DNA from: Escherichia coli
Lineage (GTDB): Bacteria; Pseudomonadota; Gammaproteobacteria; Enterobacterales; Enterobacteriaceae
DNA length: 64,000 bases
Direction: 5' to 3' (one strand)
Assembly (NCBI RefSeq): GCF_003334405.1
Contig: NZ_QOWM01000012.1
Shown here: positions 1 through 64,000 of the stretch, one piece after another
Layout of the letters: the number at the start of each line of letters is the position of its first letter
Position numbering within the stretch: position 1 is the stretch's first letter
Program-made: the position numbers and the translations under genes
The notes under the pieces: generated by a model
What the model saw: only the letters and a program-made list of their open reading frames with translations
The model's database searches: none
What the model was told of the DNA's origin: nothing

Positions 1-36
1 CAACATGTCCCAGGTGACGATGTATTTTTCGCTCAT
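1..36 (-). CDS. gpt: xanthine-guanine phosphoribosyltransferase, first 12 codons only (gene runs off the window start)
   Basis: Reverse complement of 1-36 reads ATG AGC GAA AAA TAC ATC GTC ACC TGG GAC ATG TTG = MSEKYIVTWDML, the Gpt N-terminus; divergent from pepD as in E. coli. Confidence 0.6.
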   Translation of the reverse strand, partial: MSEKYIVTWDML

Positions 37-296
37 GTGAAGTGTCCCAGCCTGTTTATCTACGGCTTAAAAAGTGTTCGAGGGGAAAATAGGTTGCGCG
101 AGATTATAGAGATCTGGCGCACTAAAAACCAGTATTTCACATGAGTCCGCGTCTTTTTACGCACTGCCTCTCCCTGACGCGGGATAAAGTGGTATTCTCA
201 AACATATCTCGCAAGCCTGTCTTGTGTTGACAACATTTTCTGCTAACCCTGTGACCTGCAATACTGTTTTGCGGGTGATCGACAAGGAGACTTAAC

Positions 297-1754
297 GTGT
301 CTGAACTGTCTCAATTATCTCCACAGCCGCTGTGGGATATTTTTGCCAAAATCTGTTCTATTCCTCACCCGTCCTATCATGAAGAGCAACTCGCTGAATA
401 CATTGTTGGTTGGGCAAAAGAGAAAGGTTTCCATGTCGAACGCGATCAGGTAGGTAATATCCTGATTCGTAAACCTGCTACCGCAGGTATGGAAAATCGT
501 AAACCGGTCGTCTTACAGGCCCACCTCGATATGGTGCCGCAGAAAAATAACGACACCGTGCATGACTTCACGAAAGATCCTATCCAGCCTTATATTGATG
601 GCGAATGGGTTAAAGCGCGCGGCACCACGCTGGGTGCGGATAACGGCATTGGTATGGCCTCTGCGCTGGCGGTTCTGGCTGACGAAAACGTGGTTCACGG
701 CCCGCTGGAAGTGCTGCTGACCATGACCGAAGAAGCCGGTATGGACGGTGCGTTCGGCTTACAGGGCAACTGGTTGCAGGCTGATATTCTGATTAACACC
801 GACTCCGAAGAAGAAGGTGAAATCTACATGGGTTGTGCGGGGGGTATCGACTTCACCTCCAACCTGCATTTAGATCGTGAAGCGGTTCCAGCTGGTTTTG
901 AAACCTTCAAGTTAACCTTAAAAGGTCTGAAAGGCGGTCACTCCGGCGGGGAAATCCACGTTGGGCTGGGTAATGCCAACAAACTGCTGGTGCGCTTCCT
1001 GGCGGGTCATGCGGAAGAACTGGATCTGCGCCTTATCGATTTCAACGGCGGCACACTGCGTAACGCCATCCCGCGTGAAGCCTTTGCGACCATTGCTGTC
1101 GCAGCTGATAAAGTCGACGTCCTGAAATCTCTGGTGAATACCTATCAGGAGATCCTGAAAAACGAGCTGGCAGAAAAAGAGAAAAATCTGGCCTTATTGC
1201 TGGACTCTGTAGCGAACGATAAAGCTGCCCTGATTGCGAAATCTCGCGATACCTTTATTCGTCTGCTGAACGCCACCCCGAACGGTGTGATTCGTAACTC
1301 CGATGTAGCCAAAGGTGTGGTTGAAACCTCCCTGAACGTCGGTGTGGTGACCATGACTGACAATAACGTAGAAATTCACTGCCTGATCCGTTCACTGATC
1401 GACAGCGGTAAAGACTACGTGGTGAGCATGCTGGATTCGCTGGGTAAACTGGCTGGCGCGAAAACCGAAGCGAAAGGCGCATATCCTGGCTGGCAGCCGG
1501 ACGCTAATTCTCCGGTGATGCATCTGGTACGTGAAACCTATCAGCGCCTGTTCAACAAGACGCCGAACATCCAGATTATCCACGCGGGCCTGGAATGTGG
1601 TCTGTTCAAAAAACCGTATCCGGAAATGGACATGGTTTCTATCGGGCCAACTATCACCGGTCCACACTCTCCGGATGAGCAAGTTCACATCGAAAGCGTA
1701 GGTCATTACTGGACACTGCTGACTGAACTGCTGAAAGAAATTCCGGCGAAGTAA
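297..1754 (+). CDS. pepD: aminoacyl-histidine dipeptidase (cytosol non-specific dipeptidase)
   Basis: 485-aa ORF, GTG start, M20-family metallopeptidase hallmarks (HLDMVP, GADNGIG, EEEGE); synteny with gpt. Confidence 0.95.
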   Translation: MSELSQLSPQPLWDIFAKICSIPHPSYHEEQLAEYIVGWAKEKGFHVERDQVGNILIRKPATAGMENRKPVVLQAHLDMVPQKNNDTVHDFTKDPIQPYIDGEWVKARGTTLGADNGIGMASALAVLADENVVHGPLEVLLTMTEEAGMDGAFGLQGNWLQADILINTDSEEEGEIYMGCAGGIDFTSNLHLDREAVPAGFETFKLTLKGLKGGHSGGEIHVGLGNANKLLVRFLAGHAEELDLRLIDFNGGTLRNAIPREAFATIAVAADKVDVLKSLVNTYQEILKNELAEKEKNLALLLDSVANDKAALIAKSRDTFIRLLNATPNGVIRNSDVAKGVVETSLNVGVVTMTDNNVEIHCLIRSLIDSGKDYVVSMLDSLGKLAGAKTEAKGAYPGWQPDANSPVMHLVRETYQRLFNKTPNIQIIHAGLECGLFKKPYPEMDMVSIGPTITGPHSPDEQVHIESVGHYWTLLTELLKEIPAK

Positions 1755-1766
1755 TTATTTGATTTG

Positions 1767-1804
1767 CTGCCGGATGGCGTTTAATCGCCTTCCGGCAGTT
1801 TCAT
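1767..1804. terminator. bidirectional intrinsic terminator between pepD and prfH
   Basis: Inverted repeat ctgccgga...tccggcag followed by T-rich run immediately after pepD stop. Confidence 0.5.
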
Positions 1805-1810
1805 CCTTCA

Positions 1811-2368
1811 TTATCCTTCGATAAAAGCCATCCCTGTAAATGTCCGTCGCGGGTTGCCACGTTCAATCTGGTGATGGAACATTCGCCGCTGCGATTTCAG
1901 CGCCGCGCTATTTTCCTGTTGCTGTTGCTCCAGCTTCCAGGCAATCAGCAATCGTGCCAGCCGCTTGTTAGCATGCTGACTACGCTCTGACTGAACCTTC
2001 ACGCTAATACCGGATGCCAAATGCGTGGCGCGTACCGCCGAGTCGGTTTTATTGACATGTTGACCGCCCGGCCCCGACGAACGCAGCGTCTCATAACGGA
2101 TTGCATCCGATTGTTCCTGCTCATCAGCGGTAAAACGCCCAATGCCCAGAAACCAGTTTTTGCGCCCATGATGAGGCCGATACGGACTCGGACAAATCCA
2201 CTGAATAGTGCCACACCAGCTTTCGCTTAATGCCCATGCGTTATCGCCATCGAGAGAAACCAGCGCCGAACGCAGTGTGTCAGAGTAGCGGCCCGTTTCT
2301 GTTTCCAGCACCGTTACCGCGACGTCTTGCCGGGTAAAAACGACCAACAGAGAAGAACGCTGCGCCAA
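1811..2368 (-). pseudogene. prfH: peptide chain release factor homolog PrfH, 5-prime disrupted
   Basis: C-terminal part carries GGQ release-factor motif ([16 protein letters not shown]); N-terminal part of the ORF is out-of-frame read-through from an rtcB-like fragment. Confidence 0.6.
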
Positions 2369-2546
2369 TCGGGTAGCCGCGTCCGGGGTGTAAATCTGGC
2401 ATCCCCACTACGCGCTGCATGTTGGGTAAATTTGCCGTGGTGTGTAATTGTTGGATCGCTAAACTCTCGATCCACAGGTCATCAGATGCGATGGTAAATA
2501 CCGCATCGGATAAGGGACGAATATATTTGCCCATGTACCATTCCAT
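2280..2546 (-). pseudogene. ykfJ: RtcB-family RNA ligase, N-terminal fragment only
   Basis: First ~55 aa match RtcB N-terminus including [16 protein letters not shown] metal-binding motif, then frame is lost and overlaps prfH frame: deletion scar. Confidence 0.5.
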
Positions 2547-2680
2547 TTATACTCGTCATACTTCAAGTTGCATGTACTGCGACTGCGTTCGTTCACCCCA
2601 GTCACTTACTTATGTAAGCTCCTGGCGATTCACTCGCTTGTCGCCTTCCTGCAACTCGAATTATTTAGAGTATATAAATA
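2538..2680 (-). repeat. ERIC/IRU intergenic repeat
   Basis: Reverse complement contains GTGAATCGCCAGGAGCTTACATAAGTAAGTGACTGGGGTGAACG and ACATGCAACTTGAAGTATGACGAGTATAAATGG, matching the enterobacterial ERIC consensus. Confidence 0.7.
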
Positions 2681-2851
2681 TAAAAATCAGGAAATGGCAG
2701 ACGAATCCAGGGCAAGAAAAAAAGAATTAATCCTGGAAAGGTCTGCAAAGAGTCATTGATAAAGGATTTGTCATGATTTACCTCCTTGCAGTTTGTGGAA
2801 TCAGAAAACGCGCACATACCAGGCGGGCGTTATTTTCATTGCAAGCTGGAT

Positions 2852-3304
2852 TTAATGTTGCGGTTTATATCGCATATAAAAATTAGTAAACCACGCTCCC
2901 CGGCATTCAACGCGCTGCTGCTTAACTGTCTGAAAACCATAACGTTCAAAAAAGGGTTTTGCGGTTATGCTTGCGTCCACCGTAAGTTCGGATTCAGACT
3001 TAATCAAAGGTTTTAACAAAGCGCTGGCAACCCCACGGCGGGTGTATTCAGGGTCAACAAATAACATATCGATATAATGTTCAATGCGGGAAATAAAACC
3101 AACCGGTTGTGCATTAATGATCGCAACCCACACTTGTGATTTCGCGAGTTTCTCCTTCCAGCGAGATTCGTCAATCTGCGCCCAGGCGGAAATTTGTTGT
3201 GGTGAATAATGCTGACTGGCGGTCATCGTAACCGCTCTAATGAAAATAGCGCATAGTTGCTGAAAATCGCCAGGCTGATAGTTTCTTATTTGTATGTTAT
3301 TCAT
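2852..3304 (-). CDS. yafP: GNAT-family N-acetyltransferase YafP
   Basis: 150-aa ORF, last gene of dinB-yafN-yafO-yafP arrangement. Confidence 0.85.
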   Translation of the reverse strand: MNNIQIRNYQPGDFQQLCAIFIRAVTMTASQHYSPQQISAWAQIDESRWKEKLAKSQVWVAIINAQPVGFISRIEHYIDMLFVDPEYTRRGVASALLKPLIKSESELTVDASITAKPFFERYGFQTVKQQRVECRGAWFTNFYMRYKPQH

Positions 3305-3313
3305 AATATAAAT

Positions 3314-3712
3314 TCAAAAACGCATGCGAAACGCTTCTGCCATTTTCCCAATTTTATGCATTTGGTTGTTATCTCGAGCCAGTTTATGAGGTTCAGGTTT
3401 CAGAATGGCAATGAGCAACCATGCTTGCTCATCAAACGCCCCCTGACAATATACCAAATGCGCTTCGTCATTCGTTCTGCTGAATTGGCGCAACTGTGGC
3501 GGAAATGGATTATTCTCATTTGCCAGATGAATATGAGCAACTCGCTCAAATTTGATTAATGGCCAGGTAAAGGAGTCGTCGTAGAGTGCATCGCGACCAA
3601 ATATATCTGGCAAAACACCGTCACGCTTATAGGAAATAAAATCCGCCGTTAACGCATCAAGTTCCTCTGCTGTAAGTTGCAGGCGAATAAGTTTTGTTTT
3701 GAATACCCGCAT
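3314..3712 (-). CDS. yafO: ribosome-dependent mRNA interferase toxin YafO
   Basis: 132-aa ORF directly downstream of yafN, conserved operon position. Confidence 0.85.
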   Translation of the reverse strand: MRVFKTKLIRLQLTAEELDALTADFISYKRDGVLPDIFGRDALYDDSFTWPLIKFERVAHIHLANENNPFPPQLRQFSRTNDEAHLVYCQGAFDEQAWLLIAILKPEPHKLARDNNQMHKIGKMAEAFRMRF

Positions 3713-3714
3713 CC

Positions 3715-4008
3715 TTATTCCTTAAAGTCATTGAAATCATCATCCGTCATATCATTAAGATATTGTTCAGCGCGGCGTGTAATTTCCTCTAATCTTGCAG
3801 CACTTGGACGGAAGCGCGCCTTTATGGGCTTTTTCTCCTCTTGTTCAGCAAGCATGTCCATTAACGCTTCGAATGCGCTGGCACTTAAGAGATATCCTGC
3901 GGGGCGATTATTAGAAAGAACCGCAACCGGTTGATCAATAAAGTATTTAGCTGGGTTTTTACGTAACTCAGTGATATTGACCGATTTTTCAGCGAGAATT
4001 CGATGCAT
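3715..4008 (-). CDS. yafN: antitoxin YafN (Phd/YefM-like)
   Basis: 97-aa ORF between dinB and yafO; acidic C-terminus typical of antitoxins. Confidence 0.85.
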   Translation of the reverse strand: MHRILAEKSVNITELRKNPAKYFIDQPVAVLSNNRPAGYLLSASAFEALMDMLAEQEEKKPIKARFRPSAARLEEITRRAEQYLNDMTDDDFNDFKE

Positions 4009-4059
4009 ACAGTGATACCCTCATAATAATGCACACCAGAATATACATAATAGTATACA

Positions 4060-5115
4060 TCATAATCCCAGCACCAGTTGTCTTTCCATTTGCGGGTCAA
4101 GCAACGTCACATGCAGCCCCACCAGACGCACACCGCGCCCGCCGCGGCGTTCATCCCAGGTTTTACGCGCGGTGGCGATTAGATCAGCTTTATTCAGCCG
4201 CGGCCAGACGTGCTCCTGGGTGGTTTGCTGAAAATCGTCGAACTTTAATTTCACCCCCTGGCGAGCAATCAGTAAATCAGGTTTTACCTTTGCCAGACGG
4301 CGTTCAAGTTCCGGATACAGCCGCTCGATAATCGCTTCACATTCAGACCAGTGATGAATATCTTCCGCCATCGTGCGTTCCACGCCGACGGATTTTCGCA
4401 ACCGTTCGCTGTTAACATCGCGTTCGTCAATCCCCTGACTACGCTCCCACAAAATGCGGCCAAATTTGCCAAAGCGTTTAAGCAGCATCACCAGATCACA
4501 CTTTTGTACATCACCGCAGGTCCGCAGCCCCATCGCTTCCAGTTTTGCCGCTGAGACTTTGCCGACGCCGGGGATTTTTGCCAGCGGTAAGGTTTGTAAA
4601 AATGCCGGAACTTCTGCCGGCGTAATCACAAACTGGCCGTTGGGTTTATTCATGTCGGAGGCGATTTTGGCGAGAAACTTTACTGGTGCCACGCCCGCAG
4701 ACGCCGTCAGTTGCAGCTCGTTGAAGATTGTCTGGCGGATTTCCTGGGCGATGAGGGTCGCAGAACCGTGGCAATGGACGCTATCGGTGACATCGAGATA
4801 AGCCTCATCCAGTGACAACGGTTCAATGCGCGAGGTGTAGCGCGAGAAGATTTCACGGATATGATTTGAGGCTTCTTTGTAGGCGTCAAAGCGCCCCGGA
4901 AGCAAGGTGAGATGTGGGCATAATTTGAGCGCCATCCCTGTCGGCATAGCGCTACGTACGCCAAATTTACGCGCGGGATAATTGGCGGTGCTGATCACCC
5001 CCCGACGTTCGCGGCTGCCGCCAATAGCAATAGGGATATCGCGCAGGGCGGGATTGTCGCGCATCTCCACTGCGGCGAAAAAGCAGTCCATATCCACATG
5101 AATGATTTTACGCAT
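4060..5115 (-). CDS. dinB: DNA polymerase IV (Y-family translesion polymerase)
   Basis: 351-aa ORF starting [22 protein letters not shown], canonical DinB N-terminus. Confidence 0.95.
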
Positions 5116-5129
5116 TGCTCACCTCTCAA

Positions 5130-5149
5130 CACTGGTAAAGTATACAGTG
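5130..5149 (-). promoter_or_regulatory. LexA operator (SOS box) of dinB
   Basis: cactggtaaagtatacagtg = CACTGTATACTTTACCAGTG on the coding strand, CTG-N10-CAG palindrome 15 nt upstream of dinB ATG. Confidence 0.8.
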
Positions 5150-5185
5150 ATTTCAGGGTTTGAGAAATGCGTAAAGATTCAGCAT

Positions 5186-6109
5186 TTAACGCGTTCGCTG
5201 CGAAAGCACCTGCTGCTTATCCAGCTTTTGCACCAGCGGCTGCACCACTTTATCCCCATGCTGACCAAAGTATTGATACAGCGTATCGGACGCACTTTTG
5301 GTCAGCACCATAATCTCAATGCGCCGGTTGCCCGCGCTTTGCGGATTTTTGGAATCCAGCAGCATCTGGTCCGCCATTGCGCTTACCTGCATCACTTTAT
5401 CTTCCGGCATTCCGGCCTCTTCCAGCACCCGACGAGCCGAAAGCGCGCGGTCACCCGAAAGGTTCCAGTTGTTGTAGATATTGTTTTTGTAGGCCATCGC
5501 ATCGGTATGCCCGGTAATAATAATTTTATTATCGAGCGAGTCGAACACTGGCGCGAGCTCCACCAGCAGCGTTTTAAAGAACGGCATAATCTTCGCGCTG
5601 CCGCGTTCAAACATATTGCGGTTCTGGTCGTCTTTAATCAGCACGCGTAATCCCTGGGGAACAATCTCCATCTCCAGATTCGCTTCCATATGCGCATCAC
5701 GGGCAATGGTGTTGATACTGGTTGCCAGCTCACCAAGCTCGGTGGCGGATTTCTTCTTCAGCAGCGCCGTTTTCTCATTCACATCACGCGCTTTTTTCTC
5801 CGTCTCTTCCGGCACCGCCACGGTGGCAGGTTTTGGCGGATGAGACGGGCTGATTTTATTTAACGGCGACAGCCCACCACCGTTAAAAATCGACTGCCCG
5901 TGCAGCGCGGCGATAATGCTTTCACGCTCGGATTTACTGACGCTGTTGACAATCCACAGCGTCATAAACAGCGCCATCATTGCCAAAGTAAAGTCGGCGA
6001 ACGCCACCTTCCACGCCCCGCCGTGGTGCCCGGCATGATTCTTTTTGATCTGCCGCCGGACGATGGTGGTTTTTGCCCCACGATCGCGGCGGTTACCCGT
6101 CTTTCTCAT
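5186..6109 (-). CDS. lafU: lateral flagellar stator protein LafU (MotB-like)
   Basis: N-terminus ...HGGAWKVAFADFTLAMMALFMTLWIV matches the MotB TM/plug region; C-terminal OmpA-like domain; ATG placed at MRKTGNRR 2 nt after lafT stop. Confidence 0.85.
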   Translation of the reverse strand: MRKTGNRRDRGAKTTIVRRQIKKNHAGHHGGAWKVAFADFTLAMMALFMTLWIVNSVSKSERESIIAALHGQSIFNGGGLSPLNKISPSHPPKPATVAVPEETEKKARDVNEKTALLKKKSATELGELATSINTIARDAHMEANLEMEIVPQGLRVLIKDDQNRNMFERGSAKIMPFFKTLLVELAPVFDSLDNKIIITGHTDAMAYKNNIYNNWNLSGDRALSARRVLEEAGMPEDKVMQVSAMADQMLLDSKNPQSAGNRRIEIMVLTKSASDTLYQYFGQHGDKVVQPLVQKLDKQQVLSQRTR

Positions 6110-6111
6110 GC

Positions 6112-6975
6112 TTATTCTTGCTCCAGCATCGCATTCACCCACGCGTCGAGGTTGGCGAAGGTCGGTTTGGACGCCAGATGCAGTAGCTTACGCCCGGCGT
6201 CCACCGCCAGCAGCGTCGGTTTGCCGCCTGCCTGCGCCACCAGCACGGTACGCACGCATTCCAGCAAAGAATGTTCTGCCCGCGCCTGTTGTTCCATGGC
6301 GTTGGCGAGTGGGTCCATCAGGCAGTAGCAGATAAAGACGCCTAAAAATGTCCCCACCAGCGCTGCCGCCACTTTCAGGCCAATCAGGGCGATAGAGCCG
6401 TCAATCGACTGCATGGTGATGATGATGCCCAACACCGCCGCACAAATGCCAAACCCCGGCATCGCTTCGGCGGTACGTTGCAGCGAGCGCGACGGCGTTA
6501 GCAGCGACTCTTCCGCGGTGTCCAGTTCCTGATCGAGAATGCCTTCCAGTTCATGGGCGTCGATTTTACCCATCGCCATCAGGCGAAAGTTATCGGCAAT
6601 AAAGGTCACCAGCCGCTTCTGGGTTAACACCAGCGGGTATTTCTGGAAAATGGTGCTCTCTTCCGGTTGCTCAATATGTTGATCCAGCATGCGCAGACCA
6701 CCGTTTTGCACCATTTCGAGTAACTCATACAGGCACATTAATAGCTGGCGCTGAAACTCCGGCCCGAGCTGTTTTTTACTGATTACGCCTTTAATTTGAT
6801 GGGCAATCTCTTTCAGCACATGTTTCGGGTTACCAATAATCATCGCCCCGAAACCGGCACCCAAAATAATGATCATTTCCGCCGGTTGCCAGATAGCCAC
6901 TAATTGCCCGCCCGCTTCAAAATAACCGCCAAATACGCAGCCGAGCACCACCAGTAAACCTAATATTTTTTGCAT
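6112..6975 (-). CDS. lafT: lateral flagellar stator protein LafT (MotA-like)
   Basis: 287-aa multi-TM protein upstream of and coupled to MotB-like gene. Confidence 0.85.
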   Translation of the reverse strand: MQKILGLLVVLGCVFGGYFEAGGQLVAIWQPAEMIIILGAGFGAMIIGNPKHVLKEIAHQIKGVISKKQLGPEFQRQLLMCLYELLEMVQNGGLRMLDQHIEQPEESTIFQKYPLVLTQKRLVTFIADNFRLMAMGKIDAHELEGILDQELDTAEESLLTPSRSLQRTAEAMPGFGICAAVLGIIITMQSIDGSIALIGLKVAAALVGTFLGVFICYCLMDPLANAMEQQARAEHSLLECVRTVLVAQAGGKPTLLAVDAGRKLLHLASKPTFANLDAWVNAMLEQE

Positions 6976-6987
6976 GATTTCTTCACT

Positions 6988-7704
6988 TTAATTCGGATAG
7001 ACAAAATCACGAATTTTCTGCGCGATCTGTTTATTCAGTTGACAAATTCGGGCCTCGGTTAGCCCTAATACCAGCGCAATCTCTTTGAGATTCATCTCAT
7101 GCTGGTAATACATGGAGAGGATCAGTTGCTCTTTTTCGCTTAATTGTGAAAGCGCCTGTTGCAGCATTTGCTGGGTGACAAACTGATCTTCCAGCTCCCT
7201 GCCAGCAAGCAGAATGCCAGGCCCTTCGCCGTTCAGCAGTTCGTCCAGGCTGGCGAGCGTTTCCGCCCCTTCCAGTTGCTGATATTCGAGATAATCTTCA
7301 TGCGAGATCCCTTCCACGGCCAGTTCTGACCACTCCGGTTCGTGCCCCAGTTTTTTGCGCGTTTCGCGAATCAGATCTTTCATCTGATGATATTTCTGTC
7401 GCAGCTGGCGCGGTCGCCAGTCGAGAGCGCGCAGCTCATCCAGGATCGCGCCGCGAATACGGTGCACGGCATAGCCCGCAAAACCTTCGTCCGGCAGCCC
7501 GTAGCGACGGATGGCATTAAGCAGCCCCATTAACGCCGTTTGTTCCATATCCTGACGATCAATAATGCAATTACACTGCGGGGCAAGTTGCCGCACCACT
7601 TTACGCACCAACGGTAAATAGGCCTGCAAGTAGTGGCTCTCCTGCTGCGGGGTTAATACCGGCGCGGCAGCAAATTCTTCCGACTCGAATACATCCTGTA
7701 GCAT
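6988..7704 (-). CDS. lafS: lateral flagellar sigma factor LafS (FliA/sigma-28 family)
   Basis: 238 aa; sigma-70 region 2/4 like segments and C-terminal HTH (LKEIALVLGLTEARICQL). Confidence 0.85.
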   Translation of the reverse strand: MLQDVFESEEFAAAPVLTPQQESHYLQAYLPLVRKVVRQLAPQCNCIIDRQDMEQTALMGLLNAIRRYGLPDEGFAGYAVHRIRGAILDELRALDWRPRQLRQKYHQMKDLIRETRKKLGHEPEWSELAVEGISHEDYLEYQQLEGAETLASLDELLNGEGPGILLAGRELEDQFVTQQMLQQALSQLSEKEQLILSMYYQHEMNLKEIALVLGLTEARICQLNKQIAQKIRDFVYPN

Positions 7705-7723
7705 ATTTATATCCGCCTGGTGA

Positions 7724-8191
7724 TTACTGGAAGACCACTTTTTTCACCAGCAAATCCTTATACGGTGCGCTCATTTTGCGACGCTGAAGATCTTTCTTTA
7801 ACGCGTCAGAAATGAGTTTGCGGATGGCGGATATTTTCATGCCACGCAAATCTTCAAATTTCATTTCCGTCAGGCATTCAACCGCAATACTTTGATACAG
7901 CGGCTCCTGATGTTTTATTTTTTCCGCTTCTTTGTCACTGGCGACCACCATCACTAATTCCGCCGACAAATAATGGTCCGCGCCGTTGTTGTCATGCAGC
8001 GTGACAATGGTTTCCGGCAACGTCACAAACACGCTTTTGCTTTCATCCAGGGTTTCCACCGTTTCCGTCTGCGCGGCGGCAGTCGGTTTTCCTTTTCCGG
8101 CATAATGATGCCAGACACCCCATCCAGCTCCGGCCCCCACCACCAACGCCAGAACGGCGCTGACCACGCCCGCCACCACGATTTTCTTCAT
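7724..8191 (-). CDS. lafF: FliL-like basal-body-associated protein LafF
   Basis: 155 aa, single N-terminal TM helix, position between fliK-like and fliA-like genes. Confidence 0.7.
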   Translation of the reverse strand: MKKIVVAGVVSAVLALVVGAGAGWGVWHHYAGKGKPTAAAQTETVETLDESKSVFVTLPETIVTLHDNNGADHYLSAELVMVVASDKEAEKIKHQEPLYQSIAVECLTEMKFEDLRGMKISAIRKLISDALKKDLQRRKMSAPYKDLLVKKVVFQ

Positions 8192-8198
8192 ATTGCCT

Positions 8199-9260
8199 TT
8201 ACACTTTGATCAAAACGGATTCGTTCTGTTGAAATTGAGGCGCATCATCAAGCTGTAAGGCGGCACTCACCTCTTCCTGCTGATGGCCCGACTGTTGTTG
8301 TTGCTGCGACTGCCCTTCGGAGGAGACCTGTACGTTCACCTCCATAAAATTTTGCGCCGTCAGATGCTGGCGGAGATCGTCGCTAAACTGCTGTAACGCG
8401 CGGCAAACTTCACTTTGGTTCGCGCCGATGTGCACCATCAGTTTGCCGTTGTCGAGTTGTACGGCGATCTCGAGCTTGCCAAGCGACGGTGGATCGAGAC
8501 GGATGGTGGAGATCTGCTGTTGTTTGTTGAGCTGAAAGTGGATCTGATCTTTCAAAAGCGTCGTCAGTTTTTCGCCCAGTTCGTCCATCGAAAGCGTGGC
8601 TGGTTTGGCGACAATCTCCTGATGCTCGCTGAGCAGCTCCGGCGTCTTAACCTGCAACACCGCACGCGCAATAACCGGTTCGCTGTCCGGCACTTTTTCC
8701 GTTTTACGCTCGACCTGCGGGCGCGCGGTCACACGGGTTAGTTCAGGTTTTGGGCGAGCTGGCTGTGTTGAAACGCGCGGCTGCGTCGGCGCAATGGCAT
8801 GTAAATCTTCACTGGCGTAAGTCGCCAGTCTGGCCTGCTGTTCGGGCTTCGCCTGTGGCAACTGACTGATCAGTTCCTGCAACTGCGGCGGCAACGGCGT
8901 GAGTTCCTGCTGTTGCGTCTGGCGTTGCGGCGCGTTTTGCACCACCGCTTTCGTCAATTGCTGGATAACCGGCGATGTTGCGACGTTTCGCGGCTGCGGC
9001 GTGTGCTGATGCGGCGCGGCAGGTTGTGGAAGTAACAGCGCCATTAGCGCCTGCATCGCCACCGGATCGTTCTCCTGCGGGCGCGTCGCCTGTTGCTGAC
9101 TGGTTTTAGCGCTATGAACGCGCTCCGCCACCGCCGCGACCGCCATTTTCGGCAGGGTAAACGCGGGCGCGTTTTCACCGCTCACCGGCGGTAAAATATC
9201 CGCCTTCAACGAAGCGGTTTCCGCAAGCGTTCCGAGCGTGGCAAGCAATGCCGGATTCAT
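8199..9260 (-). CDS. lafE: hook-length control protein LafE (FliK-like)
   Basis: 353 aa, Q/P-rich central region and conserved FliK C-terminal domain (IRLDPPSLGKLEIAVQLDNGKLMVHIGANQSEV). Confidence 0.7.
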   Translation of the reverse strand: MNPALLATLGTLAETASLKADILPPVSGENAPAFTLPKMAVAAVAERVHSAKTSQQQATRPQENDPVAMQALMALLLPQPAAPHQHTPQPRNVATSPVIQQLTKAVVQNAPQRQTQQQELTPLPPQLQELISQLPQAKPEQQARLATYASEDLHAIAPTQPRVSTQPARPKPELTRVTARPQVERKTEKVPDSEPVIARAVLQVKTPELLSEHQEIVAKPATLSMDELGEKLTTLLKDQIHFQLNKQQQISTIRLDPPSLGKLEIAVQLDNGKLMVHIGANQSEVCRALQQFSDDLRQHLTAQNFMEVNVQVSSEGQSQQQQQSGHQQEEVSAALQLDDAPQFQQNESVLIKV

Positions 9261-9568
9261 GACTTCTCCGAAAGTAAATTAACAATTGAGTAGGCGAGCA
9301 CACCTTCCTGATGCCGCTGATGCTGTTCCATACGCGCCTTCAACACTTCTGCGCGCTGCTCGCGCCGTTTAATCAGGGCATTAAACGCGCCGTACAAATG
9401 CGCCTTTACCGCACAGAACTGCGCCGCGTCGGTTTCCGCCGCCGCGTAATCGTGAAACTGGCGCATCAACTGCTGATGCAGTGCCGGAAGGCGTCGCCAG
9501 CGTTGCTTGTCGAGGGCTTCATTCATCGCCTCGACCAGTGCGAAAAGTTGCCTGCGTTGTTTTTCCAT
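9257..9568 (-). CDS. lafD: FliT-like export chaperone LafD
   Basis: 103-aa helical protein between fliS-like and fliK-like genes. Confidence 0.55.
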   Translation of the reverse strand: MEKQRRQLFALVEAMNEALDKQRWRRLPALHQQLMRQFHDYAAAETDAAQFCAVKAHLYGAFNALIKRREQRAEVLKARMEQHQRHQEGVLAYSIVNLLSEKS

Positions 9569-9572
9569 CGTC

Positions 9573-9965
9573 TTAACCCAGCTTGCCCGAAAGCCCTTCC
9601 CAGCCTTCGCGCAGGTTGCTTAAGATCAGCATCACTTCATCGATTTTCTCTGCCGATAATTCGCCGCTGGCCTCATACAATCGGTAAACGCAGTGGTCAT
9701 AGAGTCGCGAAAGGTTGACCACCAGCTCACCGCCGGTTTCAAACTCCAGCGAACTGGTAAGCGCATTGAGAATGTCGATGCATTTATTGATGCTCTGGGC
9801 TTTCTTCTCGAAACGCCGCCCTTCAATATGGCTTTTGGCGCGTTCCAGCTCGTCCATCAGGCCAGAAAACAGCACCAGCACCAGTTCCAGAGGCGATGCC
9901 GCCGCAGTACGCGCCGCGAGATCGATCTCTTTATATTGTGAATAGCCGTCCTGTACTTGGTACAT
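9573..9965 (-). CDS. lafC: flagellin-specific chaperone LafC (FliS-like)
   Basis: 130 aa; FliS-like N-terminus MYQVQDGYSQYKEIDL. Confidence 0.8.
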   Translation of the reverse strand: MYQVQDGYSQYKEIDLAARTAAASPLELVLVLFSGLMDELERAKSHIEGRRFEKKAQSINKCIDILNALTSSLEFETGGELVVNLSRLYDHCVYRLYEASGELSAEKIDEVMLILSNLREGWEGLSGKLG

Positions 9966-9987
9966 CTTTAGGGATATTCCTTCTGAG

Positions 9988-11304
9988 TTACGCGAATGCC
10001 GCCATGCTGGCTTTCATGGTGTACACCTCGACCAGCGTGTTGGTGTACTCCTCGAGATAACGGTCGTAGTTGGCGTTATAGGTATCGGTAAGCTGATCGC
10101 CTTCGTCCTGAATTTTGCTCATCTGATCGTCAATGTTCTGCTGGCGCAGGGTGATGATGCCGTTGCTGGAGTCCGTGTAGGTGTTAATCAGGTCGTCCAT
10201 CTGCGCCACCATGCTGTTGTCGCCAACGAAAATAGAGGTCAGACCGTCAGGATTTTTCGCCATTTCGTCGTTGAACTGGTCGGAGTCAATCTGTAAGTGG
10301 CCGTGAGAATCAAGCGTGATGCCATAGTCAACAATCGACACGCCGTTGTAGTTGGCATGGGCGATGTCATCGAGCTGGTTCGCCAGTGAATTGAGTCCGG
10401 CGTCGCCTGCAAATACCCCGGCGCTGGTACTGTCATCACCATGAGTAGTCAGTGAATCAACCGTATCAATCAAGGTGTTATAGGCATCGACAAAGGTCTG
10501 TACTTTCTCCTGACTGGCGCTGGAATCTTCGCTGATGTTAAAGGTAGTGAGATCGCTGTCAGAATCGCTGACTTCGGTGAAAGTCATGGTGACGCCGGGG
10601 ATCACATCATCAAATGTATTGCTGCTGTTGGTGATCTCAGGCCCTGTGGCGCTACCGAGATGAATAATCGCGTCCTGAGCGGAGGAAACATCCGTGGCAA
10701 CGGGCGCGCTGGCGCTATCGTTGCTGGCATCATGCCCCGTTACGCTCACCGAAAACGCGCTCTGCGCCCCGGTGCTATCCGAGGTGAGCATAATCGTGGT
10801 GGTGCCGTCGGTTTTTACCAGCGCAGCCGACACGCCCGGATTGTCATCGGAGTCGTTAATCGCATTCACCAGTTCACTGGCGTCGATAAAACCGTCGCCG
10901 TCACCGTTCTGATCCGCCGCCGCCAGATCAATATCCATGGTGCTGTCGCCCATGGTCATTTCGAACGTCCCCGTCGCAGAAAAGGTGTCATCACCCATAC
11001 TGAACGTGGTCTGCTGCCCCTGCGCCAGTTGTTCAACGAAAAACGAGTAGCTTCCCGCCTGCGCCTGCGAGTTAGCGGAAACGGTCGCCGAGTCATTATT
11101 GCTGGTGGCAGCGAAGGTCACCGGGCCGTCGGTATCGCTGTTTAGCGCATCCACGGCGCTCTGGAAATCGCTCAACGCCGAGCTGAGCGAGTCCAGGCCG
11201 CTGCTTTCGGCATCCAGCTCCGTTTGCTTCTCCTGCAAGTTTGCCGCCTGAGTGGCGACATCTGCATAAGCGATTTCTTGCGCAATGGTTCTTGGGTTGA
11301 TCAT
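9988..11304 (-). CDS. lafB: filament cap protein LafB (FliD-like)
   Basis: 438 aa, S/T/D-rich, conserved FliD termini. Confidence 0.8.
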   Translation of the reverse strand: MINPRTIAQEIAYADVATQAANLQEKQTELDAESSGLDSLSSALSDFQSAVDALNSDTDGPVTFAATSNNDSATVSANSQAQAGSYSFFVEQLAQGQQTTFSMGDDTFSATGTFEMTMGDSTMDIDLAAADQNGDGDGFIDASELVNAINDSDDNPGVSAALVKTDGTTTIMLTSDSTGAQSAFSVSVTGHDASNDSASAPVATDVSSAQDAIIHLGSATGPEITNSSNTFDDVIPGVTMTFTEVSDSDSDLTTFNISEDSSASQEKVQTFVDAYNTLIDTVDSLTTHGDDSTSAGVFAGDAGLNSLANQLDDIAHANYNGVSIVDYGITLDSHGHLQIDSDQFNDEMAKNPDGLTSIFVGDNSMVAQMDDLINTYTDSSNGIITLRQQNIDDQMSKIQDEGDQLTDTYNANYDRYLEEYTNTLVEVYTMKASMAAFA

Positions 11305-11486
11305 TGATGACTCCGGATAACGATGTCAGGTTATTGGCAAAAGGCGTGCCAATAATTTTTATGTGAATAATCAATAGATTGAAAAATGGGCGGAAAGGCC
11401 ATTTCCGGTCTGGTGGAAATACGCCTGCCGCAGAAAGAACAACACCGCCCGCAGGCGGTGTTGAGACTGATGACAAACGCAACACT

Positions 11487-11585
11487 GCCTGATGCGCTGC
11501 GCTTATCAGGCCTACAAGGTTTCTGCAATATATTGAATTTGCAATATTTTGTAGGCCGGATAAGGCGTTCACGCCGCATCCGGCA
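11487..11585. repeat. REP pair (BIME) between lafA and lafB
   Basis: gcctgatgcgctgcgcttatcaggcctac and gtaggccggataaggcgttcacgccgcatccggca. Confidence 0.7.
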
Positions 11586-11594
11586 AGTCCGCCA

Positions 11595-12509
11595 TTACTG
11601 CAGCAGGCTGGAAACCATGCTGGACATGCTGTTGGACTGTTTCAGCATGGTGATGCCGGTCTGCATCAGCACCTGCTGTTTGGTCATATTGGACGCTTCC
11701 GTAGCGTAGTCGGTATCCATGATGTTACCGATAGCAACTTCGGTGTTGTCCTGCATACTGGTCAGGTTATTAGCCGTGTCGTTCAGACGGTTGATAGACG
11801 CACCCAGCTTGGACTGGATCTGCGAAACATCATCCATCGCGGTAGAAATGCTGGTGATCATCTGGTTAGCCGAGCCAGACGCAGTCAGTTCAGTACCGCC
11901 AGAAACGCCTGCGGTGCCTGTGGTGTCTGCCTGATCCGCACTGAAGGAGTTGCTGATAGCAGAAAGGTCAGTCACCAGCGTGTTCAGTTGGCTAGAGATG
12001 TTCACGGTCATGGTGTCGGAAGATTCCGCGCCCACCTGGAAAGTTACCGCGCTCTGGAACAGGCCGTCAGTACCGGTGTTGCTGGTGCCGGAAACACCGA
12101 ACAGGTTGGTGCCGCCGTAGGTGGTGTTTTGCAGCATGTCAGACATCTGCTGGCCCAGTTCGTCGTATTCGTCCTGCATCGCCTGCAGATCGTCGTCGCT
12201 GTAGGTGCCGTTCGCTGCCTGAGTTGACAGGTCTTTCATACGACCCAGCACGTCAGACATTTCGTCGAACATGCTGTCGGCGGTTTGCAGCATCGCGGTG
12301 GCATCATTGATGTTGCTCAGCGCAACATCCATACCGCTGGACTGTGCTGTCAGACGGTTAGCAATTTGTTTGCCTGCGGCGTCATCGGCAGAAGAGTTAA
12401 TCCGGTTACCTGTCGCCAGGCGTTCCATAGATGTAGACAGAGAAGAGCTGCTTTTGCTGATTGCATTAACGGCGGCCATTGAGGCGTTATTGGTGTTAAT
12501 AGATAACAT
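11595..12509 (-). CDS. lafA: lateral flagellin LafA
   Basis: Start set at MLSINTNNASMAAVNA...; conserved flagellin D0 termini (N-term ...RLATGNRINSSADDAAGKQIANRL, C-term ...MLKQSNSMSSMVSSLLQ). Confidence 0.9.
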   Translation of the reverse strand: MLSINTNNASMAAVNAISKSSSSLSTSMERLATGNRINSSADDAAGKQIANRLTAQSSGMDVALSNINDATAMLQTADSMFDEMSDVLGRMKDLSTQAANGTYSDDDLQAMQDEYDELGQQMSDMLQNTTYGGTNLFGVSGTSNTGTDGLFQSAVTFQVGAESSDTMTVNISSQLNTLVTDLSAISNSFSADQADTTGTAGVSGGTELTASGSANQMITSISTAMDDVSQIQSKLGASINRLNDTANNLTSMQDNTEVAIGNIMDTDYATEASNMTKQQVLMQTGITMLKQSNSMSSMVSSLLQ

Positions 12510-12554
12510 GATACTGCTCCTTGGGATTAATCGTTTTCGTTTCGATACCCTGTA

Positions 12555-12580
12555 AAAACGACACCTCGGGAGCAAACTTA
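12555..12580 (-). promoter_or_regulatory. possible sigma-28 (LafS)-type promoter of lafA
   Basis: Coding-strand TTAAGTTT-N11-GTCGTTTT about 45 nt upstream of lafA ATG; weak -10 match to GCCGATAA. Confidence 0.25.
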
Positions 12581-12994
12581 AAACCGCCGTTAAAAAAATT
12601 TCACTGCGGTTTATCTGATGCCACTTTTAGCTAAAAAAAGCAGAGTTTAAATTCAGATAAAAAGATTATTAGCAATATCTGCCACATGGCCAGGTATCAA
12701 AATATGTCTTTATCAAACGCTTGATATAGTTAAGATTACCATCAATTAACGCGTTTTCTTCTCAATGTACTGATGCCAAAATTTACATTGCGTTGCAAAT
12801 AGTACACATTTGGCTATTGTACCTGTCCTGTCATTTCGTTACATTTCCACGCCATATAGTGATTAAGAATAATCCTATTACCATAAAATATTAATTATCA
12901 CGCAGAAAAATCATCTTCTCAGGGACGTATAAGACTGTGCTTTATGCAAAGCACTATCAGGAAACATTTATCCCTTGCTAAGGTAAACTCAACT

Positions 12995-13837
12995 ATGAGT
13001 ATTATTATCAACAACTGGCGGATGGACCCGTCGCTTAATGCCTTAATACATTGCGAAACGGGTGAAACACGTCGTCTCGGCGAATACCATTTTATTTTGC
13101 TGGAAACATTAGCAAAAAATGCCGATGTGGTTTTATCGCGATCTTATTTATGTGCCGAAGTATGGAAGAACCGCATTGTCGGCGGTAACAGCCTGCCGAC
13201 GGCGATACATGCATTACGCGTTGCTATCGACGATGATGGCAAACAACAGAACATTATTAAAACCATCCCGAAAAAAGGTTACCTGTGCAATAAAGAGTAT
13301 GTGTCTTTGCCGGAGTCATCGCCTGCGGAAGCGCTGATTATTACCAACCAGGTACAGGAAACTGTGCCAGGAGAGATATCTTCGACAACCCTGCCTGTGC
13401 CTGTTAGAAAAAAACATAAAGGACTGATGGGGTTAGCGTTGACCGCGGCTGTTATATTTATTGGCTCGACCGTGGGGTATTCACACTTGAAAAGTACACC
13501 TGACGCCCCGCAACTGGTAAAAGAGTCAATTAACAGCCCAAGAATAAAAATATTTCACCTTAGTTCTGGAAAAGAAAATAATTCCGCACCGTTACTGTCA
13601 CAAACCCTCGCACCAGGAAAAGACAAACTCGATAATTTATTGTCAGCGCATAATATGACAATGACAACCTATTATAAATATGTTCGTAACCGACTGGAGA
13701 GTGATATTGTTCTGCGCAACCAGTGCAACGGTAGCTGGCAATTAACCTTTAATGTGGATGAGTGGCAGAATAGCGATATTAATAGCGCGATGTATCAGAA
13801 TTTAGAGAAGTTGTTAAATACTGTGCAGAAGTGCTGA
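12995..13837 (+). CDS. lafZ: ToxR/CadC-like membrane-bound transcriptional regulator LafZ
   Basis: N-terminal OmpR-type winged helix (…LPTAIHALRVAIDDDGKQQNIIKTIPKKGYLC), single TM helix (GLMGLALTAAVIFIGSTVGY), periplasmic C-terminal domain. Confidence 0.65.
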   Translation: MSIIINNWRMDPSLNALIHCETGETRRLGEYHFILLETLAKNADVVLSRSYLCAEVWKNRIVGGNSLPTAIHALRVAIDDDGKQQNIIKTIPKKGYLCNKEYVSLPESSPAEALIITNQVQETVPGEISSTTLPVPVRKKHKGLMGLALTAAVIFIGSTVGYSHLKSTPDAPQLVKESINSPRIKIFHLSSGKENNSAPLLSQTLAPGKDKLDNLLSAHNMTMTTYYKYVRNRLESDIVLRNQCNGSWQLTFNVDEWQNSDINSAMYQNLEKLLNTVQKC

Positions 13838-13852
13838 TGAGTGCCAATATAT

Positions 13853-13889
13853 GCCGGATGCGACGCTAAACGCGTCTTATCCGGCCTAC
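13853..13889. repeat. REP element
   Basis: gccggatgcgacgctaaacgcgtcttatccggcctac. Confidence 0.6.
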
Positions 13890-13895
13890 CGATAA

Positions 13896-14873
13896 TTATC
13901 CCAATAAACTCCTCACCGTCTGGCTGGAAATTCGCGCCTGACCATTCACCGCCTGCAATAACACCTGATAGTTATGATTCGCGCTATCCAACACGCCGCC
14001 GAGATTTTCCGACGCCTGCACGGCGTTTTCCGTTTGCGGGAAGCGGGACATGCCGTCGATCAACTGGCGGGCTTTTTCCTGCTGCACCGCCATTTGCGCG
14101 CGCTGCTGATTAATGTTTTCTAACATCTGGGAAATCCCTGCCCCGCCCTGTTGCAGGCTTTGCGCTAAACGCTCGGCCTGCGACGGTTCGGCAAAGGTTT
14201 TTAGCGGCATAAACGCCGACTTATCACCATCGGTGCGCACGCTTAAGGTGCTTTCAATGTTGGGCCACTGCTTTTCGGTGGTGGAGAAGCTGATGCCGTC
14301 CGCTTGCTGATGCAGTTGCACACCCACGCGGCGCAGGGCGTTGGTCAGCCGCGTCTGATACTGCGCGGCGCTGTCATCCTCAGACAGCATCACCGCCGAA
14401 AGCTGAGTCTGCCGCCCGTCAGAGACGCTGAACATGCGCGTTCCCGGCGTGGGGTTGTGTACGAGATTCGCCAGATCCGGCGAGTGAAAAGTCACCCGCG
14501 CCTCGCCCTGCAACACTGGCTGCAACTGGCGGTCTACCGCACCGCCGGAAAGCGCGGTGCGTTTGTCCAGCATCTGCATCAGCGCCGTACTCTGCGCCTG
14601 CCCGCCCTTACGCTGGCTGTGACGATAATCGAGCAACTGCTGCTCCAGTTGCCCGAGGTAGTGATCCGCCTGCTGCAACGTGGTGAGCTGGTCGTTAAGC
14701 TGCACGCTGTAACGCTGCGGGCGAGTGGTAATCAGCGGCGAGGCCGGATATTCACTCGCCGTCGCCGGGAGTTTTTGCCGCACCGCCTGAGTGGGCGCAA
14801 CGGTTGACGACGATACCGCAGCGCTATGCGCGCTGCCGGTGGCGAGTGACGAAGAAGTAAGTCCGACCTGCAT
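13896..14873 (-). CDS. lafW: lateral flagellar protein LafW (function unknown)
   Basis: 325-aa ORF 16 nt downstream of lfgL in same orientation; Q-rich, no recognisable catalytic motif. Confidence 0.5.
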   Translation of the reverse strand: MQVGLTSSSLATGSAHSAAVSSSTVAPTQAVRQKLPATASEYPASPLITTRPQRYSVQLNDQLTTLQQADHYLGQLEQQLLDYRHSQRKGGQAQSTALMQMLDKRTALSGGAVDRQLQPVLQGEARVTFHSPDLANLVHNPTPGTRMFSVSDGRQTQLSAVMLSEDDSAAQYQTRLTNALRRVGVQLHQQADGISFSTTEKQWPNIESTLSVRTDGDKSAFMPLKTFAEPSQAERLAQSLQQGGAGISQMLENINQQRAQMAVQQEKARQLIDGMSRFPQTENAVQASENLGGVLDSANHNYQVLLQAVNGQARISSQTVRSLLG

Positions 14874-14889
14874 ACGGTTCCTGAAAGAG

Positions 14890-15843
14890 TTAGAGAACGC
14901 TGAACAAATTCAACTCACTCACTTTCGAGTAAGTCTTGAGAGTAGCTTCCATTGCCACTTCCAGTCCGGTAAAGGTGATCGACGCCGGGCCGTAATCGAG
15001 ATCCTGTAAAGAACCAATCAACTCATCATTAGAGGTAGAAATATCGGTCTGCGCATCGCTCAGCATCGACATGGTGTTCTGCGTCTCGCCAAGCGACGCA
15101 ATTGAGGCGTTGAGATCGTCCGAAGCGGTATCCACCACATCAACGGCGTTCTGAATATCGCTCTGCACCTGCGGATCTGCCGGGTCAACGTTGGGGGCTT
15201 GCAACTCCTGAGAGAGCGAATTGAGCGTGTTGAGCACATCTAAATTGCTACCGAAGAAATCGCTCGCCGCCACGTTGGTATCCACTTCCACGCCGTTCGA
15301 AACGGTGGTCTGGCGGTGGTCGCTGTTGCCCTGATAGCTGTAGCTATCGGTCACGCCGTCGCCGTCATCGTCCACCGCCACAATCGGCGGCTGATCGTTG
15401 ATAGTGCCGCCAAACACGTAGTGCCCGTCTTCGTCCTGATAGTTCAGCGCCGCGACCATTGATTCGGTGAGCGACTCAATATCCTGCCCGAGACTTGCGA
15501 GCGAATCGGCGGTATTGGTGCCGTTCGCTGCTTCCAGCAGGTCGTCACGCACCGCCAGCAGGCTGTTGTTGACGCCATCGAGAATTGATTCCTGCTGGCT
15601 TAACCCCGCCGACGCGGAGTCGATATTGCTCTGATACTGCTCAATCGCCGACTGCTGGCGGTTTAACTGGGTAATGCGCGTGGCGGCGATCGGGTCATCG
15701 GACGGCTGCAAAATCTGCTTGCCGGTTGCCATCTGCTCGACCACATGCGCCAGATCGCCGGAGAGATCATTAAAACTTTGCGTCATCGAGACGTAGGTTT
15801 GTTGGGTGGTTACTCGCATTTTCGCGCTCCCGCTTAGCTGCAC
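14890..15843 (-). CDS. lfgL: hook-filament junction protein LfgL (FlgL-like)
   Basis: 317 aa; flagellin-like N-terminus (…SDDPIAATRITQLNRQQSAIEQYQSNI). Confidence 0.8.
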   Translation of the reverse strand: MQLSGSAKMRVTTQQTYVSMTQSFNDLSGDLAHVVEQMATGKQILQPSDDPIAATRITQLNRQQSAIEQYQSNIDSASAGLSQQESILDGVNNSLLAVRDDLLEAANGTNTADSLASLGQDIESLTESMVAALNYQDEDGHYVFGGTINDQPPIVAVDDDGDGVTDSYSYQGNSDHRQTTVSNGVEVDTNVAASDFFGSNLDVLNTLNSLSQELQAPNVDPADPQVQSDIQNAVDVVDTASDDLNASIASLGETQNTMSMLSDAQTDISTSNDELIGSLQDLDYGPASITFTGLEVAMEATLKTYSKVSELNLFSVL

Positions 15844-17210
15844 ATTTCCAGCACCGAATCGAAAATCTCGGCCCCGGCGGAAATGACTTTCAGATTGGCT
15901 TCATAAATTTGTTGATAGGTGATCAGGTTAACCGCCTCTTCGTCCATGCTGACGCCGCTGACGCTGCTCTGCTGGTTTTGCGCTGCGGAATAGACATTGG
16001 ACGCGGCATCGACTTCCGTCTGGTTTTGCTGGCTGTAAATGCCGATATTGCTGATGATTGACGAGCACGCCTGCCCGACCGTCACACTGCCAAGATTGGC
16101 AATTTCCAGCGGTTCGGTGGAGATGTTGATCAGCGCCTGCAGGTTGTCGCTGTTACCGCTTTCGTCCGGCGAACTGGAAAACGCCAGCTCATCGGCGGTG
16201 ATATCCGGGTTAACGGTCAGTGGGCCATCGGCATTGCTGGCGTCATAAATAAACAGCGGCTCGCCGGGGTTACCGTTGAGATCGTAGCCCTGCGCCAGCT
16301 GGTTGTTGACCGCATCGGCAAACTGCGAGGCCATGCTGTTGATGGTGTCGGTCAACGGCGTCAGCACATCGTTTTGATAATCAAACAGTGCGCCTAATGA
16401 ACCTCCAGTGTCGGTGGTCATCGTCGAGGTGGTGCCAGCGAAGGTCAGCGACATGGTCGGCGTGCCGTCGGCGTTGGTTTCCAGCGCGATGGTCGAGCTT
16501 TGTTGCCCGCTCACCAGCGGCTGACCGTTTTTCAGGGTGACGTTGTAGTTGCCCTGGTCGTCGATATTGACCTGCACTTCCATCATCCCGCTCAGTTCTT
16601 CCACCATCTGATCGCGGGCGTCGTACAGCGCAGAGGCGTTATCACCGTTGGCTTCGGCCTGAGCAATTTGCTGGTTATAGCTGGCGATACCGCTGGTGAG
16701 CGTGTTGATTTGCGACACCATCGCCTGCTGCTGGCTGATGATTTCCGTGCTTTGCGAGTCGACGTAATCGAGCGTGTTATCAATACGCAACGACAGCGCC
16801 CCGGCTTCGCTGATCACCTGCTCGCGCAGGGCGGAATCATCGGGGCTGGTGGTCGCTTCGTTAAGGGCGGCGAAGAAGTTATCGAAGCCGCCGCTCAGGC
16901 TGCTGTTATCGTCGCTTAGTACCGCTTCCAGTTGGCTGAGATACCCCTGCTGGGTGCTGTAATAGCCGTAATCGCTGGCGGCATACCACACCTGATTCAC
17001 CTGATACTGGTTGGAGACGCGGCGAATGCTGTCCACCTGTACGCCGTTACCGGCGCTGTTCGGCGAACCGCCGCTGGCACCGATGGTGCTGATCTCCGCC
17101 ACCTGGCGAGTGTAGCCAGTGATCATGGCGTTAGCGGTGTTTTGCGCCGTGACGTTCAGCTCCACCTGCGCGGTTGATGCGCCGCTGTAGCCGATGTTAA
17201 TCATGTCCAT
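15834..17210 (-). CDS. lfgK: hook-associated protein LfgK (FlgK-like)
   Basis: 458 aa; N-terminus MDMINIGYSGASTAQVELNVTAQNTANAMITGYTRQ matches FlgK. Confidence 0.85.
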   Translation of the reverse strand: MDMINIGYSGASTAQVELNVTAQNTANAMITGYTRQVAEISTIGASGGSPNSAGNGVQVDSIRRVSNQYQVNQVWYAASDYGYYSTQQGYLSQLEAVLSDDNSSLSGGFDNFFAALNEATTSPDDSALREQVISEAGALSLRIDNTLDYVDSQSTEIISQQQAMVSQINTLTSGIASYNQQIAQAEANGDNASALYDARDQMVEELSGMMEVQVNIDDQGNYNVTLKNGQPLVSGQQSSTIALETNADGTPTMSLTFAGTTSTMTTDTGGSLGALFDYQNDVLTPLTDTINSMASQFADAVNNQLAQGYDLNGNPGEPLFIYDASNADGPLTVNPDITADELAFSSSPDESGNSDNLQALINISTEPLEIANLGSVTVGQACSSIISNIGIYSQQNQTEVDAASNVYSAAQNQQSSVSGVSMDEEAVNLITYQQIYEANLKVISAGAEIFDSVLEMCS

Positions 17211-17289
17211 GTTGGATCCTTACCGGTAAATCGTGCCGGTTAAAAGCGGCGTGAAGATGGGGATTCTTAAATTCCGTAAACCGGGTGCC

Positions 17290-17505
<216 letters not shown>

Positions 17506-17513
17506 TCGGAGCC

Positions 17514-17813
17514 TCACCTATGCTTCGGCGACAACTGCTTCACAATCATCGCCGCAATCCCAATCCCGTGCTGCTGCGCCAGGGTGTTACACAACTCATC
17601 GTCATAAAATCCCTGCATCATGCGCACCGAATCGCTGTTAAATGGGTTATCTTTCGAATCAAACAACTCGTTGGTTTTACGCATCTCTTTCAGCATGTTG
17701 CGTAAAAAAATCGCCTCAAACTGTTCGGCGGCCTGCCTGATATCATTGGCCTGAACCTTCGGCCCCATTAACGCATCGCTGCCGTCAATCCCGCCGCTGC
17801 CGTTAACTTTCAT
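17514..17813 (-). CDS. lfgJ: rod-binding protein LfgJ (FlgJ N-domain-like, no muramidase domain)
   Basis: 99 aa; FlgJ rod-binding-like segment; directly downstream of flgI-like gene. Confidence 0.7.
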   Translation of the reverse strand: MKVNGSGGIDGSDALMGPKVQANDIRQAAEQFEAIFLRNMLKEMRKTNELFDSKDNPFNSDSVRMMQGFYDDELCNTLAQQHGIGIAAMIVKQLSPKHR

Positions 17814-18928
17814 CAGATCACCTCCAGGTCGGCATCCAGCGCGCCCGCTTCATGCAGCGCCTGCAAAATTGACATAATGTCATCCGGCGTCGCACCTAAA
17901 CTGTTCAACGCATTGACCAGCGTTTTCAGGCTGCTCGACTCCGGCAAACTCACCACGCCCGGACGGGCATGATTCACCGCGATATTGCTCTGCGGCGTTA
18001 CCGCTGTGCGCCCGCCCGCAAAGGCATTCGGCTGGCTGACGTTGCTGGTTTCGTTAATCGAAACGGTCAAACTGCCGTGCGACACCGCCGCCGCGTGCAG
18101 CGCAACGCCATCGCCCATCACCACCGTGCCGGTACGCGAGTTAAACACCACGCGAGCGCGGATTTTCTCTGCCTGCACCTGCACATCGTCCAGTTGCGAC
18201 ATAAACGCCACCCGCGCACCGGGGCTGGTAGGCGCACGCACGGTAACGTTGGTGGAACTCTGTGCGGTGGCAATGCCACCAAACGAGGCGTTAATCGCCG
18301 CCGCAATGTTGTTAGCGTCTTTAAACGACGGACGTTTCAGGTTGAGGGTGATAGTGTCGCCCATCTGAAAATCGCTGGGGATCTCGCGCTCCACCGTTGC
18401 GCCGTTAGGAATTAACCCGGCGGTTGGAGTATTAACCGTTACGCTGGAGCCACTAGCCCCGGTGGCGTTCATCCCGCCGACCACCACGCTGCCCTGCGCC
18501 AGGGCATACACTTCACCATCTGCGCCGTGCAACTGCGTCAACAGCAAGGTGCCGCCGCGAATACTTTTCGCATCGCCAATCGACGAGACGGTGACATCAA
18601 TGGTCTGCCCGCGCGAGTACATCGGCGGCAACGTGGCGCTCACCGCCACTGCGGCGACGTTTTTCACCTTCGGGTCGATTTTATTCGGCAACTGCACGCC
18701 AAACTGGCGCAGCATATTGGTGATGGTCTGGTTGGTGAATTTGACCTGGTTTTTATCACCGGTACCGTCGAGGCCGACCACCAGGCTGTAGCCGACCAGT
18801 TGGTTTTCACGCACGCCCTGTACGTTAACCAGTGACTCCAGCGATTGCGCCAGCACCACGCCGGGTAGCGCCAGGCTTACGGCTACGACCACTGTTTTTA
18901 TCCAGTTTTGCATTGCACTCTCCGGCAT
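17813..18928 (-). CDS. lfgI: P-ring protein LfgI (FlgI-like)
   Basis: 371 aa with signal peptide; FlgI family. Confidence 0.9.
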
Positions 18929-19593
18929 TAAATCGGGAACAGAGGATGGTTAAACAACCGCGTCAGCCAGCCTGCGGCATTGGCGTCGCTTAACGCGCCA
19001 CGTCCGGCATAGGAGATACGGGCGTCGGCGATCCGCTGGGAGGAAACCGAGTTGTCGTTCTGGATGTCGTCGGCGCGCACCAGGCCGCTTAAGCGGATGT
19101 ACTCATCGCCCTGGTTGAGGGTGAGCCATTTCTCGCCGCGAATTTCCAGGATGCCGTTGGGCTGCACCGCATGGACGGAAACGGTGATCTCCCCGCGCAG
19201 GCTGTTCTGCTGCTGGGAAGTGGCGCTGCCGTCAAAGTCGCGGTTGGCGTCGATAGAGCCGGAAAGCTTATCTTTAGTGTGACCAAAAATGGTCGGTGCG
19301 CCGATATCGACGGTGTTGCTTTTGCCGAAGTTGGTTTTCGCCTGTTTGCTCGACTGGGTGGATTCTTCGAGGATCACCGTCAGGATATCGCCCACGCGAT
19401 AAGCCCGCCGATCGGCGGTCAGCGACCAGTTGTAGCCAGTTTCAAATACACCGCCAGCACGCCCGTCTGCCGGAGGCGGTGCTTCGGTTTTCGGTGGCGC
19501 AAAGTATGCGTCGTCTTTTTTGACCAGAATGGCCTGCGATTCACACCCGCTAAGCAGGGGAAGCAGTGCCACCAGCCAGAGATAATTTTTCAC
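18928..19593 (-). CDS. lfgH: L-ring lipoprotein LfgH (FlgH-like)
   Basis: 221 aa; lipobox LLSGC; FlgH family. Confidence 0.85.
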
Positions 19594-19631
19594 GTTCTGC
19601 CTGTTTTAAATACAGTGAGTTATGTGCTCTT

Positions 19632-19790
19632 GTAGGTCGGATAAGACGCGTCAGCGTCGCATCCGACAACAAGCGTGTGCACATTGCCCGATGCGCGTGT
19701 GGACGGTTTATAAACGGTTAATCAACCAAACTATGTGCACCGTCCACTCGCTTATCGTGCCTACAAGGGCGTCAGCGTCGCATCCGACAT
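19632..19790. repeat. REP-like palindromic units
   Basis: gtaggtcggataagacgcgtcagcgtcgcatccgac at both ends of the interval. Confidence 0.5.
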
Positions 19791-19796
19791 TTCGCC

Positions 19797-20582
19797 TTAC
19801 AGCGTCTGGCTGATGTACTGCAACATATCGTCCGCCGCCGACACCATTTTGGCGTTCATCTCGTACGCGCGTTGCACCGTAATCATCGCCACCATTTCGT
19901 TGACGATATCCACGTTCGAGCCTTCCAGTGCGTTGTCCTGCAAAGTGCCAAGCCCATCTTCGCCCGGCACACCTTCTGTCGGCTGACCGCTGGCGGCGGT
20001 TTCCAGATACAGGTTGTCGCCCTCGGCGGAAAGCCCCGCCGGGTTGGCGAAGTTAACCAGCGTCAGTTGCCCTAACTCGGTCGCGTCGCTGTCGCCGGGT
20101 AAGATCGCCGTCACTGTGCCATCCTCACCAAACGCGACGTTGGTGGCCCCTGCCGGAACGTCGATTTCCGGCTGCAACGGCAAGCCCTGCGAGTTGGTCA
20201 GCACGCCGTCGGCGTTCACCTGCAAGTTGCCATCGCGGATATAGGCGATATCGCCGTTAGCCTTTTGCACCTGCAAAAATCCCTGCCCCATAATGGCGAC
20301 ATTCATCGCGTTGTCGGTGGTTTCGACGTTGCCTTCGGTGAAGGTTTTCTGGGTACCGACAATGCGCACGCCGCTACCGAATTGCAGCCCGGTCGGCATG
20401 ATGTTGTTCTGGTCGAGCATCGCGCCCGGCGCTTCCTGGGTCTGGTAGAACAGATCCTGAAACATCACCCGGTCGCGCTTGAAGCCGGTGGTATTAACGT
20501 TGGCGATGTTGTTGGCAATCGCGCTCATTTCAGCATCCTGCGCCGAGAGGCCGGTTTTGCTGATCCATAATGCTGCGTTCAT
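19797..20582 (-). CDS. lfgG: distal rod protein LfgG (FlgG-like)
   Basis: 261 aa; N-term MNAALWISKTGLSAQDAEMSAIANNIANVNTTGFK. Confidence 0.9.
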   Translation of the reverse strand: MNAALWISKTGLSAQDAEMSAIANNIANVNTTGFKRDRVMFQDLFYQTQEAPGAMLDQNNIMPTGLQFGSGVRIVGTQKTFTEGNVETTDNAMNVAIMGQGFLQVQKANGDIAYIRDGNLQVNADGVLTNSQGLPLQPEIDVPAGATNVAFGEDGTVTAILPGDSDATELGQLTLVNFANPAGLSAEGDNLYLETAASGQPTEGVPGEDGLGTLQDNALEGSNVDIVNEMVAMITVQRAYEMNAKMVSAADDMLQYISQTL

Positions 20583-20607
20583 GGTGGTAAATTCCGTGTT
20601 ATTTTTG

Positions 20608-20650
20608 GGCCGCGGTTGCCGGATGCGGCGTGAACGCCTTATCCGGCCTA
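20608..20650. repeat. REP element
   Basis: gccggatgcggcgtgaacgccttatccggcctac. Confidence 0.65.
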
Positions 20651-20660
20651 CGATGTGCGG

Positions 20661-21398
20661 TTACGAGCCGCGCAATAAGCGGTTGCCCGCGTCGCTGATA
20701 TCTTCGGCGGTTTTCATCATCTTGATCTGCGCTTCGAACTGGCGGTTCATGGCGATGGACGACATCATTTCGCTCACCGCCGAGACGTTGCTGCCCTCGA
20801 GAAAACCGCCGCTGACTTTGATATTTTCATCGCGCTGGGCCGGAACGCCGTCCGCCGTTATCAACATCCCTTCAGGATTTTTCGCCAGGTTAGCGACCGG
20901 GATATCCACCAGCTTCAGGCGGTCGATATCCATCGTCGCGGTCACGTCGCCGTCATCGGGCGTCACCGACAGCGTGCCGTCGCTGCCAAACGAAGCAATG
21001 GCATTCGGCGGCAGAATGATCGGGCCGTTATCCCCCAGCACCAGATTGCCGTCGATGGCCAGTTGCCCCTGGTCGTCCTGCTGAATGTTGCCGTTGCGGG
21101 TATACACTTCGTTGCCGTTTTTATCCTGCACCGCAATGTAACCCGCGCCCTGAATCGCCACGTCCAGCGGGCGTTCGGTTTTCTCCGCTACACCCGTGCT
21201 GTCGTTCACGCCGCTGGCCCCTTCCTGCGCCATATAGCGCGTGTCGAAGCCGCCGCCTTTCACCTTGTCGTTGGTTGCCATTGCCATATCGGCGCGAAAA
21301 CCGTTGGTGTTGACGTTCGCCAGGTTGTTGGCGCTAATCTGCTGCTCGTACAGGGTCTGAGAAGCACCGCTCAGGGCGGTATAAATCAGGCGGTCCAT
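20661..21398 (-). CDS. lfgF: proximal rod protein LfgF (FlgF-like)
   Basis: 245 aa; N-term MDRLIYTALSGASQTLYEQQISANNLANVNTNGFRAD. Confidence 0.9.
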   Translation of the reverse strand: MDRLIYTALSGASQTLYEQQISANNLANVNTNGFRADMAMATNDKVKGGGFDTRYMAQEGASGVNDSTGVAEKTERPLDVAIQGAGYIAVQDKNGNEVYTRNGNIQQDDQGQLAIDGNLVLGDNGPIILPPNAIASFGSDGTLSVTPDDGDVTATMDIDRLKLVDIPVANLAKNPEGMLITADGVPAQRDENIKVSGGFLEGSNVSAVSEMMSSIAMNRQFEAQIKMMKTAEDISDAGNRLLRGS

Positions 21399-22600
21399 TA
21401 CATTGCCTGGAACAGCGCGTCATCGAGCTGCGTGCTGGTAGCGATAACTTTGGTGTTGGCCTGATAGTTACGCTGGGCGGTCATCAGGTTGACCAGTTCG
21501 CTGGTGATATCGACGTTAGAGCTTTCGAGCACGCCGGACGACAGCGTACCGCAGGTACCGGAGCCGGGAACGCCAATCAGCGGGGTACCGGATTCCCCGG
21601 TTTGTACCCACGCGGTGCCGCTTACCGCTTCGAGTCCGTTTTCATTCGGGAAAGTCGCCAGCACCACCTGGCCCTGCAACATGCGCTCGCCGTTGCTGTA
21701 GGTAGCGTAAACTTTGCCATCGTCATCGACCTGCACACCGTTCTGAGTCGCGGAAGCGTAGCCGTTGGCGGCGTTGGTGGTGACCGAGAAGTCCGAGCCG
21801 TATTGCGTACAGGTCGAGTAATCGACGGTTAAGTCGATGGGTGCGGCGGCGTCGGTTTGAAATTCAATGGTCTGCGGCGTGGTTGGCGAGGTCAGCTTCC
21901 CGGTGTTCGGGTCGAAGGTTAACGTCGTCGCCGGAACACCAGTCTGCTGCTGACCGTCGAAGGTGTACTGCACTTCCCAGGTGTTATCGCTGGTTTTGGT
22001 GAAGTACTGGCATACCGAATGTTCGTTGCCTAATGAGTCATATACCGTGGTGGTGTAGCTGTCGGTGTACGAGCTGCTGTTGGTCGCATCAAACGGTACG
22101 GTTGTACGGTCGATAGCATCGTCGCTGGCATCGAAGTTGGCGGTAAAAGTCAGGCTGCTGCTGGCCTGCGCCGGGATATTGCCGGTTTTGATCTGGATAT
22201 CGGTGACCGTACCGGTTTGCAGAGTGCCAGTGTCATCGACCGGATAGCCCTGCAAATAAGCGCCCGAGGCGTTGACGATATAGCCGTTTTTGTCGGTTTC
22301 AAACGATCCGGCGCGGGTGTAGGAAATGTTGCCCGCGCTGTCGCAGGTAACAAAAAAGCCGTCGTCGTTAATCGCCAGATCCAGCGCGTTACCGGTGGAG
22401 ACCAGCGAACCGCCGCGCGAAATGCTCTGCGCCGTACCCGCCACGCTGACGCCCATCGCCTGACTTCCGGCATACATAGCTGAAAACTGAGTGGTCATCG
22501 ACTTATAGCCCACCGTTCCGGCGTTGGCGATGTTGTTACTGATCCCGTCCAGTTGTTCGTTAACGGCATTCAGCCCCGTCGCGGCAATTTCATAACTCAT
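21398..22600 (-). CDS. lfgE: hook protein LfgE (FlgE-like)
   Basis: 400 aa; N-term MSYEIAATGLNAVNEQLDGISNNIANAGTVGYK. Confidence 0.9.
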   Translation of the reverse strand: MSYEIAATGLNAVNEQLDGISNNIANAGTVGYKSMTTQFSAMYAGSQAMGVSVAGTAQSISRGGSLVSTGNALDLAINDDGFFVTCDSAGNISYTRAGSFETDKNGYIVNASGAYLQGYPVDDTGTLQTGTVTDIQIKTGNIPAQASSSLTFTANFDASDDAIDRTTVPFDATNSSSYTDSYTTTVYDSLGNEHSVCQYFTKTSDNTWEVQYTFDGQQQTGVPATTLTFDPNTGKLTSPTTPQTIEFQTDAAAPIDLTVDYSTCTQYGSDFSVTTNAANGYASATQNGVQVDDDGKVYATYSNGERMLQGQVVLATFPNENGLEAVSGTAWVQTGESGTPLIGVPGSGTCGTLSSGVLESSNVDITSELVNLMTAQRNYQANTKVIATSTQLDDALFQAM

Positions 22601-22646
22601 TGTGTCTTCCTGTTAATTCAAATTTTGACAGCGTGCCCGTTGTTTT

Positions 22647-22732
22647 GCCGGATGCGGCGTGAACACCTTATCCGGCCTACAAAACAATGCAGTTTCATGT
22701 AGGCCTGATAAGCGAAGCGCATCAGGCAATTT
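22647..22732. repeat. REP pair
   Basis: gccggatgcggcgtgaacaccttatccggcctac ... gtaggcctgataagcgaagcgcatcaggc. Confidence 0.65.
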
Positions 22733-22743
22733 GGCACCGGACA

Positions 22744-23457
22744 TCACGCCACATCACTGTCGGCATCGGGTACGCCAAACTGGCTAATCATGGTGAACGG
22801 CACTTCGCCCACGCCTGCAACGTTGAGCACCGGAGAGCTGCCGTCGAGCGGGATGCGCACATCTTCTACTTCGCCGGAGACTTCAATCGGCACCTCTTCT
22901 TCGCCGGTGTTGGTCACCACCGAAACGTCGTAATCGCCCGGCGGGATGCCGTAATCGGCGGGATCCACCGAGAAATCCACCTGGCCTGGCCCGACGGACG
23001 AACTACCTTGCGGGATCAGCGAGACGGTGTAGTCATCGCCTGCGGCATCGGTAAAGTGGAGATCGGCGGTGGTACAGGCGTCGTCCAGCGTGGCGCGACC
23101 GTTAATGGTCTGGTCGCTGACCTGCAAGGCGGTGGTCTGCACCATAATGTCGTCGCCCACCAGGTTGCCGAGCGCCATCACCTGAATGTTGCTCATCAGC
23201 ACCGCGTTGGTGTTGGCCTGCACGCTCATCTCTTCCATCATCGCCACCTGCGCCATCGACGAAAGCTGGTCGATATATTCGGTGGCGTCGGTTGGGTCGG
23301 TCGGGTCCTGGTTTTGGATCTCGGCGACAAACAGCGTCAGGAAGGTATCGACGGGCGAGCTATCGCTGCTGCTTGTCGTGTCGCTGGCCGCCACATTATT
23401 GCTTTCCGCCGTGGCGGTCGGCTGCGGCGATTGCGCATTCAGCGCCAGGGTATTCAT
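22744..23457 (-). CDS. lfgD: hook capping/scaffold protein LfgD (FlgD-like)
   Basis: 237 aa; conserved FlgD N-terminal segment (DTFLTLFVAEIQNQDPTDPTD). Confidence 0.8.
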   Translation of the reverse strand: MNTLALNAQSPQPTATAESNNVAASDTTSSSDSSPVDTFLTLFVAEIQNQDPTDPTDATEYIDQLSSMAQVAMMEEMSVQANTNAVLMSNIQVMALGNLVGDDIMVQTTALQVSDQTINGRATLDDACTTADLHFTDAAGDDYTVSLIPQGSSSVGPGQVDFSVDPADYGIPPGDYDVSVVTNTGEEEVPIEVSGEVEDVRIPLDGSSPVLNVAGVGEVPFTMISQFGVPDADSDVA

Positions 23458-23888
23458 CAGGCTTCTCCCAGTTTCAGCAAACTTTGCTGCATACTTTTCA
23501 CGTTGTTGAGCACATCGACATTGGTTTCGAAATCGCGCGAAGCCGACATCATGTCCGCCATCTGTTCCACCACGTTGACGTCGGGATACCAGACATCCCC
23601 GTTAGCATCCGCCAGAGGTGAATGCGGTTCATAGCGTTTCACCGCCCCGCCGGTTTGCAGCACGTCCTGCACCTGCACGCTGGCAGCGTCAATGGCATGA
23701 CGATGTGTACCCGCCAGCAAGCTGTGGTGATACACCGCCGCAAACACCGGGCTGCGCGCTTTATACGCCTGCGCCTCGCTACCGGCAGGCGCCTCGGCGT
23801 TCGCCAGGTTACTGGCGACGGTATTCAGGCGAATGGTCTGTGCCGTCATCGCCGAGCCGGAAATCTGATAGATATCAGTAAATGACAT
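23457..23888 (-). CDS. lfgC: rod protein LfgC (FlgC-like), apparently intact
   Basis: 143 aa; N-term MSFTDIYQISGSAMTAQTIRLNTVASNLANAEA. Confidence 0.9.
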   Translation of the reverse strand: MSFTDIYQISGSAMTAQTIRLNTVASNLANAEAPAGSEAQAYKARSPVFAAVYHHSLLAGTHRHAIDAASVQVQDVLQTGGAVKRYEPHSPLADANGDVWYPDVNVVEQMADMMSASRDFETNVDVLNNVKSMQQSLLKLGEA

Positions 23889-23890
23889 GC

Positions 23891-24226
23891 TTATTTCCCT
23901 TCAATGGCCTCTCTGATGCCGCTGATTTGCAGATTCAGAAAGGTCAGACTGCTTTGATAATCCATACTATTTTGTGAAAACCGCGCCTGTTCGCTGTTCA
24001 GCTCCACGGTGTTGCCATCTTCCGACGGCTGCATCGGCACGCGGTACTGGACATCCACCGCCGCGTTATTTGCCCGTTGCATCTCCCTGGCAAAATCAAT
24101 ATCTTTAGCCTTGAAATTTGGCGTATCGACGTTCGCCAGATTCGCAGTCAGTAGCTCGGTCCTCTCAAGACGTAACTTCACTGCCTGCGGATGTACTCCC
24201 AATGCCTGTTGAAAACTGATCCCCAT
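23891..24226 (-). CDS. lfgB: rod protein LfgB (FlgB-like)
   Basis: Start set at MGISFQQALGV (RBS AGGAG upstream); ...LTANLANVDTPNFKAKDIDFAREM aligns to FlgB. Confidence 0.85.
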   Translation of the reverse strand: MGISFQQALGVHPQAVKLRLERTELLTANLANVDTPNFKAKDIDFAREMQRANNAAVDVQYRVPMQPSEDGNTVELNSEQARFSQNSMDYQSSLTFLNLQISGIREAIEGK

Positions 24227-24262
24227 TTCCTGCGTCACTCCTGCTTCAATCCGCATACGCTA

Positions 24263-24278
24263 AGCAATCGCCGTGCCA
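24263..24278 (-). promoter_or_regulatory. sigma-54 (-24/-12) promoter of lfgB operon
   Basis: Coding strand TGGCACGGCGATTGCT: GG-N10-GC with TGGCAC and TTGC elements, ~35 nt upstream of lfgB ATG. Confidence 0.55.
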
Positions 24279-24307
24279 TTTTTTAAGTGACTGATGAGAA
24301 AGGGTTT

Positions 24308-25045
24308 ATGAGTTTTCAATTTTGCAGGCGGAAGTTTTATTTCCTCCTGGCGCTGGCCTTACCGGGCTACGCCGCCGTCCACCCCGTGCAGCACAGCGCG
24401 CGGGAACAAGTCAACGCCCAGGTGCTGAATGCCGCGAGCCAAAAAATTGAATCGCTGGCGCAACAGCGGCAGTGGCATGACTATCACTACACCTTTAAGG
24501 TCTACATTCCCTCGCAGATTGCGACCGCCGCGCCCTGTGCGACTACACCCGGCGTTACGCTCACTTCGCCTGCGGAAATCGCCCTCAACCGGATGAACTT
24601 CACCGTCAGTTGCCCGCAAAGCTGGCAGATGAACGTGGCGGTGCGCCCGGATGTGCTGGTGCCGGTGGTGATGACAAAGTCACTGGTTGCCCGCGATACG
24701 CCGCTCACGGCAAATGATGTGGAGTTGAAGCCCTACAACGTCAGCGCCCAGCGCAGGGAGGTGTTGATGGAACTCGATGACGCGATTGGTTTCAGCAGTA
24801 AACACGCGCTGCAACCAGGCAGGCCAATCACCAAAGAAGAGCTGGTGTCTCCGGTGCTGGTCGGGCGCGATCAGCCGGTGATGATTGTTTACCAGAGCGC
24901 GGGGATCACCGCCTCGATGCCCGGCGTGGCGCTGAAAAATGGTCGCAAAGGCGAGATGGTGAAAGTGCGTAACGCCAGCAGCCAGCGGGTCATCAGCGCG
25001 ATGGTGGCGGAAAGCGGCGTGGTGACAACGGTAAGCGCGGAGTAA
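24308..25045 (+). CDS. lfgA: P-ring assembly chaperone LfgA (FlgA-like)
   Basis: Divergent from lfgB; signal peptide, SAF/FlgA-type C-terminal domain; start set at MSFQFCRR. Confidence 0.75.
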   Translation: MSFQFCRRKFYFLLALALPGYAAVHPVQHSAREQVNAQVLNAASQKIESLAQQRQWHDYHYTFKVYIPSQIATAAPCATTPGVTLTSPAEIALNRMNFTVSCPQSWQMNVAVRPDVLVPVVMTKSLVARDTPLTANDVELKPYNVSAQRREVLMELDDAIGFSSKHALQPGRPITKEELVSPVLVGRDQPVMIVYQSAGITASMPGVALKNGRKGEMVKVRNASSQRVISAMVAESGVVTTVSAE

Positions 25046-25069
25046 TTTGCGCTGGCGATTAAAGTTTTG

Positions 25070-25096
25070 CCGCCTGTTAACCGCTTTACCGGAGTA
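25070..25096 (+). promoter_or_regulatory. possible sigma-28 promoter of lfgMN
   Basis: TAAAGTTT (exact -35 consensus) -N11- AACCGCTT, ~30 nt upstream of lfgM ATG. Confidence 0.35.
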
Positions 25097-25125
25097 ACCC
25101 ACCCAAATACCGAGACGAGGTTGCG

Positions 25126-25404
25126 ATGAAAATCACCCCGACTATGCCAGGCAATCGCCCAACAACCACAACGGCAGGCTCCAGCCAGCCGCGCAAAACC
25201 ACGGCGACCACCACCACGACGCTGAGCGCCGACGACATTACTCAGGCGGGATTGCAGTCTGCCCAGCAAACGCTGAACGACCAGCAAGAGAGCGATATCG
25301 ACAGCAACAAAGTGGCGCAAGTGCAGGCGATGCTGGCGTCCGGCAGCCCGCAAGTGGACACTGAACAGTTAGCCAGCGACATGCTGAGTTTTTTCCAGAA
25401 CTAA
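25126..25404 (+). CDS. lfgM: anti-sigma-28 factor LfgM (FlgM-like)
   Basis: 92 aa, unstructured N-terminus, small acidic protein preceding flgN-like gene. Confidence 0.65.
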   Translation: MKITPTMPGNRPTTTTAGSSQPRKTTATTTTTLSADDITQAGLQSAQQTLNDQQESDIDSNKVAQVQAMLASGSPQVDTEQLASDMLSFFQN

Positions 25405-25416
25405 GAGGCCGATGAA

Positions 25417-25845
25417 GTGAGTATCCGGTTACAACAGGTGAAGGCGTTGTTGCAGGGAATTCGTGACGACGACGCGCTGTATGATTCCCTGCGCGAACGT
25501 CTCCAGCGCCAGCGGATCTGCATGATTCGCCGCGCCAGCGAGGAGTTGCTGGCGGTAAACGATGAGATTACGCATCACTATGAGCAGTTACACAGCCATA
25601 GCCATCAGCGGCATAGCCTGCTGAAAATGCTCGGTGTTAGCGTAAATCGTGACGGTCTGGCGCAGGTGTTTGCCTGGCTTCCGGCGGTACAAAAAGCGGC
25701 AGCACAACAATTGTGGCAACACCTTGAGCAAAAAGCGGAACGCTGCAAAGCCTACAACGATAAAAACGGCGAGTTGTTGATTCGCCAGTATGAATTTATT
25801 CAGTCGTTTTTAGGCAGCGAAGCAGATTTTCTGTATCAGGAATAA
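25417..25845 (+). CDS. lfgN: export chaperone LfgN (FlgN-like)
   Basis: 142-aa helical protein downstream of flgM-like gene. Confidence 0.65.
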   Translation: MSIRLQQVKALLQGIRDDDALYDSLRERLQRQRICMIRRASEELLAVNDEITHHYEQLHSHSHQRHSLLKMLGVSVNRDGLAQVFAWLPAVQKAAAQQLWQHLEQKAERCKAYNDKNGELLIRQYEFIQSFLGSEADFLYQE

Positions 25846-25922
25846 CGACAATACCTTCCCCCATCGCGGAAACGGATTTTCCGCCTGATTGCCAATCCCT
25901 TGTTTTTGACTACAAAAAATCC

Positions 25923-25938
25923 CGGCACGCTTATTGCA
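25923..25938 (+). promoter_or_regulatory. sigma-54 (-24/-12) promoter upstream of unknown gene
   Basis: CGGCACGCTTATTGCA: GG-N10-GC, one mismatch to TGGCACG-N4-TTGCA; ~35 nt upstream of ATG 25973. Confidence 0.5.
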
Positions 25939-25972
25939 CATCCTGCACAGCATTAAAGACTGGAAGCCACCT

Positions 25973-26902
25973 ATGAGTTTTATTGAATGTTACGAACCGG
26001 AATACGTGCGCAATTTTATGACGCAATACCCCGGTTCGCCTTTATACGTCCGCAAGGTGTGGAAAAACGAGATTCGCCTGAGCCTGATGCTGACAGAGCC
26101 AGAAAGCTGCGAAGCGATGCTCAACGATGTCAGGGCCTTTGATTTACAGCTCACCTACCGTCCTGTGGAAGAAAATGCCGCAGAGCTTTCCGCGCGCGAT
26201 GCGATAGTAAACCAGGTGATTTTGAGTACCCTCACGCTCCGTGATTTAACACCAGAACTGTCATTGTATGCCGTCGGTATCCTGCTCTCCCGCGCCAGTA
26301 AAATGCCGGGCAGAGACGGAGATATTCTTGCCCGTTTGACGACGCTGCCGCAGGCGCTGGCCGATCATGCGAAAAAAGGCATCCTACAGGCACAGTTCGC
26401 CCAGCTGCCGCCCGTGCCACAGCTGGTGCGTCACCTGGCCACGTTACTCGGGAGTTTTACGTTTGACTGGTCGATTTTGCCGGAAAGCCCGCGCAAAACT
26501 TCGCTGCCGTTGCAGATGCCTTTGCTGACGCTGCATGACGCTAACAGCGAAGCCCTGTTACAACAGCAGCTTCAGACGCAGTGGCAAACCACCTGGCAAC
26601 AGCATTTTGCCACCGCGCCCTGGATGATGCGTAACTGGCTGATTTACCGCGTTTACCACGATGTGATTGGGCAGACTGACGGGGCGGATTATTTCCCGCT
26701 GGTGTGCGATTTTTATCTCCTCCGCACGTTAATCAGTTTATGGACGCTGGATGGTTCTTCGCTGCGGCAGGAGGATATTTTCGCCCTCTTTGCCATGTTT
26801 GAACGCTGGCGAGCCAGTGAAAATGCGCTGTTGGTTCGCCAGCAAATTCAGTCGTTATGTGCCGCCGACCCGCTGCTTTCAGCGTTTTCGCTGCTAACGT
26901 GA
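25973..26902 (+). CDS. hypothetical protein (309 aa) of the Flag-2 embedded modification module
   Basis: ORF with RBS GGAAG, start MSFIECYEPEY; no motif I can recognise; preceded by sigma-54 promoter. Confidence 0.6.
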   Translation: MSFIECYEPEYVRNFMTQYPGSPLYVRKVWKNEIRLSLMLTEPESCEAMLNDVRAFDLQLTYRPVEENAAELSARDAIVNQVILSTLTLRDLTPELSLYAVGILLSRASKMPGRDGDILARLTTLPQALADHAKKGILQAQFAQLPPVPQLVRHLATLLGSFTFDWSILPESPRKTSLPLQMPLLTLHDANSEALLQQQLQTQWQTTWQQHFATAPWMMRNWLIYRVYHDVIGQTDGADYFPLVCDFYLLRTLISLWTLDGSSLRQEDIFALFAMFERWRASENALLVRQQIQSLCAADPLLSAFSLLT

Positions 26903-26904
26903 GT

Positions 26905-27047
26905 CGCTCTGTGCGCGCTTTGCCCCTCACCCTAACCCTCTCCCCAAAGGGGCGAGGGGACCGATCGAGCACAGTGTTAAAATCGGCGCTGATTTTCTCC
27001 CTCTCCCTGTGGGAGAGGGTTGGGGTGAGGGCATCAGCGCGCACATT
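26905..27047. repeat. ~140-bp GC-rich composite palindromic element (MITE-like)
   Basis: Arm cctcaccctaaccctctcccc (26925-26945) vs gggagagggttggggtgagg (27012-27031) are reverse complements with one mismatch; outer tgtgcgcgc / gcgcgcaca also inverted. Confidence 0.5.
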
Positions 27048-27080
27048 CATCACATTCACCCATTAACTCACCCAAACACC

Positions 27081-29525
27081 ATGCCAACACCAACCATCAT
27101 CAAAACACTCAACACCCACCGCGAAAAACCGTTTGTCAGCGTCGTCACGCCAACCTGGAACCGCGGCGCATTCCTGCCGTACCTGCTCTATATGTACCGC
27201 TATCAGGATTACCCGGCAGACCGCCGCGAACTCATCATCCTCGACGATTCCCCACAAAGCCATCAACACATCATCGACCGCCTGACCAATGGCACGCCGG
27301 AAGCCTTTAACATCCGCTACATCCATCACCCGGAAAAACTGCCGCTGGGCAAAAAACGCAACATGCTCAACGAACTGGCGCGCGGCGAATACATCCTCTG
27401 CATGGACGATGACGACTACTACCCGGCAGATAAAATCTCTTACACCATCGCCATGATGCAAAAACACCGGGCGCTCATCTCCGGCTCCGATCAGATCCCC
27501 ATCTGGTACAGCCACATCAACCGCATCTTTCAAAGCCGCAGCTTTGGCCCGCATAACATCCTCAACGGCACCTTTTGCTATCACCGTAACTACCTGAAAA
27601 AGCACCGTTACGACGATGATTGCAATTTAGGCGAAGAGAAACGTTTCACCGACAATTTCAGCGTAAACCCGCTGCAACTGCCCGGCGAGCGCACGATTCT
27701 GTGTATCTCGCATAGTCAAAACACCTTTGATAAAGATTTTATTCTCGGGGCCAGCACGCCAGTAAACGCGGCGCTTACGGATATCGTCCGCGATCCGCTG
27801 CTGCGCAATGCTTATCTGAGTCTGCATAACGCCACTCATCACCAGGCGATCAACCATCAGGCGATCGATCAGATCGTTCTGCTGAATCTGGATAAACGCC
27901 CGGATCGCTTACAACAGATCCGTGAAGAACTGGCATTGCTGCATATTCCACCTGAGAAGATCACCCGCCTTGCCGCCAGTGAAGATGAAAACGGTCAACG
28001 GGGCCGCCGTCAGTCGCACTTACAGGCGCTGCGCCTGGCGCAACAGCACGGCTGGCAAAACTACCTGCTGCTGGAAGATGACGCGGTTATTCTCAAGCAG
28101 GAGAAACATATTCAGGTACTGAACACGCTGCTGGCGAGCCTGGCGAAAATTCCCTGGCAGGTGATGATCCTCGGTGGCGAAATTTCGCAGGGAACGATGC
28201 TAAAAAGTTTGCCGGGGCTGGTGCACGCGCGGGACTGCCGCAAAGTGTGCGCGTATCTGGTGAACAGCCGCTACTACCCGCAACTGGCGCAGCAGATGAG
28301 CAACGATGAGCACTCGCTGGAAGCCTGCTGGCAGCCGCTGCTACGCGCCGACAAATGGCTGGCCTGTTACCCGAGCCTTTGCTACCAGCGACCGGGTTTT
28401 AGTGATATCGAGAAAAAAACGACTGATAATATTGCTCACTATTTCAATAAGTTACCCGTAGCCACCAAGCCATCTACATTACCCATCGCCGATACCATCG
28501 GCTTTTTTATGGAAACCTCATTCCACTACACGCTGTACCGCCCAATCATCACCGCTCTACAGGCGCAGGGGCAGAGCTGCACACTAGTGATCAATGACCG
28601 CGTGTTTAAACCGTTTCTTGATGAGATGCTGGAAACACTGAAAAACATCGACGATCCGCAGCTTAAAGGTATGCGTCTGTCAGAAATGCAGACACATGGT
28701 CAGCGGGTGAAATGCCTGGTCAGCCCCTACCACACGCCTGCGCTCAATGGCCTGGCGGCGGTGAACATCCGCGCTATGTACGGCTTAGCCAAAGAGACGT
28801 GGAACCACGCCGACTGGAATCGTTTTTACCAAAGCATTTTGTGTTATAGCCACTACAGTCAGCAGGCGCTGGCGCATTTCGGCAGCGCAAAAGTGGTCGG
28901 CAACCCGCGCTTCGACGCCTGGCATAACGGCACGTTCGATCGCGCGTTGCCGGAAAACATCCAATCAGATTACCGTAAACCTACGGTGCTCTATGCCCCA
29001 ACGTTTAGCGCATTAAGCTCCCTGCCCCACTGGGCTGAAAAATTGGGCCGCTTGAGCGGTGATGTGAACCTGATTTGCAAACTGCACCATGGCACCTGCT
29101 CACGCCCGGAAGAAGCAGCATCGCTGGCCCTGGTGCGCAGGCATTTAAAACAGCGCACCGACTCCGCCCGCCACACGCTGGCGCTGCTGGCAAAAGCCGA
29201 TTACGTGCTGACCGATAACAGCGGGTTTATTTTCGATGCTATCCACGTTGATAAGCGGGTGATCCTGCTCGACTTTCCGGGCATGAATGATTTGCTCGAC
29301 GGTGAGAAAAGTTATTCCACGGCAGAGAGCGCCGACCAGCGAATCCGCGAAATATTGCCGGTTGCTCATGATGTTGCAGAACTGCGTTATTTGTTGTCAG
29401 AGGCGTTTGACTGGGGGTCGGTGCAGGCGCGGCTTACGGAGATTCGCCATCACTATTGCGATGCGTTTATGGATGGCAAGGCGGGAGAACGGGCGGCGAT
29501 TGTGATTGTGGAGGCGCTGGGGTAA
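27081..29525 (+). CDS. three-domain glycosyltransferase / glycerophosphotransferase (GT2-like + GT25-like + TagB/TagF-like)
   Basis: N-term GT-A signature VSVVTPTWNR...ILDDSP...CMDDDDYY (DxD); central domain IVLLNLDKRPDRLQQIREEL... resembles family-25 transferases; C-terminal ...VLYAPTFS...KLHHG...VLTDNSGFIFDAIHVDKRVILLD resembles CDP-glycerol glycerophosphotransferases. Confidence 0.8.
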   Translation: MPTPTIIKTLNTHREKPFVSVVTPTWNRGAFLPYLLYMYRYQDYPADRRELIILDDSPQSHQHIIDRLTNGTPEAFNIRYIHHPEKLPLGKKRNMLNELARGEYILCMDDDDYYPADKISYTIAMMQKHRALISGSDQIPIWYSHINRIFQSRSFGPHNILNGTFCYHRNYLKKHRYDDDCNLGEEKRFTDNFSVNPLQLPGERTILCISHSQNTFDKDFILGASTPVNAALTDIVRDPLLRNAYLSLHNATHHQAINHQAIDQIVLLNLDKRPDRLQQIREELALLHIPPEKITRLAASEDENGQRGRRQSHLQALRLAQQHGWQNYLLLEDDAVILKQEKHIQVLNTLLASLAKIPWQVMILGGEISQGTMLKSLPGLVHARDCRKVCAYLVNSRYYPQLAQQMSNDEHSLEACWQPLLRADKWLACYPSLCYQRPGFSDIEKKTTDNIAHYFNKLPVATKPSTLPIADTIGFFMETSFHYTLYRPIITALQAQGQSCTLVINDRVFKPFLDEMLETLKNIDDPQLKGMRLSEMQTHGQRVKCLVSPYHTPALNGLAAVNIRAMYGLAKETWNHADWNRFYQSILCYSHYSQQALAHFGSAKVVGNPRFDAWHNGTFDRALPENIQSDYRKPTVLYAPTFSALSSLPHWAEKLGRLSGDVNLICKLHHGTCSRPEEAASLALVRRHLKQRTDSARHTLALLAKADYVLTDNSGFIFDAIHVDKRVILLDFPGMNDLLDGEKSYSTAESADQRIREILPVAHDVAELRYLLSEAFDWGSVQARLTEIRHHYCDAFMDGKAGERAAIVIVEALG

Positions 29526-29532
29526 ACCGCGC

Positions 29533-29620
<88 letters not shown>

Positions 29621-29642
29621 AATACATCTCTGTTTTAGTACT

Positions 29643-30038
29643 TTATAAAAGCCCTCTAATCACCTCAATAATCCCCGTCGTCGACACCGACGGCGTGCGG
29701 GGGAAATAGACCACCTCACAAATATACGCAAAGCTGTCAAACTTCCCTGCCCAGTCATCCCCCATCACTAAAATATCCGCACTGTACCCGCGCAAATACT
29801 CCGCTTTTTGCTCCAGCGACTCTTCCAGAAATACGCCATCCACGCACGCCAGCCCGGCGATGATCGCCATGCGGTCATCCTGATGGTAAACCGGTGCCCT
29901 GCCCTTTTTGGCGATGTTCAGGGCGTCGGACGATACGCCGACCAGCAGCCGCTCGCCCAATGCGCGGGCGCGTTGTAAAAGGCGCAGATGACCGACATGA
30001 AACACATCGAAGGTGCCGAAGGTGATGACCGTTTTCAT
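29643..30038 (-). CDS. TagD-like cytidylyltransferase (glycerol-3-phosphate cytidylyltransferase family)
   Basis: 131 aa from MKTVITFGTFDVFHVGHLRLL (HxGH) with RTPSVSTTGI motif; ATG lies 2 nt after lfiJ stop (TAG-CC-ATG), RBS GGAG. Confidence 0.8.
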   Translation of the reverse strand: MKTVITFGTFDVFHVGHLRLLQRARALGERLLVGVSSDALNIAKKGRAPVYHQDDRMAIIAGLACVDGVFLEESLEQKAEYLRGYSADILVMGDDWAGKFDSFAYICEVVYFPRTPSVSTTGIIEVIRGLL

Positions 30039-30040
30039 GG

Positions 30041-30475
30041 CTACTCCGCTAATTTGTGCCGCAGCCAGCACTGCACGGCGATGTCGTCCACCGCTTTTTG
30101 CGCTTTCGCCGTGGCGCTTTCTTGTTGCTCGCGGCGTTTGTCGTCCAGCGTCAGGGCGACTACTTTCTCTTCGCACGCCGCCGCCGTGAGGTTTTTCTGC
30201 ATTCGCGTGGCTTTGATATTGGCCAGCGTTTTTTCCTGCTCCTGCCAGGCGATTACCTTGCGCAGGGTGCCTTTGTAGCCGCTGACGTTTTTCAGCGATT
30301 CCACCGACACCGCCGCACCCGCAGATGTTTTCTCGACAAGGTAGCCTAACGCCTTGATATTGTTGTCATAACCCGCGCAAATCTGTTTTTGCTTTGCCAG
30401 CTCGACGGTTTTGTCTTTGACCGATTTATCCCGCAGGCGCTGCAACTGCGCCAGGGTGTCGATGATTTGTCGCAT
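30041..30475 (-). CDS. lfiJ: export apparatus protein LfiJ (FliJ-like)
   Basis: 144-aa coiled-coil protein immediately downstream of fliI-like gene. Confidence 0.7.
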   Translation of the reverse strand: MRQIIDTLAQLQRLRDKSVKDKTVELAKQKQICAGYDNNIKALGYLVEKTSAGAAVSVESLKNVSGYKGTLRKVIAWQEQEKTLANIKATRMQKNLTAAACEEKVVALTLDDKRREQQESATAKAQKAVDDIAVQCWLRHKLAE

Positions 30476-30477
30476 AG

Positions 30478-31815
30478 TTACTGTTCTGCCTTTTTGGCAC
30501 AAGGAAAGAGGATTTGCAGGCGGCTTTGCACCAGTTCGAGGGAGGCGGGTTCGCGCATCTCCTGGCGCAAAAATCGCTCAATGGCCGGAAACATTTTCAC
30601 CGCTTTGTCGACGCTGGCGTCGGCACCTGCCACATAGCCGCCGAGCGGGATCAGAGGTTTGATCTCCATATAGGCGGCATAGTTTTGCTTTAACGCGCGG
30701 GCGGATTGCTGATGTTCCAGGCTGGTGACCTGGTTCATGCAGCGGCTGATCGACTGGCCGATATCAATGGCCGGATAGTGCCCCGCTTCCGCCAGTTTGC
30801 GGGTTAATACGATATGCCCGTCCAGCACCGCGCGCGCGCAGTCGACAATCGGATCTTGCTGGTCGTCACCTTCCGCCAGCACGGTGTAGATGGCGGTCAT
30901 CGATCCCGCGCTTTCGCTGTTGCCTGCGCTTTCGACCAGTTTGGGGATCATGCCGAATGCCGATGGCGGATAACCTTTGGTGGCGGGCGGTTCGCCGAGC
31001 GAGAGGGCGATTTCCCGCTGCGCCATCGCGTAGCGGGTCAGGGAATCCACCAGCAGTAAGACGTGATGCCCGCGGTCGCGAAACCAGGCGGCGATGGAGT
31101 GGCACAGTTCGGTGGCTTTCAGACGCATCAGCGGCGATTCATCGGCAGGCGCGACGACGACGATAGACTTTGCCAGCCCGTCCGCGCCCAGCGAGTGGTC
31201 GATAAACTCTTTCACTTCGCGCCCGCGTTCCCCAATCAGCCCAACCACCACGATATCGGCTTTGGTCTGGCGGGTGATCATCCCCAGCAGCACGCTTTTC
31301 CCGACGCCGCTGCCTGCCATTAGTCCGACGCGCTGGCCTTTGCCGATGGTCAGCAGGCCGTTGATCGCTTTCACGCCCACGTCCAGCGGTTCGTCTACCG
31401 AACGACGAGTTAAGGGATTAACCGAGGGCGGCAACGGCGGCAGAAGGTCGTTGCCGTTCAGGCGGCCTTTGCCATCCAGCGGTTCGCCGAGGCCATTCAC
31501 CACGCGGCCTAACCAGCTTTCGCCTATCAGGATGTCGTGGGCTTTTTCTTCCGGGAAGACGCGTGCGCCTGCCATCAGGCCGACCGGCTGTTTAAACGGC
31601 ATTAAATAGGTGATGTCGCGATTAAAGCCCACGGCCTGCGCGTCGATCAGCGTGTGATTGGCACTTTCGATGCGGCACAGCTGCCCGGTCATTAGCGGGC
31701 AGCCGACACTCTCCAGCAGGATGCCGTTAAGGCGCACCAGCCGCCCGGCGACGCGGGCCAGCGGGATCGACTCCAGCGAGCGCAGGGCGTTATCGAACGC
31801 AGAAAAATCACTCAC
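30478..31815 (-). CDS. lfiI: flagellum-specific ATPase LfiI (FliI-like)
   Basis: 445 aa; Walker A GSGVGKS, Walker B region; F1/T3SS ATPase family. Confidence 0.95.
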   Translation of the reverse strand: MSDFSAFDNALRSLESIPLARVAGRLVRLNGILLESVGCPLMTGQLCRIESANHTLIDAQAVGFNRDITYLMPFKQPVGLMAGARVFPEEKAHDILIGESWLGRVVNGLGEPLDGKGRLNGNDLLPPLPPSVNPLTRRSVDEPLDVGVKAINGLLTIGKGQRVGLMAGSGVGKSVLLGMITRQTKADIVVVGLIGERGREVKEFIDHSLGADGLAKSIVVVAPADESPLMRLKATELCHSIAAWFRDRGHHVLLLVDSLTRYAMAQREIALSLGEPPATKGYPPSAFGMIPKLVESAGNSESAGSMTAIYTVLAEGDDQQDPIVDCARAVLDGHIVLTRKLAEAGHYPAIDIGQSISRCMNQVTSLEHQQSARALKQNYAAYMEIKPLIPLGGYVAGADASVDKAVKMFPAIERFLRQEMREPASLELVQSRLQILFPCAKKAEQ

Positions 31816-32518
31816 CCTGCGACTCCGGCGTGAGTGTTTCTTTCAGCGCGGTCATGCATTGTTCAAGGCGATGCTCGCAGCCGATATCCAGTTCGGATTT
31901 GTCGGTGATCACCCGGCATTCGCCCGGTGGCAGATCCGGCGAAGGCGTCAGCCCCCATTCGCTGACCTTTTCCGGCACCGCGTCGCGCAGGCGGTTAAAC
32001 TCTTCCGTACTCAGCATCACTTGCAGGGTTTCCGGCATCGCCGGGAAGGCCGCCAGCGCCTCTTCCACCAGCGCCAGCAACTGCGTCGGTTGCAGCGCCA
32101 GTTCGCAGCGGATCACCTGCCGCGTCACCTTTTCCACCAGTTGCAGCAAATCTTCCCGCTGTTTACGTTCGATATGGGCGAGAAAGTCGTTCACTTTACC
32201 GGTGATGGCTTCCAGCGGCTGCGCCGCCTCAACAAACTGTTTGCGCCCTTCCTGCTGCCCGGCGAGACTGCCTTCGGTGTAGCCCTGGCGTCGCCCCTCG
32301 GCAAAACCTTGCTGATGACCTTCGCTAAAGCCCTGCTCCTGACCTTCGGTCATTCCCTGAGCAAAACCTTTTTGCAGCCCTTCCTGAAAACCGTCCATCA
32401 ACTGGCGCTGGTAATCGGCGGCGCTAATGCTGGCGGTGAGCGGTTCTCCGGTCACCGCACGCTGGCGCGGCGGGAAGCGGTGCAGGCGATAGCGCCCGCG
32501 CAGTGTTTCAATGGTCAT
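31808..32518 (-). CDS. lfiH: export ATPase regulator LfiH (FliH-like)
   Basis: 236 aa; repeated GxxxG-rich stretch (EGLQKGFAQGMTEGQEQGFSEG...) typical of FliH. Confidence 0.75.
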   Translation of the reverse strand: MTIETLRGRYRLHRFPPRQRAVTGEPLTASISAADYQRQLMDGFQEGLQKGFAQGMTEGQEQGFSEGHQQGFAEGRRQGYTEGSLAGQQEGRKQFVEAAQPLEAITGKVNDFLAHIERKQREDLLQLVEKVTRQVIRCELALQPTQLLALVEEALAAFPAMPETLQVMLSTEEFNRLRDAVPEKVSEWGLTPSPDLPPGECRVITDKSELDIGCEHRLEQCMTALKETLTPESQGE

Positions 32519-32521
32519 GGG

Positions 32522-33532
32522 TTACTCCGCCGTCTGTTCCGCAAAGAGCTGTAGCTGAATTTCGCCCGCCTCTTCCAGTTCACGGGCGATGCCCATGATT
32601 TCGCGGCGGATCTGTTCGATACGGCTGACCGGCACCGGCCCCAGGCGCGCGGTGATCGCTTCCAGTTGTTGCACCTGACGTTTTGGCATTACCGCGTAAA
32701 TCGAGCGCCGCAACAGGGCTTCGGTGCCTTTCAGCGCCACCGCCCAGTCTTCCATCGGCACTTCGTCGAGCAGACGTCGACGTACCTCTTCGTTCTGGCG
32801 GCTGAGGATAAAGAAGTCGTACATCTCATCCTGGAGCTGCTCCAGCACCTCTTCGTCGCGCTCGCGCATCTGGTCGAGGATCACCTGCTGGTTACCCTGG
32901 AAGCGGTTGACGATATCCGCCGCCTGTTTGATGCCTTTCACCTTCGAGCCATGTTCAGAGAGCACCGACAGGCCGCGTTCGATCAGCCTGTCCAGTTCAT
33001 CCACCACGTCGCGGTTAACGTCGTTGAGTTTCGCCACCCGATAGAGAATTTCGTTTTGCACCGATTCATTGAGATACGAGAGCACCGCCGCCGAGATTTC
33101 CGGCGTCAGAAACGCGAGGAACACCGCCTGTAATTGCAAATGCTCTTCGGAGATCAGCATCGCCAGCTGGCGTGGTTCCACCCATTGCAGGCGCGCCATC
33201 CGCGAGCGGATCTCATCGCCGTAGATGCCGTTGATCACGCTGCTGGCGATCTCGGTGCCGAGGGCTTTGTTGAGAATACCCTGCAACATGGATCGCGATG
33301 CGCCGTTGATCCCGCTCTGTTCGCGGAACTCATCAAAGAAGTTATTGATCACTTTGCGCGCCATGCTGGTTTTGACGCCGGAAAGCCGCGCCATGTTTTC
33401 GCTCAGGCGCACTACTTCTTCGCGGCTGAGTTTTTGCATCACCGTCGCCGCCGCCTCTTCGCCCAGACACAGCAGCAGGATCGCCGCCTGTTCCAGGTAG
33501 CTGTTGCTCTTATTTGTTGTCAATTCGCTCAT
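32522..33532 (-). CDS. lfiG: rotor/switch protein LfiG (FliG-like)
   Basis: 336 aa; FliG family, follows fliF-like gene. Confidence 0.9.
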   Translation of the reverse strand: MSELTTNKSNSYLEQAAILLLCLGEEAAATVMQKLSREEVVRLSENMARLSGVKTSMARKVINNFFDEFREQSGINGASRSMLQGILNKALGTEIASSVINGIYGDEIRSRMARLQWVEPRQLAMLISEEHLQLQAVFLAFLTPEISAAVLSYLNESVQNEILYRVAKLNDVNRDVVDELDRLIERGLSVLSEHGSKVKGIKQAADIVNRFQGNQQVILDQMRERDEEVLEQLQDEMYDFFILSRQNEEVRRRLLDEVPMEDWAVALKGTEALLRRSIYAVMPKRQVQQLEAITARLGPVPVSRIEQIRREIMGIARELEEAGEIQLQLFAEQTAE

Positions 33533-35156
33533 TGCTGGTGATCCATTGTCTGAGAACTTCGGCTACGCGATCGGTGTCGCTCATGGCCAGTTTTTGCAGG
33601 AACTCGAGTTTCACTTCGAGGCCGGAACTCTGCGAAGGCAGGCTGTCATCGCCGGGCAGCGACGGCAGATCGACGTTTTTGCGCTCCTCTTCCGGCATAG
33701 CGATCCACGGTTCGCTGACAGCTTCCGGTTCTGGTGTGATAACCGGCGCACGCACCGCCGTCAGGCGTTTCATTACCGGGCGCACCACAAAGAACAGCAA
33801 CAACAGCGCCAGCAGGCCGCAGCCAATCAGCCGCACCCAGGCCAGCACGCTGTCATCTTTCCACAGCGGGATCACCGGTTCGACCGGGACCACCTGCGGG
33901 ACAAAGTTAAGCAGTGAAAGCGTCAGGTTATCTCCACGTTGCGCGTCGATCCCGGCGGCATTGTTCAGCAACGCGGTAAGCTGCGTGGTCTGTTCCGGCT
34001 TCCAGTTTTTCAGCGCCGGGGCGTTTTGATTGAGCACCACCGCCACGTTGAGGCGTTTCACCGCAAAGCCGGGATGCTGAATATGCTGGACGCTGCGGTC
34101 GTAAGAGTAATCGCGCTTGCTTTCGCTGTGTTTGGATAACGCTTCCGGCGAGCGATTTTCTTCCGTGCCGTTGGTCATCTGATTCGCCGCAACCGGCGGA
34201 CGGTTGCTGAGAGAGCCGGGCACACCCATCGCCACCTGATTGGTGTCGCTGTCCAGCACGCTCTCTTCGCGGTTTATTTTCGGCGCGTCTCCGTAGTGTT
34301 CCTGAGTTTCGTCGATGGTGCTGAGGTCGAGATCCGGCATCACGCTGACACGGTAATTCCCGCTGCCGACCAGCGAATCCAGCACGTTCGCCACGCTGGC
34401 GCGGGTTTTGTCCTGAATGTCTTTGAGGATCTGATCGCGTTTACGGGTAGCGGCAGAGACCGCCTCGCCCGCGCCAATGCCGTCGGTTAGCAGATTTCCC
34501 GCCTGATCGACGACGCTGACTTTGCTGGCCTGCAGCCCCGGAATACTGCCGGAAACCAGATGCACGATGGCGTTCACCTGGTCCATATTCAGCTTCGCGC
34601 CGTAGTGCAGACGCACCACCACCGAGGCGCTGTTTTGCGGCTCATCGCTGACCACAAACGAGCTTTCTTCGTTGAGCGCCAGATGCACCCGCGCGCTCTC
34701 CACCGCGTCCAGCGACATAATGCTCTGCGCCAGCTCCCCTTCGAGGCTGCGTTTATAGCGCACGTTCTGCACGAACTGGCTGCTGCCGAGCACTTCGTCT
34801 TTGTCCATCAGCTCGTAGCCGCTGGGCAATATCGCCTGCACGCCTTTCGCGGCAAGGGTCATACGCGTTTTCGACAGTTCATCTTCCGGCACCAGAATCT
34901 GCCCGCTCTGCGGGTCGATGCGGTAGCTGAGCTTTTCGCCGTCCAGCACCGTGACAATCTGCGACACGGGCAGATTTTCCTGGCGTCCGTAGAGCGAAAC
35001 GTAGCCGCGATTACCGGTCCACAGCACGCTGACGATAATCGCCGTCGCCGCCACGGCAAGCCCCACTCCCGCCATCAACGCCCAGCGTTTGTTATCTACG
35101 AGACGCAGTCGAAACGCCGGAAACGCCTGGGTTAACTTCTTTATTTGTGCATTCAT
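33510..35156 (-). CDS. lfiF: MS-ring protein LfiF (FliF-like)
   Basis: 548 aa with N- and C-proximal TM helices. Confidence 0.9.
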   Translation of the reverse strand: MNAQIKKLTQAFPAFRLRLVDNKRWALMAGVGLAVAATAIIVSVLWTGNRGYVSLYGRQENLPVSQIVTVLDGEKLSYRIDPQSGQILVPEDELSKTRMTLAAKGVQAILPSGYELMDKDEVLGSSQFVQNVRYKRSLEGELAQSIMSLDAVESARVHLALNEESSFVVSDEPQNSASVVVRLHYGAKLNMDQVNAIVHLVSGSIPGLQASKVSVVDQAGNLLTDGIGAGEAVSAATRKRDQILKDIQDKTRASVANVLDSLVGSGNYRVSVMPDLDLSTIDETQEHYGDAPKINREESVLDSDTNQVAMGVPGSLSNRPPVAANQMTNGTEENRSPEALSKHSESKRDYSYDRSVQHIQHPGFAVKRLNVAVVLNQNAPALKNWKPEQTTQLTALLNNAAGIDAQRGDNLTLSLLNFVPQVVPVEPVIPLWKDDSVLAWVRLIGCGLLALLLLFFVVRPVMKRLTAVRAPVITPEPEAVSEPWIAMPEEERKNVDLPSLPGDDSLPSQSSGLEVKLEFLQKLAMSDTDRVAEVLRQWITSNERIDNK

Positions 35157-35160
35157 AGGG

Positions 35161-35502
35161 TTAGATCGACATACTCATCAGGTCGTTAAACCCGGTGGCG
35201 ATTTTATTGCGCACCTGCACCAGCGCGGAGAAAGAGAGCGACGCCTGCTGGCTGGCGATCATCGCACCTGCCAGGTCATCACTTTTGCCCGTGTCGACAG
35301 CCGTTTGCTGCTGCTCCGCCACCTGCTGGAACTGATCAACATGACCAAGCGCGCCGTACATAATGCGGTTAAACGACACGTCCGGGTCTGTGGAACTGAA
35401 GGTCATGGCGGGTAGCACCGGCGCCTGGGCGTTGGCCTGCATCCGCTGCACGTCCTGCATGATTTGCGCCTGCATGGTGCTGTTGATTGTGGTAATGCTC
35501 AT
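35161..35502 (-). CDS. lfiE: basal body protein LfiE (FliE-like)
   Basis: 113 aa, 14 nt downstream of lafK. Confidence 0.8.
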   Translation of the reverse strand: MSITTINSTMQAQIMQDVQRMQANAQAPVLPAMTFSSTDPDVSFNRIMYGALGHVDQFQQVAEQQQTAVDTGKSDDLAGAMIASQQASLSFSALVQVRNKIATGFNDLMSMSI

Positions 35503-35516
35503 TTTTAACTTCCGGG

Positions 35517-36503
35517 TCAGGAGAAAACTTCGATACCTTGCTTGCGCATGGAGGCCAGTCGATAGCGCAGTGCGCGCGGGGTAATGCCTAACAGGTCGGC
35601 GATTTTGCTGCGGTTGCCCTGATATTTACGCATCAGGTCAGCGATATATTGATACTGGGCGCTTCGTCCGTGCTGGCCCAAATCGCTGGTTTCGGCAATG
35701 TGGACGGCGGGCTGAACAGGCCATTGCAGTTCGCTGCGGTCGGCAACGTCCGTTTCCGGCAGGCCTAAGGCATCCGGGTAAATCACGCCGTCGCGATTTA
35801 AAATCATTCCCCGCTGAATGGCGTTCTCCAGCTGGCGCACGTTGCCGGGCCAGCGGTAATTGAGCAGCGCCCGGCGGGTAGATTCTGAAAGGGTGATATT
35901 TTTCACCAGCACCGTGGAGTACTTTTTTATAAATGACTCTGCCAGCGGAATAATATCGTTCAGACGTTCACGCAGTGGCGGCATGGTAATAGGAATAACC
36001 GCCAGACGATAATAGAGATCTTCACGAAAACGCCCGGCAGCCACTTCCTGTTCAAGGTTTTTATTGGTGCAGGCAATCAGGCGAAAATTGAGTTTAATTT
36101 GTCGGTTGCTGCCTAATCGCTCAACCTGTTGCTCCTGCAATACGCGTAATATTTTGGCCTGTAGCGCCAGCGGCATATCGCCAATTTCATCGAGTAATAA
36201 GGTGCCGTTATTCGCTAGTTCCATTTTTCCTGGCACACTGGCAATTGCGCCGGTAAATGCGCCTTTGTCGTAGCCAAATAATGTAGCTTCCAGCATGTTT
36301 TCCGGGATCGCTGCACAGTTCACGCCGATATAGGGCGCGTTATCATTTTCACCAAAGGCTACGGTGTGAATATATTTCGCCACGCATTCTTTGCCCGCGC
36401 CGGTTTCGCCCTGAATGAGCACCGGCACGTTAAATGCGGCGACACGCTTTGCCAGAGTAAAAGCGTTAATGCTGGAAGCGGCAGTTGCAATAAGTTCAGA
36501 CAT
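35517..36503 (-). CDS. lafK: sigma-54-dependent transcriptional activator LafK (no receiver domain)
   Basis: 328 aa: AAA+ domain with GETGAGKE Walker A, GAFTGA sigma-54 contact motif, C-terminal HTH. Confidence 0.85.
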   Translation of the reverse strand: MSELIATAASSINAFTLAKRVAAFNVPVLIQGETGAGKECVAKYIHTVAFGENDNAPYIGVNCAAIPENMLEATLFGYDKGAFTGAIASVPGKMELANNGTLLLDEIGDMPLALQAKILRVLQEQQVERLGSNRQIKLNFRLIACTNKNLEQEVAAGRFREDLYYRLAVIPITMPPLRERLNDIIPLAESFIKKYSTVLVKNITLSESTRRALLNYRWPGNVRQLENAIQRGMILNRDGVIYPDALGLPETDVADRSELQWPVQPAVHIAETSDLGQHGRSAQYQYIADLMRKYQGNRSKIADLLGITPRALRYRLASMRKQGIEVFS

Positions 36504-36626
36504 AGGGTGAACGATATCAGTAGCGACAGAAAACAGGATATTGTGAAGCGTATCACCGGCGGGATTAACAAGTTCGAATTAAACGATAATAAAAATATTA
36601 TTTTATGGTAAACAATGAGTTATCCA

Positions 36627-36710
<84 letters not shown>

Positions 36711-36889
36711 GGTTCGTGCAATGTGTTATGACGATGCCTGATATCTAGCCCTTTAATAATTTAATTATTTTTTCATCCTATTAATAATTTGCCCCTTTCA
36801 CTCCCCCTCTATTTAATACCTCACCTTGTGTCACTGCCGGATTTGCGTGCACAAAATCGCCCATACCATTACAGCAGAGAAAGTAAGCC

Positions 36890-37741
36890 ATGCTGAAGTA
36901 CAGTAAAACGCCAGGCATCTTTAAATTAGAAGGTAATCGGCTCGGACGCCCCTACCATCACCTGCCGACCCTGTTTACGGGGAATTTTGACGTGATTGAT
37001 TCGCATCTGGGCAGCTACTTTCTCAAAAAGCATCGCAGCAATATCACCTTAAAAAAGATTGGCTGCGAAATGGATATTATTAATAAAAACGCTGAACTAA
37101 TGATTTCCCAGGTCGGGCATCTGGCGTTTGATATTGATCGCTCCTTGCTGTTAATGCTGCTGGGCAATTTTTATGGTCTGGAGTCGTCTCTTGAAGAGGC
37201 GAAAGCGCATAACGGCCTGCCGACCAAAACCGAAACACGATTAAAGAACCGACTCGCGCTGGATATCTGCACGCTGATATTTAATCTGCAAACCTCCGGT
37301 ATTGCGCTGAAATTAAAGCTGGACAGCAGCACGGTGATTACCCACTGGGCGTATCAATTAACCTTTACCCTTGCGGGCGATGAAGAGAGCTGTTTTCGTA
37401 TTTTGCTCGACGACGCCCACACCGATTTTATTTTAAATCTGATCCGCCACAGCGAGCACAGTAAACCGCAGCAGGTGGCGAAATCCGTCAATAAACCGGC
37501 CCTGATTAAAGAGATCATCCGCTCCCTGCCGCTGACCCTGAACGTCAAAATCGCCGAGCTATCGATGAATGTCGCGGATCTCACGCAGATAAAAGCCGGG
37601 GATATTTTACCCATCTCGCTGGGAGAAACGTTCCCGGTGGCGATTGGGCAATCTGAATTATTTAGCGCCCTGATTGTGGAAGACAAAGACAAACTGTTTT
37701 TGTCGGAGCTGGCGGGCAAAAATGAGAATAGCCATGAGTAA
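36890..37741 (+). CDS. lfiM: switch protein LfiM (FliM-like)
   Basis: 283 aa, position upstream of fliN-like gene, C-terminal SpoA-like region. Confidence 0.7.
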   Translation: MLKYSKTPGIFKLEGNRLGRPYHHLPTLFTGNFDVIDSHLGSYFLKKHRSNITLKKIGCEMDIINKNAELMISQVGHLAFDIDRSLLLMLLGNFYGLESSLEEAKAHNGLPTKTETRLKNRLALDICTLIFNLQTSGIALKLKLDSSTVITHWAYQLTFTLAGDEESCFRILLDDAHTDFILNLIRHSEHSKPQQVAKSVNKPALIKEIIRSLPLTLNVKIAELSMNVADLTQIKAGDILPISLGETFPVAIGQSELFSALIVEDKDKLFLSELAGKNENSHE

Positions 37742-38105
37742 GCAAGAAGATATTTTAGCCGGGGATTTTGGCCTCACCGATGAAGTTGCGCCTGTCGCAA
37801 AATCCGCCGACGCTGAAACGCTGGTCACCCGCCTGGAAGACCGTTTTTCCGACTCGATGACGCTGCTAAAACGCATTCCGGTGACCTTAACGCTGGAAGT
37901 GTCGTCGGTGGAGATCATGTTAGCCGACCTCCTTAACATCGACGACGACACGGTGATTGAGCTGGATAAACTCGCCGGGGAGCCGCTGGATATTAAAGTG
38001 AACAATATCCTGCTGGGCAAAGCGGAAGTGGTGGTGGTCAACGAGAAGTACGGCCTGCGCGTGCTGGAATTTAACACCCGCGATATCAACGACCTGGCAC
38101 CATGA
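37734..38105 (+). CDS. lfiN: switch protein LfiN (FliN-like)
   Basis: SpoA domain (…LEVSSVEIMLADLLNIDDDTVIELDKLAGEPLDIKVNNILLGKAEVVVVNEKYGLRVLEF); start ambiguous (37722 or 37734). Confidence 0.8.
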   Translation: MSKQEDILAGDFGLTDEVAPVAKSADAETLVTRLEDRFSDSMTLLKRIPVTLTLEVSSVEIMLADLLNIDDDTVIELDKLAGEPLDIKVNNILLGKAEVVVVNEKYGLRVLEFNTRDINDLAP

Positions 38106-38854
38106 AACGCCGCACTCAACTGACGCTGGGCCTTGGGCTGCTGGCGCTTGCGCCGCTGGCAATCGCCCAGGGCGGCGATATTGCGCTGCTTAACGTGGTC
38201 ACCCACGGCAACACTCAGGAGTACAGCGTCAAAATTCAGGTACTGATTCTGATGACCCTCGTCGGTTTGCTGCCGACGATGGCGCTGATGATGACCTGCT
38301 TTGCGCGCTTTATTATCGTGCTGTCGCTGCTGCGCCAGGCGCTAGGGCTGCAACAAACGCCGCCAAACCGCATTCTGATTGGCATTGCGCTCTCCCTCAC
38401 CATGCTGGTGATGCGCCCCATCTGGCTCAATATTTACGACCACGCAGTAGTGCCGTTCGAAAACGATCAGATTACCCTGACCGATGCGTTAAGCACCGCC
38501 GCGACGCCACTCAAACGCTTTATGCTGGCGCAGACCGACAAAAAAGCGATGGCGCAAATCATGACCATCGGAGGCGCGAAGGGCAATGCCGCCGACCAGG
38601 ATCTCTCTATCGTGGTGCCCGCCTATGTGTTGAGCGAGCTGAAAACCGCTTTCCAGATTGGCTTTATGATTTACATCCCGTTTCTGGTTATCGACCTGAT
38701 TGTCGCAAGCGTACTGATGGCGATGGGGATGATGATGCTGTCGCCGCTGATTGTTTCGCTGCCCTTTAAGCTGATGCTGTTTGTGCTGATCGACGGCTGG
38801 TCGCTGACCATCGGCACGCTCACCACCAGCATTCGCGGGCTGGGGCTGGGCTGA
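38102..38854 (+). CDS. lfiP: export gate protein LfiP (FliP-like)
   Basis: 250 aa, signal peptide plus TM helices, FliP family. Confidence 0.9.
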   Translation: MKRRTQLTLGLGLLALAPLAIAQGGDIALLNVVTHGNTQEYSVKIQVLILMTLVGLLPTMALMMTCFARFIIVLSLLRQALGLQQTPPNRILIGIALSLTMLVMRPIWLNIYDHAVVPFENDQITLTDALSTAATPLKRFMLAQTDKKAMAQIMTIGGAKGNAADQDLSIVVPAYVLSELKTAFQIGFMIYIPFLVIDLIVASVLMAMGMMMLSPLIVSLPFKLMLFVLIDGWSLTIGTLTTSIRGLGLG

Positions 38855-38856
38855 TT

Positions 38857-39129
38857 ATGTTGACCGTAGACGTTGCCGCCGACATTGTCGCCAGCGGCAT
38901 AAAAGTAGTGATTTTGCTGGTTTCGGTACTGGTGGTGCCGAGTTTGCTGGTCGGCCTGCTGGTGAGCGTGTTCCAGGCGGTAACGCAGATTAACGAACAG
39001 ACCCTGAGCTTTTTGCCGAGGCTGATTGTCACGCTGGTGGTGCTGGGCGTGTGCGGCAAATGGATGATTATCCAGTTGCATGATCTCTGCATTCACCTGT
39101 TTACCCAGGCCGCCCTGCTGGTGCATTAA
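38857..39129 (+). CDS. lfiQ: export gate protein LfiQ (FliQ-like)
   Basis: 90 aa, two TM helices. Confidence 0.9.
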   Translation: MLTVDVAADIVASGIKVVILLVSVLVVPSLLVGLLVSVFQAVTQINEQTLSFLPRLIVTLVVLGVCGKWMIIQLHDLCIHLFTQAALLVH

Positions 39130-39130
39130 G

Positions 39131-39913
39131 ATGCGCACAAGCGACGTTACGCAACTGATGGATCTGGCGCTGGGGCTGTGGTTTCCCTTTGTGCGCATTA
39201 TGGCGTTTCTGCGCTATGTGCCAGTGCTGGATAACAGCGCCCTGACCGTGCGCGTGCGGATTATTTTGTCGCTGGCGCTGGCAATCATCATCACGCCGTT
39301 AATTCCGCATCCCATTCCCCACGACCTGCTTTCACTCAACAGCCTGATCCTGACGGTGGAGCAAATTTTATGGGGCATGTTATTCGGGCTGATGTTTCAG
39401 TTTTTGTTTCTGGCGCTACAGCTGGCCGGGCAAATTCTCTCGTTCAATATGGGGATGAGCATGGCGGTGATGAACGACCCGAGCAGTGGCGCATCGACCA
39501 CCGTGCTGGCGGAGCTCATCAACGTCTACGCGATCCTGCTGTTTTTTGCCATGGACGGGCATCTGCTGCTGGTGAGTGTGCTGTATAAGGGCTTTACCTA
39601 CTGGCCGATTGGCAACGCGCTGCATCCGCAAACCCTGCGCACCATCGCGCTGGCCTTTAGCTGGGTGCTGGCGTCCGCATCGCTGCTGGCGCTGCCAACC
39701 ACTTTTATCATGCTGATTGTGCAGGGCTGCTTTGGCCTGCTCAACCGCATTGCGCCGCCGCTGAACCTTTTTTCACTCGGTTTTCCCATCAACATGCTGG
39801 CGGGGCTGGTCTGCTTTGCCACCCTGCTCTACAACCTGCCGGATCACTATCTGCATCTGGCGAATTTTGTGTTGCAGCAACTCGACGCGCTGAAAGGTCA
39901 CTATGGCGGATAG
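39131..39913 (+). CDS. lfiR: export gate protein LfiR (FliR-like)
   Basis: 260 aa polytopic membrane protein; ATG 1 nt after lfiQ stop. Confidence 0.85.
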   Translation: MRTSDVTQLMDLALGLWFPFVRIMAFLRYVPVLDNSALTVRVRIILSLALAIIITPLIPHPIPHDLLSLNSLILTVEQILWGMLFGLMFQFLFLALQLAGQILSFNMGMSMAVMNDPSSGASTTVLAELINVYAILLFFAMDGHLLLVSVLYKGFTYWPIGNALHPQTLRTIALAFSWVLASASLLALPTTFIMLIVQGCFGLLNRIAPPLNLFSLGFPINMLAGLVCFATLLYNLPDHYLHLANFVLQQLDALKGHYGG

Positions 39914-41042
39914 CAGCAGCGAAGAAAAAACAGAAAAACCCTCGGCGCAAAAGCTGCGTAAAGCGCGTGAAGAGGGGCAACTGCCGCGCTCGAAGGATAT
40001 GGGGCTGGCGGCGAGCCTGTTTGCGGCGTTTGTGGTGATCTCCAGCAGCTTCCCGTGGTATGCCGATTTTGTGCGCGAGAGTTTTATCAGCGTGCATCAG
40101 TACGCGCAGGAGATTAATAACCCGGAGGTGATCGGCCAGTTTCTGCGCCATCACCTGTTAATACTCGGCAAGTTTATTCTCACCTTGCTGCCGATGCCCG
40201 CTGCCGCGCTACTCTCTTCGCTGGTGCCCGGCGGCTGGCTGTTTCTGCCGAAAAAAATCCTCCCGGATTTCAGCAAAATCAGCCCGTTAAAAGGCATTGG
40301 GCGGCTGTTTTCCAGTGAACATCTGGCGGAAACGGGAAAGATGACGGTGAAGTCGGTGGTGGTGCTGGTGATGCTGTGGGTAAGCCTGCGCAATAACTTT
40401 GCCGCCTTTCTCGGCCTGCAGGCGCTACCGTTCAAACTGGCGATGAATGAGGGTTTATCGCTCTACGCCTGCGTGATGCGCAACTTTGTCATCCTGTTTA
40501 TCTTCTTTGCGTTAATCGACGTGCCGCTGGCGAAAGCCCTGTTTACCAAAGGGCTGAAGATGACCAAACAGGAGCTGAAAGAAGAGTATAAAAACCAGGA
40601 AGGCAAGCCGGAAGTGAAGGCGCGCGTGCGGCGTCTGCAACGGCAGTTGGCGATGGGGCAAATTCGCAAAGTGGTGCCGAAAGCCAACGTGGTGATCACC
40701 AACCCGACCCACTACGCCGTGGCGTTGCAGTATGACTCGTCGCGCGCCGCCGCGCCGTTTGTGGTGGCGAAAGGCACCGATGAAATCGCCCTCTATATTC
40801 GCCAGGTCGCCGCTGAGAATCAGGTGGAAGTGGTCGAGTTCCCGCGACTGGCGCGCTCGGTTTACTACACCACCCAGGTGAACCAGCAAATTCCGTTTCA
40901 GCTTTACCGGGCCATCGCCCACGTTCTGACCTACGTCCTGCAAATGAAACACTGGCGCGAGGGTGCACAGCCGCGCCCGGCCCTGAACAGACATATTTCC
41001 ATTCCCAAAGAGGTGCTTAAACTGGATGGCGAAAACAACTAA
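39903..41042 (+). CDS. lfhB: export switch protein LfhB (FlhB-like)
   Basis: 379 aa; NPTH autocleavage motif (VITNPTHYAVAL). Confidence 0.9.
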   Translation: MADSSSEEKTEKPSAQKLRKAREEGQLPRSKDMGLAASLFAAFVVISSSFPWYADFVRESFISVHQYAQEINNPEVIGQFLRHHLLILGKFILTLLPMPAAALLSSLVPGGWLFLPKKILPDFSKISPLKGIGRLFSSEHLAETGKMTVKSVVVLVMLWVSLRNNFAAFLGLQALPFKLAMNEGLSLYACVMRNFVILFIFFALIDVPLAKALFTKGLKMTKQELKEEYKNQEGKPEVKARVRRLQRQLAMGQIRKVVPKANVVITNPTHYAVALQYDSSRAAAPFVVAKGTDEIALYIRQVAAENQVEVVEFPRLARSVYYTTQVNQQIPFQLYRAIAHVLTYVLQMKHWREGAQPRPALNRHISIPKEVLKLDGENN

Positions 41043-43119
41043 ATCGTTCCTCGCGCTGCTGCGCGGCGGCAATCTCGGCGTGCCGCTGGTGATCCTGTGT
41101 ATTCTGGCGATGGTTATTTTGCCGCTGCCGCCTGCGCTGCTGGATATTCTGTTCACCTTCAACATTGTGCTGGCGGTGATGGTGCTGCTGGTGGCGGTGT
41201 CGGCGAAACGACCGCTGGAATTCAGCCTGTTCCCGACCATTTTGCTGATCACCACCTTAATGCGCCTGACGCTTAACGTTGCTTCTACGCGCGTGGTGCT
41301 GCTGCACGGGCATCTCGGCGCGGGCGCGGCGGGTAAGGTGATTGAGTCGTTTGGTCAGGTGGTGATCGGCGGCAACTTTGTCGTCGGCTTCGTGGTGTTT
41401 ATCATCCTGATGATCATCAACTTTATTGTCGTCACCAAAGGGGCCGAGCGTATTTCCGAGGTTTCTGCCCGCTTTACCTTAGACGCGATGCCCGGCAAAC
41501 AGATGGCGATTGACGCCGATCTTAACGCCGGATTGATCAACCAGGCGCAGGCGCAAACCCGGCGTAAAGATGTTGCCAGCGAGGCCGATTTCTACGGCGC
41601 GATGGACGGGGCATCGAAGTTTGTGCGCGGGGACGCCATCGCCGGGATGATGATTCTGGCGATCAACCTGATCGGCGGCGTCTGTATCGGGATCTTCAAA
41701 TACAACCTGAGCGCCGATGCTGCCTTCCAGCAGTATGTGCTGATGACCATCGGCGACGGCCTGGTGGCGCAGATCCCTTCCCTGCTGCTCTCCACCGCGG
41801 CGGCGATTATCGTCACCCGCGTCAGCGACAACGGCGATATCGCCCATGACGTGCGTAACCAGCTGCTGGCAAGCCCGTCGGTGCTCTACACCGCCACCGG
41901 GATTATGTTCGTGCTGGCGGTGGTACCGGGAATGCCGCACCTGCCGTTTTTGCTGTTCAGCGCCCTGCTTGGTTTTACCGGCTGGCGGATGAGCAAACAG
42001 CCGCTGGCGGCGGAGGCGGAAGAGAAAAGCCTCGAAACGCTGACCCGCACCATCACCGAAACCAGCGAGCAGCAGGTCAGTTGGGAAACCATTCCGCTGA
42101 TCGAGCCTATCAGTTTAAGCCTCGGTTACAAACTGGTGGCGCTGGTGGACAAAGCACAGGGTAACCCGCTCACCCAGCGGATTCGCGGCGTGCGGCAGGT
42201 GATTTCTGACGGCAACGGCGTGCTGCTGCCGGAGATCCGCATTCGGGAAAACTTCCGCCTTAAGCCCAGTCAGTACGCCATTTTCATCAACGGCATAAAG
42301 GCTGATGAAGCGGATATTCCGGCGGATAAACTGATGGCCCTGCCCTCCAGCGAAACCTACGGCGAGATTGACGGCGTGCAGGGGAACGACCCGGCGTACG
42401 GGATGCCGGTCACCTGGATCCAGGCGGCGCAGAAAGCGAAGGCGCTGAATATGGGGTATCAGGTGATCGACAGCGCCAGCGTGATCGCTACCCATGTAAA
42501 TAAGATTGTGCGCAGCTATATTCCTGATTTGTTTAACTATGATGATATTACGCAGTTGCATAACCGTTTATCGTCGACGGCACCGCGTCTGGCGGAAGAT
42601 TTGAGCGCGGCGCTCAATTACAGCCAGTTGCTGAAAGTGTACCGGGCGCTGCTGACCGAAGGCGTTTCCCTGCGCGATATCGTCACCATCGCCACCGTGC
42701 TGGTCGCCAGTAGCACGGTGACGAAAGATCATATTCTGCTGGCGGCCGATGTGCGCCTGGCATTGCGGCGCAGCATTACCCATCCGTTCGTTCGCAAGCA
42801 GGAGCTGACGGTGTATACGCTGAATAATGAGCTGGAAAATCTGCTGACCAACGTGGTGAATCAGGCGCAACAGGGCGGGAAAGTGATGCTCGACAGCGTG
42901 CCGGTCGATCCGAATATGCTCAACCAGTTCCAGAGTACGATGCCACAGGTGAAAGAGCAGATGAAAGCGGCGGGGAAAGACCCGGTGCTGCTGGTGCCAC
43001 CGCAGCTGCGCCCTTTGCTGGCGCGTTATGCAAGGTTGTTTGCGCCGGGGCTGCATGTGCTGTCGTATAACGAAGTGCCGGATGAGCTGGAGTTGAAGAT
43101 TATGGGGGCGTTGATGTAA
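41026..43119 (+). CDS. lfhA: export apparatus protein LfhA (FlhA-like)
   Basis: 697 aa; N-terminal 8-TM domain and cytoplasmic domain, FlhA family. Confidence 0.95.
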   Translation: MAKTTKSFLALLRGGNLGVPLVILCILAMVILPLPPALLDILFTFNIVLAVMVLLVAVSAKRPLEFSLFPTILLITTLMRLTLNVASTRVVLLHGHLGAGAAGKVIESFGQVVIGGNFVVGFVVFIILMIINFIVVTKGAERISEVSARFTLDAMPGKQMAIDADLNAGLINQAQAQTRRKDVASEADFYGAMDGASKFVRGDAIAGMMILAINLIGGVCIGIFKYNLSADAAFQQYVLMTIGDGLVAQIPSLLLSTAAAIIVTRVSDNGDIAHDVRNQLLASPSVLYTATGIMFVLAVVPGMPHLPFLLFSALLGFTGWRMSKQPLAAEAEEKSLETLTRTITETSEQQVSWETIPLIEPISLSLGYKLVALVDKAQGNPLTQRIRGVRQVISDGNGVLLPEIRIRENFRLKPSQYAIFINGIKADEADIPADKLMALPSSETYGEIDGVQGNDPAYGMPVTWIQAAQKAKALNMGYQVIDSASVIATHVNKIVRSYIPDLFNYDDITQLHNRLSSTAPRLAEDLSAALNYSQLLKVYRALLTEGVSLRDIVTIATVLVASSTVTKDHILLAADVRLALRRSITHPFVRKQELTVYTLNNELENLLTNVVNQAQQGGKVMLDSVPVDPNMLNQFQSTMPQVKEQMKAAGKDPVLLVPPQLRPLLARYARLFAPGLHVLSYNEVPDELELKIMGALM

Positions 43120-43134
43120 GTATCCAGCATTGGT

Positions 43135-43338
43135 GCACAACTGCCGGATGCGGCGTGAACGCCTTATCCGTCCTACCGTTCAGGCACAAGTTTGTAGGCA
43201 TGATAAGACGCGCCAGCGTCGCATCAGGCATCTGCGCATAACTGCCGGATGCGGCATAAACGCCTTATCCGGCCTACCGATCCGGCACAAGTTTGTAGGC
43301 ATGATAAGACGCGCTAGCGTCGCATCAGGCATCTGCGC
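43135..43338. repeat. BIME: two tandem ~100-bp REP-pair units
   Basis: Unit ctgccggatgcggcrtraacgccttatccgkcctacc...gtaggcatgataagacgcgcyagcgtcgcatcaggcatctgcgca repeated twice. Confidence 0.75.
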
Positions 43339-43342
43339 ACAA

Positions 43343-43840
43343 TTATGAAATGATACGCTCCCCGGCACTAAAATCCGTTACGTCCCCCGCCCAATCGATG
43401 GGATATAACCCTCGCGCGACATCGCGATGGAACGTTGAGAATGGCCAATCACTCACTTGCTTTACCCAACCATGCTTTACTGGATTTATATAAATATAAT
43501 CAACATGATGCCTATAATCTTTGGTATTGCGGATGGCGTGCTCCCAAAAACGTGGTTGCCAGATATTTTTCAATCCACAAGCATGGGTAAATTGCTTTTT
43601 AATTTCCCGCCAGCGCGAGGAAAAATCATCATCGCCTTCAGGTAATGTCCAGATACAGTGCATATGCTCTGGCAAAACGACCCAGGCGTTGATTTCAAAA
43701 GGCCTGTCTCGCTTAACTTTAATAATGGCGTGACGGAGCATCTGGTACTGGGTGGTCAAAAGTTGGCTTCGACGATTTCGTAAATTCACCGTGAAAAACC
43801 ATGTTCCCCCCTTGATGTAATAACGACGATATTCAGACAT
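43343..43840 (-). CDS. rayT: REP-associated tyrosine transposase RayT (TnpA-REP)
   Basis: 165 aa starting MSEYRRYYIKGGTWFFTV; HUH-family motif (LPEHMHCIW); flanked on both sides by BIMEs. Confidence 0.85.
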   Translation of the reverse strand: MSEYRRYYIKGGTWFFTVNLRNRRSQLLTTQYQMLRHAIIKVKRDRPFEINAWVVLPEHMHCIWTLPEGDDDFSSRWREIKKQFTHACGLKNIWQPRFWEHAIRNTKDYRHHVDYIYINPVKHGWVKQVSDWPFSTFHRDVARGLYPIDWAGDVTDFSAGERIIS

Positions 43841-43919
43841 GGCGACTCCTTTTTCTCAACGGTAAGAAGAAAAGGAAAGGTTGGCAATGAGGTTGTTTTA
43901 TATCGGGAAAGCGGCTCGC

Positions 43920-44025
43920 AAATATTCGCGGGCTCGTAGGCATGATAAGACGCGCCAGCGTCGCATCAGGCACCTGCGTACAACTGCCGGATGCGGCGTA
44001 AACGCCTTATCCGTCCTACAAAATC
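43920..44025. repeat. REP pair (BIME)
   Basis: gtaggcatgataagacgcgccagcgtcgcatcaggcacc ... ctgccggatgcggcgtaaacgccttatccgtcctac. Confidence 0.7.
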
Positions 44026-44765
44026 GTCTCTTCCGTCAAAATCCTGCGCGCGCCCAAAAAATGGTCCTGCCAGAAAGGTTCGGCTAATCGGCTTATCCGA
44101 ATGGTTTCGCCGGTACGTGGCGACTCGATAAATTGCCCATCGCCCAAATACACGCCCATATGATCGGCTATCTCGCGGCTGTGGATATGGAAAAACAGCA
44201 AATCTCCCCGGCGCAGGTCGTTGTTCGCCACAATCGTTGCCCGGCGATAGTGGTACATCTCATTGGCCGTGCGCGGGAGCTTAGCCTCAAGGATCTTGTT
44301 GTAGGCATAAAAAACCAACCCGCTACAGTCAAAGCCTTTATCAGGCCGCGTACCGCCCCAGACGTAAGGCTTGCCAAGCTGCTGCTCCAGGCGGTGAATC
44401 GCCACTTCGGTAATGTTATGCAGATGGTCGCTGCTTAAAAAGTGGTTGTTTTCCGCCAGCGCCTGCCAGCGTCTGTCACTCGCCTTGAGCGGAGCAGGAA
44501 ACCATTCTGGATGCTGTTTTATCTGCTCCCGGTTGTGCTGGCGTAGCGCCCTTTTGCTTTCGGCATTGCCTTCCACAATATAGCTGGCCTGCTTTTTCAG
44601 ATGAGTTTGGTACTGTTTTAATAAACGCGCACGGTTTTGCATCCGCTGGCGGGCGGCGTAGCTGAAAGAGATATGTGATGTGGTGGCGCTGGCAAATGAA
44701 GAAAACGGCAAACAAATCAACAGTAATCCCGACAATACAAAGGATGGAATCGACGGCAAGGACAT
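44016..44765 (-). CDS. yafL: NlpC/P60-family peptidoglycan endopeptidase lipoprotein YafL
   Basis: Start set at MSLPSIPSFVLSGLLLICLPFSSFA; C-terminal NlpC/P60 domain with Cys (...GFDCSGLVFYAY) and His. Confidence 0.8.
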   Translation of the reverse strand: MSLPSIPSFVLSGLLLICLPFSSFASATTSHISFSYAARQRMQNRARLLKQYQTHLKKQASYIVEGNAESKRALRQHNREQIKQHPEWFPAPLKASDRRWQALAENNHFLSSDHLHNITEVAIHRLEQQLGKPYVWGGTRPDKGFDCSGLVFYAYNKILEAKLPRTANEMYHYRRATIVANNDLRRGDLLFFHIHSREIADHMGVYLGDGQFIESPRTGETIRISRLAEPFWQDHFLGARRILTEETIL

Positions 44766-44942
44766 ACTCAATAATGGCTGGTCATGCTTTAATGTTGCAG
44801 TGTATCCCGGATCGTTTCTGAACAAACTTAATAAACCATTATTATAAAATTAACATATATATTTCAGTTAATTATGTAAAAACATCCGTTTATTAAATTA
44901 CTCATGGATTGTCGCTGTTGCTCATTTGAGCTACAATTCAAG

Positions 44943-44958
44943 CTGAATAAATATACAG
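44943..44958 (+). promoter_or_regulatory. LexA-box-like operator upstream of dinJ
   Basis: CTGAATAAATATACAG (CTG-N10-CAG) 17 nt upstream of dinJ ATG. Confidence 0.55.
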
Positions 44959-44974
44959 CACAGGAGATACCCCA

Positions 44975-45235
44975 ATGGCTGCTAACGCGTTTGTTCGCGC
45001 CCGAATCGATGAAGATCTGAAGAATCAGGCAGCGGACGTACTGGCCGGGATGGGGCTGACCATCTCTGACCTGGTTCGCATAACCCTCACAAAGGTCGCG
45101 CGTGAAAAGGCATTGCCGTTTGATTTACGCGAGCCTAATCAATTAACCATTCAATCAATCAAAAACAGCGAAGCTGGCATTGATGTTCATAAGGCCAAAG
45201 ACGCCGATGATTTATTTGATAAATTAGGAATTTAA
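44975..45235 (+). CDS. dinJ: antitoxin DinJ
   Basis: 86-aa RHH-type protein immediately upstream of yafQ. Confidence 0.85.
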   Translation: MAANAFVRARIDEDLKNQAADVLAGMGLTISDLVRITLTKVAREKALPFDLREPNQLTIQSIKNSEAGIDVHKAKDADDLFDKLGI

Positions 45236-45237
45236 AT

Positions 45238-45516
45238 ATGATTCAAAGGGATATTGAATACTCGGGACAATATTCAAAGGATGTAAAACTTGCACAAAAG
45301 CGTCATAAGGATATGAATAAATTGAAATATCTTATGACGCTTCTTATCAATAATACTTTACCGCTTCCAGCTGTTTATAAAGACCACCCGCTGCAAGGTT
45401 CATGGAAAGGTTATCGCGATGCTCATGTCGAACCGGACTGGATCCTGATTTACAAACTTACCGATAAACTTTTACGATTTGAGAGAACTGGAACTCACGC
45501 GGCGCTCTTTGGGTAA
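45238..45516 (+). CDS. yafQ: RelE-family mRNA interferase toxin YafQ
   Basis: 92 aa, start 3 nt after dinJ stop. Confidence 0.85.
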   Translation: MIQRDIEYSGQYSKDVKLAQKRHKDMNKLKYLMTLLINNTLPLPAVYKDHPLQGSWKGYRDAHVEPDWILIYKLTDKLLRFERTGTHAALFG

Positions 45517-45671
45517 AGCCCGCTTCCGATGAAATTTGTAAACCCTGCGCCGACAGGCTTGCGTAAAACTCTTTTGGTGATAATGTGAGCCTTCCAAATC
45601 CAGACTATTCCGATTTGGGATCCATTTTGCCGTCCTGGCGTGTGTAACCGTTTTATCAAGGAATAAGCAGT

Positions 45672-46412
45672 ATGCGTAAAATCGCATTAATTCTTGCGAT
45701 GTTGTTGATCCCGTGCGTTTCATTTGCCGGTTTGCTGGGCAGCAGTAGCTCTACCACGCCTGTGAGCAAAGAGTATAAGCAGCAGTTGATGGGATCCCCT
45801 GTCTACATCCAGATCTTCAAGGAAGAACGTACGCTCGATCTCTACGTCAAAATGGGCGAGCAATATCAACTGCTCGACAGCTATAAAATCTGTAAATATT
45901 CCGGCGGCTTAGGGCCAAAACAGCGTCAGGGCGATTTCAAAAGCCCGGAAGGGTTTTATAGCGTCCAGCGTAATCAGTTAAAACCAGACAGCCGTTACTA
46001 CAAAGCGATTAATATTGGTTTCCCCAATGCCTATGACCGTGCGCATGGTTATGAAGGGAAATACCTGATGATCCACGGCGATTGTGTTTCCATCGGCTGC
46101 TACGCAATGACCAATCAGGGTATTGATGAGATATTCCAGTTCGTTACTGGTGCGCTGGTGTTTGGTCAGCCGAGCGTGCAAGTGAGTATTTACCCGTTCC
46201 GCATGACCGACGCCAATATGAAGCGCCATAAATATTCCAACTTTAAGGACTTCTGGGAGCAACTGAAGCCGGGTTACGACTACTTTGAGCAAACCCGTAA
46301 GCCACCAACCGTTTCTGTGGTCAATGGTCGTTACGTGGTCAGCAAGCCGTTAAGCCACGAAGTTGTGCAGCCACAACTGGCATCAAACTACACGCTCCCC
46401 GAGGCAAAATAA
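45672..46412 (+). CDS. yafK: L,D-transpeptidase-fold periplasmic protein YafK
   Basis: 246 aa with signal peptide; YkuD-type motif [17 protein letters not shown]. Confidence 0.85.
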
Positions 46413-47150
46413 GCGCCATTCGCCTGGCATAATCTTTTGCCAGGTTTCATTGCCCGTCAGCGGCTGTGTTGCAATCACCGTGACCACATCATTCGGTGTG
46501 GTCTGCGAGCTGAAGTCGATTTCCACATCCTGATCCAGCAACGTTGCCACGCCAAACGGCGCGCGGCGGGTGATCCAGTGTAAATTAGTCGAGCAATACG
46601 CCATTACATAGCGCCCGTCCGAAAGCAGCATGTTGAAAACGCCCTTCTGCCGCAGTTCATCCGCCAGTGAGGCGATATATTTAAATACCGCCGCCATGTT
46701 GCCCGGTGTGCGCGGGTAACGCTGCGTTAATTTATGCAGGAGCCAGCAGAAGGCTTTTTCGCTGTCGGTTTCGCCTACCGGGCGGAAGTTGCCGGTTTCC
46801 AGTGATTTGTAGCCCGTCAGTTGTCCGTTATGGGCATAAGTCCAGTTACGCCCCCATAACTCGCGGGTAAATGGGTGAGTATTTTCCAGCGCCACCTCGC
46901 CCCGATTAGCCTGGCGAATATGAGCCACCACCGAACAGGATTTTATCGGGTAGTCCTGGACAAGTTTGGCGATGGGGGAATTAAAGCTGGGTTGTGGATC
47001 TTTAAATGTGCGACAGCCTTTACCTTCGTAAAAGGTAATGCCCCAGCCATCTTTATGTGGCCCGGTTCCACCACCACGCTGTACAAGCCCGGTGAAACTA
47101 AAGCAGATATCGGTAGGGACGTTGGCGCTCATCCCGAGCAATTCGCACAT
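46383..47150 (-). CDS. yafJ: class II (Ntn) glutamine amidotransferase-like protein YafJ
   Basis: Start [10 protein letters not shown] with Cys2 nucleophile typical of Ntn amidotransferases; RBS GGAGG. Confidence 0.85.
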
Positions 47151-47214
47151 GGGTAACCTCCACAACAGCGGGAGCGCATGGCCCCCGGCGAAGATTGATT
47201 TAAGAATTTTCAGG

Positions 47215-47345
47215 TCGGATGCGGCGTGAACGCATTATTCGGCCTACGGTTCGCGTACAGATTTGTAGGCATGATAAGACGCGTCAGCGTCGCATCAGGC
47301 ATCAGCGCACAAATGCCGGATGCGGCGTAAACGTCTTATCCGGCC
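47215..47345. repeat. BIME (REP cluster)
   Basis: tcggatgcggcgtgaacgcattattcggcctac ... gtaggcatgataagacgcgtcagcgtcgcatcaggcatc ... gccggatgcggcgtaaacgtcttatccggcctac. Confidence 0.7.
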
Positions 47346-47355
47346 TACGCCAGAC

Positions 47356-47934
47356 TTACTTAACCATCTCTTTTTCAATCAACTGGATCAGGATATGGAT
47401 CACTTTAATGTGAATCTCCTGAATGCGGTCGGCATAACCAAAGTGCGGTACGCGAATTTCGATATCCGCCGTGCCAGCCATTTTGCCGCCGTCTTTACCG
47501 GTCAGGGTGATCACTTTCATTCCCTTCTCACGCGCCGCTGCGATCGCTTTGATCACGTTTGCAGAGTTACCGGAGGTGGAGATCCCCAGCAGTACATCGC
47601 CTTCGCGACCTACCGCTTCAACGTAGCGGGAGAAAATATCATTGAAACCGAAATCATTACCGACGCAGGAAATATGACTAACGTCAGAAATAGCAATCGC
47701 CGGGTAGCCCGGACGGTTTTCACGGTAGCGACCGGTCAACTCTTCGGCAAAGTGCATAGCGTCGCAATGGGAACCGCCGTTGCCGCAGGAAAGCACTTTG
47801 CCACCGGCTTTAAAGCTGTCTGCTAACAGGACCGCCGCGCGCTGAATGGCGTGAATATTGGCGTCATCTTTTAAAAAGTTAGCCAGCGTTTCCGCCGCTT
47901 CGTTCAGTTCGTTACGAATAAGATCCTGGTACAT
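47356..47934 (-). CDS. gmhA: phosphoheptose isomerase
   Basis: 192 aa from [17 protein letters not shown]; SIS domain. Confidence 0.95.
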
Positions 47935-48173
47935 GAGGATATCCTTCAGCATAAATGTAATAGACAAAATGCAGTGTACCGGATACCGCCAAAAGCGAGA
48001 AGTACGGGCAGGTGCTATGACCAGGACTTTTTGACCTGAAGTGCGGATAAAAACAGCAACAATGTGAGCTTTGTTGTAATTATATTGTAAACATATTGCT
48101 AAATGTTTTTACATCCACTACAACCATATCATCACAAGTGGTCAGACCTCCTACAAGTAAGGGGCTTTTCGTT

Positions 48174-50618
48174 ATGATGATTTTGAGTATTCTCGCTACG
48201 GTTGTCCTGCTCGGCGCGTTGTTCTATCACCGCGTGAGCTTATTTATCAGCAGTCTGATTTTGCTCGCCTGGACAGCCGCCCTCGGCGTTGCTGGTCTGT
48301 GGTCGGCGTGGGTACTGGTGCCTCTGGCCATTATCCTCGTGCCATTTAACTTTGCGCCTATGCGTAAGTCGATGATTTCCGCGCCGGTATTTCGCGGTTT
48401 CCGTAAGGTGATGCCGCCGATGTCGCGCACTGAGAAAGAAGCGATTGATGCGGGCACCACCTGGTGGGAGGGCGACTTGTTCCAGGGCAAGCCGGACTGG
48501 AAAAAGCTGCATAACTATCCGCAGCCGCGTCTGACCGCCGAAGAGCAAGCGTTTCTCGACGGCCCGGTAGAAGAAGCCTGCCGGATGGCGAATGATTTCC
48601 AGATCACCCATGAGCTGGCGGATCTGCCGCCGGAGTTGTGGGCGTACCTTAAAGAGCATCGTTTCTTCGCGATGATCATCAAAAAAGAGTACGGCGGGCT
48701 GGAGTTCTCGGCTTATGCCCAGTCTCGCGTGCTGCAAAAACTCTCCGGCGTGAGCGGGATCCTGGCGATTACCGTCGGCGTGCCAAACTCATTAGGCCCG
48801 GGCGAACTGTTGCAACATTACGGCACTGACGAGCAGAAAGATCACTATCTGCCGCGTCTGGCGCGTGGTCAGGAGATCCCCTGCTTTGCACTGACCAGCC
48901 CGGAAGCGGGTTCCGATGCGGGCGCGATTCCGGACACCGGGATTGTCTGCATGGGCGAATGGCAGGGCCAGCAGGTGCTGGGGATGCGTCTGACCTGGAA
49001 CAAACGCTACATTACGCTGGCACCGATTGCGACCGTGCTTGGGCTGGCGTTTAAACTCTCCGACCCGGAAAAATTACTCGGCGGTGCAGAAGATTTAGGC
49101 ATTACCTGTGCGCTGATCCCAACCACCACGCCGGGCGTGGAAATTGGTCGTCGCCACTTCCCGCTGAACGTACCGTTCCAGAACGGACCGACGCGCGGTA
49201 AAGATGTCTTCGTGCCGATCGATTACATCATCGGCGGGCCGAAAATGGCCGGGCAAGGCTGGCGGATGCTGGTGGAGTGCCTCTCGGTAGGCCGCGGCAT
49301 CACCCTGCCTTCCAACTCAACCGGCGGCGTGAAATCGGTAGCGCTGGCAACCGGCGCGTATGCTCACATTCGCCGTCAGTTCAAAATCTCTATTGGTAAG
49401 ATGGAAGGGATTGAAGAGCCGCTGGCGCGTATTGCCGGTAATGCCTACGTGATGGATGCTGCGGCATCGCTGATTACCTACGGCATTATGCTCGGCGAAA
49501 AACCTGCCGTGCTGTCGGCTATCGTTAAGTATCACTGTACCCACCGCGGGCAGCAGTCGATTATTGATGCGATGGATATTACCGGCGGTAAAGGCATTAT
49601 GCTCGGGCAAAGCAACTTCCTGGCGCGTGCTTACCAGGGCGCACCGATTGCCATCACCGTTGAAGGGGCTAACATTCTGACCCGCAGCATGATGATCTTC
49701 GGACAAGGAGCGATTCGTTGCCATCCGTACGTGCTGGAAGAGATGGAAGCGGCGAAGAACAATGACGTCAACGCGTTCGATAAACTGTTGTTCAAACATA
49801 TCGGTCACGTCGGTAGCAACAAAGTTCGCAGCTTCTGGCTGGGCCTGACGCGCGGTTTAACCAGCAGCACGCCAACCGGCGATGCCACTAAACGCTACTA
49901 TCAGCACCTGAACCGCCTGAGCGCCAACCTCGCCCTGCTTTCTGATGTCTCGATGGCAGTGCTGGGCGGCAGCCTGAAACGTCGCGAGCGCATCTCGGCC
50001 CGTCTGGGGGATATTTTAAGCCAGCTCTACCTCGCCTCTGCCGTGCTGAAGCGTTATGACGACGAAGGCCGTAATGAAGCCGACCTGCCGCTGGTGCACT
50101 GGGGCGTACAAGATGCGCTGTATCAGGCTGAACAGGCGATGGATGATTTACTGCAAAACTTCCCGAACCGCGTGGTTGCCGGGCTGCTGAATGTGGTGAT
50201 CTTCCCGACCGGACGTCATTATCTGGCACCTTCTGACAAGCTGGATCATAAAGTGGCGAAGATTTTACAAGTGCCGAACGCCACCCGTTCCCGCATTGGT
50301 CGCGGTCAGTACCTGACGCCGAGCGAGCATAATCCGGTTGGCTTGCTGGAAGAGGCGCTGGTGGATGTGATTGCCGCCGACCCAATTCATCAGCGGATCT
50401 GTAAAGAGCTGGGTAAAAACCTGCCGTTTACCCGTCTGGATGAACTGGCGCACAACGCGCTGGTGAAGGGGCTGATTGATAAAGATGAAGCCGCTATTCT
50501 GGTGAAAGCTGAAGAAAGCCGTCTGCGCAGTATTAACGTTGATGACTTTGATCCGGAAGAGCTGGCGACGAAGCCGGTAAAGTTGCCGGAGAAAGTGCGG
50601 AAAGTTGAAGCCGCGTAA
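48174..50618 (+). CDS. fadE: acyl-CoA dehydrogenase FadE
   Basis: 814 aa from [14 protein letters not shown]; N-terminal TM helices plus acyl-CoA dehydrogenase domains. Confidence 0.95.
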
Positions 50619-50626
50619 ATGAATAA

Positions 50627-50652
50627 CGGAGCCGAAAGGCTCCGTTTCTTTA
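50627..50652. terminator. bidirectional intrinsic terminator between fadE and ivy
   Basis: cggagccgaaaggctccg hairpin followed by TTTCTTT. Confidence 0.6.
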
Positions 50653-50660
50653 TCCGCTAA

Positions 50661-51134
50661 TTATTTAAAATTAAAGCCATCCGGATGGTTTTCCAGGCTG
50701 CCGGTCAACGCCGCGAACAACACCGTTTTACCATCAATCGAAAGCGCATCGTTCACATTCAGCCAGGTGAGTTTCTCTTGCGACGTTTTCTCATCAATAG
50801 TCGAGAACAGCCCCGTCATCTGATTAGATTTCTCGGACCACATCACAGCGATACGTTGCGAGCCACAGTCATGCGGTTTGCACGCGCTCATCACCTGATA
50901 CGTCTCATCTCCCAACGTTACGGTTTGTGCGGGAGTATAAGTACCGCCTTTCATCACCCAGGCAGGCAGCTTATGCCCTTGTACCATCTGATTAAATGCA
51001 GCTTTGGTGGTTTCGCCCTTTGCAAGGCTGCTAATGGTTAAATCATCCTGCGCCATTGCACTGGTGGCGATGACCAGAGCGGCGACTGTCGTTATTGCCT
51101 TAAACATCATTCCTCCCGAGCTTATCCTGCCCAT
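50661..51134 (-). CDS. ivy: inhibitor of vertebrate lysozyme
   Basis: 157 aa with signal peptide and CKPHDCG loop motif. Confidence 0.9.
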   Translation of the reverse strand: MGRISSGGMMFKAITTVAALVIATSAMAQDDLTISSLAKGETTKAAFNQMVQGHKLPAWVMKGGTYTPAQTVTLGDETYQVMSACKPHDCGSQRIAVMWSEKSNQMTGLFSTIDEKTSQEKLTWLNVNDALSIDGKTVLFAALTGSLENHPDGFNFK

Positions 51135-51287
51135 GTTATTAACCTCCTAAAGCCTGGCGATAACACGATAATTTGCAAATCAGATATTTCCAATATCAGC
51201 ATTTGTTATCAATTTATTCTGCGCTAAGGCAACTGCCTGATAAGGTGTTAAAGTTATAAAACCCTTCGCATAAAGGAGTTGTACACC

Positions 51288-52058
51288 GTGCCTGGTTTGA
51301 AGATTACGCTTTTGCAGCAACCACTGGTGTGGATGGATGGTCCTGCCAACCTGCGTCATTTTGATCGTCAACTGGAAGGTATTACCGGGCGCGATGTGAT
51401 CGTTCTACCGGAGATGTTTACCAGCGGCTTTGCCATGGAAGCGGCAGCTTCGTCGCTAGCACAAGATGACGTAGTGAACTGGATGACAGCTAAGGCGCAG
51501 CAGTGCAATGCGCTGATTGCAGGCAGTGTTGCATTACAAACGGAGTCTGGTTCGGTTAACCGCTTTTTGCTGGTTGAGCCGGGCGGCACGGTACATTTTT
51601 ATGATAAGCGTCATCTGTTCCGCATGGCAGATGAGCATCTACATTATAAAGCGGGCAATGCGCGAGTGATTGTGGAATGGCGCGGCTGGCGTATTTTGCC
51701 GCTGGTGTGCTACGACTTACGTTTTCCTGTGTGGTCGCGCAATCTCAACGATTATGACCTCGCCCTGTACGTCGCCAACTGGCCTGCTCCGCGCTCTCTG
51801 CACTGGCAGGCATTGCTGACGGCCCGCGCGATTGAGAATCAGGCGTATGTGGCGGGATGCAATCGCGTCGGCAGCGATGGCAACGGCTGCCATTATCGCG
51901 GTGACAGCCGGGTGATTAATCCGCAAGGAGAGATTATCGCTACTGCCGACGCGCATCAGGCAACGCGCATTGATGCGGAGCTGTCGATGGCAGCATTGCG
52001 GGAATATAGAGAAAAGTTTCCGGCATGGCAGGATGCGGATGAGTTTAGGTTGTGGTGA
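51288..52058 (+). CDS. yafV: nitrilase-superfamily omega-amidase YafV
   Basis: 256 aa from GTG (MPGLKITLLQQPLVW), RBS AAGGAG; carbon-nitrogen hydrolase fold (E...K...C triad context, CYDLRFP). Confidence 0.85.
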   Translation: MPGLKITLLQQPLVWMDGPANLRHFDRQLEGITGRDVIVLPEMFTSGFAMEAAASSLAQDDVVNWMTAKAQQCNALIAGSVALQTESGSVNRFLLVEPGGTVHFYDKRHLFRMADEHLHYKAGNARVIVEWRGWRILPLVCYDLRFPVWSRNLNDYDLALYVANWPAPRSLHWQALLTARAIENQAYVAGCNRVGSDGNGCHYRGDSRVINPQGEIIATADAHQATRIDAELSMAALREYREKFPAWQDADEFRLW

Positions 52059-52098
52059 GTGGGGGTTGTGTTTAAGGACGGGGAGAGTCGGGGTATTA

Positions 52099-53235
52099 CT
52101 ACGAAAGCCCGCTCCCCGCAAGGACTGACGCCAGGTAGTTTCTGTCCATGGCTGCTTTTCGCATCTTACGTCTTAACCCTGCCTTGAATACCTTCTCATT
52201 CGTCAAAATATTAATAGCAATGTGCCGTATCCCTGAAAATAATTCTGCTGCGTTTCCTCTTCTTATTTTGTAGTCGTCTTCATTCATTACCACGTCCAGA
52301 CGCCTGTGCAGCTTATTCTCCACGTGCCAGTGGTTTCGGATTGCTGTGGCGAACTTCTCTGCGGTTAAATCAGCAGAACTGATATAATATCTGACCGTCA
52401 TTTCTGGCTCTTTCTTTTGTTCTGCTATTATTGACCGAAAGGAGACTGCCACGCATAATTTCTTCAGCCCTTTCCATTCAAACGTGAAATCAATAAGTTC
52501 ATCAGGGACATCGCAAACAATATGAAGACGGATTTCTTCTCTGCCGTGACTCTTTTCACTCATTGCGTAACTGTCATGCGCTGGATTATTTAATTCTTTC
52601 AGCGGAAATTTTTCCTCAAAGGCTTTATTTAGCCGCCCCTGGTTTCCTTTTACCGCGAATAAATAATCACCTCCCTGTTTTTGTATCTTCTCTGCAATAT
52701 CTTTCTGGCAACCCATCGCATCAGTTGTGATGATTTTTCCTTTAATATCCAGCATGTTAAGAAGTTCTGGGATAGCTGTAATCTCATTAGATTTCTCATC
52801 CGTCCTGATCTGTCCGATGACCAGACTGTGCATTGTTGAGAACGCACTAATGACATGAATCGCTCCCTTGCGGCGACTCTTGTCATAAGAATGCCGGAGT
52901 GTTTTTCCATCAATTGCGATGACGTCTTTATCATCTGAAGTATGGCAATCTCGCATCCAGTTAATAAAGCACTCGTGAAATTTTGAAGGACTGATACAGG
53001 ATACAACTCTGGCGATGGTATCGTGAACAGGAATACCATTTTCAAAATCACCATATTGTTTTAAAAAATCGAGATGTGTTTCCCCAAAATCCTCTATATC
53101 TTCCCAGCCTTCTGCACCAGAAATAACGGCACAAATAGTCAACAGTAGAATATCCGATAATTTATGTTCCACTTTCCAGGCTTGTCTGTAATCGGGGATA
53201 ATAGAAATATGTTCCATCAATTTTTTAAGTTCCAT
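52099..53235 (-). mobile_element. ISAs1-family (H-repeat) transposase, full-length ORF
   Basis: 378-aa [21 protein letters not shown]...; H-repeat-associated protein family typical next to Rhs elements; corresponds positionally to K-12 pseudogene yafF. Confidence 0.8.
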
Positions 53236-53333
53236 TTTGTTCTCCTTAATTATGTAAGGAGTATTTGATCATGTATAAGCAATAAAAAACAGCTTCAGGT
53301 AATGAGGAATATCTCAATTTTTAAACATAAAAT

Positions 53334-53632
53334 GCGAATTATTTAGTACAAAAAATCAGCGTTACGTGATCTTTCCCTGCCCCTGCGCTCACTACCATGG
53401 CTCTTTACCACAGCAGCCGGGGTTGTTTGGGACCGACTTCCGACAGCAGATCCCGGTGGGCCTGCCACCATCTCTTCACAAGCTTATGCTTATTACATGC
53501 AAAACGTCCCGTTTTGCATCTTTGTGCCTACGGCACACCGGTGATCTTTCCCTGATGAGGGATATATTAACTATTGAACATTAGCGCGAATTATTTAGTG
53601 CAAAAAATCAGCATCACGTGATGCTTTTCCTG
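53334..53632. repeat. pair of ~45-bp direct repeats flanking a ~200-bp GC-rich segment
   Basis: gcgaattatttagtRcaaaaaatcagcRtYacgtgatSttttcctgc at 53334-53379 and 53586-53632; core gtgatctttccctg also at 53541-53554. Confidence 0.4.
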
Positions 53633-53665
53633 CTATTAATAACCTCCTCTATTTAACTATATTTT

Positions 53666-54058
53666 TCATTGATGCAATTCGTAGATTTGAAGAAGTTCAA
53701 CTGCCACATTTTTATTTTTACTATCGCAATTTTTATACCATACCCATGCTTCCGTATTTTTTACTTTTTTTAAATCATCCATAATAAAATCCCCACCAAA
53801 AACAGTAAAATACAATGTTTCCTCATTAAAAATAAAACTCACTGCCCCCCCCTCTTTTATTTTAATTTCCGCTTCATTTGTGTTCAAATCAACTTTTTTA
53901 ATTACTCCATGTAAGTTGGGTTTTGATAGTTTTTCTACGCCACCATCAGGAGCGGGTAATATACATCGTTTAAGAACTTTAGCATTTGCACATCCAATAA
54001 CCCAAATTAGAATGCACACTCCCATGTTAATCGCATTAACGTGTCTTAAAACGTTCAT
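53666..54058 (-). CDS. candidate immunity lipoprotein for the Rhs C-terminal toxin
   Basis: 130-aa AT-rich ORF immediately downstream of rhs tip; N-terminal signal sequence with lipobox-like VIGC; start codon uncertain. Confidence 0.45.
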
Positions 54059-55478
54059 ATCTAATTCTCTCTCCAGGATGCGAATACATCCAACTTGTCA
54101 CTTTCTTACACAACTCATCTACATCTTCATTCTGTGCACGGGTACATCCCATAGTTGGTTTCCAGCCTTGTCGAGGAGCATAAGGATCGCGCAACGATGA
54201 TCCCCCACCATGTAGCCATCTTGCTCTAGTATCTGTAGTATAGATCTTCGTTGTGCCATATGCTGCCGATATTCCTGATTCATTTGTCTCACAACCAACG
54301 ACTTCACCTGTATATGGATCACCAGCACCACGTTGAGAACGACGATCAATTCTATTGCTACTATCAAAAGTCATTGAATCACCTGTTTCAGGATCATAAT
54401 AAATAGTCACTCCTCCAGTCATATCAGTAAGAACAAGAGGAGTTTCAGCACCTGCCCGGTCTGGAGCGGGAGGCCCATATACACTTATAACTCGTTCTAA
54501 CCCCAGTGGATCAGTGTAACGTATTGGTACCAGTGGATACGTGTATAGATTTATTCCCCCCTTCAACCCTATCGGATCCTGGGTGATATACCGCCCCTGC
54601 AACGGATCGTAGTACCGGTGACGGTTGTAATACAGTCCCGACTCCTCATCATACTGCTGCCCCGGCAGACGGAGTGACTGTTGAAGGTGCTGCGCACTGG
54701 TTTCGCCCAGCAGGTTTCCCCATTCGTCATACTCCCCGCACCACGCCGTTTCCCCTTCCGGGCTGATAAGCGCCTGCGGCAGTCCCCGGTGGTCACAGTG
54801 GTAAAGATGAAGTTTCCTCTCCGGGATGTATTCCGCCTCCATCTGCGCGGCCATCTGTTCCGCCGTCAGCCCGCACTGCGCAAGCCATGCCTCACTCTCC
54901 GCACTCACCGCTCCCGCGCGCAGTTCCCGCTCCAGCCTCCCCAGCATCACCGCCAGCTCCGCCGGGAGCGTCACACCCGTGTCCTCCTGCAACACCTCCG
55001 CCAGGCTCCGGTGCCGCGCCTTCGCCTGTTCGCCATTCTCTGTTTCGATTCTGATGAGCGGCGTGAAGCTCCCCGGCTGGTATACCGTCTGGATACGCGT
55101 GGTGCCGGTCTGTACCGTCGTCAGCCTGTCACCGTCCCACCCGTACCATGTCACCTCCGGTTTACGCGACAGCGACATCCACCCCGTCAGGTCACGCTCC
55201 CGCCGCCATACCCGTTTTCCCGTCCGGCGGCCCAGCGGGTCATAGAGGTACCGGCTCTCCACCTGTGGTTCGCCGTGCTGTATCCGCGTGTAGAACACCA
55301 GGCGGTGCTGGCTGTCGTAGTGGTAGTGGTGGGTCCGCTCGTCGTGCATCCGTATCACCCCTTCCGGGATGCGGTCCGTCTTCTCCGCCAGCCTGCCGTA
55401 TTCATCGTGGCGGTAGACATAGTGCGCATCTTCCGCGATGCGGTTACCCGGCGTTTTCCCCGATGCTGGTTGAGTGGC
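54036..55478 (-). CDS. rhs: Rhs protein C-terminal fragment (core repeats + DPLGL boundary + L,D-transpeptidase-like toxin domain)
   Basis: YD/Rhs repeats ([20 protein letters not shown]), conserved ...[26 protein letters not shown]...DPLGL core end, then 153-aa tip with LHGG...[15 protein letters not shown]; frame opens only at 55478, so N-terminal ~1000 aa absent. Confidence 0.7.
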
Positions 55479-57958
55479 TTAAAGAGGGCTGGCTGCTGGC
55501 GTCGGCTGAGATGCAGCACAGCGAACTGCGCGGCGGCGTGTTGCTGCTGGCCCTGCTGCATTCGCCGCTGCGTTATATACCGCCTGCTGCCGCCCGGCTG
55601 TTGACCGGCATTAACCGTGACCGTCTGCAACAGGACTTTGTGCAGTGGACACAGGAGTCGGCGGAATCAGTCGTGCCGGATGCAGACGGTAAAGGCGCAG
55701 GCACAATGACGGACGCCTCTGACACCCTGCTTGCCCGCTATGCCAAAAACATGACCGCAGACGCCCGTAACGGCAGGCTTGACCCGGTACTGTGCCGCGA
55801 CCACGAAATCGACCTGATGATCGACATTCTCTGCCGCCGCCGTAAAAACAACCCGGTGGTGGTGGGCGAAGCGGGCGTGGGCAAAAGCGCACTGATTGAA
55901 GGGCTGGCGCTGCGCATCGTGGCAGGCCAGGTGCCGGACAAGCTGAAAAACACCGATATCATGACCCTTGACTTGGGCGCATTGCAGGCCGGGGCGTCGG
56001 TGAAGGGTGAATTCGAAAAACGTTTCAAAGGGCTGATGGCGGAGGTCATTTCCTCCCCGGTGCCGGTCATTCTGTTTATCGACGAAGCACATACCCTGAT
56101 TGGCGCGGGCAACCAGCAGGGCGGGCTGGATATCTCCAACCTGCTCAAACCGGCGCTGGCGCGCGGCGAGCTGAAAACCATCGCCGCCACCACCTGGAGC
56201 GAGTACAAAAAATACTTCGAAAAAGATGCCGCCCTGTCGCGCCGCTTCCAGTTGGTGAAGGTCAGCGAACCCAACGCTGCCGAAGCCACCATTATTCTGC
56301 GCGGTCTGTCGGCGGTCTATGAACAGTCTCACGGCGTGCTGATTGATGATGACGCCTTGCAGGCCGCTGCGACATTAAGCGAGCGTTATCTCTCCGGGCG
56401 TCAGTTACCGGACAAAGCGATTGATGTGCTGGATACCGCCTGCGCCCGTGTGGCCATCAACCTGTCGTCGCCGCCGAAGCAAATCTCGGCGCTGACCACT
56501 CTGAGCCACCAGCAGGAGGCGGAAATTCGCCAGCTTGAGCGCGAGCTTCGCATCGGACTGCGTACCGACACATCACGGATGACAGAGGTGCTGGTGCAGT
56601 ATGATGAAACGCTGACGGCGCTGGATGAACTGGAAGCGGCCTGGCACCAGCAGCAGACGCTGGTCCGGGAGATTATCGCGCTGCGCCAGCAGTTACTGGG
56701 CGTGGCAGAGGACGATGCGGCGCCGTTGCCGGACGCAGATACCGTGGAGGATACGCAGCCAGAGTCAGAGTCAGAACAGGATAATACCGGTGCCGTACCG
56801 GCTGATGAGGCCGACAGAGAACAACCGGAAGAGACCGCTGAAACAGTTTCCCCGGTACAGCGGCTGGCCCAGCTCACTGCCGAACTGGACGCCCTGCATA
56901 ACGACCGGTTGCTGGTCTCCCCGCACGTCGATAAAAAACAGATTGCGGCGGTGATTGCCGAATGGACCGGCGTGCCGCTCAACCGCCTGTCGCAGAATGA
57001 AATGTCGGTCATCACCGACCTGACGAAATGGCTGGGTGACACCATCAAAGGCCAGGACCTGGCGATTGCCAGCCTGCATAAGCATCTACTGACCGCACGC
57101 GCCGACCTGCGTCGTCCGGGACGCCCGCTCGGTGCGTTCCTGCTGGCTGGCCCCAGCGGTGTGGGTAAAACCGAAACCGTCCTGCAACTGGCAGAGCTGC
57201 TCTACGGCGGTCGCCAGTACCTGACCACCATCAATATGTCCGAATTCCAGGAGAAACACACCGTCTCGCGGCTGATTGGTTCGCCTCCGGGCTACGTTGG
57301 CTACGGTGAAGGCGGCGTACTGACCGAAGCGATTCGTCAGAAACCCTACTCGGTAGTACTGCTCGATGAAGTGGAAAAAGCGCACCCGGATGTGCTCAAC
57401 CTGTTCTACCAGGCGTTCGATAAGGGCGAAATGGCAGACGGTGAAGGCCGCCTGATTGACTGCAAAAATATCGTCTTCTTCCTGACGTCCAACCTCGGCT
57501 ACCAGGTAATAGTCGAGCATGCCGATGACCCGGAAACCATGCAGGAAGTACTGTATCCGGTGCTGGCCGACTTCTTCAAACCTGCCCTGCTGGCGCGTAT
57601 GGAAGTGGTGCCGTATCTGCCGCTGTCGAAAGAGACGCTCGCCACCATTATCGCCGGAAAACTGGCCCGTCTGGATAACGTGCTGCGCAGTCGCTTTGGT
57701 GCAGAAGTGGTCATTGAACCGGAAGTGACGGACGAAATCATGAGCCGCGTCACCCGCGCGGAAAACGGCGCGAGGATGCTGGAATCGGTCATCGATGGCG
57801 ACATGCTACCGCCGCTCTCGCTGCTGCTGTTGCAGAAAATGGCGGCTAACACGGCGATTGCCCGGATTCGGTTGTCGGCAGTGGACGGCGCATTTACGGC
57901 AGACGTGGAAGATGCTCAGAACGACGAGTCCGTCACAAAGGATGAAACGGTTTTATGA
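55463..57958 (+). CDS. clpV: ClpV-like AAA+ ATPase (TssH), 5-prime end abutting rhs fragment; N-domain short or truncated
   Basis: Two AAA+ modules (GEAGVGKSA; GPSGVGKTE); N-terminal segment [10 protein letters not shown]...; only ~85 aa precede the linker ([19 protein letters not shown]) versus ~150 expected; no RBS or intergenic space. Confidence 0.7.
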
Positions 57959-58698
57959 GCAGGTTGCGCGTTTTCCGGCAGACAGGATGGTTTATCGCGG
58001 GCCTGATGACGGGCTTACCCGCCACTGCCGCGCCCGCAGAAGCATCGTCAATGGCCGGTGTGGCGGTCGCCGTCGCCACCACGACCCCGCCGGATGCGAC
58101 AGCCACGTTACAGGCCATACAGTCCTGTCGGCGGGAGTCCGCGGCGCTGGAGCGGCTTGACTGCTATGACCGCCTGCTGGCACCGCTGTCCCCGTCAGGG
58201 TTTGACGGGGCGCTGGTCAAAGCCGGTTTTGTGGGCGAGGCCTGGACCCGCGCCACAGAGCAGGAAAAACGCCGCGAGGGCAACACCACAGAACTGCTGG
58301 TGACGCAGGTGCCGGGGGAGCGCCCGACGGTGGTGATAACCACCCCGGCTATCGGTCATGTTCCGCCACGCCCGGTGCTGATGTTCAGTTGCGTGGACAA
58401 TATCACCCGGATGCAGGTGGCGCTGATGCACCCTCTGGATGTCCATGATATCGCCGTCACTCTGAATGCCGACAACCGGGCATTGCGCAGCCACTGGTTT
58501 GTGCGCGAGAACGGCACCCTGCTGGAGTCCAGCCGGGGGTTATCCGGGATTGATGAAATTAAGCAACTGTTCGGCGCAAAAACGCTGACGGTGGATACCA
58601 GGGACGACGTATCGGGCCTTATGTGGAACAGACCTATCTGCAACTGCTGGAGCAACGTTACCTGCCCTCGCTGTTTAACGGGCTGGTCAAAGCGATGA
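57955..58698 (+). CDS. secreted protein, possibly T6SS-associated (VasI-like); 3-prime end runs into tssM fragment
   Basis: Signal peptide [30 protein letters not shown]; ATGA overlap with clpV stop; assignment by position and composition only. Confidence 0.35.
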   Translation: MSRLRVFRQTGWFIAGLMTGLPATAAPAEASSMAGVAVAVATTTPPDATATLQAIQSCRRESAALERLDCYDRLLAPLSPSGFDGALVKAGFVGEAWTRATEQEKRREGNTTELLVTQVPGERPTVVITTPAIGHVPPRPVLMFSCVDNITRMQVALMHPLDVHDIAVTLNADNRALRSHWFVRENGTLLESSRGLSGIDEIKQLFGAKTLTVDTRDDVSGLMWNRPICNCWSNVTCPRCLTGWSKR

Positions 58699-60521
58699 AC
58701 GCCGCGCCGCCGGAGAGTGAAGAAAAACTCGCGGTGCTGCGCGTAATGCGAATGCTGGAGGACAAAAGCGGACGTAACAATGAGGTGGTGAAGCAGTATA
58801 TGGCAAAACGCTGGAGCGAAAAATTCCACGGCCAGCGCGATATCCAGGCACAACTGATGTCCCATCTTGACTACGCGCTGGCTCATACTGACTGGCATGC
58901 AGAGCGTCAGGCGGGCGACGGTGACGCCATCAGCCGCTGGACGCCATATGACAAGCCCGTGGTATCAGCACAGAAAGAACTGAGCAAACTGCCTGTCTAC
59001 CAGCGGGTTTACCAGAGCCTGAAAACGCGGGCGCTGGGCGTTCTTCCTGCCGACCTCAATCTGCGTGACCAGGTAGGGCCAACCTTTGACCAGGTGTTTA
59101 CATCTGCCGATGACAACAAACTGGTTGTTCCACAGTTTCTTACCCGTTACGGCCTGCAAAGCTATTTTGTAAAACAGCGCGATGAACTGGTTGAACTGAC
59201 GGCGATGGATTCCTGGGTACTTAACCTTACCCGCAGCGTGAAATACAGTGACGCCGACCGCGCGGAAATCCAGCGCCAGTTGACCGAGCAGTATATCAGC
59301 GACTACACCGCCACCTGGCGGGCCGGGATGGACAATCTGAATATCCGCAATTTTGAGTCCATCGGACAACTGACCGGGGCGCTGGAGCAGGTTATCAGCG
59401 GCGACCAGCCTTTGCAGCGGGCGCTGACCGTCCTGCGTGACAACACACAGCCAGGCGTCTTTTCTGAAAAACTCTCTGCCAAAGAACGGGAGGAAGCCCT
59501 GGCAGAGCCGGATTACCAGTTACTCACCCGCCTCGGGCATGAATTCGCCCCGGAAAACAGTACCCTGGCAGTACAGAAAGACAAAGAAAGCACGATGCAG
59601 GCCGTGTATCAGCAACTCACCGAGTTGCACCGCTACCTGCTGGCAATCCAGAACGCGCCTGTACCAGGGAAATCGGCGCTGAAAGCCGTGCAGTTACGGC
59701 TTGATCAGAACAGCAGCGATCCGATATTCGCCACCCGCCAGATGGCAAAAACGCTGCCTGCTCCGCTCAACCGCTGGGTTGGCAGACTGACTGACCAGGC
59801 CTGGCATGTGGTGATGGTGGAGGCTGTTCATTATATGGAAGTGGACTGGCGCGACAGCGTGGTGAAACCGTTTAACGAGCAACTGGCAAATAACTATCCG
59901 TTTAATCCGCGTTCTGCACAGGATGCCTCACTGGATGCCTTCGAACGCTTCTTTAAACCGGATGGCATACTGGATACCTTCTACCAGCAGAACCTGAAGC
60001 TGTTTATCGATAATGACCTGAGTCTGGAGGATGGCGATAACAACGTCATTATTCGCGAAGATATTATTGCGCAACTGGAAACTGCGCAGAAAATCCGTGA
60101 CATCTTCTTCAGCAAACAGAACGGTCTGGGAACATCCTTTGCCGTGGAAACGGTATCGCTTTCAGGCAATAAACGCCGCAGTGTACTGAACCTTGACGGT
60201 CAGTTAGTCGATTACAGCCAGGGCCGTAACTATACCGCCCATCTGGTCTGGCCTAACAACATGCGCGAAGGCAACGAAAGTAAGCTGACGCTCATCGGCA
60301 CCAGCGGCAACGCGCCGCGCAGTATCAGCTTCAGCGGGCCGTGGGCGCAGTTCCGCCTGTTCGGGGCCGGACAACTGACCGGAGTACAGGATGGCAACTT
60401 TACCGTGCGCTTTAGCGTGGACGGTGGCGCGATGACCTACCGTGTGCATACCGACACGGAAGATAACCCGTTCAGCGGTGGGTTGTTCAGCCAGTTTGGT
60501 CTGTCAGACACACTGTACTGA
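58623..60521 (+). pseudogene. tssM: TssM (IcmF) C-terminal fragment, lacks N-terminal TM/NTPase region
   Basis: 632-aa ORF resembling the periplasmic IcmF-related and C-terminal domains (…FERFFKPDGILDTFYQQNL…, …FRLFGAGQLTG…); frame opens at ~58563 with GTG start only. Confidence 0.5.
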
Positions 60522-60531
60522 GGAGGCAGGG

Positions 60532-61884
60532 ATGAATAGTAACGTACTGACACAAACTATCGTTACCGGCAGTGACCCGCGCGGGCTGCCGGAATTCAGC
60601 GCCATCCGCGAGGAAATAAACAAAGCCAGCCACCCGTCACAGCCTGAGCTGAACTGGAAACTGGTGGAGTCGCTGGCGCTGGCGATTTTTAAAGCCAACG
60701 GTGTGGATTTACACACCGCCACCTACTATACGCTTGCCCGGACACGGACACAGGGACTGGCGGGATTCTGCGAAGGTGCGGAACTGCTGGCGGCAATGGT
60801 AAGCCACGACTGGGATAAGTTCTGGCCGCAGGGCGGCCCGGCGCGTACTGAAATGCTGGACTGGTTTAACTCCCGAACCGGCAATATTCTGCGTCAGCAA
60901 ATCTCCTTTGCGGAATCCGACCTACCACTGATCTACCGCACAGAGCGGGCATTGCAGCTTATCTGCGATAAGCTCCAGCAGGTGGAACTGAAGCGCGTTC
61001 CGCGCGTGGAGAATCTGCTCTATTTTATGCAGAACACGCGTAAACGGCTTGAACCCCAGCTGAAGAGTAACACTGAGAACGCCGCACAGACCACGGTCAG
61101 AACGCTGATTTATGCCCCGGAAACACAGGCATCTTCCACACCAGAAGCGGTAGTGCCTCCCCTGCCCGGCCTGCCTGAGATGAAAGTGGAAGTGCGCAGT
61201 CTGACAGAGAATCCCCCACAGGCCAGTGTGATAAAGCAAGGCAGTACGGTAAGAGGGTTTATCGCAGGGATCGCCTGTTCAGTGGCTGTCGCCTCAGCAT
61301 TGTGGTGGTGGCAGGTCTATCCGGTGCAGCAGCAACTGTTACAGGTTAACGACACCGCTCAGGGCGCAGCAACGGTGTGGATGGCCTCACCTGAACTCGA
61401 AAACTATGAGCGCAGGCTGCAACAACTTCTTGATACCTCCCCGGTACAGCCGCTGGAAACCGGGATGCAGATGATGCGTGTTGCCGACAGTCGCTGGCCG
61501 GAAAGCCTGCAACAGCAACAGGCCTCGACACAATGGAATGAGGCACTCAAAACCCGCGCACAGAGTAGCCCGCAGTTGCGTGGCTGGTTGCAGACCCGCC
61601 AGGACTTACATGCTTTTGCAGATCTAGTGATGCAGCGCGAGAAAGAGGGACTAACCCTTTCCTATATCAAAAATGTCATCTGGCAGGCGGAGCGGGGACT
61701 GGGGCAGGAAACACCCGTTGAGTCTCTGTTGACGCAGTACCATGATGCCCGTGCGCAGAAGCAGAATACAGATGCGCTGGAAAAACAAATTAATGAGCGA
61801 CTCGAAGGTGTGTTAAGCCGCTGGCTGCTGCTGAAGAATAACGTCATGCCAGAGGCGGCAACCGGTACCACGGCCGAAAAATAA
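60532..61884 (+). CDS. TssA-like (ImpA N-domain) protein with C-proximal TM helix (VasL/TagA-like)
   Basis: RBS GAGGAGG then ATG; N-terminal ...LPEFSAIREEINK...NWKLVESLALAIFKANGVDLHTATYYTLARTRTQGLAGFCEGAELLAAM resembles ImpA_N; TM segment GFIAGIACSVAVASALWWW. Confidence 0.55.
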   Translation: MNSNVLTQTIVTGSDPRGLPEFSAIREEINKASHPSQPELNWKLVESLALAIFKANGVDLHTATYYTLARTRTQGLAGFCEGAELLAAMVSHDWDKFWPQGGPARTEMLDWFNSRTGNILRQQISFAESDLPLIYRTERALQLICDKLQQVELKRVPRVENLLYFMQNTRKRLEPQLKSNTENAAQTTVRTLIYAPETQASSTPEAVVPPLPGLPEMKVEVRSLTENPPQASVIKQGSTVRGFIAGIACSVAVASALWWWQVYPVQQQLLQVNDTAQGAATVWMASPELENYERRLQQLLDTSPVQPLETGMQMMRVADSRWPESLQQQQASTQWNEALKTRAQSSPQLRGWLQTRQDLHAFADLVMQREKEGLTLSYIKNVIWQAERGLGQETPVESLLTQYHDARAQKQNTDALEKQINERLEGVLSRWLLLKNNVMPEAATGTTAEK

Positions 61885-61907
61885 TTATTTAATTAAAGGA
61901 GATTATC

Positions 61908-62390
61908 ATGGCAAATATAAGTTATTTATCTTTGAGTGGAGAGACACAAGGGCTAATTTCAGCAGGTTGCTCAACGCTTGATTCTGTCGGAAACAAAGCG
62001 CAGCCAGAACATAAAGATCAGATCATGGTTTATGCGTTAATGCATTCCATCTCAAGAAGTCAAAATGTCAATCATCATGAATTAATTATCACCAAACCGG
62101 TTGATAAATCCTCACCATTGCTGGCAAAAGCACTTAGTGACAATGAAAAAATGGCAATATGTGAATTTATACTCTACCGAACCAGTAAAGCGGGTATTTA
62201 CCAGCCTTATTATAAAATAAATCTGTCAAAAGCCCGAATATCAAGTATTGATTTTGTCACACCGCATGCTGTCCTGGAAAAAGAACTGGAACCACAGGAG
62301 AGAATTGCCTTTATTTATGAAGATATTTCCTGGGAGCATACGTTAGCCGGTACGAATGCAATGAGTAAATGGCAGGATCGTGTACAGTAA
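61908..62390 (+). CDS. hcp: Hcp (TssD) type VI secretion tube protein
   Basis: 160 aa; alignable to Hcp blocks: ITKPVDKSSPLLAKALSDNEKMAICEF, YYKINLSKARISSIDF, ERIAFIYEDISWEH; RBS AAGGAG. Confidence 0.85.
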   Translation: MANISYLSLSGETQGLISAGCSTLDSVGNKAQPEHKDQIMVYALMHSISRSQNVNHHELIITKPVDKSSPLLAKALSDNEKMAICEFILYRTSKAGIYQPYYKINLSKARISSIDFVTPHAVLEKELEPQERIAFIYEDISWEHTLAGTNAMSKWQDRVQ

Positions 62391-62433
62391 CTTACTGTAA
62401 TAACATAATAAATTACTATTGCGGAGAGATAAA

Positions 62434-63348
62434 ATGGCTGGTTTAAGGAATAACAACAACACACAGAATGCACAGTGGGCTGATTATGTGGGTGACATTC
62501 TTCGGGGGGCTCAGCCGATAAACCAGCTAGTACCTCAGCACCCTTATCTTAACGACGTCCCACTCATTGATGAGTTAAGGCATCAGAACACTCATCATGT
62601 TATTCCCTTGACACTTGATGTTGCAAAAAAAATACTCAGCCCAATAACATCATTTGATTACATTCATTTTATCACTACACATCCTTCAGGTATAAAAGAT
62701 ACACTCGCCTGGTTAGTTAACGCGGGTAAATTAATGACTGAGTTTGATGACAATGGGAAAATTATATTTAACCTTAATGCCTTAAAGTATACAAAAGCAA
62801 GTTACTTTGAAATACTTGGAGAGAAATATATAAAAATCACAACATCCAGCCCCTGGCTTTTAGAAAAGCTCGGTAAATATATTTTCTCTTCACGAGCGCC
62901 TCAAGTTCTGGAACTCGCTATTGGCTGGCGAGGAGCTTTATCTGAATCAATAAAAGGAGTTAAGTTCTGTATCTGGTTTTCAGTAGCCTGGAGAACCATA
63001 GAATTTATTATGAGTTCAGAGCGAGATCTGGTTAATTTTCTTGGCGATTTTTCAATGGATGTGGCCAAAGCAGTTATAGCCGGTGGTGTTGCAACCGCTA
63101 TTGGAAGTCTGGCTTCTTTTGCCTGTGTTAGCTTTGGCTTTCCAGTAATTCTTGTCGGAGGAGCAATTTTACTGACAGGGATAGTGTGTACAGTTGTTTT
63201 AAATGAAATCGATGCTCAATGCCATTTATCAGAAAAATTAAAATATGCAATTAGAGATGGACTAAAACGGCAACAGGAACTTGATAAATGGAAAAGGGAA
63301 AACATGACTCCATTTATGTATGTTCTTAACACTCCACCCGTGATATGA
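62434..63348 (+). CDS. candidate Hcp-linked membrane-targeting effector (glycine-zipper C-terminal region), function unknown
   Basis: 304-aa ORF 44 nt after hcp, RBS GGAGAG; C-terminal hydrophobic segments AVIAGGVATAIGSLASFACVSFGFPVILVGGAILLTGIV with small-xxx-small spacing; AT-rich. Confidence 0.4.
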   Translation: MAGLRNNNNTQNAQWADYVGDILRGAQPINQLVPQHPYLNDVPLIDELRHQNTHHVIPLTLDVAKKILSPITSFDYIHFITTHPSGIKDTLAWLVNAGKLMTEFDDNGKIIFNLNALKYTKASYFEILGEKYIKITTSSPWLLEKLGKYIFSSRAPQVLELAIGWRGALSESIKGVKFCIWFSVAWRTIEFIMSSERDLVNFLGDFSMDVAKAVIAGGVATAIGSLASFACVSFGFPVILVGGAILLTGIVCTVVLNEIDAQCHLSEKLKYAIRDGLKRQQELDKWKRENMTPFMYVLNTPPVI

Positions 63349-63357
63349 GGATTAACC

Positions 63358-63837
63358 ATGCGTTTACATGTTAAATTAAAAGAGTTTCTTTCGATGTTTT
63401 TTATGGCCATATTATTTTTCCCTGCATTCAATGCTTCTTTGTTTTTTACCGGAGTTAAACCTCTATATTCAATAATAAAATGCTCCACGGAAATATTTTA
63501 TGATTGGAGAATGTTGATTCTGTGCTTCGGTTTCATGTCGTTTTCCTTTTTAAATATTCATGTAATTTTACTTACGATAATAAAATCATTCTTAATCAAA
63601 AAAACGAAGGTAGTCAATTTCGCCACAGACATAACAATACAGCTAACTCTTATATTTTTACTAATAGCTATCGTAATAGCACCTTTAATAGCTCCTTTTG
63701 TCACAGGATATGTCAATACTAATTATCACCCCTGCGGTAATAATACGGGAATTTTCCCAGGAGCAATCTATATTAAAAATGGCATGAAATGTAATAATGG
63801 ATATATTTCTCGCAAGGAAGATTCAGCAGTTAAATAA
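63358..63837 (+). CDS. candidate cognate immunity protein (polytopic membrane protein)
   Basis: 159-aa ORF 10 nt after previous stop, 3-4 predicted TM helices, very AT-rich. Confidence 0.4.
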   Translation: MRLHVKLKEFLSMFFMAILFFPAFNASLFFTGVKPLYSIIKCSTEIFYDWRMLILCFGFMSFSFLNIHVILLTIIKSFLIKKTKVVNFATDITIQLTLIFLLIAIVIAPLIAPFVTGYVNTNYHPCGNNTGIFPGAIYIKNGMKCNNGYISRKEDSAVK

Positions 63838-64000
63838 TTAAATATTCTAAAACAAACAGTTTTTAACTCCGGATTCCATGTCCTTTCTTGCACTGTCTTT
63901 GTCAAGAAAAATTTCTTATGCAAAGAATTTTGTATTATTGCCGCCAGAAATTCCTGGCGGCAGATATAATTTATTATTGATAGCGGTTAACCAAATCTTT

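Follow-up and report, generated by a model that had tools for sequence, protein, structure and literature searches.

Between pepD and yafP of Escherichia coli, two overlapping reading frames on the minus strand resemble parts of two larger proteins, RtcB and PrfH. The question raised by this locus is whether the pair represents two small genes in their own right or the remains of a once complete operon and, in the latter case, how the remains were produced. In the present study, this question was addressed in a stretch of E. coli DNA of 64,000 nucleotides (contig NZ_QOWM01000012.1, assembly GCF_003334405.1), which is referred to as the window, and to which all positions refer unless stated otherwise.

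The rtcB-prfH operon was defined by Baranov et al. (2006), who found it uninterrupted in CFT073, 042, and UTI89 and described a deletion of approximately 1,000 nt in K12 MG1655, W3110, and O157:H7 Sakai and EDL933, which removed the segment encoding the C-terminus of the upstream gene product together with that encoding the N-terminus of RFH (PMC1586002). PrfH was subsequently reported to enter the A site of ribosomes with a decoding center damaged by ColE3-CT or CdiA-CT(ECL) and to release the peptide, after which RtcB2 can mend the 16S rRNA, which is inaccessible to it in the 70S ribosome; in the same study, the K12 copies were regarded as presumably inactive owing to the deletion, and plasmid complementation in MG1655 was reported (Tian et al., 2022; PMC9304027). 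The intact operon protects ATCC25922 from colicin E3 in vivo, and knock-outs of prfH and rtcB2 in BW25113 behaved as the wild type under colicin E3, "due to the truncation" (Maviza et al., 2022; PMC9223846). The biochemical role of the intact operon and the loss of function of the K-12 copy are taken here from this literature.

The Locus and Its Identity With K-12

The features of the locus are as follows.

297-1754, plus strand: pepD, flanking the remnants on one side
1811-2546, minus strand: the prfH'/ykfJ' remnant pair, between pepD and yafP
1811-2327, minus strand: prfH' remnant, PrfH codons ~34-204 and the stop codon (1811-1813)
1811-2368, minus strand: prfH' reading frame, 185 aa from a TTG
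2280-2327, minus strand: out-of-frame tail of ykfJ', 15 codons of prfH DNA read in the rtcB frame, with the stop codon at 2280-2282
2280-2546, minus strand: ykfJ' reading frame, 88 aa, overlapping the prfH' reading frame
2328-2336, no strand assigned: deletion junction, where a 9-bp imperfect direct repeat survives as one copy, TGCCGGGTA
2337-2534, minus strand: rtcB2' remnant (ykfJ'), RtcB2 codons 1 to ~66, with MPDLH
2548-2674, no strand assigned: ERIC element, 127 bp, a full-length imperfect palindrome directly upstream of rtcB', between rtcB' and yafP
2852-3304, minus strand: yafP, the other flank, beyond the ERIC element
3314-4008, minus strand: yafO and yafN, between yafP and dinB
4060-5115, minus strand: dinB, beyond yafN

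A megablast search of complete E. coli genomes matched the remnant region in all 5,426. Where a record is identical to the window, PGAP/RefSeq labels both frames as partial pseudogenes, namely, "prfH, incomplete, missing N-terminus" and "RtcB family protein, incomplete, missing C-terminus". The MG1655 pseudogenes ykfJ (b0235, 253467-253733) and prfH (b0236, 253702-254202) correspond exactly to window positions 2546-2280 and 2311-1811, respectively, and show the same junction and the same placement relative to pepD and yafP; the annotation of b0236 thus spans 1811-2311 of the prfH' remnant. Positions 1-5957 differ from MG1655 at 2 positions, including a pepD SNP at 1196. Within the remnant (1811-2546) there are 0 mismatches, and the sequence is base-identical to MG1655.

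The window itself is not MG1655, since the two sequences part after 5957, where the window carries an intact Flag-2 lateral-flagella cluster, whereas K-12 has the lfhA'/lafU' scar. An apparently complete Flag-2 cluster, including lafU, motA, a FliA-like sigma factor, fliD, fliK, and other genes, extends beside dinB from 5186 to ~50000, and positions 5100-12000 were covered by at least 80% in 1,274 of the 5,426 genomes. The source strain retains an accessory Flag-2 module that was lost by K-12, yet has the rtcB-prfH scar of K-12.

A GC-rich inverted repeat, CTGCCGGATGGCG...CGCCTTCCGGCAG, is located at 1768-1799 between the convergent ends of pepD and prfH'. It looks like a terminator hairpin shared by these two genes; it was not among the hits of a consensus terminator scan.

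Remnants of RtcB2 and PrfH

The opening residues of the 88-aa frame at 2280-2546 are MEWYMGKYIRPLSDAVF; its translation, which opens MEWYMGKYIRPLS, has an RtcB-like N-terminus. The conserved start of RtcB2, MGKYIRPLS, lies at 2534, and the K-12 annotation begins four codons earlier at the ATG at 2546. This frame matched positions 1-69 of the 379 positions of the RtcB model NF007153 (E 8e-31, 107.4 bits, cutoff 407) and positions 1-59 of the 356 positions of TIGR03073; NCBIfam places it in the PrfH-associated RtcB family, and the remnant falls short of the curated cutoff for a match over the full ~379 aa of this family (NF007153/TIGR03073). The end of the frame is of a different origin, as its translation there is the out-of-frame tail that overlaps the prfH' remnant.

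The frame at 1811-2368 matched positions 31-200 of the 200 positions of the PrfH model TIGR03072 (E 5.8e-83) with 277.3 bits, which exceeds the equivalog cutoff of 166.65, and it also matched ArfB weakly (E 3e-8). It remains open for ~172 codons in the window without a stop or frameshift, retains the GGQ peptidyl-tRNA hydrolase motif (residues 120-122 of intact PrfH, with Gln122), and its residues are near-identical to those of full-length E. coli PrfH in a cryo-EM structure (PDB 7sa4, chain 8). The native N-terminus and start codon of full-length PrfH (~204 aa) are absent. Therefore, prfH' is a gene fragment and not a functional member of the PrfH family.

Mapping of the Deletion

As an intact reference, we used the locus of strain a15 (L002; comparison loci are numbered in this manner below), in which rtcB (379 aa) occupies 2223-3362 and prfH (204 aa) 1612-2226, with a 4-bp stop/start overlap at L002 2223-2226. 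Window positions 1700-2334 aligned with L002 1501-2135, and 2328-2584 with L002 3156-3414; the prfH' side was 98.4% identical to L002 1556-2135. The window lacks the 1,027 bp of L002 2136-3162, and since 1027 mod 3 is 1, the coding remnants are fused out of frame. The two-gene module is reduced from 1,751 bp (L002 1612-3362) to 724 bp (window 1811-2534). The deletion takes RtcB2 residues ~70-379, with 1 to ~66-69 being kept, and PrfH residues 1 to ~31-33, including the start codon, with ~32-34 to 204 being kept; in terms of gene length, rtcB2 has lost its 3' 82% and prfH its 5' 15%. The overlap between the two genes is inside the deleted interval, so that the overlapping two-gene arrangement of the operon no longer exists in the window.

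These results bear out an initial annotation made from the DNA letters, which had described the locus as a deletion scar, with an RtcB N-terminus joined out of frame to a GGQ-containing PrfH C-terminus in a module cut to about 700 bp: the alignment with intact rtcB-prfH loci yielded a single 1,027-bp deletion and fragments instead of small paralogs, and the pseudogene annotations of RefSeq/PGAP and MG1655 and the published deletion (PMC1586002) agree.

In intact alleles, the 9-bp repeat reads TGTCGGGTA on the prfH side (codons ~31-33) and TGCCGGGTA on the rtcB side (codons ~67-69), and the two copies are exactly 1,027 bp apart in L010-L013 (NC101, IAI39, PKF11, and AHB10 type). We compared 17 alleles, comprising 8 intact and 9 scar alleles, the latter being those of the window, MG1655, O157:H7, 1916D6, 63-2, Z142-2, E. 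coli C, 47538, and 18-4. The breakpoints were identical in all nine scar alleles, each with one copy of the repeat. Since direct repeats of 9 bp flank the deletion and one copy remains, we infer a short-homology deletion, via replication slippage or illegitimate recombination.

Loss of the Catalytic Residues

In crystal structures of P. horikoshii RtcB, the M1 ligands are Cys98/His234/His329, the M2 ligands are Asp95/Cys98/His203, and the guanylylated nucleophile is His404 (PMC9745838); the nucleophile of RtcB2 is His294, which was mutated as H294N (PMC9304027). In an alignment of RtcB2 with the P. horikoshii protein (PDB 4dwr and 1uc2), Asp47/His49 of MPDLH corresponded to Asp65/His67, and Asp74/Cys77 of the NDIGCG motif to the metal ligands Asp95/Cys98. 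The initial annotation had called MPDLH a metal site. The motif is present; however, because the aligned residues Asp65/His67 are not crystallographic ligands, MPDLH is, as judged from this alignment, a conserved N-terminal motif of RtcB and not a metal site. The real ligands have been deleted: Asp74/Cys77 are located just past the breakpoint, His294 is gone, and no metal ligand is left in the stub. On the other side of the junction, the N-terminal residues of PrfH that are lost in truncated copies include a central beta-strand of domain 2 (PMC1586002).

The window was also compared with the intact rtcB2-prfH operons of ATCC25922, CFT073, NC101, and IAI39, which occupy the orthologous pepD-yafP locus and are 95-98% identical to the retained DNA. 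GGQ of PrfH and MPDLH of RtcB2 are common to both; the window differs in the absence of 1,027 bp, and with it the metal ligands, His294, the stop/start overlap, and the PrfH N-terminus. The copy in the window is incapable of the rescue and repair demonstrated with the intact operon (PMC9304027, PMC9223846).

The Adjacent ERIC Element

The ERIC repeat noted beside the remnants in the initial annotation is genuine, though without a detectable connection with the deletion. The element at 2548-2674 is an intergenic palindrome of ~127 bp with a conserved central core and 25-nt terminal inverted repeats; the ERIC2 and ERIC1R primer sites, the identities of which were confirmed in the literature, are found at 2590-2633 with 1 mismatch each (0 expected by chance), and the RNA is predicted to fold into a strong hairpin at -54.5 kcal/mol (z = -8.9). 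Within the ERIC/IRU family, this 127-bp element is typical and shows nothing unusual. In an Rfam search, it gave (2552-2675, minus strand) a full-length, sub-threshold match to V_AS5 (RF02818, "Vibrio RNA AS5"; 46.5 bits against a gathering threshold of 96, E 2e-8), which suggests that this Rfam family was modeled on an ERIC-like repeat; the only other hit was a chance match to a snoRNA.

Three allelic states of the ERIC site were found in E. coli. The full 127-bp element is present in the window, MG1655, O157, E. coli C, and 18-4; a 62-bp short form lacking the central 65 bp (window 2585-2649) occurs in several scar strains as well as in a15 (L002 3408-3414) and further intact strains; and the site is empty in NC101 (L010 ~3373). 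The full element was found in 5 of the 9 scar and 0 of the 8 intact alleles, in what is a small sample of 17 alleles, and short-form scar alleles also occur. The element was ruled out as the cause or boundary of the deletion, being ~210 bp from the junction, with its full, short, or empty state independent of the scar.

Frequency and Secondary Decay in E. coli

Of the 5,426 genomes, 2,688 covered at least 80% of a 90-bp probe spanning the junction, and 2,675 covered at least 80% of the deleted interior; the scar and intact alleles are therefore near 50:50 in this set.

The scar shows continuing decay. A second, in-frame deletion of 165 bp was found in the scar alleles of L004, L008, L015, and L016, in which it removes prfH codons ~95-150, including GGQ. 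It is equivalent to window positions 1977-2141 (L002 1778-1942), is carried by E. coli C and not by the window, and appeared in approximately 4 of 30 evenly spaced rows of the megablast matches. An IS1 lies under the match in the scar locus H1. Across prfH codons 34-204, the ratio of nonsynonymous to synonymous polymorphisms was 11:22 in the nine scar alleles versus 8:43 in the eight intact alleles (odds ratio 2.7, Fisher p = 0.068), which is a trend only, and the rtcB stub had too few sites for this comparison. Replacements segregating in the prfH' of scar alleles include the radical changes P79L, P84S, W91L, and S116P. In an allele without the 1,027-bp deletion (L017, strain 99-3311), rtcB is split by ISEc20, an IS110-like element, at L017 2064-4651; through this insertion, the module was inactivated independently.

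Other polymorphisms were observed around the locus. The yafNO toxin-antitoxin pair (window 3314-4008) varies in presence and absence (loci L002, L003, L008, L011, L013, L014, and L016); where it is missing, yafP directly overlaps dinB, and yafO of PKF11 carries an internal stop. The first loci compared suggested a linkage, with intact loci lacking yafNO and scar loci carrying it; this was ruled out by E. coli C and 18-4, which have the scar without yafNO, and by NC101 and PKF11, which are intact with yafNO. In some intact-operon strains, pepD and prfH are separated by an additional insert of ~820 bp (L003 1564-2371; L012 84-891), which encodes a small hypothetical protein along with a "metal-dependent hydrolase" and is missing from the window.

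Discussion

The locus at 1811-2546 is almost certainly the inactivated remnant of the rtcB2-prfH rescue/repair operon, the same as ykfJ'/prfH' of K-12, and the product of one 1,027-bp deletion. Its anatomy, breakpoints, reading frame, population frequency, and secondary decay are matters of observation, and the locus is a non-functional, decaying pseudogene pair. The deletion scar has already been annotated and published, and represents a textbook, ordinary case. The reverse history, with a short ancestral locus that gained an insertion to give the forms referred to as intact, can in practice be discounted, as it is the longer form that fits the full-length models of RtcB and PrfH and solved structures.

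The deletion between TGTCGGGTA and TGCCGGGTA removed parts of both genes. According to the literature on the intact operon, PrfH occupies the A site when a ribosome is damaged and frees the nascent peptide via GGQ, and RtcB2 then religates the cleaved 16S rRNA; neither peptide release nor religation is possible in the window. The RtcB2 stub consists of ~66-69 native and 15 out-of-frame residues without the metal ligands and the guanylylated His294, and prfH' lacks a start codon, translational coupling to rtcB, and the N-terminal ~31-33 residues.

The two frames might instead be complete small paralogs, one a mini-RtcB and the other a short release factor with GGQ, given that both are open over 88 and 185 codons and that stand-alone GGQ proteins such as ArfB, to which prfH' shows its weak match, exist. 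We give this practically no chance: the coverage of both family models is partial, the last 15 codons of the supposed mini-RtcB come from prfH, read in the wrong frame, and the DNA is 95-98% identical to both ends of the intact genes at the same chromosomal place with a single clean gap of 1,027 bp, and the alignment with intact loci refutes it. It is very improbable, if less so than small paralogs, that prfH' is still partly functional, acting perhaps like ArfB as a GGQ hydrolase and being translated from an internal start at GTG 2311 or TTG 2368, which would account for the open frame. The GGQ domain and C-terminal part are intact over the ~172 uninterrupted codons, and a reviewer of Baranov et al. 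pointed to the lack of any check on expression and to a 141-codon reading frame put forward by Pel et al. (1992) (PMC1586002). However, the knock-outs in BW25113 were like the wild type under colicin E3 (PMC9223846), the product would be devoid of a central beta-strand of domain 2, as the authors responded (PMC1586002), the GGQ region itself was later deleted in four scar alleles, and the radical replacements listed above segregate in scar alleles. No sigma-70-like site turned up when 1700-2900 was scanned for promoters, which is weak evidence either way, and a terminator scan of the same interval returned only two terminator-like hits, on the wrong strand inside prfH' and at the level of chance.

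Regarding the origin of the pseudogene pair, one deletion event is favored because the rtcB-side flank (241 bp) is near-identical among scar alleles, with 0-4 differences among them and 3-10 from all intact alleles. A single origin of the scar is thus inferred. The prfH-side flank of the scar alleles is as diverse as scar-versus-intact pairs, with many polymorphisms common to intact alleles, and the junction nonamer occurs in scar alleles as TGCCGGGTA, TGTCGGGTA, and TGCCGGATA. This diversity, together with the fact that the three variants differ exactly where the parental repeat copies or their alleles differ, points toward repeated slippage at the same 9-bp repeat. Nevertheless, the uniformity of the rtcB side is what one event predicts, and later point mutation, or recombination events with intact alleles that terminated in the repeat, could also give the variants; later recombination or mutation is most simply the account of both the variants and the prfH-side diversity. 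In a sample of 17 alleles, we regard a repeated origin as unlikely. A shade less likely again is an extended form of it, in which microhomology-guided loss recurs and is kept at ~50:50 in E. coli, to which the junction variants are the only hint; if true, it would point to a trade-off between protection from colicin E3 and the cost of the module instead of a neutral accident.

For the single-deletion remnant favored here, the significance of the locus goes little past correct annotation. The additions of the present study are base-exact breakpoints with a 9-bp microhomology, a frequency near 50:50 in 5,426 genomes, and evidence of continuing decay. The scar explains why K-12-type strains and approximately half of sequenced E. 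coli are without the PrfH/RtcB2 defense against 16S rRNA cleavage of the colicin E3 type, a state that has already been established experimentally.

Follow-up and report, generated by a model that had tools for sequence, protein, structure and literature searches.

The lafU-dinB junction of Escherichia coli beside an intact Flag-2 cluster: tandem gene order and a predicted hairpin around the LexA-regulated dinB promoter

Gene order and its described counterparts

The dinB-yafN-yafO-yafP SOS operon of E. coli K-12 was reportedly described by McKenzie 2003 and Singletary 2009, and the Flag-2 lateral-flagellar locus of E. coli 042 is said to have been reported by Ren et al. 2005. A LexA-type box at dinJ-yafQ was reportedly first noted by Lewis et al. 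1994. To our knowledge, everything published on dinB regulation was obtained with K-12-type strains, whose lafU lacks a promoter. In the strains investigated to date, Flag-2 itself is reported to be silent or inactivated (PMC6993521).

We analysed a 64-kb stretch of E. coli DNA (referred to as the window) in which these loci lie next to each other. The genes concerned are:

2852..3304, minus strand: yafP, GNAT acetyltransferase, last gene of its operon (NCBIfam NF007338)
3314-3712, minus strand: yafO, toxin (NCBIfam NF007377, above the curated cut-off)
3715-4008, minus strand: yafN, antitoxin (NCBIfam NF007300, above the curated cut-off)
4060..5115, minus strand: dinB, DNA polymerase IV (351-aa ORF; WP_001226164.1 in RefSeq, 100% identical genome)
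5186..6109, minus strand: lafU, MotB-like lateral flagellar stator protein (NCBIfam NF005273 and RefSeq annotation)
6112..7704, minus strand: lafT (MotA-like) and lafS (FliA/WhiG-type sigma factor) (NCBIfam TIGR03818 and NF009091, above cut-off)
41026-43119: lfhA, 697-aa ORF, equal to FlhA in the annotation of matching genomes
43343-43840, minus strand: rayT (NCBIfam NF047646)
44016-44825, minus strand: yafL (RefSeq annotation of an identical stretch)
44975-45235, plus strand: dinJ, antitoxin (NCBIfam TIGR02384, above the curated cut-off)
45238-45516, plus strand: yafQ, toxin (NCBIfam TIGR00053, above the curated cut-off)

LafU reaches 578.6 bits on NF005273 (cut-off 383), and DinB is 85-100% identical to DinB of the 80 Enterobacteriaceae loci listed. 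The gene order is the standard one of E. coli, gpt-pepD-prfH / yafP-yafO-yafN-dinB / Flag-2 / rayT-yafL / dinJ-yafQ. dinB is the first gene of the dinB-yafN-yafO-yafP operon, which lies entirely on the minus strand. lafU, with its stop codon at 5186-5188, is the last gene of Flag-2 cluster 3. It is preceded on the same strand by lafT and lafS, and the three genes are tightly packed with intergenic gaps of 2-12 nt. That the dinB SOS operon adjoins lafU is an arrangement already known and mapped in E. coli.

The dinB operon of K-12 has the same gene order and the same operator (Christensen-Dalsgaard 2010, PMC2814082), and identity is 100% from yafP through the dinB promoter and LexA box into the 3' 770 nt of lafU. 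K-12 however retains only a lafU fragment without 5' end and promoter, whereas here lafU is full length and lafT and lafS stand before it. In this genome, a transcription unit lying upstream can hence continue into the dinB promoter. The dinJ-yafQ operon consists of the same genes as the described E. coli operon, with the same LexA-type box just past the -10 region and no difference in sequence.

Flag-2 and the flanking toxin-antitoxin cassettes

Flag-2 is intact in the window. It extends over 38 kb from lafU (5186) to lfhA (43119), with lafS-lafT-lafU on the dinB side and lfhA on the rayT side, and is followed by rayT and yafL before dinJ-yafQ is reached. The bounds at lfhA and lafU are those of Flag-2 in E. 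coli 042 and other Enterobacterales (De Maayer et al. 2020, PMC6993521). The endpoints of the K-12-type deletion are located inside lfhA and lafU, the latter at ~5955-5957, and K-12-type genomes match the query only up to positions 2955-2958. Whether or not Flag-2 is intact, 99% of complete E. coli genomes (5388 of 5426) share the lafU-dinB junction. Being near-universal and identical in K-12, the junction represents ancestral synteny: the 38-kb lateral-flagellar cluster is ancestral and the K-12 state is a deletion. lafS-lafT are present in 1302 of the 5426 genomes, and Flag-2 has been lost in ~76%.

Both flanking cassettes are of type II. yafN-yafO lies within the dinB operon, antitoxin first and with a 2-nt gap, while dinJ-yafQ (44975-45516, likewise with a 2-nt gap) is an operon of its own which is transcribed away from Flag-2. 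It starts 1.8 kb from the end of lfhA (43119) with rayT and yafL on the opposite strand in between. The initial annotation had stated that dinB-yafN-yafO-yafP and dinJ-yafQ bracket Flag-2 and rayT. The coordinates agree with this, yafL being a further gene between them. A view of the flanking operons as a meaningful unit is not supported, given a junction shared by nearly all E. coli and two cassettes that are both accessory. yafNO is found in 2834 of the 5426 complete genomes (52%) and dinJ-yafQ in 3326 (61%); the Flag-2 end and yafNO occur together in 406. A variable yafNO content has been described before (PMC3105422), and yafP directly follows dinB in other genera as well as in those E. 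coli genomes that lack yafNO.

A functional tie of the cassettes to Flag-2, either by stabilising the island against deletion or by co-regulation, would fit their position on either side of the island in the window. Against it, the cassettes have outlasted Flag-2, which is gone from K-12 and from about three quarters of the genomes, and yafNO is rarer among genomes with intact Flag-2 (31%) than among those without (59%), which argues that the bracketing is not a functional unit. In many strains dinJ-yafQ is absent or hicAB occupies its place, and outside Escherichia yafNO is found beside dinB in only one Pseudocitrobacter species among the loci listed. We thus consider such a tie highly improbable, and a role of the cassettes as island stabilisers was rejected on the co-occurrence counts. 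Both cassettes would rather flank Flag-2 through the shared ancestry of a variable chromosomal neighbourhood than as a unit of the island.

LexA sites and the tandem lafU-dinB junction

The regulatory sites at both operons are:

5149..5130, minus strand: dinB LexA operator CACTGTATACTTTACCAGTG, 20-nt imperfect palindrome, core CTG-N10-CAG at 5132-5147
5139..5166, minus strand: predicted sigma-70 promoter of dinB, -35 TTCTCA at 5166-5161, 16-nt spacer, -10 TATACT at 5144-5139 (consensus scan)
44941..44960, plus strand: LexA-type box AGCTGAATAAATATACAGCA in the dinJ promoter, core CTGAATAAATATACAG at 44943-44958

The bare pattern CTG-N10-CAG occurs 22 times in the window compared to 13.9 +/- 3.6 expected matches. 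It is uninformative and was rejected as evidence for LexA binding. Sites were instead scored with a weight matrix derived from 18 LexA boxes of the literature, with the dinB and dinJ sites excluded. The dinJ box scores 22.5 bits, above the best match in 200/200 simulated windows. The dinB box reaches 13.8 bits, which is near the random maximum (11.8 +/- 2.3 in 200 simulated windows) and at the lower limit of the scores of the 18 sites behind the matrix. Its credibility comes from its identity to the K-12 site, which has been studied experimentally, and from its conservation across genera of Enterobacteriaceae. A putative LexA box has been published for the yafN-proximal promoter. No site within 4009-4059 is among the top 15 matrix matches (<5.9 bits), and this low score agrees with the report that no SOS response is seen there (PMC2814082).

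The predicted -10 of dinB is located within the LexA box, which overlaps the transcription start as well; judged from the conserved -10, the start is probably near 5132. CTTCTCA and TATACT at a spacing of 16-18 nt are kept in most of the 80 dinB loci listed, as is the layout with the operator over the core promoter. Different genera among the loci listed share a conserved -35 CTTCTCA, LexA box and Shine-Dalgarno sequence, whatever gene lies upstream. In the reading we favour, dinB is transcribed from a sigma-70 promoter of its own with the LexA operator covering -10 and start, and co-transcription of yafN, yafO and yafP from it renders yafNO SOS-inducible.

The flanking operons had both been called SOS-controlled. 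For yafNO this holds by way of the dinB promoter only, as its mRNA increases with mitomycin C only when that promoter is present (PMC2814082). For dinJ-yafQ membership in the SOS response is contested in the literature: LexA binds the promoter and deletion of lexA raises dinJ 2-3-fold (PMC6015884); DNA damage and ciprofloxacin did not induce the operon (PMC2826370, PMC4996492). Its box starts 4 nt after the predicted -10 TACAAT (44932-44937). In the same reading, dinJ-yafQ is a separate, autoregulated operon with a strong LexA-type box over its start and at most weak SOS responsiveness.

The lafU stop codon and the dinB LexA box are separated by 36 nt, close to the ~35 nt given initially. lafU, dinB, yafN, yafO and yafP are all encoded on the minus strand, so that lafU and dinB are arranged in tandem, and the dinB promoter follows the lafU stop at a distance of 14-47 nt. 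The initial annotation had assumed convergent lafU transcription into the dinB operator, where polymerase collision or antisense RNA might alter SOS induction. Proximity is what this model has in its favour. The strand assignment leaves no convergent transcription unit at the junction, and we rejected the model on these grounds as next to impossible. Since both genes are co-directional, any effect of lafU transcription on dinB would be read-through and not collision.

No terminator-like site was found at 5100-5190 of the minus strand, a stretch that takes in the interval from the lafU stop to the dinB operator, nor is an intrinsic terminator predicted that would end lafU transcripts before 5150. 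A large hairpin in this region is followed by AAAAUCAUUC and no U run, and does not qualify as an intrinsic terminator. A search of the lafU-dinB spacer against Rfam gave no match at E <= 1. Without an intrinsic terminator between the two genes read-through is plausible. In a strain expressing Flag-2, RNA polymerase that finishes the lafS-lafT-lafU transcript would enter the dinB promoter, and an arrangement in which this transcription unit runs into the promoter without a terminator applies to about a quarter of E. coli genomes. Literature on lafU or mbhA together with dinB returned only strain-construction markers and nothing about read-through; dinB occurs 0 times in the text of PMC6993521, and the literature searched gave no link between Flag-2 and dinB regulation.

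Taken together, we consider it likely that the region is a standard one, with lafU and dinB in tandem, a LexA-gated dinB operon, a separate dinJ-yafQ operon and no island unit. The non-convergent orientation and a bracketing that is not tied to the island remove the lead from the toxin-antitoxin operons to Flag-2. Read-through from lafU into dinB bears on the insulation of SOS genes against adjacent genes: it could change the amounts of YafO toxin and of a mutagenic polymerase, or be neutralised by the predicted hairpin.

An inverted repeat around the dinB promoter

The dinB promoter is bracketed by the following element:

5107..5175, minus strand: 15-nt inverted repeat (5107-5121 / 5161-5175), arms complementary at 14/15 positions

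The 5' arm TTTACGCATTTCTCA (5175-5161) lies upstream of the inferred dinB start and contains the -35. Within the 3' arm TGAGCAATGCGTAAA (5121-5107) lie the end of the dinB leader beside the Shine-Dalgarno sequence, the ATG (5115-5113) and codons 2-3; the bases of the Shine-Dalgarno sequence pair deeper, inside a larger predicted hairpin (5182..5098). As RNA, this 85-nt hairpin has a folding energy of -27.5 kcal/mol compared to -12.3 kcal/mol for shuffled sequences (z = -6.1), and 0/200 shuffles were as stable. Three repeats with at least 88% complementarity are found in the window, namely the dinB repeat and two REP pairs.

Opening of the dinB ribosome site is predicted to require 16-18 kcal/mol in a read-through RNA and 6.8 kcal/mol in an RNA from the predicted start. 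For this difference in opening energy, the Escherichia loci rank 1, 2, 3 and 8 among the 80 loci listed, which do not include E. fergusonii, E. albertii and E. marmotae. Several genera without lafU upstream (Enterobacter cloacae complex, Pluralibacter) show a similar difference, and the baseline is already ~6 kcal/mol. The outer stem is absent outside Escherichia in the loci listed. Within ten Escherichia sequences the arms are invariant and loop positions vary. No compensatory changes were seen in the arms, as invariant arms leave nothing to covary. Their invariance is no evidence for RNA pairing either, because the arms overlap elements under constraint in any case, namely the -35, the ATG with the first codons, and the Shine-Dalgarno sequence.

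The geometry is that of a fold-back element: the 5' arm precedes the transcription start and the 3' arm lies over ribosome site and ATG, the stability is beyond chance, and according to the folding prediction the ribosome site is occluded selectively in the long transcript. Transcripts derived from lafU would carry the 5' arm which is missing from native dinB mRNA. Pairing of this arm with the dinB Shine-Dalgarno sequence and ATG would leave such transcripts poorly translated for DinB, and synthesis of Pol IV would thereby remain dependent on LexA cleavage. That the hairpin serves to bury the dinB ribosome site in lafU-derived transcripts is a tentative proposal from modelled folds. Doubtful in our view is the wider model in which the repeat acts as a translational insulator, untranslated dinB may meet Rho polarity and Pol IV would be strictly LexA-gated.

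Alternatively the inverted repeat has no role as RNA and is a by-product of the complementarity of the -35 (TTCTCA) and the Shine-Dalgarno sequence (TGAGAGG), extended by chance or by a match that matters at the DNA level. We regard this as close to an even call. Both motifs are conserved in genera with an ordinary fold (z near 0), covariation is not seen among the ten Escherichia sequences, and among the loci listed only those of Escherichia have the outer 9-bp match TTTACGCAT / ATGCGTAAA. Such a by-product sits less well with complementarity at 14 of 15 positions, equalled within 64 kb only by the two REP pairs, and with the z-score of the fold. Moreover, it is in the genus with a gene adjoining the promoter without a terminator that the extension is most pronounced, whereas in several other genera the dinB promoter is preceded by hairpins or REP-like elements. 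A match at the DNA level might be, for example, a UP-like element or the binding site of another regulator.

Read-through could also be productive, such that switching on the lateral-flagellar regulon would lead to LexA-independent expression of DinB and/or YafN, YafO and YafP, and surface motility would be linked to the level of a mutagenic polymerase or of the toxin-antitoxin pair. The lack of an intrinsic terminator between lafU and dinB is in line with this, as are the separate ribosome sites of yafN, yafO and yafP and an untranslated RNA of only 70 nt, which is presumably too short for efficient Rho loading. In such transcripts, however, the predicted hairpin adds ~10 kcal/mol to the opening of the dinB ribosome site, operator-bound LexA could act as a roadblock, and Rho-dependent polarity would be favoured if dinB is left untranslated. 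Productive read-through is hence unlikely in our estimation.

For the insulator function, the nearest known system is IS10/Tn10, for which Davis, Simons and Kleckner 1985 reportedly described protection from external promoters ('fold-back inhibition'). The present locus differs in that the protected gene would be a chromosomal SOS polymerase gene and not a transposase, with a function predicted from folding alone. It resembles IS10 in that the gene's own promoter starts transcription inside the potential stem-loop, and the 5' arm, which pairs with ribosome site and start codon, is present only in transcripts that enter from outside. If the insulator reading is true, the dinB repeat would represent a chromosomal counterpart of the protection of IS10 against outside transcription.

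Gene order at the two ends of Flag-2

The interval 4060-5190 comprises the dinB gene with its promoter. According to the initial annotation lafU is transcribed convergently towards dinB. The genes from lafS to yafP are instead arranged in tandem, all on the minus strand, and any influence of lafU on dinB would therefore be a co-directional read-through. Likewise dinJ-yafQ does not adjoin the lateral-flagellar cluster Flag-2. It is located 1.8 kb past lfhA with two opposite-strand genes intervening, and its transcription points away from the cluster.

Genes flanking Flag-2 (window positions; yafP to lafS according to listed ORFs and to RefSeq annotation for an E. coli genome with 100% identity)
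2852-3304, minus, yafP
3314-3712, minus, yafO
3715-4008, minus, yafN
4060-5115, minus, dinB
5186-6109, minus, lafU
6112-6975, minus, lafT (motA-like)
6988-7704, minus, lafS (fliA-like)
41026-43119, plus, lfhA, opposite end of Flag-2
43343-43840, minus, rayT, next after lfhA
44016-44825, minus, yafL, between rayT and dinJ
44975-45235, plus, dinJ, beyond yafL
45238-45516, plus, yafQ, after dinJ

LafU, LafT, LafS, YafP, YafO, YafN, DinJ, YafQ and RayT all score above the curated cut-offs of their NCBIfam models. Two large ORFs (322 and 838 aa; 25934-29525, plus strand) are found mid-Flag-2; the middle of the cluster is a site of variable 'cargo' regions (PMC6993521). Between yafP and the rtcB-fragment/prfH genes, on the same strand and just upstream of the RtcB fragment, the Vibrio RNA AS5 model (V_AS5) matches over its full length at 2552-2675 (minus; E = 4e-8), sub-threshold with 46.5 bits against an Rfam gathering score of 96. 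This element may represent a small RNA or a structured leader that belongs to the rtcB-prfH module.

Toxin-antitoxin cassettes and Flag-2 across genomes

Presence was counted over 5426 complete E. coli genomes. The junction of the lafU 3' end with dinB, identical in K-12, occurs in 5388 of them, yafNO (yafN-yafO) in 2834 (52%), dinJ-yafQ including its box in 3326 (61%) and lafS-lafT, representing an intact Flag-2 end, in 1302 (24%). Flag-2 end and yafNO coincide in 406 genomes. Calculated from these counts, yafNO is rarer with Flag-2 (31% of Flag-2-positive vs 59% of Flag-2-negative genomes), and all four presence-absence combinations are found; variable yafNO content has been published before (PMC3105422). 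The K-12-type deletion removed ~5958-41400 and left 5'-truncated remnants of lafU and lfhA placed back to back; owing to its truncation this lafU fragment is without its own promoter. Other E. coli strains carry a hicAB toxin-antitoxin pair in the dinJ-yafQ slot (44930-45516, between yafL and dpaA (yafK)) or leave it empty. The slot acts as a site where toxin-antitoxin cassettes are exchanged.

The cross-species set consists of 80 species-level dinB loci, not including E. fergusonii, E. albertii and E. marmotae. Among the loci listed, lafU is immediately upstream of dinB in Escherichia only, and yafNO accompanies dinB outside Escherichia only in Pseudocitrobacter vendiensis. Five Citrobacter species have lafT-lafU on the dinB strand with an extra ORF of 226 aa between lafU and dinB. 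In these Flag-2-positive Citrobacter the ORF is Cys-rich, on the same strand, and ends ~65 nt before the dinB ATG (L015, 2255-2935; similar spacing in L019, L022, L025 and L028). In Escherichia sp. E1V33 (L002, 4108-4882) yafN is kept, yafO is absent and yafP begins 35 nt past yafN, making this yafN an orphan antitoxin within the dinB operon.

Bracketing of Flag-2 by the cassettes as a functional unit is thus contradicted by the junction, cassette and Flag-2 counts as well as by the cross-species loci. Based on the genome counts and the 80-locus comparison, we interpret the flanking as shared ancestry in a variable neighbourhood.

LexA boxes and SOS control

The dinB LexA box CACTGTATACTTTACCAGTG is located at 5149..5130 (minus), 36 nt from the lafU stop (5186-5188), and the dinJ box CTGAATAAATATACAG at 44943-44958, both as initially annotated. 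By itself the CTG-N10-CAG pattern carries no information (22 occurrences across the window vs 13.9 +/- 3.6 expected). For this reason we derived a weight matrix from 18 further E. coli LexA sites known from the literature, excluding dinB and dinJ. The dinJ site reaches 22.5 bits, exceeding the best score in each of 200 simulated windows. With 13.8 bits the dinB site ranges at the bottom of known sites and near the random maximum (11.8 +/- 2.3). It is credible on other grounds, because it is the same as the experimentally studied K-12 site, covers the predicted -10 (TATACT, 5144-5139; predicted -35 TTCTCA, 5166-5161) and belongs to an arrangement conserved across genera: -35 CTTCTCA, LexA box and Shine-Dalgarno recur in dinB loci of many Enterobacteriaceae genera, regardless of the upstream gene.

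The second-best score in the window (16.0 bits) belongs to AAATGGATGATTATCCAGTT within Flag-2 (39058-39077, plus), which lacks the CTG half-site and is probably due to chance. It is located at the end of a 90-aa ORF (38857-39129), presumably FliQ by size and position, just ahead of the next ORF (39080). Some Enterobacter, Leclercia, Silvania and Klebsiella (L021, L038, L043, L047, L066, L067, L072, L075, L078) have an upstream region of dinB (120 nt) that is of another type, unrelated to the first. Its box differs, e.g. TACTGTATATAAATACATGT at a distance of 30 nt from the ATG, and its -35-like motif reads TGACGC. This suggests that the promoter was replaced or that these dinB loci are paralogous.

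Published data support the label 'SOS-controlled' solidly for yafNO only. Its mRNA rises with mitomycin C only when the dinB promoter is present, the yafN-proximal promoter being autoregulated and not SOS-responsive (PMC2814082). For dinJ-yafQ the published evidence conflicts: LexA binds the promoter, and lexA deletion leads to a 2-3-fold increase (PMC6015884), but induction was absent with DNA damage or ciprofloxacin (PMC2826370, PMC4996492). Taken together, the initial observation is real yet re-describes an already known arrangement, while its interpretation has the wrong orientation and overstates dinJ-yafQ SOS control and the cassette-island link.

An inverted repeat at the dinB promoter and read-through from lafU

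On the minus strand no terminator-like site was detected by sequence scan from the lafU stop to dinB, nor did folding of the region reveal a G+C hairpin followed by a U tract. Since, moreover, lafS, lafT and lafU are tightly packed (gaps of 2-12 nt), polymerase leaving lafU should reach the dinB promoter in a Flag-2-expressing strain. Our literature search found no publication on such read-through, and dinB goes unmentioned in the comparative study of Flag-2 (PMC6993521).

A 15-nt inverted repeat (14/15 complementary) frames the dinB promoter. The 5' arm TTTACGCATTTCTCA (5175-5161) comprises the -35 together with the 9 nt that precede it, the 3' arm TGAGCAATGCGTAAA (5121-5107) the last leader bases by the Shine-Dalgarno, the ATG and codons 2-3. 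The resulting 85-nt RNA hairpin (5182..5098) carries the LexA palindrome at its tip and folds with -27.5 kcal/mol vs -12.3 +/- 2.5 in dinucleotide shuffles (z = -6.1; 0/200 shuffles as stable). Nine inverted repeats of this class occur in the 64-kb window, three with at least 88% complementarity, the other two of which are REP pairs. These two REP/BIME-like pairs (GCCTAC / GTAGGC, GGATAAG type) are located at 11502-11564 and 47265-47348, one within Flag-2 and the other past yafJ. The spacer between lafU and dinB matches no Rfam family.

The inferred dinB start (~5132) falls in the hairpin loop, and the native mRNA would therefore be without the 5' arm. For RNA that runs in from lafU, the computed energy needed to open the ribosome site (-13 to +6) is 16-18 kcal/mol; for RNA beginning at the predicted start it is 6.8 kcal/mol. 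Productive read-through, be it for DinB or for the genes downstream, appears improbable. Over the 80 loci listed the median opening-energy difference is 5.9 kcal/mol, the four Escherichia loci ranking 1, 2, 3 and 8. Fold z-scores are -4.6 to -6.2 in Escherichia, -2.3 to -5.6 in Citrobacter and the Enterobacter cloacae complex, and -1.9 to +0.8, mostly near 0, in most other genera; several of the other genera have a hairpin or REP-like element ahead of the dinB promoter instead.

The hairpin might act as an insulator of dinB, a tentative model to which we give a rather low probability. A comparison of ten Escherichia sequences shows variation at nearby positions of the loop and the lafU terminus and none in the two arms, which is consistent with an insulator, not diagnostic of it; no compensatory change was seen in the arms of these sequences. 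The arms coincide with -35, Shine-Dalgarno, ATG and coding sequence and are already constrained, and some lineages without upstream lafU show similar energy differences among the 80 loci listed. The explanation that the repeat merely follows from the motifs of promoter and ribosome site, or acts at the DNA level, is given slightly less than an even chance. The insulator model has a counterpart in IS10, where 'fold-back inhibition' prevents transposase expression from outside transcripts; the repeat architecture of the dinB promoter matches that of this system.

What the first reader, a model, noticed from the sequence alone, without database searches (positions are those of the whole stretch)
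5186..43119. Apparently intact Flag-2 lateral flagellar system
All expected structural, export, motor and regulatory genes are present as uninterrupted ORFs of the expected sizes, including lfgC, lfhA and lafU (K-12 has only fragments of the last two), together with sigma-54 and sigma-28 type promoter motifs. By sequence alone the locus looks capable of producing a second, proton or sodium driven flagellar system.
Basis: partly seen in the sequence, partly recalled or inferred. Interest (0 to 1): 0.5.

Follow-up and report, generated by a model that had tools for sequence, protein, structure and literature searches.

The report
Intact E. coli Flag-2 flagellar locus
This is a complete copy of the well-known second ("Flag-2", lateral-type) flagellar gene cluster that about a quarter of E. 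coli strains carry; every gene is open and long-term selection has kept it working, but such intact copies are already described, none has been shown to make flagella in E. coli, and this copy has one unusual amino-acid change in a rod protein.

Summary
Observation confirmed. Window 5186-43119 runs exactly from the lafU stop to the lfhA stop and holds 42 uninterrupted genes between dinB and rayT, the canonical E. coli Flag-2 site. There are no frameshifts, premature stops or IS elements. Every conserved component covers its NCBIfam profile end to end, key motifs are intact, and gene lengths equal those in other alleles. K-12's flanks are 100% identical and lack window ~5955-41406, so this is the pre-deletion form of the K-12 lfhA'/lafU' scar.

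New here: dN/dS is about 0.06 against four diverged alleles (dS 0.06-0.21), so the locus has been under strong purifying selection. Exact sigma-54 sites precede lafB and lfgB. A divergent sigma-28-like motif occurs only before lafA, lfgK and lfgM. The stator is the proton (MotAB) type, not the sodium type.

Caveats: this copy has a private LfgG T115I change in the Y-T-R-x-G motif (Thr/Ser in 123 of 127 FlgG relatives, Ile in none; absent from 5,426 genomes). Published tests of a comparable intact locus (EC958) found no LafA expression.

Not novel: about 23% of E. coli carry the core, 3 of 7 sampled loci are fully intact, and intact copies are already reported (W, Crooks, EC958, PCN033). Low interest.

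The parts
5186..6109 (-). lafU, MotB-type stator protein with an OmpA-like peptidoglycan-binding domain (307 aa)
   Evidence: NF005273 LafU equivalog 578.6 bits (cutoff 383), profile 1-297/297. Channel Asp39 in FADF. K-12 keeps only 5186-5954.
6112..6975 (-). lafT, MotA-type (proton) stator protein (287 aa)
   Evidence: TIGR03818 MotA1 375.5 bits, 1-281/282; PomA only 21.1 bits. MPGFG and DPLA prolines present.
6988..7704 (-). lafS, sigma-28 (FliA-type) factor (238 aa)
   Evidence: NF009091 447.4 bits, 1-233/233.
7724..8191 (-). lafF, FliL-like basal-body-associated protein (155 aa)
   Evidence: Weak FliL matches. Named a FliL family protein by PGAP in C1.
8199..9260 (-). lafE, FliK-type hook-length control protein (353 aa)
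   Evidence: YscP/FliK C-terminal domain match. PGAP name in C1. Same length in 4 alleles.
9257..9568 (-). lafD, small protein with no family match (103 aa)
   Evidence: No NCBIfam hit. Same length in 4 alleles, omega 0.16-0.21.
9573..9965 (-). lafC, FliS flagellin chaperone (130 aa)
   Evidence: TIGR00208 79.2 bits, 2-118/124.
9988..11304 (-). lafB, FliD filament cap (438 aa)
   Evidence: NF005955 32-455/465.
11337..11351 (-). Exact sigma-54 promoter consensus TGGCACGCCTTTTGC, 31 nt before the lafB ATG
   Evidence: The same site was reported in PCN033 (PMC4578781).
11595..12509 (-). lafA, lateral flagellin (304 aa); carries G61D, a polymorphism shared with 40 genomes
   Evidence: NF033376 lat_flg_LafA_1 667.8 bits (cutoff 440), 1-304/304. 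omega 0.01-0.02. G61D matches the Asp in solved Vibrio flagellins.
12555..12580 (-). Sigma-28-like motif TAAGTTT-N11-GTCGTTTT, 45 nt before the lafA ATG
12995..13837 (+). lafZ, ToxR/CadC-like regulator: N-terminal winged helix, one hydrophobic segment, C-terminal domain (280 aa)
   Evidence: Pfam Trans_reg_C residues 25-97. Hydrophobic stretch GLMGLALTAAVIFIGSTVGY seen in the sequence.
13896..14873 (-). lafW, Flag-2-specific putative hook-associated protein (325 aa)
   Evidence: No NCBIfam hit. PGAP name in C1. omega 0.06-0.09.
14890..15819 (-). lfgL, hook-filament junction protein (309 aa)
   Evidence: TIGR02550 196.2 bits.
15834..17210 (-). lfgK, hook-filament junction protein (458 aa); T30I shared with FORC_081
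   Evidence: TIGR02492 347 bits, 2-437/437. The equivalent FlgK residue is Val.
17243..17269 (-). Sigma-28-like motif TAAGAAT-N12-GCCGCTTT upstream of lfgK
17347..17424 (-). REP/BIME element (Rfam naRNA4) in the lfgJ-lfgK spacer
   Evidence: RF02564 83.9 bits.
17514..17813 (-). lfgJ, rod-binding domain only, no muramidase domain (99 aa)
   Evidence: All Enterobacteriaceae relatives are about 99-106 aa with PF10135 only.
17813..18913 (-). lfgI, P-ring protein (366 aa)
   Evidence: NF003676 450.6 bits, 2-344/344.
18928..19593 (-). lfgH, L-ring lipoprotein (221 aa)
   Evidence: NF009072 433.1 bits, 1-220/220.
19797..20582 (-). lfgG, distal rod protein (261 aa) with the private T115I substitution (nt 20239)
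   Evidence: TIGR02488 348.6 bits, 1-258/259. T115 column: T 112, S 11, I 0 of 127. Variant absent from 5,426 genomes.
20661..21398 (-). lfgF, proximal rod protein (245 aa)
   Evidence: NF009280 314.7 bits, 1-245/246.
21398..22600 (-). lfgE, hook protein (400 aa)
   Evidence: NF005286 534.4 bits, 1-402/402.
22638..22735 (.). REP-like repeat in the lfgD-lfgE spacer
   Evidence: Query positions 1241-1338 match almost every E. coli genome.
22744..23457 (-). lfgD, hook cap (237 aa)
   Evidence: NF007198 219 bits, 10-217/218.
23457..23888 (-). lfgC, proximal rod protein, intact here (143 aa) but frameshifted in 042
   Evidence: TIGR01395 130.2 bits, 3-136/137. The 042 copy has 2 gaps and 5 stops and is flagged 'frameshifted'.
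23891..24226 (-). lfgB, proximal rod protein (111 aa)
   Evidence: NF009328 155.6 bits, 1-116/116.
24264..24278 (-). Exact sigma-54 promoter consensus TGGCACGGCGATTGC, 36 nt before the lfgB ATG
24308..25045 (+). lfgA, P-ring assembly chaperone (245 aa)
   Evidence: TIGR03170 115.7 bits.
25060..25087 (+). Sigma-28-like motif TAAAGTTT-N12-ACCGCTTT upstream of lfgM
25126..25404 (+). lfgM, anti-sigma-28 factor (92 aa)
   Evidence: TIGR03824 45.5 bits, 1-97/98.
25417..25845 (+). lfgN, FlgN-type chaperone (142 aa)
   Evidence: PGAP name in C1. No NCBIfam hit at 1e-8. Same length in 4 alleles.
25923..25937 (+). Near-consensus sigma-54 site CGGCACGCTTATTGC, 34 nt before the FliB-like gene
25973..26902 (+). 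VR1 gene: FliB-like putative flagellin lysine-N-methylase (309 aa); private A152V
   Evidence: NF038110 42.6 bits, below the cutoff of 85. No Pfam hit. PGAP calls the O6:H16 pseudogene 'lysine-N-methylase'.
27081..29525 (+). VR1 gene: large glycosyltransferase (814 aa), GT2 domain plus a weak TagF-like region; private H213Q and G643S
   Evidence: Pfam Glycos_transf_2 residues 20-134 (E 2.4e-17); Glyphos_transf residues 605-728 (E 0.009).
29643..30038 (-). VR1 gene: TagD-like cytidylyltransferase (131 aa)
   Evidence: TIGR01518 115.1 bits, below the cutoff of 165.4; 1-123/125.
30041..30475 (-). lfiJ, export apparatus stalk protein (144 aa)
   Evidence: TIGR02473 59.4 bits, 2-141/141.
30478..31815 (-). 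lfiI, export ATPase (445 aa)
   Evidence: NF005535 772 bits (cutoff 715), 2-433/434. P-loop GSGVGKS.
31808..32518 (-). lfiH, ATPase regulator (236 aa)
   Evidence: NF009925 316.6 bits, 2-227/228.
32522..33532 (-). lfiG, rotor/switch protein (336 aa)
   Evidence: TIGR00207 202 bits, 12-329/338.
33510..35156 (-). lfiF, MS-ring protein (548 aa)
   Evidence: TIGR00206 222 bits, 19-554/555.
35161..35502 (-). lfiE, MS-ring/rod adaptor (113 aa)
   Evidence: TIGR00205 72.5 bits, 1-71/71.
35517..36503 (-). lafK, sigma-54-dependent activator without a receiver domain (328 aa), first gene of the lafK-lfiEFGHIJ operon
   Evidence: Pfam Sigma54_activat 6-172, AAA lid, HTH_8. GETGAGKE, GAFTGA and LLLDE present.
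36504..36889 (.). Divergent lafK/lfiM control region, 43% GC, containing a REP/BIME element at 36631-36707; no recognisable sigma-54, sigma-28 or sigma-70 promoter
36890..37741 (+). lfiM, switch protein (283 aa)
   Evidence: PGAP names it FliM/FliN family. No NCBIfam hit at 1e-8. omega 0.04-0.08.
37734..38105 (+). lfiN, switch protein (123 aa)
   Evidence: TIGR02480 83.5 bits, 2-75/77. 100% amino-acid identity in all 4 alleles.
38102..38854 (+). lfiP, export gate protein (250 aa)
   Evidence: TIGR01103 240.6 bits, 1-196/197.
38857..39129 (+). lfiQ, export gate protein (90 aa)
   Evidence: TIGR01402 79.6 bits, 2-85/88.
39131..39913 (+). lfiR, export gate protein (260 aa)
   Evidence: TIGR01400 175.3 bits, 6-239/245.
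39903..41042 (+). lfhB, export switch protein (379 aa)
   Evidence: TIGR00328 342.1 bits, 1-348/348. NPTH at residue 267.
41026..43119 (+). lfhA, export gate protein (697 aa); K-12 keeps only 41407-43119
   Evidence: TIGR01398 775.4 bits (cutoff 772.1), 3-677/678. K-12 alignment.
5943..5954 (.). Left arm of the imperfect 9/12 repeat (CTGTTGACAATC) at the K-12 deletion junction
41407..41418 (.). Right arm of the imperfect repeat (CTGATGATCATC) at the K-12 deletion junction

Best explanation
Window 5186-43119 is a complete, canonical E. coli Flag-2 (lateral-type) flagellar gene cluster of 42 genes in 37.9 kb, sitting between dinB and rayT. It is the undeleted form of the lfhA'/lafU' scar found in K-12.

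Shown here: all genes are open and full length, catalytic and structural motifs are intact, and the locus has evolved under strong purifying selection.

Inferred mechanism, by homology with the Vibrio and Aeromonas Laf systems and from the promoter motifs:
1. The early operons lafK-lfiEFGHIJ and lfiMNPQR-lfhBA are transcribed from an AT-rich divergent region under an unknown signal. The ToxR-like membrane regulator LafZ may be involved, and H-NS-type silencing may apply.
2. LafK has no receiver domain, so its activity is probably set by its abundance. Together with the host's sigma-54 it fires promoters at lfgB (rod, hook and rings), at lafB (cap, chaperones, hook-length control, LafS and the stator) and probably at the flagellin-modification genes.
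3. After hook-basal-body completion and export of LfgM, LafS (sigma-28) transcribes lafA, lfgKL-lafW and lfgMN.
4. A proton-driven LafTU stator turns the filament.

Whether this particular copy assembles a working flagellum is open. It carries a private LfgG T115I change at a near-invariant rod position, and no E. coli Flag-2 has yet been seen expressed.
For: Identity and position: RefSeq annotation of near-identical C1, FORC_081 and CP8-3; equivalog-level NCBIfam hits above cutoff for LafA, LafU, LfiI and LfhA. Intactness. Motifs. Purifying selection: concatenated omega 0.057-0.086 at dS 0.06-0.21 against 4 alleles, and lafA omega 0.01-0.02. K-12 relation. Scar present in 4087 of 5426 genomes and the lfgB-lfgE core in 1273 of 5426. 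Hierarchy: exact sigma-54 sites at lafB and lfgB and a near-consensus site at the FliB-like gene; sigma-28-like motif only at lafA, lfgK and lfgM. Proton stator: MotA1 375.5 bits against PomA 21.1 bits. Gene organisation as in Ren 2005, as summarised in PMC6993521.
Against: No expression or function is shown. EC958, with a comparable intact locus, made no LafA and showed no Flag-2 motility (PMC4637896). LfgG T115I is absent from all 5,426 complete genomes, and Ile is absent from 127 FlgG relatives. On the recent branches leading to the window and to C1, Flag-2 changes are 12 non-synonymous to 4 synonymous, against about 0.16:1 long term (Fisher p about 1e-7). This could mean recent relaxation of constraint, or only the usual lag in purging new mutations. 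The top-level promoters were not recognised. The sigma-28-like motif was defined post hoc. LfgJ lacks a muramidase domain, and no MotY or Maf homologue is in the locus.
Confidence: 0.85

Rival explanations
1. Intact but cryptic: the locus is structurally sound yet transcriptionally silent in this strain under all ordinary conditions, for example through xenogeneic silencing of the AT-rich control regions or loss of the inducing input. In practice it would then contribute nothing to motility.
For: No LafA expression in EC958 at 28 or 37 C in broth or soft agar (PMC4637896). 042-type loci were never seen active (PMC3032704, PMC6993521). The control spacers are AT-rich (35% GC upstream of lafA/lafZ, 43% at lafK/lfiM) and lack recognisable promoters. 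A REP/BIME element sits inside the lafK/lfiM control region.
Against: omega of about 0.06 over dS up to 0.2 is hard to reconcile with a locus that is never expressed. Only a few laboratory conditions have been tested in the literature.
Confidence: 0.45
2. Recently disabled by a missense change: ORFs are intact, but LfgG T115I (YTRDG to YIRDG) impairs distal-rod assembly, so this strain cannot complete a Flag-2 basal body.
For: The position is Thr in 112 and Ser in 11 of 127 diverse FlgG representatives and Ile in none, and it is flanked by an invariant Arg and Gly. LfgE and LfgF in the window keep YTRxG. The variant is in 0 of 5,426 genomes. Other lineages lose the system through single lesions in different genes: lfgC, lafT, lafZ and the GT.
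Against: The effect of this substitution is untested. K, R, M and A each occur once at this column, so it is not absolutely invariant. The change could also be a sequencing error, since 5 of the 6 private changes are G:C to A:T.
Confidence: 0.25
3. The apparatus is kept for a role other than locomotion, for example as a protein export device or an adhesin/surface structure. This would explain conservation without observable motility.
For: Proposed by De Maayer et al. from cargo genes in other taxa (PMC6993521). Strong constraint is seen on the export gate and ATPase genes.
Against: In this window the stator, flagellin, cap and junction proteins are just as constrained (lafT omega about 0, lafA 0.01-0.02, lfgK 0.02-0.04), which points to a rotating filament. 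VR1 here holds only flagellin-modification-type genes, VR2 is empty, and there are no effector-like cargo genes.
Confidence: 0.1
4. A decaying relic that merely has not yet acquired a disruptive mutation.
For: 75% of genomes have deleted it. 4 of 7 sampled carriers have at least one pseudogene. There is an excess of non-synonymous changes on the terminal branches.
Against: Long-term omega is about 0.06, and gapless orthologues have identical lengths across alleles that differ at up to 20% of synonymous sites. A neutral relic would show omega near 1 and frequent indels.
Confidence: 0.05

Closest known systems
E. coli Flag-2 locus as defined in strain 042 (Ren et al. 2005; surveyed by De Maayer et al. 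2020, PMC6993521)
   Same: Same chromosomal site (dinB side to rayT/yafL side). Same three clusters: lfhAB-lfiRQPNM-lafK-lfiEFGHIJ, lfgNMABCDEFGHIJKL and lafWZABCDEFSTU. Same VR1 gene types (FliB-like, GT, cytidylyltransferase). 92-100% amino-acid identity per gapless gene.
   Different: lfgC is intact here and frameshifted in 042. The RelE/HTH toxin-antitoxin pair between lafW and lafZ in 042 is absent here. 042 has small in-frame length differences in lfgD and lafK. This copy has the private LfgG T115I.
Published 'intact lfgC' E. coli Flag-2 loci: W and Crooks (PMC3032704), ST131 EC958 (PMC4637896), PCN033 (PMC4578781)
   Same: Full gene complement with intact lfgC, no toxin-antitoxin pair in VR2, and sigma-54 sites upstream of lfgB and lafB as reported for PCN033. 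The ST131-like M24 locus has identical gene lengths.
   Different: About 95% nucleotide identity to the ST131-type allele over lfgB-lfgE. M24 has three extra hypothetical genes in VR1. This allele sits on a K-12-identical flank haplotype.
Lateral flagellar (Laf) systems of Vibrio parahaemolyticus, Aeromonas hydrophila and Plesiomonas shigelloides, which are experimentally functional
   Same: Same gene repertoire and operon logic (lafK at the head of the fliE-J-type operon, divergent from fliM-flhA; lafA to lafU block). LafK/sigma-54 and sigma-28 tiers. Proton-type LafTU stator. LafA matches the second lateral-flagellin NCBIfam model, lat_flg_LafA_2, at 280 bits, below its cutoff of 365.
   Different: LfgJ is 99 aa and rod-binding only, against a 328-aa FlgJ_L annotated as a peptidoglycan hydrolase in Plesiomonas (PMC4481668). 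No MotY_L or Maf-5 homologue is in the locus; instead there are GT2, FliB-like and cytidylyltransferase genes. LafZ and LafW are Flag-2-specific. LafU is 307 aa against 455 aa in Plesiomonas. Function is unproven in E. coli.

Membership tests
Enterobacterial Flag-2 locus (Ren 2005 / De Maayer 2020) | Single co-localised locus bounded by lfhA and lafU, at the dinB / rayT(yafM) site in E. coli | tested here: met
   Annotation of near-identical genomes and the K-12 comparison.
Enterobacterial Flag-2 locus (Ren 2005 / De Maayer 2020) | Three clusters with the conserved core gene set (14 + 14 + 11 genes), in the canonical order and orientation | tested here: met
   All 39 core genes plus 3 VR1 genes were found, open and in order. 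Organisation as described in PMC6993521.
Enterobacterial Flag-2 locus (Ren 2005 / De Maayer 2020) | Flag-2-specific proteins LafK (sigma-54 activator), LafZ (transmembrane regulator) and LafW | tested here: met
   LafK Pfam architecture. LafZ Trans_reg_C plus a hydrophobic segment. LafW orthologous in all alleles.
Enterobacterial Flag-2 locus (Ren 2005 / De Maayer 2020) | LafA and LafU reach the curated NCBIfam equivalog cutoffs | tested here: met
   LafA NF033376 667.8 against 440; LafU NF005273 578.6 against 383.
Functional lateral flagella (Vibrio/Aeromonas/Plesiomonas Laf) | Lateral flagella are made and drive swarming or viscous-medium motility | not testable with these tools
   Needs EM, motility assays and LafA immunoblots. 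The published EC958 test was negative (PMC4637896).
Functional lateral flagella (Vibrio/Aeromonas/Plesiomonas Laf) | LafK/sigma-54 class 2 tier and sigma-28 class 3 tier | tested here: inconclusive
   Exact sigma-54 sites at lafB and lfgB. The sigma-28-like motif at lafA, lfgK and lfgM is divergent from the FliA consensus and was defined post hoc. No transcription data.
Functional lateral flagella (Vibrio/Aeromonas/Plesiomonas Laf) | Proton-type MotAB-like stator (LafT/LafU) | tested here: met
   TIGR03818 375.5 bits against PomA 21.1 bits. Asp39 in LafU and the conserved prolines in LafT are present.
Functional lateral flagella (Vibrio/Aeromonas/Plesiomonas Laf) | Dual-domain FlgJ_L with a peptidoglycan hydrolase domain (328 aa in Plesiomonas) | tested here: not met
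   LfgJ is 99 aa with the rod-binding domain only, as in all Enterobacteriaceae relatives (PMC4481668).
Functional lateral flagella (Vibrio/Aeromonas/Plesiomonas Laf) | Accessory MotY_L (Vibrio) or Maf-5 (Aeromonas/Plesiomonas) encoded with the system | tested here: not met
   None of the 42 proteins matches such a family, and no such gene is annotated in C1. The same absence was noted for W and EC958 (PMC3032704, PMC4637896). Only the locus was examined, not the rest of the genome.

The most novel reading that the evidence does not exclude
E. coli Flag-2 is a functional, conditionally expressed, proton-driven second flagellar system maintained by selection. The ToxR-like LafZ and the receiver-less LafK would gate it in response to a signal absent from standard laboratory tests. 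Its flagellin would be methylated and glycosylated, possibly with glycerol phosphate, by the VR1 genes. Because this allele sits on flanks identical to K-12, it would offer a ready route to restoring and studying the system in the K-12 background.
Probability: 0.35. Interest if true: 0.55.

Novelty: already known. Interest (0 to 1): 0.15.

Why it matters
Taken by itself it matters little. Flag-2 has been known since 2005, about a quarter of E. coli carry it, and intact copies have been published repeatedly. The open question is why a 38-kb, energetically costly apparatus stays under strong purifying selection (omega about 0.06 here) when nobody has seen it expressed in E. coli. This window adds three modest points. 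It gives a per-gene selection estimate. It gives a candidate LafS promoter motif that differs from the FliA consensus. It also shows that an ORF-level call of 'intact' can hide a potentially damaging private missense change (LfgG T115I). The flanks identical to K-12 make this allele a natural donor for reconstructing the locus in K-12.

Tried and rejected
1. LfgJ (99 aa) as an ancient truncation hidden by the REP-filled 303-bp spacer, because Plesiomonas FlgJ_L is 328 aa. Rejected: relatives in many Enterobacteriaceae genera are all about 99-106 aa with PF10135 only.
2. LafA G61D and LfgK T30I as damaging private changes. Rejected: G61D is in 40 genomes and matches the Asp in solved Vibrio flagellins, and the residue equivalent to T30 is Val in Flag-1-type FlgK.
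3. The E. coli FliA consensus TAAAG-N14-GCCGATAA with up to 3 mismatches. It gave no hit at any expected operon start.
4. Sigma-70 consensus scans of the lafK/lfiM and lafA/lafZ spacers. Matches were no more frequent than in shuffled sequence.
5. An exact direct repeat at the K-12 deletion ends. Only an imperfect 9/12 repeat is present.
6. Two-piece BLAST 'places' spanning more DNA than the query raised the idea of a rearrangement in other strains. They are probably explained by REP copies and variable REP-containing spacers. Each case was not dissected.
7. Pfam on the FliB-like protein gave nothing.
8. The original Ren 2005 paper (PMC545627) is not held in the library, so it is cited only through papers that describe it.
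9. The terminal-branch N:S excess cannot be told apart from the normal lag of purifying selection, because the flanks hold too few differences to serve as a control.

Full report
**What is there**

The window is E. coli chromosome. The segment 5186-43119 matches about 1,012 of 5,426 complete E. coli genomes over at least 80% of each half. It is 99.96% identical to strain C1, where RefSeq annotates an unbroken series of flagellar genes from lafU to flhA between dinB and rayT, with no pseudogene flags.

**Intactness**

- I extracted 42 CDSs from the window itself, and all are open and in frame.
- Against curated NCBIfam profiles, every conserved component aligns essentially end to end. Examples are LafU 1-297/297, LafT 1-281/282, LafS 1-233/233, LafA 1-304/304, LfgE 1-402/402, LfgH 1-220/220, LfgC 3-136/137, LfiI 2-433/434, LfhB 1-348/348 and LfhA 3-677/678.
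- Proteins without a family model (LafD, LafW, LfgN, LfiM) have the same length in four diverged alleles.
- Functional motifs are present: NPTH in LfhB; GETGAGKE, GAFTGA and LLLDE in LafK; GSGVGKS in LfiI; the channel Asp (FADF) in LafU; and MPGFG and DPLA in LafT.
- lfgC, which is frameshifted in reference strain 042, is intact here.

**Relation to K-12**

K-12 MG1655 aligns to both sides of the locus. The only three "mismatches" are the three differing positions of an imperfect 9/12 repeat at the junction (CTGTTGACAATC at 5943-5954, CTGATGATCATC at 41407-41418). K-12's flanks are therefore 100% identical to this window, and K-12 lacks window ~5955-41406. It retains 769 nt of lafU and 1713 nt of lfhA, the same sizes reported independently for an ST131 strain (PMC5369007). 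The same contiguous scar is present in 4,087 of 5,426 genomes at 94-100% identity. The lfgB-lfgE core is present in 1,273 of 5,426 genomes.

**Selection**

I compared the window gene by gene with four diverged alleles: ST131-like M24, ETEC O6:H16, 042 and CFSAN027350. Concatenated dN/dS is 0.057-0.086 at dS 0.06-0.21, over about 8,000 synonymous sites. The housekeeping neighbour dinB gives about 0-0.02 against the same alleles. The stator (lafT about 0), flagellin (lafA 0.01-0.02), junction proteins and export gate are all tightly constrained. This argues strongly against a long-dead relic, and for a rotating filament over an export-only device.

**Decay in other lineages**

- 042 has lost lfgC.
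- CFSAN027350 has lost lafT.
- O6:H16 has lost lafZ and the FliB-like gene.
- ET474 has lost the glycosyltransferase.
- C1, M24 and FDAARGOS_1288 show no pseudogene flags.

Three of seven sampled loci are thus fully intact, so an intact locus is ordinary.

**Subtle changes in this copy**

I polarised the differences from C1 using the other alleles. This gives six non-synonymous changes and one synonymous change on the window's branch within Flag-2, and six to two on C1's branch.

- Two of the window's changes are shared with FORC_081: LafA G61D and LfgK T30I. G61D is in 40 genomes, and they look benign. Asp occupies the LafA position in solved Vibrio flagellins, and Val occupies the LfgK position in FlgK.
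- Four are absent from all the closest genomes: LfgG T115I, FliB-like A152V, and GT H213Q and G643S.
- LfgG T115I changes YTRDG to YIRDG. In 127 diverse full-length FlgG representatives the position is Thr in 112 and Ser in 11 and never Ile, and it is flanked by an invariant Arg and Gly.
- Solved FlgG structures show Thr or Ser there. LfgE and LfgF in this window keep YTRxG. No complete E. coli genome shares the variant.
- Its effect is unknown. It is the one feature that could make this "intact" locus non-functional, and sequencing error is not excluded.
- The terminal-branch excess of non-synonymous changes is significant against the long-term ratio (p about 1e-5 to 1e-8). It may simply reflect mutations not yet purged.

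**Regulation**

- LafK is a sigma-54 AAA+ activator starting at residue 6, with a lid and a Fis-type HTH and no receiver domain. It heads the lafK-lfiEFGHIJ operon.
- LafZ has an OmpR/ToxR-type winged helix followed by one hydrophobic segment.
- Exact sigma-54 consensus sites lie 31 and 36 nt upstream of lafB and lfgB. A one-mismatch site lies 34 nt upstream of the FliB-like gene. PCN033 was reported to have the first two (PMC4578781).
- The E. coli FliA consensus does not hit the expected starts.
- A related motif, TAA(A)G-N14-16-RYCGYTTT, occurs exactly three times in the window. All three are upstream of lafA, lfgK and lfgM, the operons expected to be sigma-28 dependent, against 0.42 expected by chance. 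The pattern is post hoc.
- The divergent lafK/lfiM spacer (43% GC, with a REP/BIME inside) and the lafA/lafZ spacer (35% GC) have no recognisable promoters. The trigger at the top of the hierarchy cannot be read from the sequence.

**Differences from proven lateral systems**

- LfgJ is 99 aa with the rod-binding domain only. This is the norm across Enterobacteriaceae Flag-2, but Plesiomonas FlgJ_L is 328 aa and annotated as a peptidoglycan hydrolase (PMC4481668). A hydrolase must presumably act in trans (inference).
- No MotY or Maf-5 homologue is in the locus.
- VR1 instead holds a FliB-like gene, an 814-aa GT2 protein with a weak TagF-like region, and a TagD-like cytidylyltransferase.
- The stator is the proton type: MotA1 scores 375.5 bits against 21.1 bits for PomA.

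**Literature and verdict**

Flag-2 was defined in 042 by Ren et al. 2005, which I could consult only through citing papers. It occurs in 24% of E. coli, and 78% of enterobacterial Flag-2 loci have the full core set (PMC6993521). Intact-lfgC loci are described in W and Crooks (PMC3032704), EC958 (PMC4637896) and PCN033 (PMC4578781). EC958 showed no LafA expression and no Flag-2-dependent motility. I found no report of E. coli Flag-2 function in the library searched.

This copy carries one specific caveat, LfgG T115I.

Noticed in passing
window 2013-5954 and 41407-46477: Both flanks of the locus, including the retained parts of lafU and lfhA, are 100% identical to K-12 MG1655 over about 9 kb. 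Intact alleles in other lineages differ at up to 20% of synonymous sites. The K-12 scar therefore lies on the same haplotype as this intact allele, which bears on when and how the deletion spread.
   Followed up: partly
window 17347-17424, 22638-22735, 36631-36707, 43197-43274, 43939-44016, 47268-47345: REP/BIME elements (Rfam naRNA4) populate several Flag-2 spacers, including the lafK/lfiM control region. They also flank rayT (43343-43840), the REP-associated tyrosine transposase gene that lies directly next to lfhA. Spacer lengths such as lafA-lafB (290 bp here, 204-409 bp elsewhere) vary between alleles.
   Followed up: partly
window 25973-30038: VR1 pairs a TagD-like cytidylyltransferase with an 814-aa GT2 protein that has a weak CDP-glycerol glycerophosphotransferase-like region (E 0.009), plus a FliB-like gene preceded by a near-consensus sigma-54 site. 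This hints that LafA might be modified with glycerol phosphate as well as methylated. Two of the window's private substitutions fall in the GT.
   Followed up: partly
window 11508-11550: Rfam ES036 (CssrF) sRNA match (44.6 bits, gathering score 37.6) in the lafA-lafB spacer, just upstream of the sigma-54 promoter of lafB.
   Followed up: no
window 36890-37741: The LfiM N-terminus (MLKYSKTPGIFKLEG...) shows no obvious counterpart of the CheY-P-binding LSQxEIDALL motif that I recall from E. coli FliM. If that holds, the Flag-2 motor may not be under chemotactic switching control. This rests on memory only and was not tested.
   Followed up: no
window 1811-2546: prfH and the adjacent rtcB-family gene are truncated remnants here. 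They are flagged as partial pseudogenes in C1 and FORC_081, and K-12 also has pseudogenes at this site (ykfJ, prfH). They are intact in 042, M24 and CFSAN027350.
   Followed up: no
window ~52000-64000: Downstream of yafV lie an ISAs1-family transposase, a group II intron D1-D4 fragment (53349-53469, RF01999) and a partly degraded type VI secretion/Rhs cluster. By C1's annotation this cluster has a truncated tssK, an Hcp gene and an N-terminally truncated RHS core protein, followed by icmH/dotU, tssH, vasI and tssA.
   Followed up: partly
window 1196, 18005, 20239, 26427, 27719, 29007: Of the six base changes private to this window relative to its three closest database genomes, five are G:C to A:T transitions and four are non-synonymous. 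The number is small. It could reflect ordinary mutation bias, relaxed constraint or sequencing error.
   Followed up: partly

Follow-up and report, generated by a model that had tools for sequence, protein, structure and literature searches.

The intergenic region between lafA and lafZ, the genes for the lateral flagellin and for a ToxR/VtrA-like membrane-bound transcription regulator, is probably a two-way promoter region within a conserved AT-rich module composed of the gap and lafZ, ordinary for this known locus; we give this reading a probability of about 60%. The DNA analyzed here (the window, 64 kb in length) corresponds to the Flag-2 (lateral flagella) locus of E. coli. On sequence comparison, several complete E. 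coli genomes matched bases 11500–14000 at 100% identity, and in their annotation lafA is followed by a transcriptional regulator and then by a hypothetical protein. The gap is carried by 1273 of 5426 complete E. coli genomes (about a quarter), within a second flagellar system of ~38 kb. Besides lafA and lafZ, the locus encodes lafS (FliA/WhiG family sigma factor, positions 6988..7704), lfgM (anti-sigma factor, 25126..25404), and lafK (sigma-54 activator, 35517..36503), the last of which lies 23 kb from the gap. The lfgK–lfgJ gap of the reference strain has an extra 118 bp relative to the window. In an Rfam scan of positions 11000–14500, REP-derived matches flanked the lafA–lafZ unit, and no match lay inside the gap.

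In the RefSeq annotation, lafA (304 aa) occupies positions 11595..12509 on the minus strand and starts at ATG 12509, whereas lafZ (280 aa) occupies 12995..13837 on the plus strand, and the two genes are divergent. Downstream, the lafZ stop is at 13837 and the end of lafW at 13896. The sequence AAGGAG lies 7 nt upstream of ATG 12509, this start is kept in 16 loci, and LafA aligned over its whole length (residues 1–304 of 304) with the NCBIfam model NF033376, “lateral flagellin LafA” (E = 1.8e−201). TTG 12575, which marks only the longest mechanical ORF, was rejected as the lafA start; the Shine-Dalgarno sequence, the full-length NCBIfam match, and the conservation all favored ATG 12509. Because lafA begins at this ATG, the true gap spans 12510–12994 (485 bp). 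A preliminary description had placed a 420-bp divergent gap at 12576–12994; a divergent AT-rich gap does exist, but its left edge was wrong, as starting at 12576 drops the lafA leader, the −10 element, the spacer, and all of the −35 element except its outermost 6 bases.

The GC content is 0.353 over 12510–12994 and 0.337 over 12576–12994, compared with 0.535 for the whole window, so the very low GC reported earlier holds with either boundary. Only 1.3% of 484-bp segments within the 64 kb are equally AT-rich, and the TpA steps, A/T tracts, and W6 runs of the gap rank in the top 3% of the window and in the top 1% of the Flag-2 cluster. With the corrected gene table, the gap is both the longest Flag-2 intergenic region and the one with the lowest GC content, the next lowest being 0.433. 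lafZ has the lowest GC content among the Flag-2 genes (0.431), and the GC content over 12512–13895 is 0.407. Because the module is AT-rich and TpA-rich, it is a candidate target of H-NS/StpA; H-NS generally binds E. coli DNA of such composition and length, and from composition alone, silencing of the gap by H-NS is plausible. The high-affinity nucleation motif of H-NS is TCGATAAATT, and the best site in the gap, TCGTTACATT at 12836–12845, is a weak match with 2 mismatches to this motif, located within a conserved block. It is the sole site in the gap with ≤2 mismatches, a class of sites that is common in the window (71 observed vs 53 expected). A literature search found no reports of H-NS occupancy or of derepression in hns mutants for Flag-2.

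To follow the gap across species, 16 orthologous loci from six genera were aligned: those of Escherichia, Pseudocitrobacter, Citrobacter, Phytobacter, and Enterobacter, and that of a MAG which was deposited as Citrobacter sp. and encodes a LafZ 96% identical to that of the window. The divergent lafA/lafZ arrangement was kept in 16 of 16 loci, with gaps of 436–597 bp and a GC content of 0.335–0.382, compared with 0.47–0.56 for the whole loci. Two loci at a greater distance, L022 (gap of 601 bp) and L024 (420 bp, GC 0.317), likewise kept the arrangement, length, and AT-richness; in L023, lafZ is not adjacent to lafA. The 16-locus alignment showed five conserved blocks in an otherwise unalignable gap background: the lafA promoter, an A/T tract, a central 24-bp box, the lafZ promoter with a palindrome, and a TTACATT box downstream. 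These blocks were conserved in genera both with and without the partner gene described below. In most genera, lafZ and this partner gene have a GC content of 0.39–0.45 beside a lafA of 0.51–0.56, but the gap stays at 0.34–0.38 even where lafZ reaches 0.49–0.52 (Phytobacter and Enterobacter kpr-6), which suggests that the non-coding DNA is itself under constraint. The gap thus contains conserved promoter elements for both genes and at least two further conserved boxes, in agreement with the earlier view of it as a regulatory region.

On the lafA side, a sigma-28 (LafS)-type promoter is predicted at 12555..12581 on the minus strand, with the −35 element TTAAGTTT at 12581..12574, an 11-nt spacer, and the −10 element GTCGTTTT at 12562..12555, the latter about 45 nt from the ATG. 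In 17 sequences from six genera, TTAAGTTT and GTCGTTTT were invariant or one base off, and the spacer drifted in sequence while its length remained 11–12 nt (11 in the window; 12 in Citrobacter and others); distant loci keep a −10-like element, G(T/C)CG(T/C)TTT. The E. coli FliA consensus is TAAAGTTT-N11-GCCGATAA. Relative to it, the −35 element matches at 7 of 8 positions and the −10 element at 4 of 8, with the CG core retained. No other intergenic LafS-type promoter was found in the window, and hence there is no second site from which to define a LafS consensus. Both lafS and lfgM are encoded in the same locus as lafA; the literature search found no demonstration of LafS dependence in enterobacterial Flag-2 systems. 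The predicted 5′ leader of approximately 40 nt (12510..12549, minus strand), which contains the Shine-Dalgarno sequence AAGGAG at 12517–12522, was the most conserved part of the gap in the alignments. A hairpin in this leader (AUCG/CGAU) was rejected, with a consensus energy of −0.33 kcal/mol and essentially no covariation. Just upstream of the −35 element, an A7T3 tract at 12592..12602 forms one of the conserved blocks and may act as an UP element or a bend; a hairpin at 12581–12612 in the same area was also discarded, since even the close relatives within Escherichia do not share it.

The central conserved box, ATAAAAAGATTATTAGCAATATCT (12657..12680, 24 bp), is an imperfect palindrome, AGATTAT-N4-AATATCT, located upstream of both predicted starts, by ~110–130 bp for lafA and ~150–170 bp for lafZ. 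It is kept in Escherichia, Pseudocitrobacter, Citrobacter, and Phytobacter and is unique in the window. Farther toward lafZ, a conserved block at 12779..12802 (plus strand) contains the palindrome ATTTACA-N6-TGCAAAT (12781–12800), whose arms are conserved and whose center is variable. By eye, neither the central box nor the palindrome convincingly matched the consensus sequences of CRP, FNR, Fur, IHF, Fis, Lrp, or TyrR. The palindrome block holds TTACATT at 12783–12789 and overlaps the candidate −35 element of lafZ, TTGCAA (12793–12798), which is followed after 16 nt by a candidate sigma-70-type −10 element, TATTGT (12815..12820, plus strand). Transcription would start near 12827 and give an AT-rich leader of approximately 165 nt. 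Both hexamers and their 16-nt spacing were kept in all loci except the most distant, Enterobacter kpr-6 (L017), with a variable spacer sequence. This promoter matches the consensus at 8 of 12 positions, which is under the threshold of the scan tool, and the matches of the generic sigma-70 and terminator scan were at chance level. A second reading of the same bases, TTGTAC (12817–12822)-N17-TACATT (12840–12845), is possible. Just downstream of the predicted start lies another conserved box, ATTTCGTTACATTTCCA (12833..12849, plus strand), with a second TTACATT at 12839–12845; it is a candidate operator or H-NS nucleation-like site.

The lafZ leader also contains an RcsAB-box-like site, TAAGAATAATCCTA (12864..12877, plus strand), matching the consensus TaAGaatatTCcta at 13 of 14 positions; 5 of 5 capitals are kept in the consensus as printed in PMC4325325, and 6 of 6 in a variant with a final capital A. 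This site, which was noticed post hoc, is the sole RcsAB match with ≤2 mismatches in the 64 kb, and it is kept with 1–2 mismatches in the Escherichia clade only, where it might be bound by RcsB. Several other candidates in the gap were rejected. Its small ORFs are all 21–37 aa long with TTG or GTG starts, and none is conserved; the upstream in-frame ATG 12944 was not accepted as the lafZ start, as the sequence before 12995 has indels and no in-frame conservation. There is no sigma-54 promoter in the gap at ≤2 mismatches, and TGGCAT at 12621, an unconserved sequence, has no GC at the correct spacing. The predicted folding of the lafZ leader was no better than that of shuffled sequences (z = −0.2).

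These elements suggest how the two genes would be controlled. On one side, the sigma-28-type promoter, preceded by the A/T tract, would drive lafA through the ~40-nt leader; it would be read by LafS, the locus's own FliA-family sigma factor, and restrained by LfgM, with flagellin as the last tier of a cascade leading from LafK/sigma-54 to LafS/sigma-28. On the other side, the weak sigma-70-type promoter (TTGCAA-N16-TATTGT), ~170 bp upstream of the lafZ ATG, would drive lafZ. It sits in the palindrome and is flanked by the two TTACATT boxes, with the RcsAB-like site following in Escherichia, and all of these are likely operator sites that would tune the amount of LafZ. The central 24-bp box, between the two promoters, would be bound by some factor, and H-NS/StpA on the AT-rich module would keep lafZ expression low under laboratory conditions.

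The preliminary description of LafZ as a membrane-anchored winged-helix regulator of the ToxR-like kind holds for the DNA-binding domain, for the topology, and for the periplasmic fold. LafZ has a winged helix–turn–helix without a receiver (Pfam Trans_reg_C, aa 25–97, E = 3.6e−13, the sole domain found). Its best NCBIfam match is the CadC N-terminus; by sequence, its top matches in the PDB are to the DNA-binding domain of ToxR (8b4b, 8b4c, and 7nmb; E = 3.4e−10), followed by CadC (1.1e−6). A single hydrophobic segment at aa 143–161 (Kyte-Doolittle 1.85) is preceded by RKKHK, so that the N-terminus is probably cytoplasmic according to the positive-inside rule. The AF2 model has a helix at 144–166 (transmembrane aa ~143–166) and a low-confidence linker at 112–139. 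The periplasmic domain (aa ~170–280) has the ToxR/VtrA alpha/beta fold, with VtrA as the best structural match, and C244 and C280 were invariant in 48 family representatives, down to 28% identity. The VtrA–VtrC co-crystal carries a bound bile salt. Among the ToxR-like regulators (ToxR, TcpP, CadC, VtrA, and PsaE), some have a co-transcribed periplasmic partner (ToxS, TcpH, VtrC, or PsaF), and CadC has none. In Citrobacter, Phytobacter, Enterobacter kpr-6, and loci L022–L027, a partner ORF of ~159 aa overlaps the lafZ stop; no such ORF follows lafZ in the window, and it is absent from Escherichia and Pseudocitrobacter. A PDB sequence search with the partner protein gave no ToxS or VtrC match. 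The literature search found no experimental work on a DNA target, ligand, or phenotype of LafZ.

The preliminary description had further called the gap a likely control point for the whole locus, a claim that goes beyond what we found. The lateral-flagellar hierarchy, as given in PMC4481668 with reference to Stewart and McCarter 2003, runs from LafK/sigma-54 through LafS/sigma-28 to flagellin; the predicted lafA promoter is sigma-28-type and belongs to the last tier, lafK lies 23 kb away, and the conserved boxes are absent from the rest of the window. Sigma-54-type sites were found upstream of lfgB, where the match is perfect, and of lafB, which heads the gene run containing lafS; lafS is presumably co-transcribed from the latter site. 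The gap could therefore control the whole locus only if LafZ acted atop this hierarchy. No test of this was found in the literature covered here (PMC6993521 and PMC7526173). One such scheme, modelled on ToxR at toxT, is that H-NS silences the gap until a signal from the envelope or periplasm activates LafZ, which then binds upstream of its own gene (at the TTACATT boxes, the central box, or both), displaces H-NS, and turns on the whole of Flag-2 directly or indirectly. The DNA-binding domain of LafZ is closest to that of ToxR among solved structures (E = 3e−10), and lafZ adjoins the gap in all 16 close loci. ToxR-family proteins act at H-NS-repressed AT-rich promoters, and ToxR antagonizes H-NS at AT-rich acquired genes (PMC4829181 and PMC12802830). 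The sites bound by TcpP, which also belongs to the ToxR-like family, are TGTAA (PMC12802830); on the minus strand, the conserved boxes of the gap read AATGTAA, and the distant locus L023 has a related tandem, TTACA-N5-TTACA, upstream of lafZ. A Rouxiella strain without lafZ is non-motile, although this is anecdotal (PMC6993521). However, no copies of the conserved boxes were found in the rest of the window, the lafK–lfiM gap and the other Flag-2 promoters included, so a direct LafZ regulon beyond the gap is without sequence support. Moreover, the predicted lafA promoter is sigma-28-type and not of the activator-dependent sigma-70 kind, the upper tiers are accounted for by lafK and the sigma-54 promoters, lafZ is not beside lafA in L023, and several common E. 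coli alleles have a disrupted lafZ. On balance, we regard this scheme as possible but doubtful.

Two further explanations would give the gap a lesser role, and we consider both unlikely. One is decay: the lafZ module of Escherichia would no longer sense its signal, the gap would be kept mainly by recent common descent, and Flag-2 would be silent from a broken input. The partner gene is missing in Escherichia and Pseudocitrobacter, and the best structural match of LafZ is VtrA, which is partnered with VtrC. Broken lafZ alleles, frameshifted or truncated, are common in E. coli (P0027, P0040, and P0062 with 263, 115, and 150 members, vs 2295 in the intact cluster), and some strains have IS elements that interrupt lafZ or take the place of the gap. 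LafA was undetectable in E. coli EC958, one strain with expression data, when grown in LB at 28 or 37°C, and Flag-2 was not expressed (PMC4637896). Set against this, every Flag-2 ORF in the window is intact, lafZ included, and among the 1273 E. coli genomes with the gap, 1269 have it at nearly its full length. The conservation of the blocks across genera with and without the partner likewise speaks against decay, and CadC-type family members function without a ToxS-like partner. The other explanation is a legacy of composition, in which the AT-richness reflects a foreign lafZ cassette inserted between lafA and lafW, with two independent back-to-back promoters and no silencing role. The low GC content of lafZ and its partner beside lafA in most genera fits this explanation, as do the REP elements at both flanks of the lafA–lafZ unit. 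LafZ is not known to occur in the lateral systems of Vibrio and Aeromonas. It also has no counterpart in flag-1 loci (PMC6993521). Nevertheless, the gap is more AT-rich than lafZ and remains so beside the GC-richer lafZ genes, and the general affinity of H-NS for such DNA argues against the lack of a silencing role. A more speculative proposal, which we think improbable, is that LafZ and its overlapping partner form a VtrA/VtrC-type periplasmic ligand receptor above LafK/LafS that switches on enterobacterial lateral flagella partly via the gap boxes, countering H-NS, and that deletion of the co-receptor gene in the Escherichia–Pseudocitrobacter lineage left the switch signal-blind. The ligand in this proposal would be a host or surface cue such as bile salts or fatty acids. 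If true, the loss of the co-receptor would account for the lack of observed expression from a complete Flag-2 locus in E. coli.

An AT-rich divergent promoter region before a ToxR-like regulator is expected, and the two-way promoter region described here involves no departure from known kinds of regulation. Its promoter map, consisting of the sigma-28-type promoter of lafA, the candidate lafZ promoter with operator-like boxes, and the RcsAB-like box, offers handles for finding the inducing condition, and the VtrA-like fold of LafZ together with the partner loss in Escherichia suggests a testable reason for the silence of Flag-2.

The lafA side resembles the class III sigma-28 flagellin promoters of E. 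coli fliC and of lafA in Vibrio parahaemolyticus and Aeromonas: it immediately precedes a flagellin gene that is monocistronic and has a short leader, and it has a −35 element (TTAAGTTT) near TAAAGTTT, an 11–12-nt spacer, and a CG-core −10 element, and is accompanied by sigma and anti-sigma genes in the locus. It differs in that its −10 element is GTCGTTTT instead of GCCGATAA. The lafZ side is comparable to the control region of E. coli flhDC, which is targeted by H-NS, RcsAB, and others. Both have a long AT-rich stretch before a flagellar regulator gene, and lafZ has what appears to be a near-consensus RcsAB box just past its predicted promoter; according to Francez-Charlot et al. in 2003, the RcsAB box of flhDC reportedly also lies downstream of the transcription start. 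In contrast to flhDC, the RcsAB-like box of lafZ is limited to the Escherichia clade, and a master role for LafZ is a candidate one. The closest likeness of the regulator is to ToxR/ToxS and VtrA/VtrC of Vibrio. LafZ shares with them an OmpR-type winged helix–turn–helix without a receiver, one transmembrane helix, two invariant periplasmic cysteines, an AT-rich upstream region, and, in most genera, a small gene that is translationally coupled downstream and encodes a membrane-anchored or secreted protein. Unlike them, LafZ belongs to a flagellar instead of a virulence locus, its partner proteins have no sequence match to ToxS or VtrC, and in Escherichia and Pseudocitrobacter it stands without a partner gene.

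Several complete E. coli chromosomes matched the segment at 11500–14000 with 100% identity; there, RefSeq labels its genes as lafA (lateral flagellin), "transcriptional regulator," and, for lafW, a hypothetical protein. The segment lies within the Flag-2 lateral-flagellar locus bounded by dinB and rayT. Translation was uninterrupted for all Flag-2 ORFs in the window (the coordinates allow for a 118-bp offset relative to the reference strain), and this copy of Flag-2 therefore looks complete. Strain PC6 has 118 bp more in the lfgK–lfgJ gap, which in the window measures 303 bp (17211–17513) and is GC-rich (0.564); this indel accounts for the offset. The start of lafA (11595..12509, minus strand) was fixed at 12509 because the RefSeq call, an AAGGAG 7 nt upstream, and the NCBIfam model "lateral flagellin LafA," which matched the product end to end (1–304 of 304), all agreed. 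The TTG at 12575, which yields the longest ORF, was rejected as a mechanical artefact, and the alignments gave no support to the in-frame ATG at 12944 as the start of lafZ (12995..13837, plus strand). Therefore, the true gap between these divergent genes is 12510–12994 (485 bp). The divergent, AT-rich gap given in the preliminary description as 12576–12994 is real, but its left edge, which came from the TTG, is corrected to 12510. REP/BIME-type elements flank the lafA–lafZ unit on both sides, at 11508–11605 and 13825–13886 (Rfam ES036; weak sub-threshold naRNA4 matches).

The very low GC content previously claimed for the gap is no chance fluctuation: it was 0.353 (0.337 over 12576–12994) versus 0.535 for the window, and only 1.3% of the 484-bp windows across the 64 kb were equally AT-rich. 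By its numbers of TpA steps (46), A/T tracts (12), and W6 runs (15), the gap ranked in each case within the top 3% for the window and within the top 1% for the Flag-2 cluster. Among the Flag-2 intergenic regions, the lafA–lafZ gap is the longest and has the lowest GC content, the next-lowest GC content being that of the divergent lafK–lfiM gap (0.433), and lafZ is the lowest-GC Flag-2 gene (0.431). REP-like sequence was seen by eye in the lafK–lfiM gap at approximately 36630–36720, 130–220 bp upstream of the lafK start.

A scan with the LafZ alignment against one genome per species yielded 16 loci, with four labeled Escherichia, nine Citrobacter, Pseudocitrobacter, Phytobacter massiliensis, Enterobacter sp. 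kpr-6, and one MAG (database label Citrobacter sp.) with a LafZ 96% identical to that of the window. lafA and lafZ were divergent in all 16, across gaps of 436–597 bp with a GC content of 0.335–0.382, whereas the GC content of the whole loci was 0.47–0.56. The AT-rich module runs into lafZ, which in most loci had a GC content of 0.39–0.45 versus 0.51–0.56 for the neighboring lafA; even in loci where lafZ reached 0.49–0.52, the gap held at about 0.36. Distant LafZ homologues (approximately 30% identity) in two further comparison loci, L022 and L024, were also divergent from a flagellin gene, across 420–601 bp of AT-rich DNA; the exception was locus L023, in which lafZ lies downstream of lfiJ. 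The gap was carried by 1273 of 5426 complete E. coli genomes, nearly always at full length and with 95–99% identity, and none of these carriers had an annotated feature inside it. In locus L025 (GCA_021365465.1, CP089932.1), the neighbors of a LafZ homologue and its partner ORF are a sigma gene of the FliA family and the gene of a sigma-54 activator; transposase genes surround them, and no structural flagellar genes were seen nearby. The locus may be what is left of the regulatory core of a Flag-2 system that has degraded.

MAFFT alignments of the orthologous gaps revealed five conserved blocks, (a) to (e), separated by unalignable sequence. Block (a) comprises the lafA leader with its Shine-Dalgarno sequence and −10 element (12510–12565), plus the −35 element (12574–12581). 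On the minus strand, the −10 (GTCGTTTT, 12562..12555) and −35 (TTAAGTTT, 12581..12574) were invariant or one base off in 17 sequences, whereas the sequence of the 11–12-nt spacer was free to differ, and such fixed elements around a drifting spacer are the signature of a promoter. The putative elements resemble the sigma-28 consensus, and their motif is the only intergenic instance in the window; the locus has its own FliA-family sigma gene (lafS) and anti-sigma gene (lfgM). Block (b), an A7T3 tract, lies directly upstream of the −35 (12592–12602).

In the lateral-flagellar cascade, LafK and sigma-54 activate class II genes, including the sigma-28 gene, which leads to class III, including flagellin (PMC4481668). 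The predicted promoter layout of the window fits this cascade. Sigma-54-type sites were found on the minus strand at 11351..11336 (one mismatch), 32 bp ahead of lafB, which opens the gene run containing lafS; at 24278..24263 in the lfgB–lfgA gap (perfect consensus match); and at 7204–7219 within lafS, 229 bp upstream of lafT. The first VR1 gene has a plus-strand site 35 bp upstream (25923–25938; one mismatch). The lafA–lafZ gap contained no candidate with two or fewer mismatches. There was also no match in the lafK–lfiM gap, so that lafK and lfiM may be sigma-70-driven. Because a sigma-28-type promoter belongs to the last tier, the lafA side would act as an output promoter, at the lowest level of the cascade, rather than as its control point.

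Regulation would instead be concentrated on the lafZ side, where a weak promoter would lie amid conserved palindromic and repeated boxes, followed by a leader that is long and AT-rich and that in Escherichia carries an RcsAB-like box. Block (c), ATAAAAAGATTATTAGCAATATCT (12657–12680), lies roughly halfway from one promoter to the other, forms an imperfect palindrome, and occurs once in the window. Block (d) (12779–12802, with 12815–12820) contains the palindrome ATTTACA-N6-TGCAAAT, overlapping TTGCAA, with TATTGT 16 nt further on. These hexamers and their spacing were kept, with a drifting spacer, in all loci but the most distant (Enterobacter kpr-6, L017), and TTGCAA-N16-TATTGT is a predicted weak sigma-70-type promoter toward lafZ; transcripts would start at about 12827 and carry a leader of some 165 nt. 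Because the same conserved bases can also be read as TTGTAC-N17-TACATT, the lafZ start can be placed no more precisely than approximately 12825–12855. Block (e), ATTTCGTTACATTTCCA (12833–12849), carries a second copy of the TTACATT found in block (d), 56 bp further downstream. In the Escherichia clade only, TAAGAATAATCCTA (12864–12877) agreed at 13 of 14 positions with the consensus given for the RcsAB box in PMC4325325; the five positions printed there as capitals were all kept, and no other site in the 64 kb had two or fewer mismatches. As this site was noticed post hoc, we treat it as a lead. A perfect palindrome with a 7-bp stem, GTGCTTT-ATGC-AAAGCAC (12937–12954), spans the alternative ATG 12944 in the lafZ leader; it was present in close Escherichia relatives only and was not kept in Escherichia sp. 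EC7003 or other genera. Neither Rfam matches, conserved small ORFs, nor terminators were found in the gap, and neither leader contained significant RNA structure.

Judging from its base composition and the general binding behavior of H-NS, the gap is likely bound by H-NS/StpA; the sole motif-level support was a two-mismatch match to TCGATAAATT within block (e), of a kind that is common. ToxR-family proteins act at H-NS-repressed AT-rich promoters (PMC4829181, PMC12802830), and TcpP recognizes TGTAA (PMC12802830); read on the minus strand, the TTACA core in the conserved boxes of the gap gives this same sequence. Together with a tandem TTACA-N5-TTACA upstream of lafZ in L023, this likeness makes it a reasonable hypothesis that LafZ autoregulates via blocks (d) and (e). 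The conserved boxes occurred nowhere else in the window, including the lafK–lfiM gap, and a direct LafZ regulon beyond the gap thus lacks sequence support. Given this confinement and the output role of the lafA side, the proposal that the gap controls the whole locus was not borne out. The preliminary observation is confirmed with its corrected boundary, and its interpretation is partly supported.

The evidence that the lafA–lafZ module functions in E. coli is mixed. The intact ORFs of the window, the conserved blocks, and the near-full-length gap in almost all carriers argue for function. On the other side, LafA was undetected in EC958 grown in LB at 28 or 37°C (PMC4637896), Escherichia has lost the partner gene, and several disrupted forms of lafZ are common in the species. 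Compared with 2295 members of the intact LafZ cluster, 263 member sequences carry a C-terminal frameshift (P0027), 115 have lost most of the wHTH (P0040), and 150 end before the TM helix (P0062). An IS5-family element interrupts lafZ in NCTC9040, and in EPSSH018 one stands in place of most of the gap plus lafZ. The EC958 study reported that lafWZ is missing from that strain and called the pair a putative toxin/antitoxin (PMC4637896). Among the complete genomes, 1265 of the 1273 gap carriers have at least 80% of the lafA–lafZ stretch 11500–14000, and lafZ clearly encodes a ToxR-like regulator instead.

The description of LafZ as a membrane-anchored winged-helix regulator was upheld: its only Pfam domain is Trans_reg_C (aa 25–97), and it has one hydrophobic helix (aa 143–161), preceded by RKKHK and a variable, low-confidence linker. 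The nearest solved structures by sequence were the DNA-binding domain of V. cholerae ToxR (E ~3e−10) and then CadC. The family contains about 55 full-length representatives at 50% clustering, and the periplasmic Cys244 and Cys280 were invariant across 48 of them. In Citrobacter, Phytobacter, Enterobacter kpr-6, and the distant loci (comparison loci L008–L017, e.g., L014 3929–4408, and L022–L027), a partner gene of approximately 150–160 aa overlaps the lafZ stop codon, in the place taken by ToxS, TcpH, and VtrC; it was absent from the Escherichia and Pseudocitrobacter loci, including at 13838–13895 in the window. Its product has a hydrophobic N-terminal segment; two conserved cysteines are also present in the ~159-aa forms, which occur in Citrobacter, Phytobacter, Enterobacter kpr-6, L023, and L024. 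It matched no Pfam family and, by sequence, no PDB entry, including the solved ToxS or VtrC.

The Flag-2 locus, lafA, and lafZ (as a "putative transmembrane regulator") are already described in earlier work (Ren et al. 2005, cited in PMC6993521; PMC7526173). Our literature search returned no paper testing LafZ, mapping promoters in the gap, or reporting effects of H-NS or Rcs on Flag-2. It likewise turned up no previous account of a promoter and footprint map for the gap, of a VtrA-type fold in the LafZ sensor domain, or of partner-gene loss in particular lineages. Each of these points extends well-known kinds of regulation.
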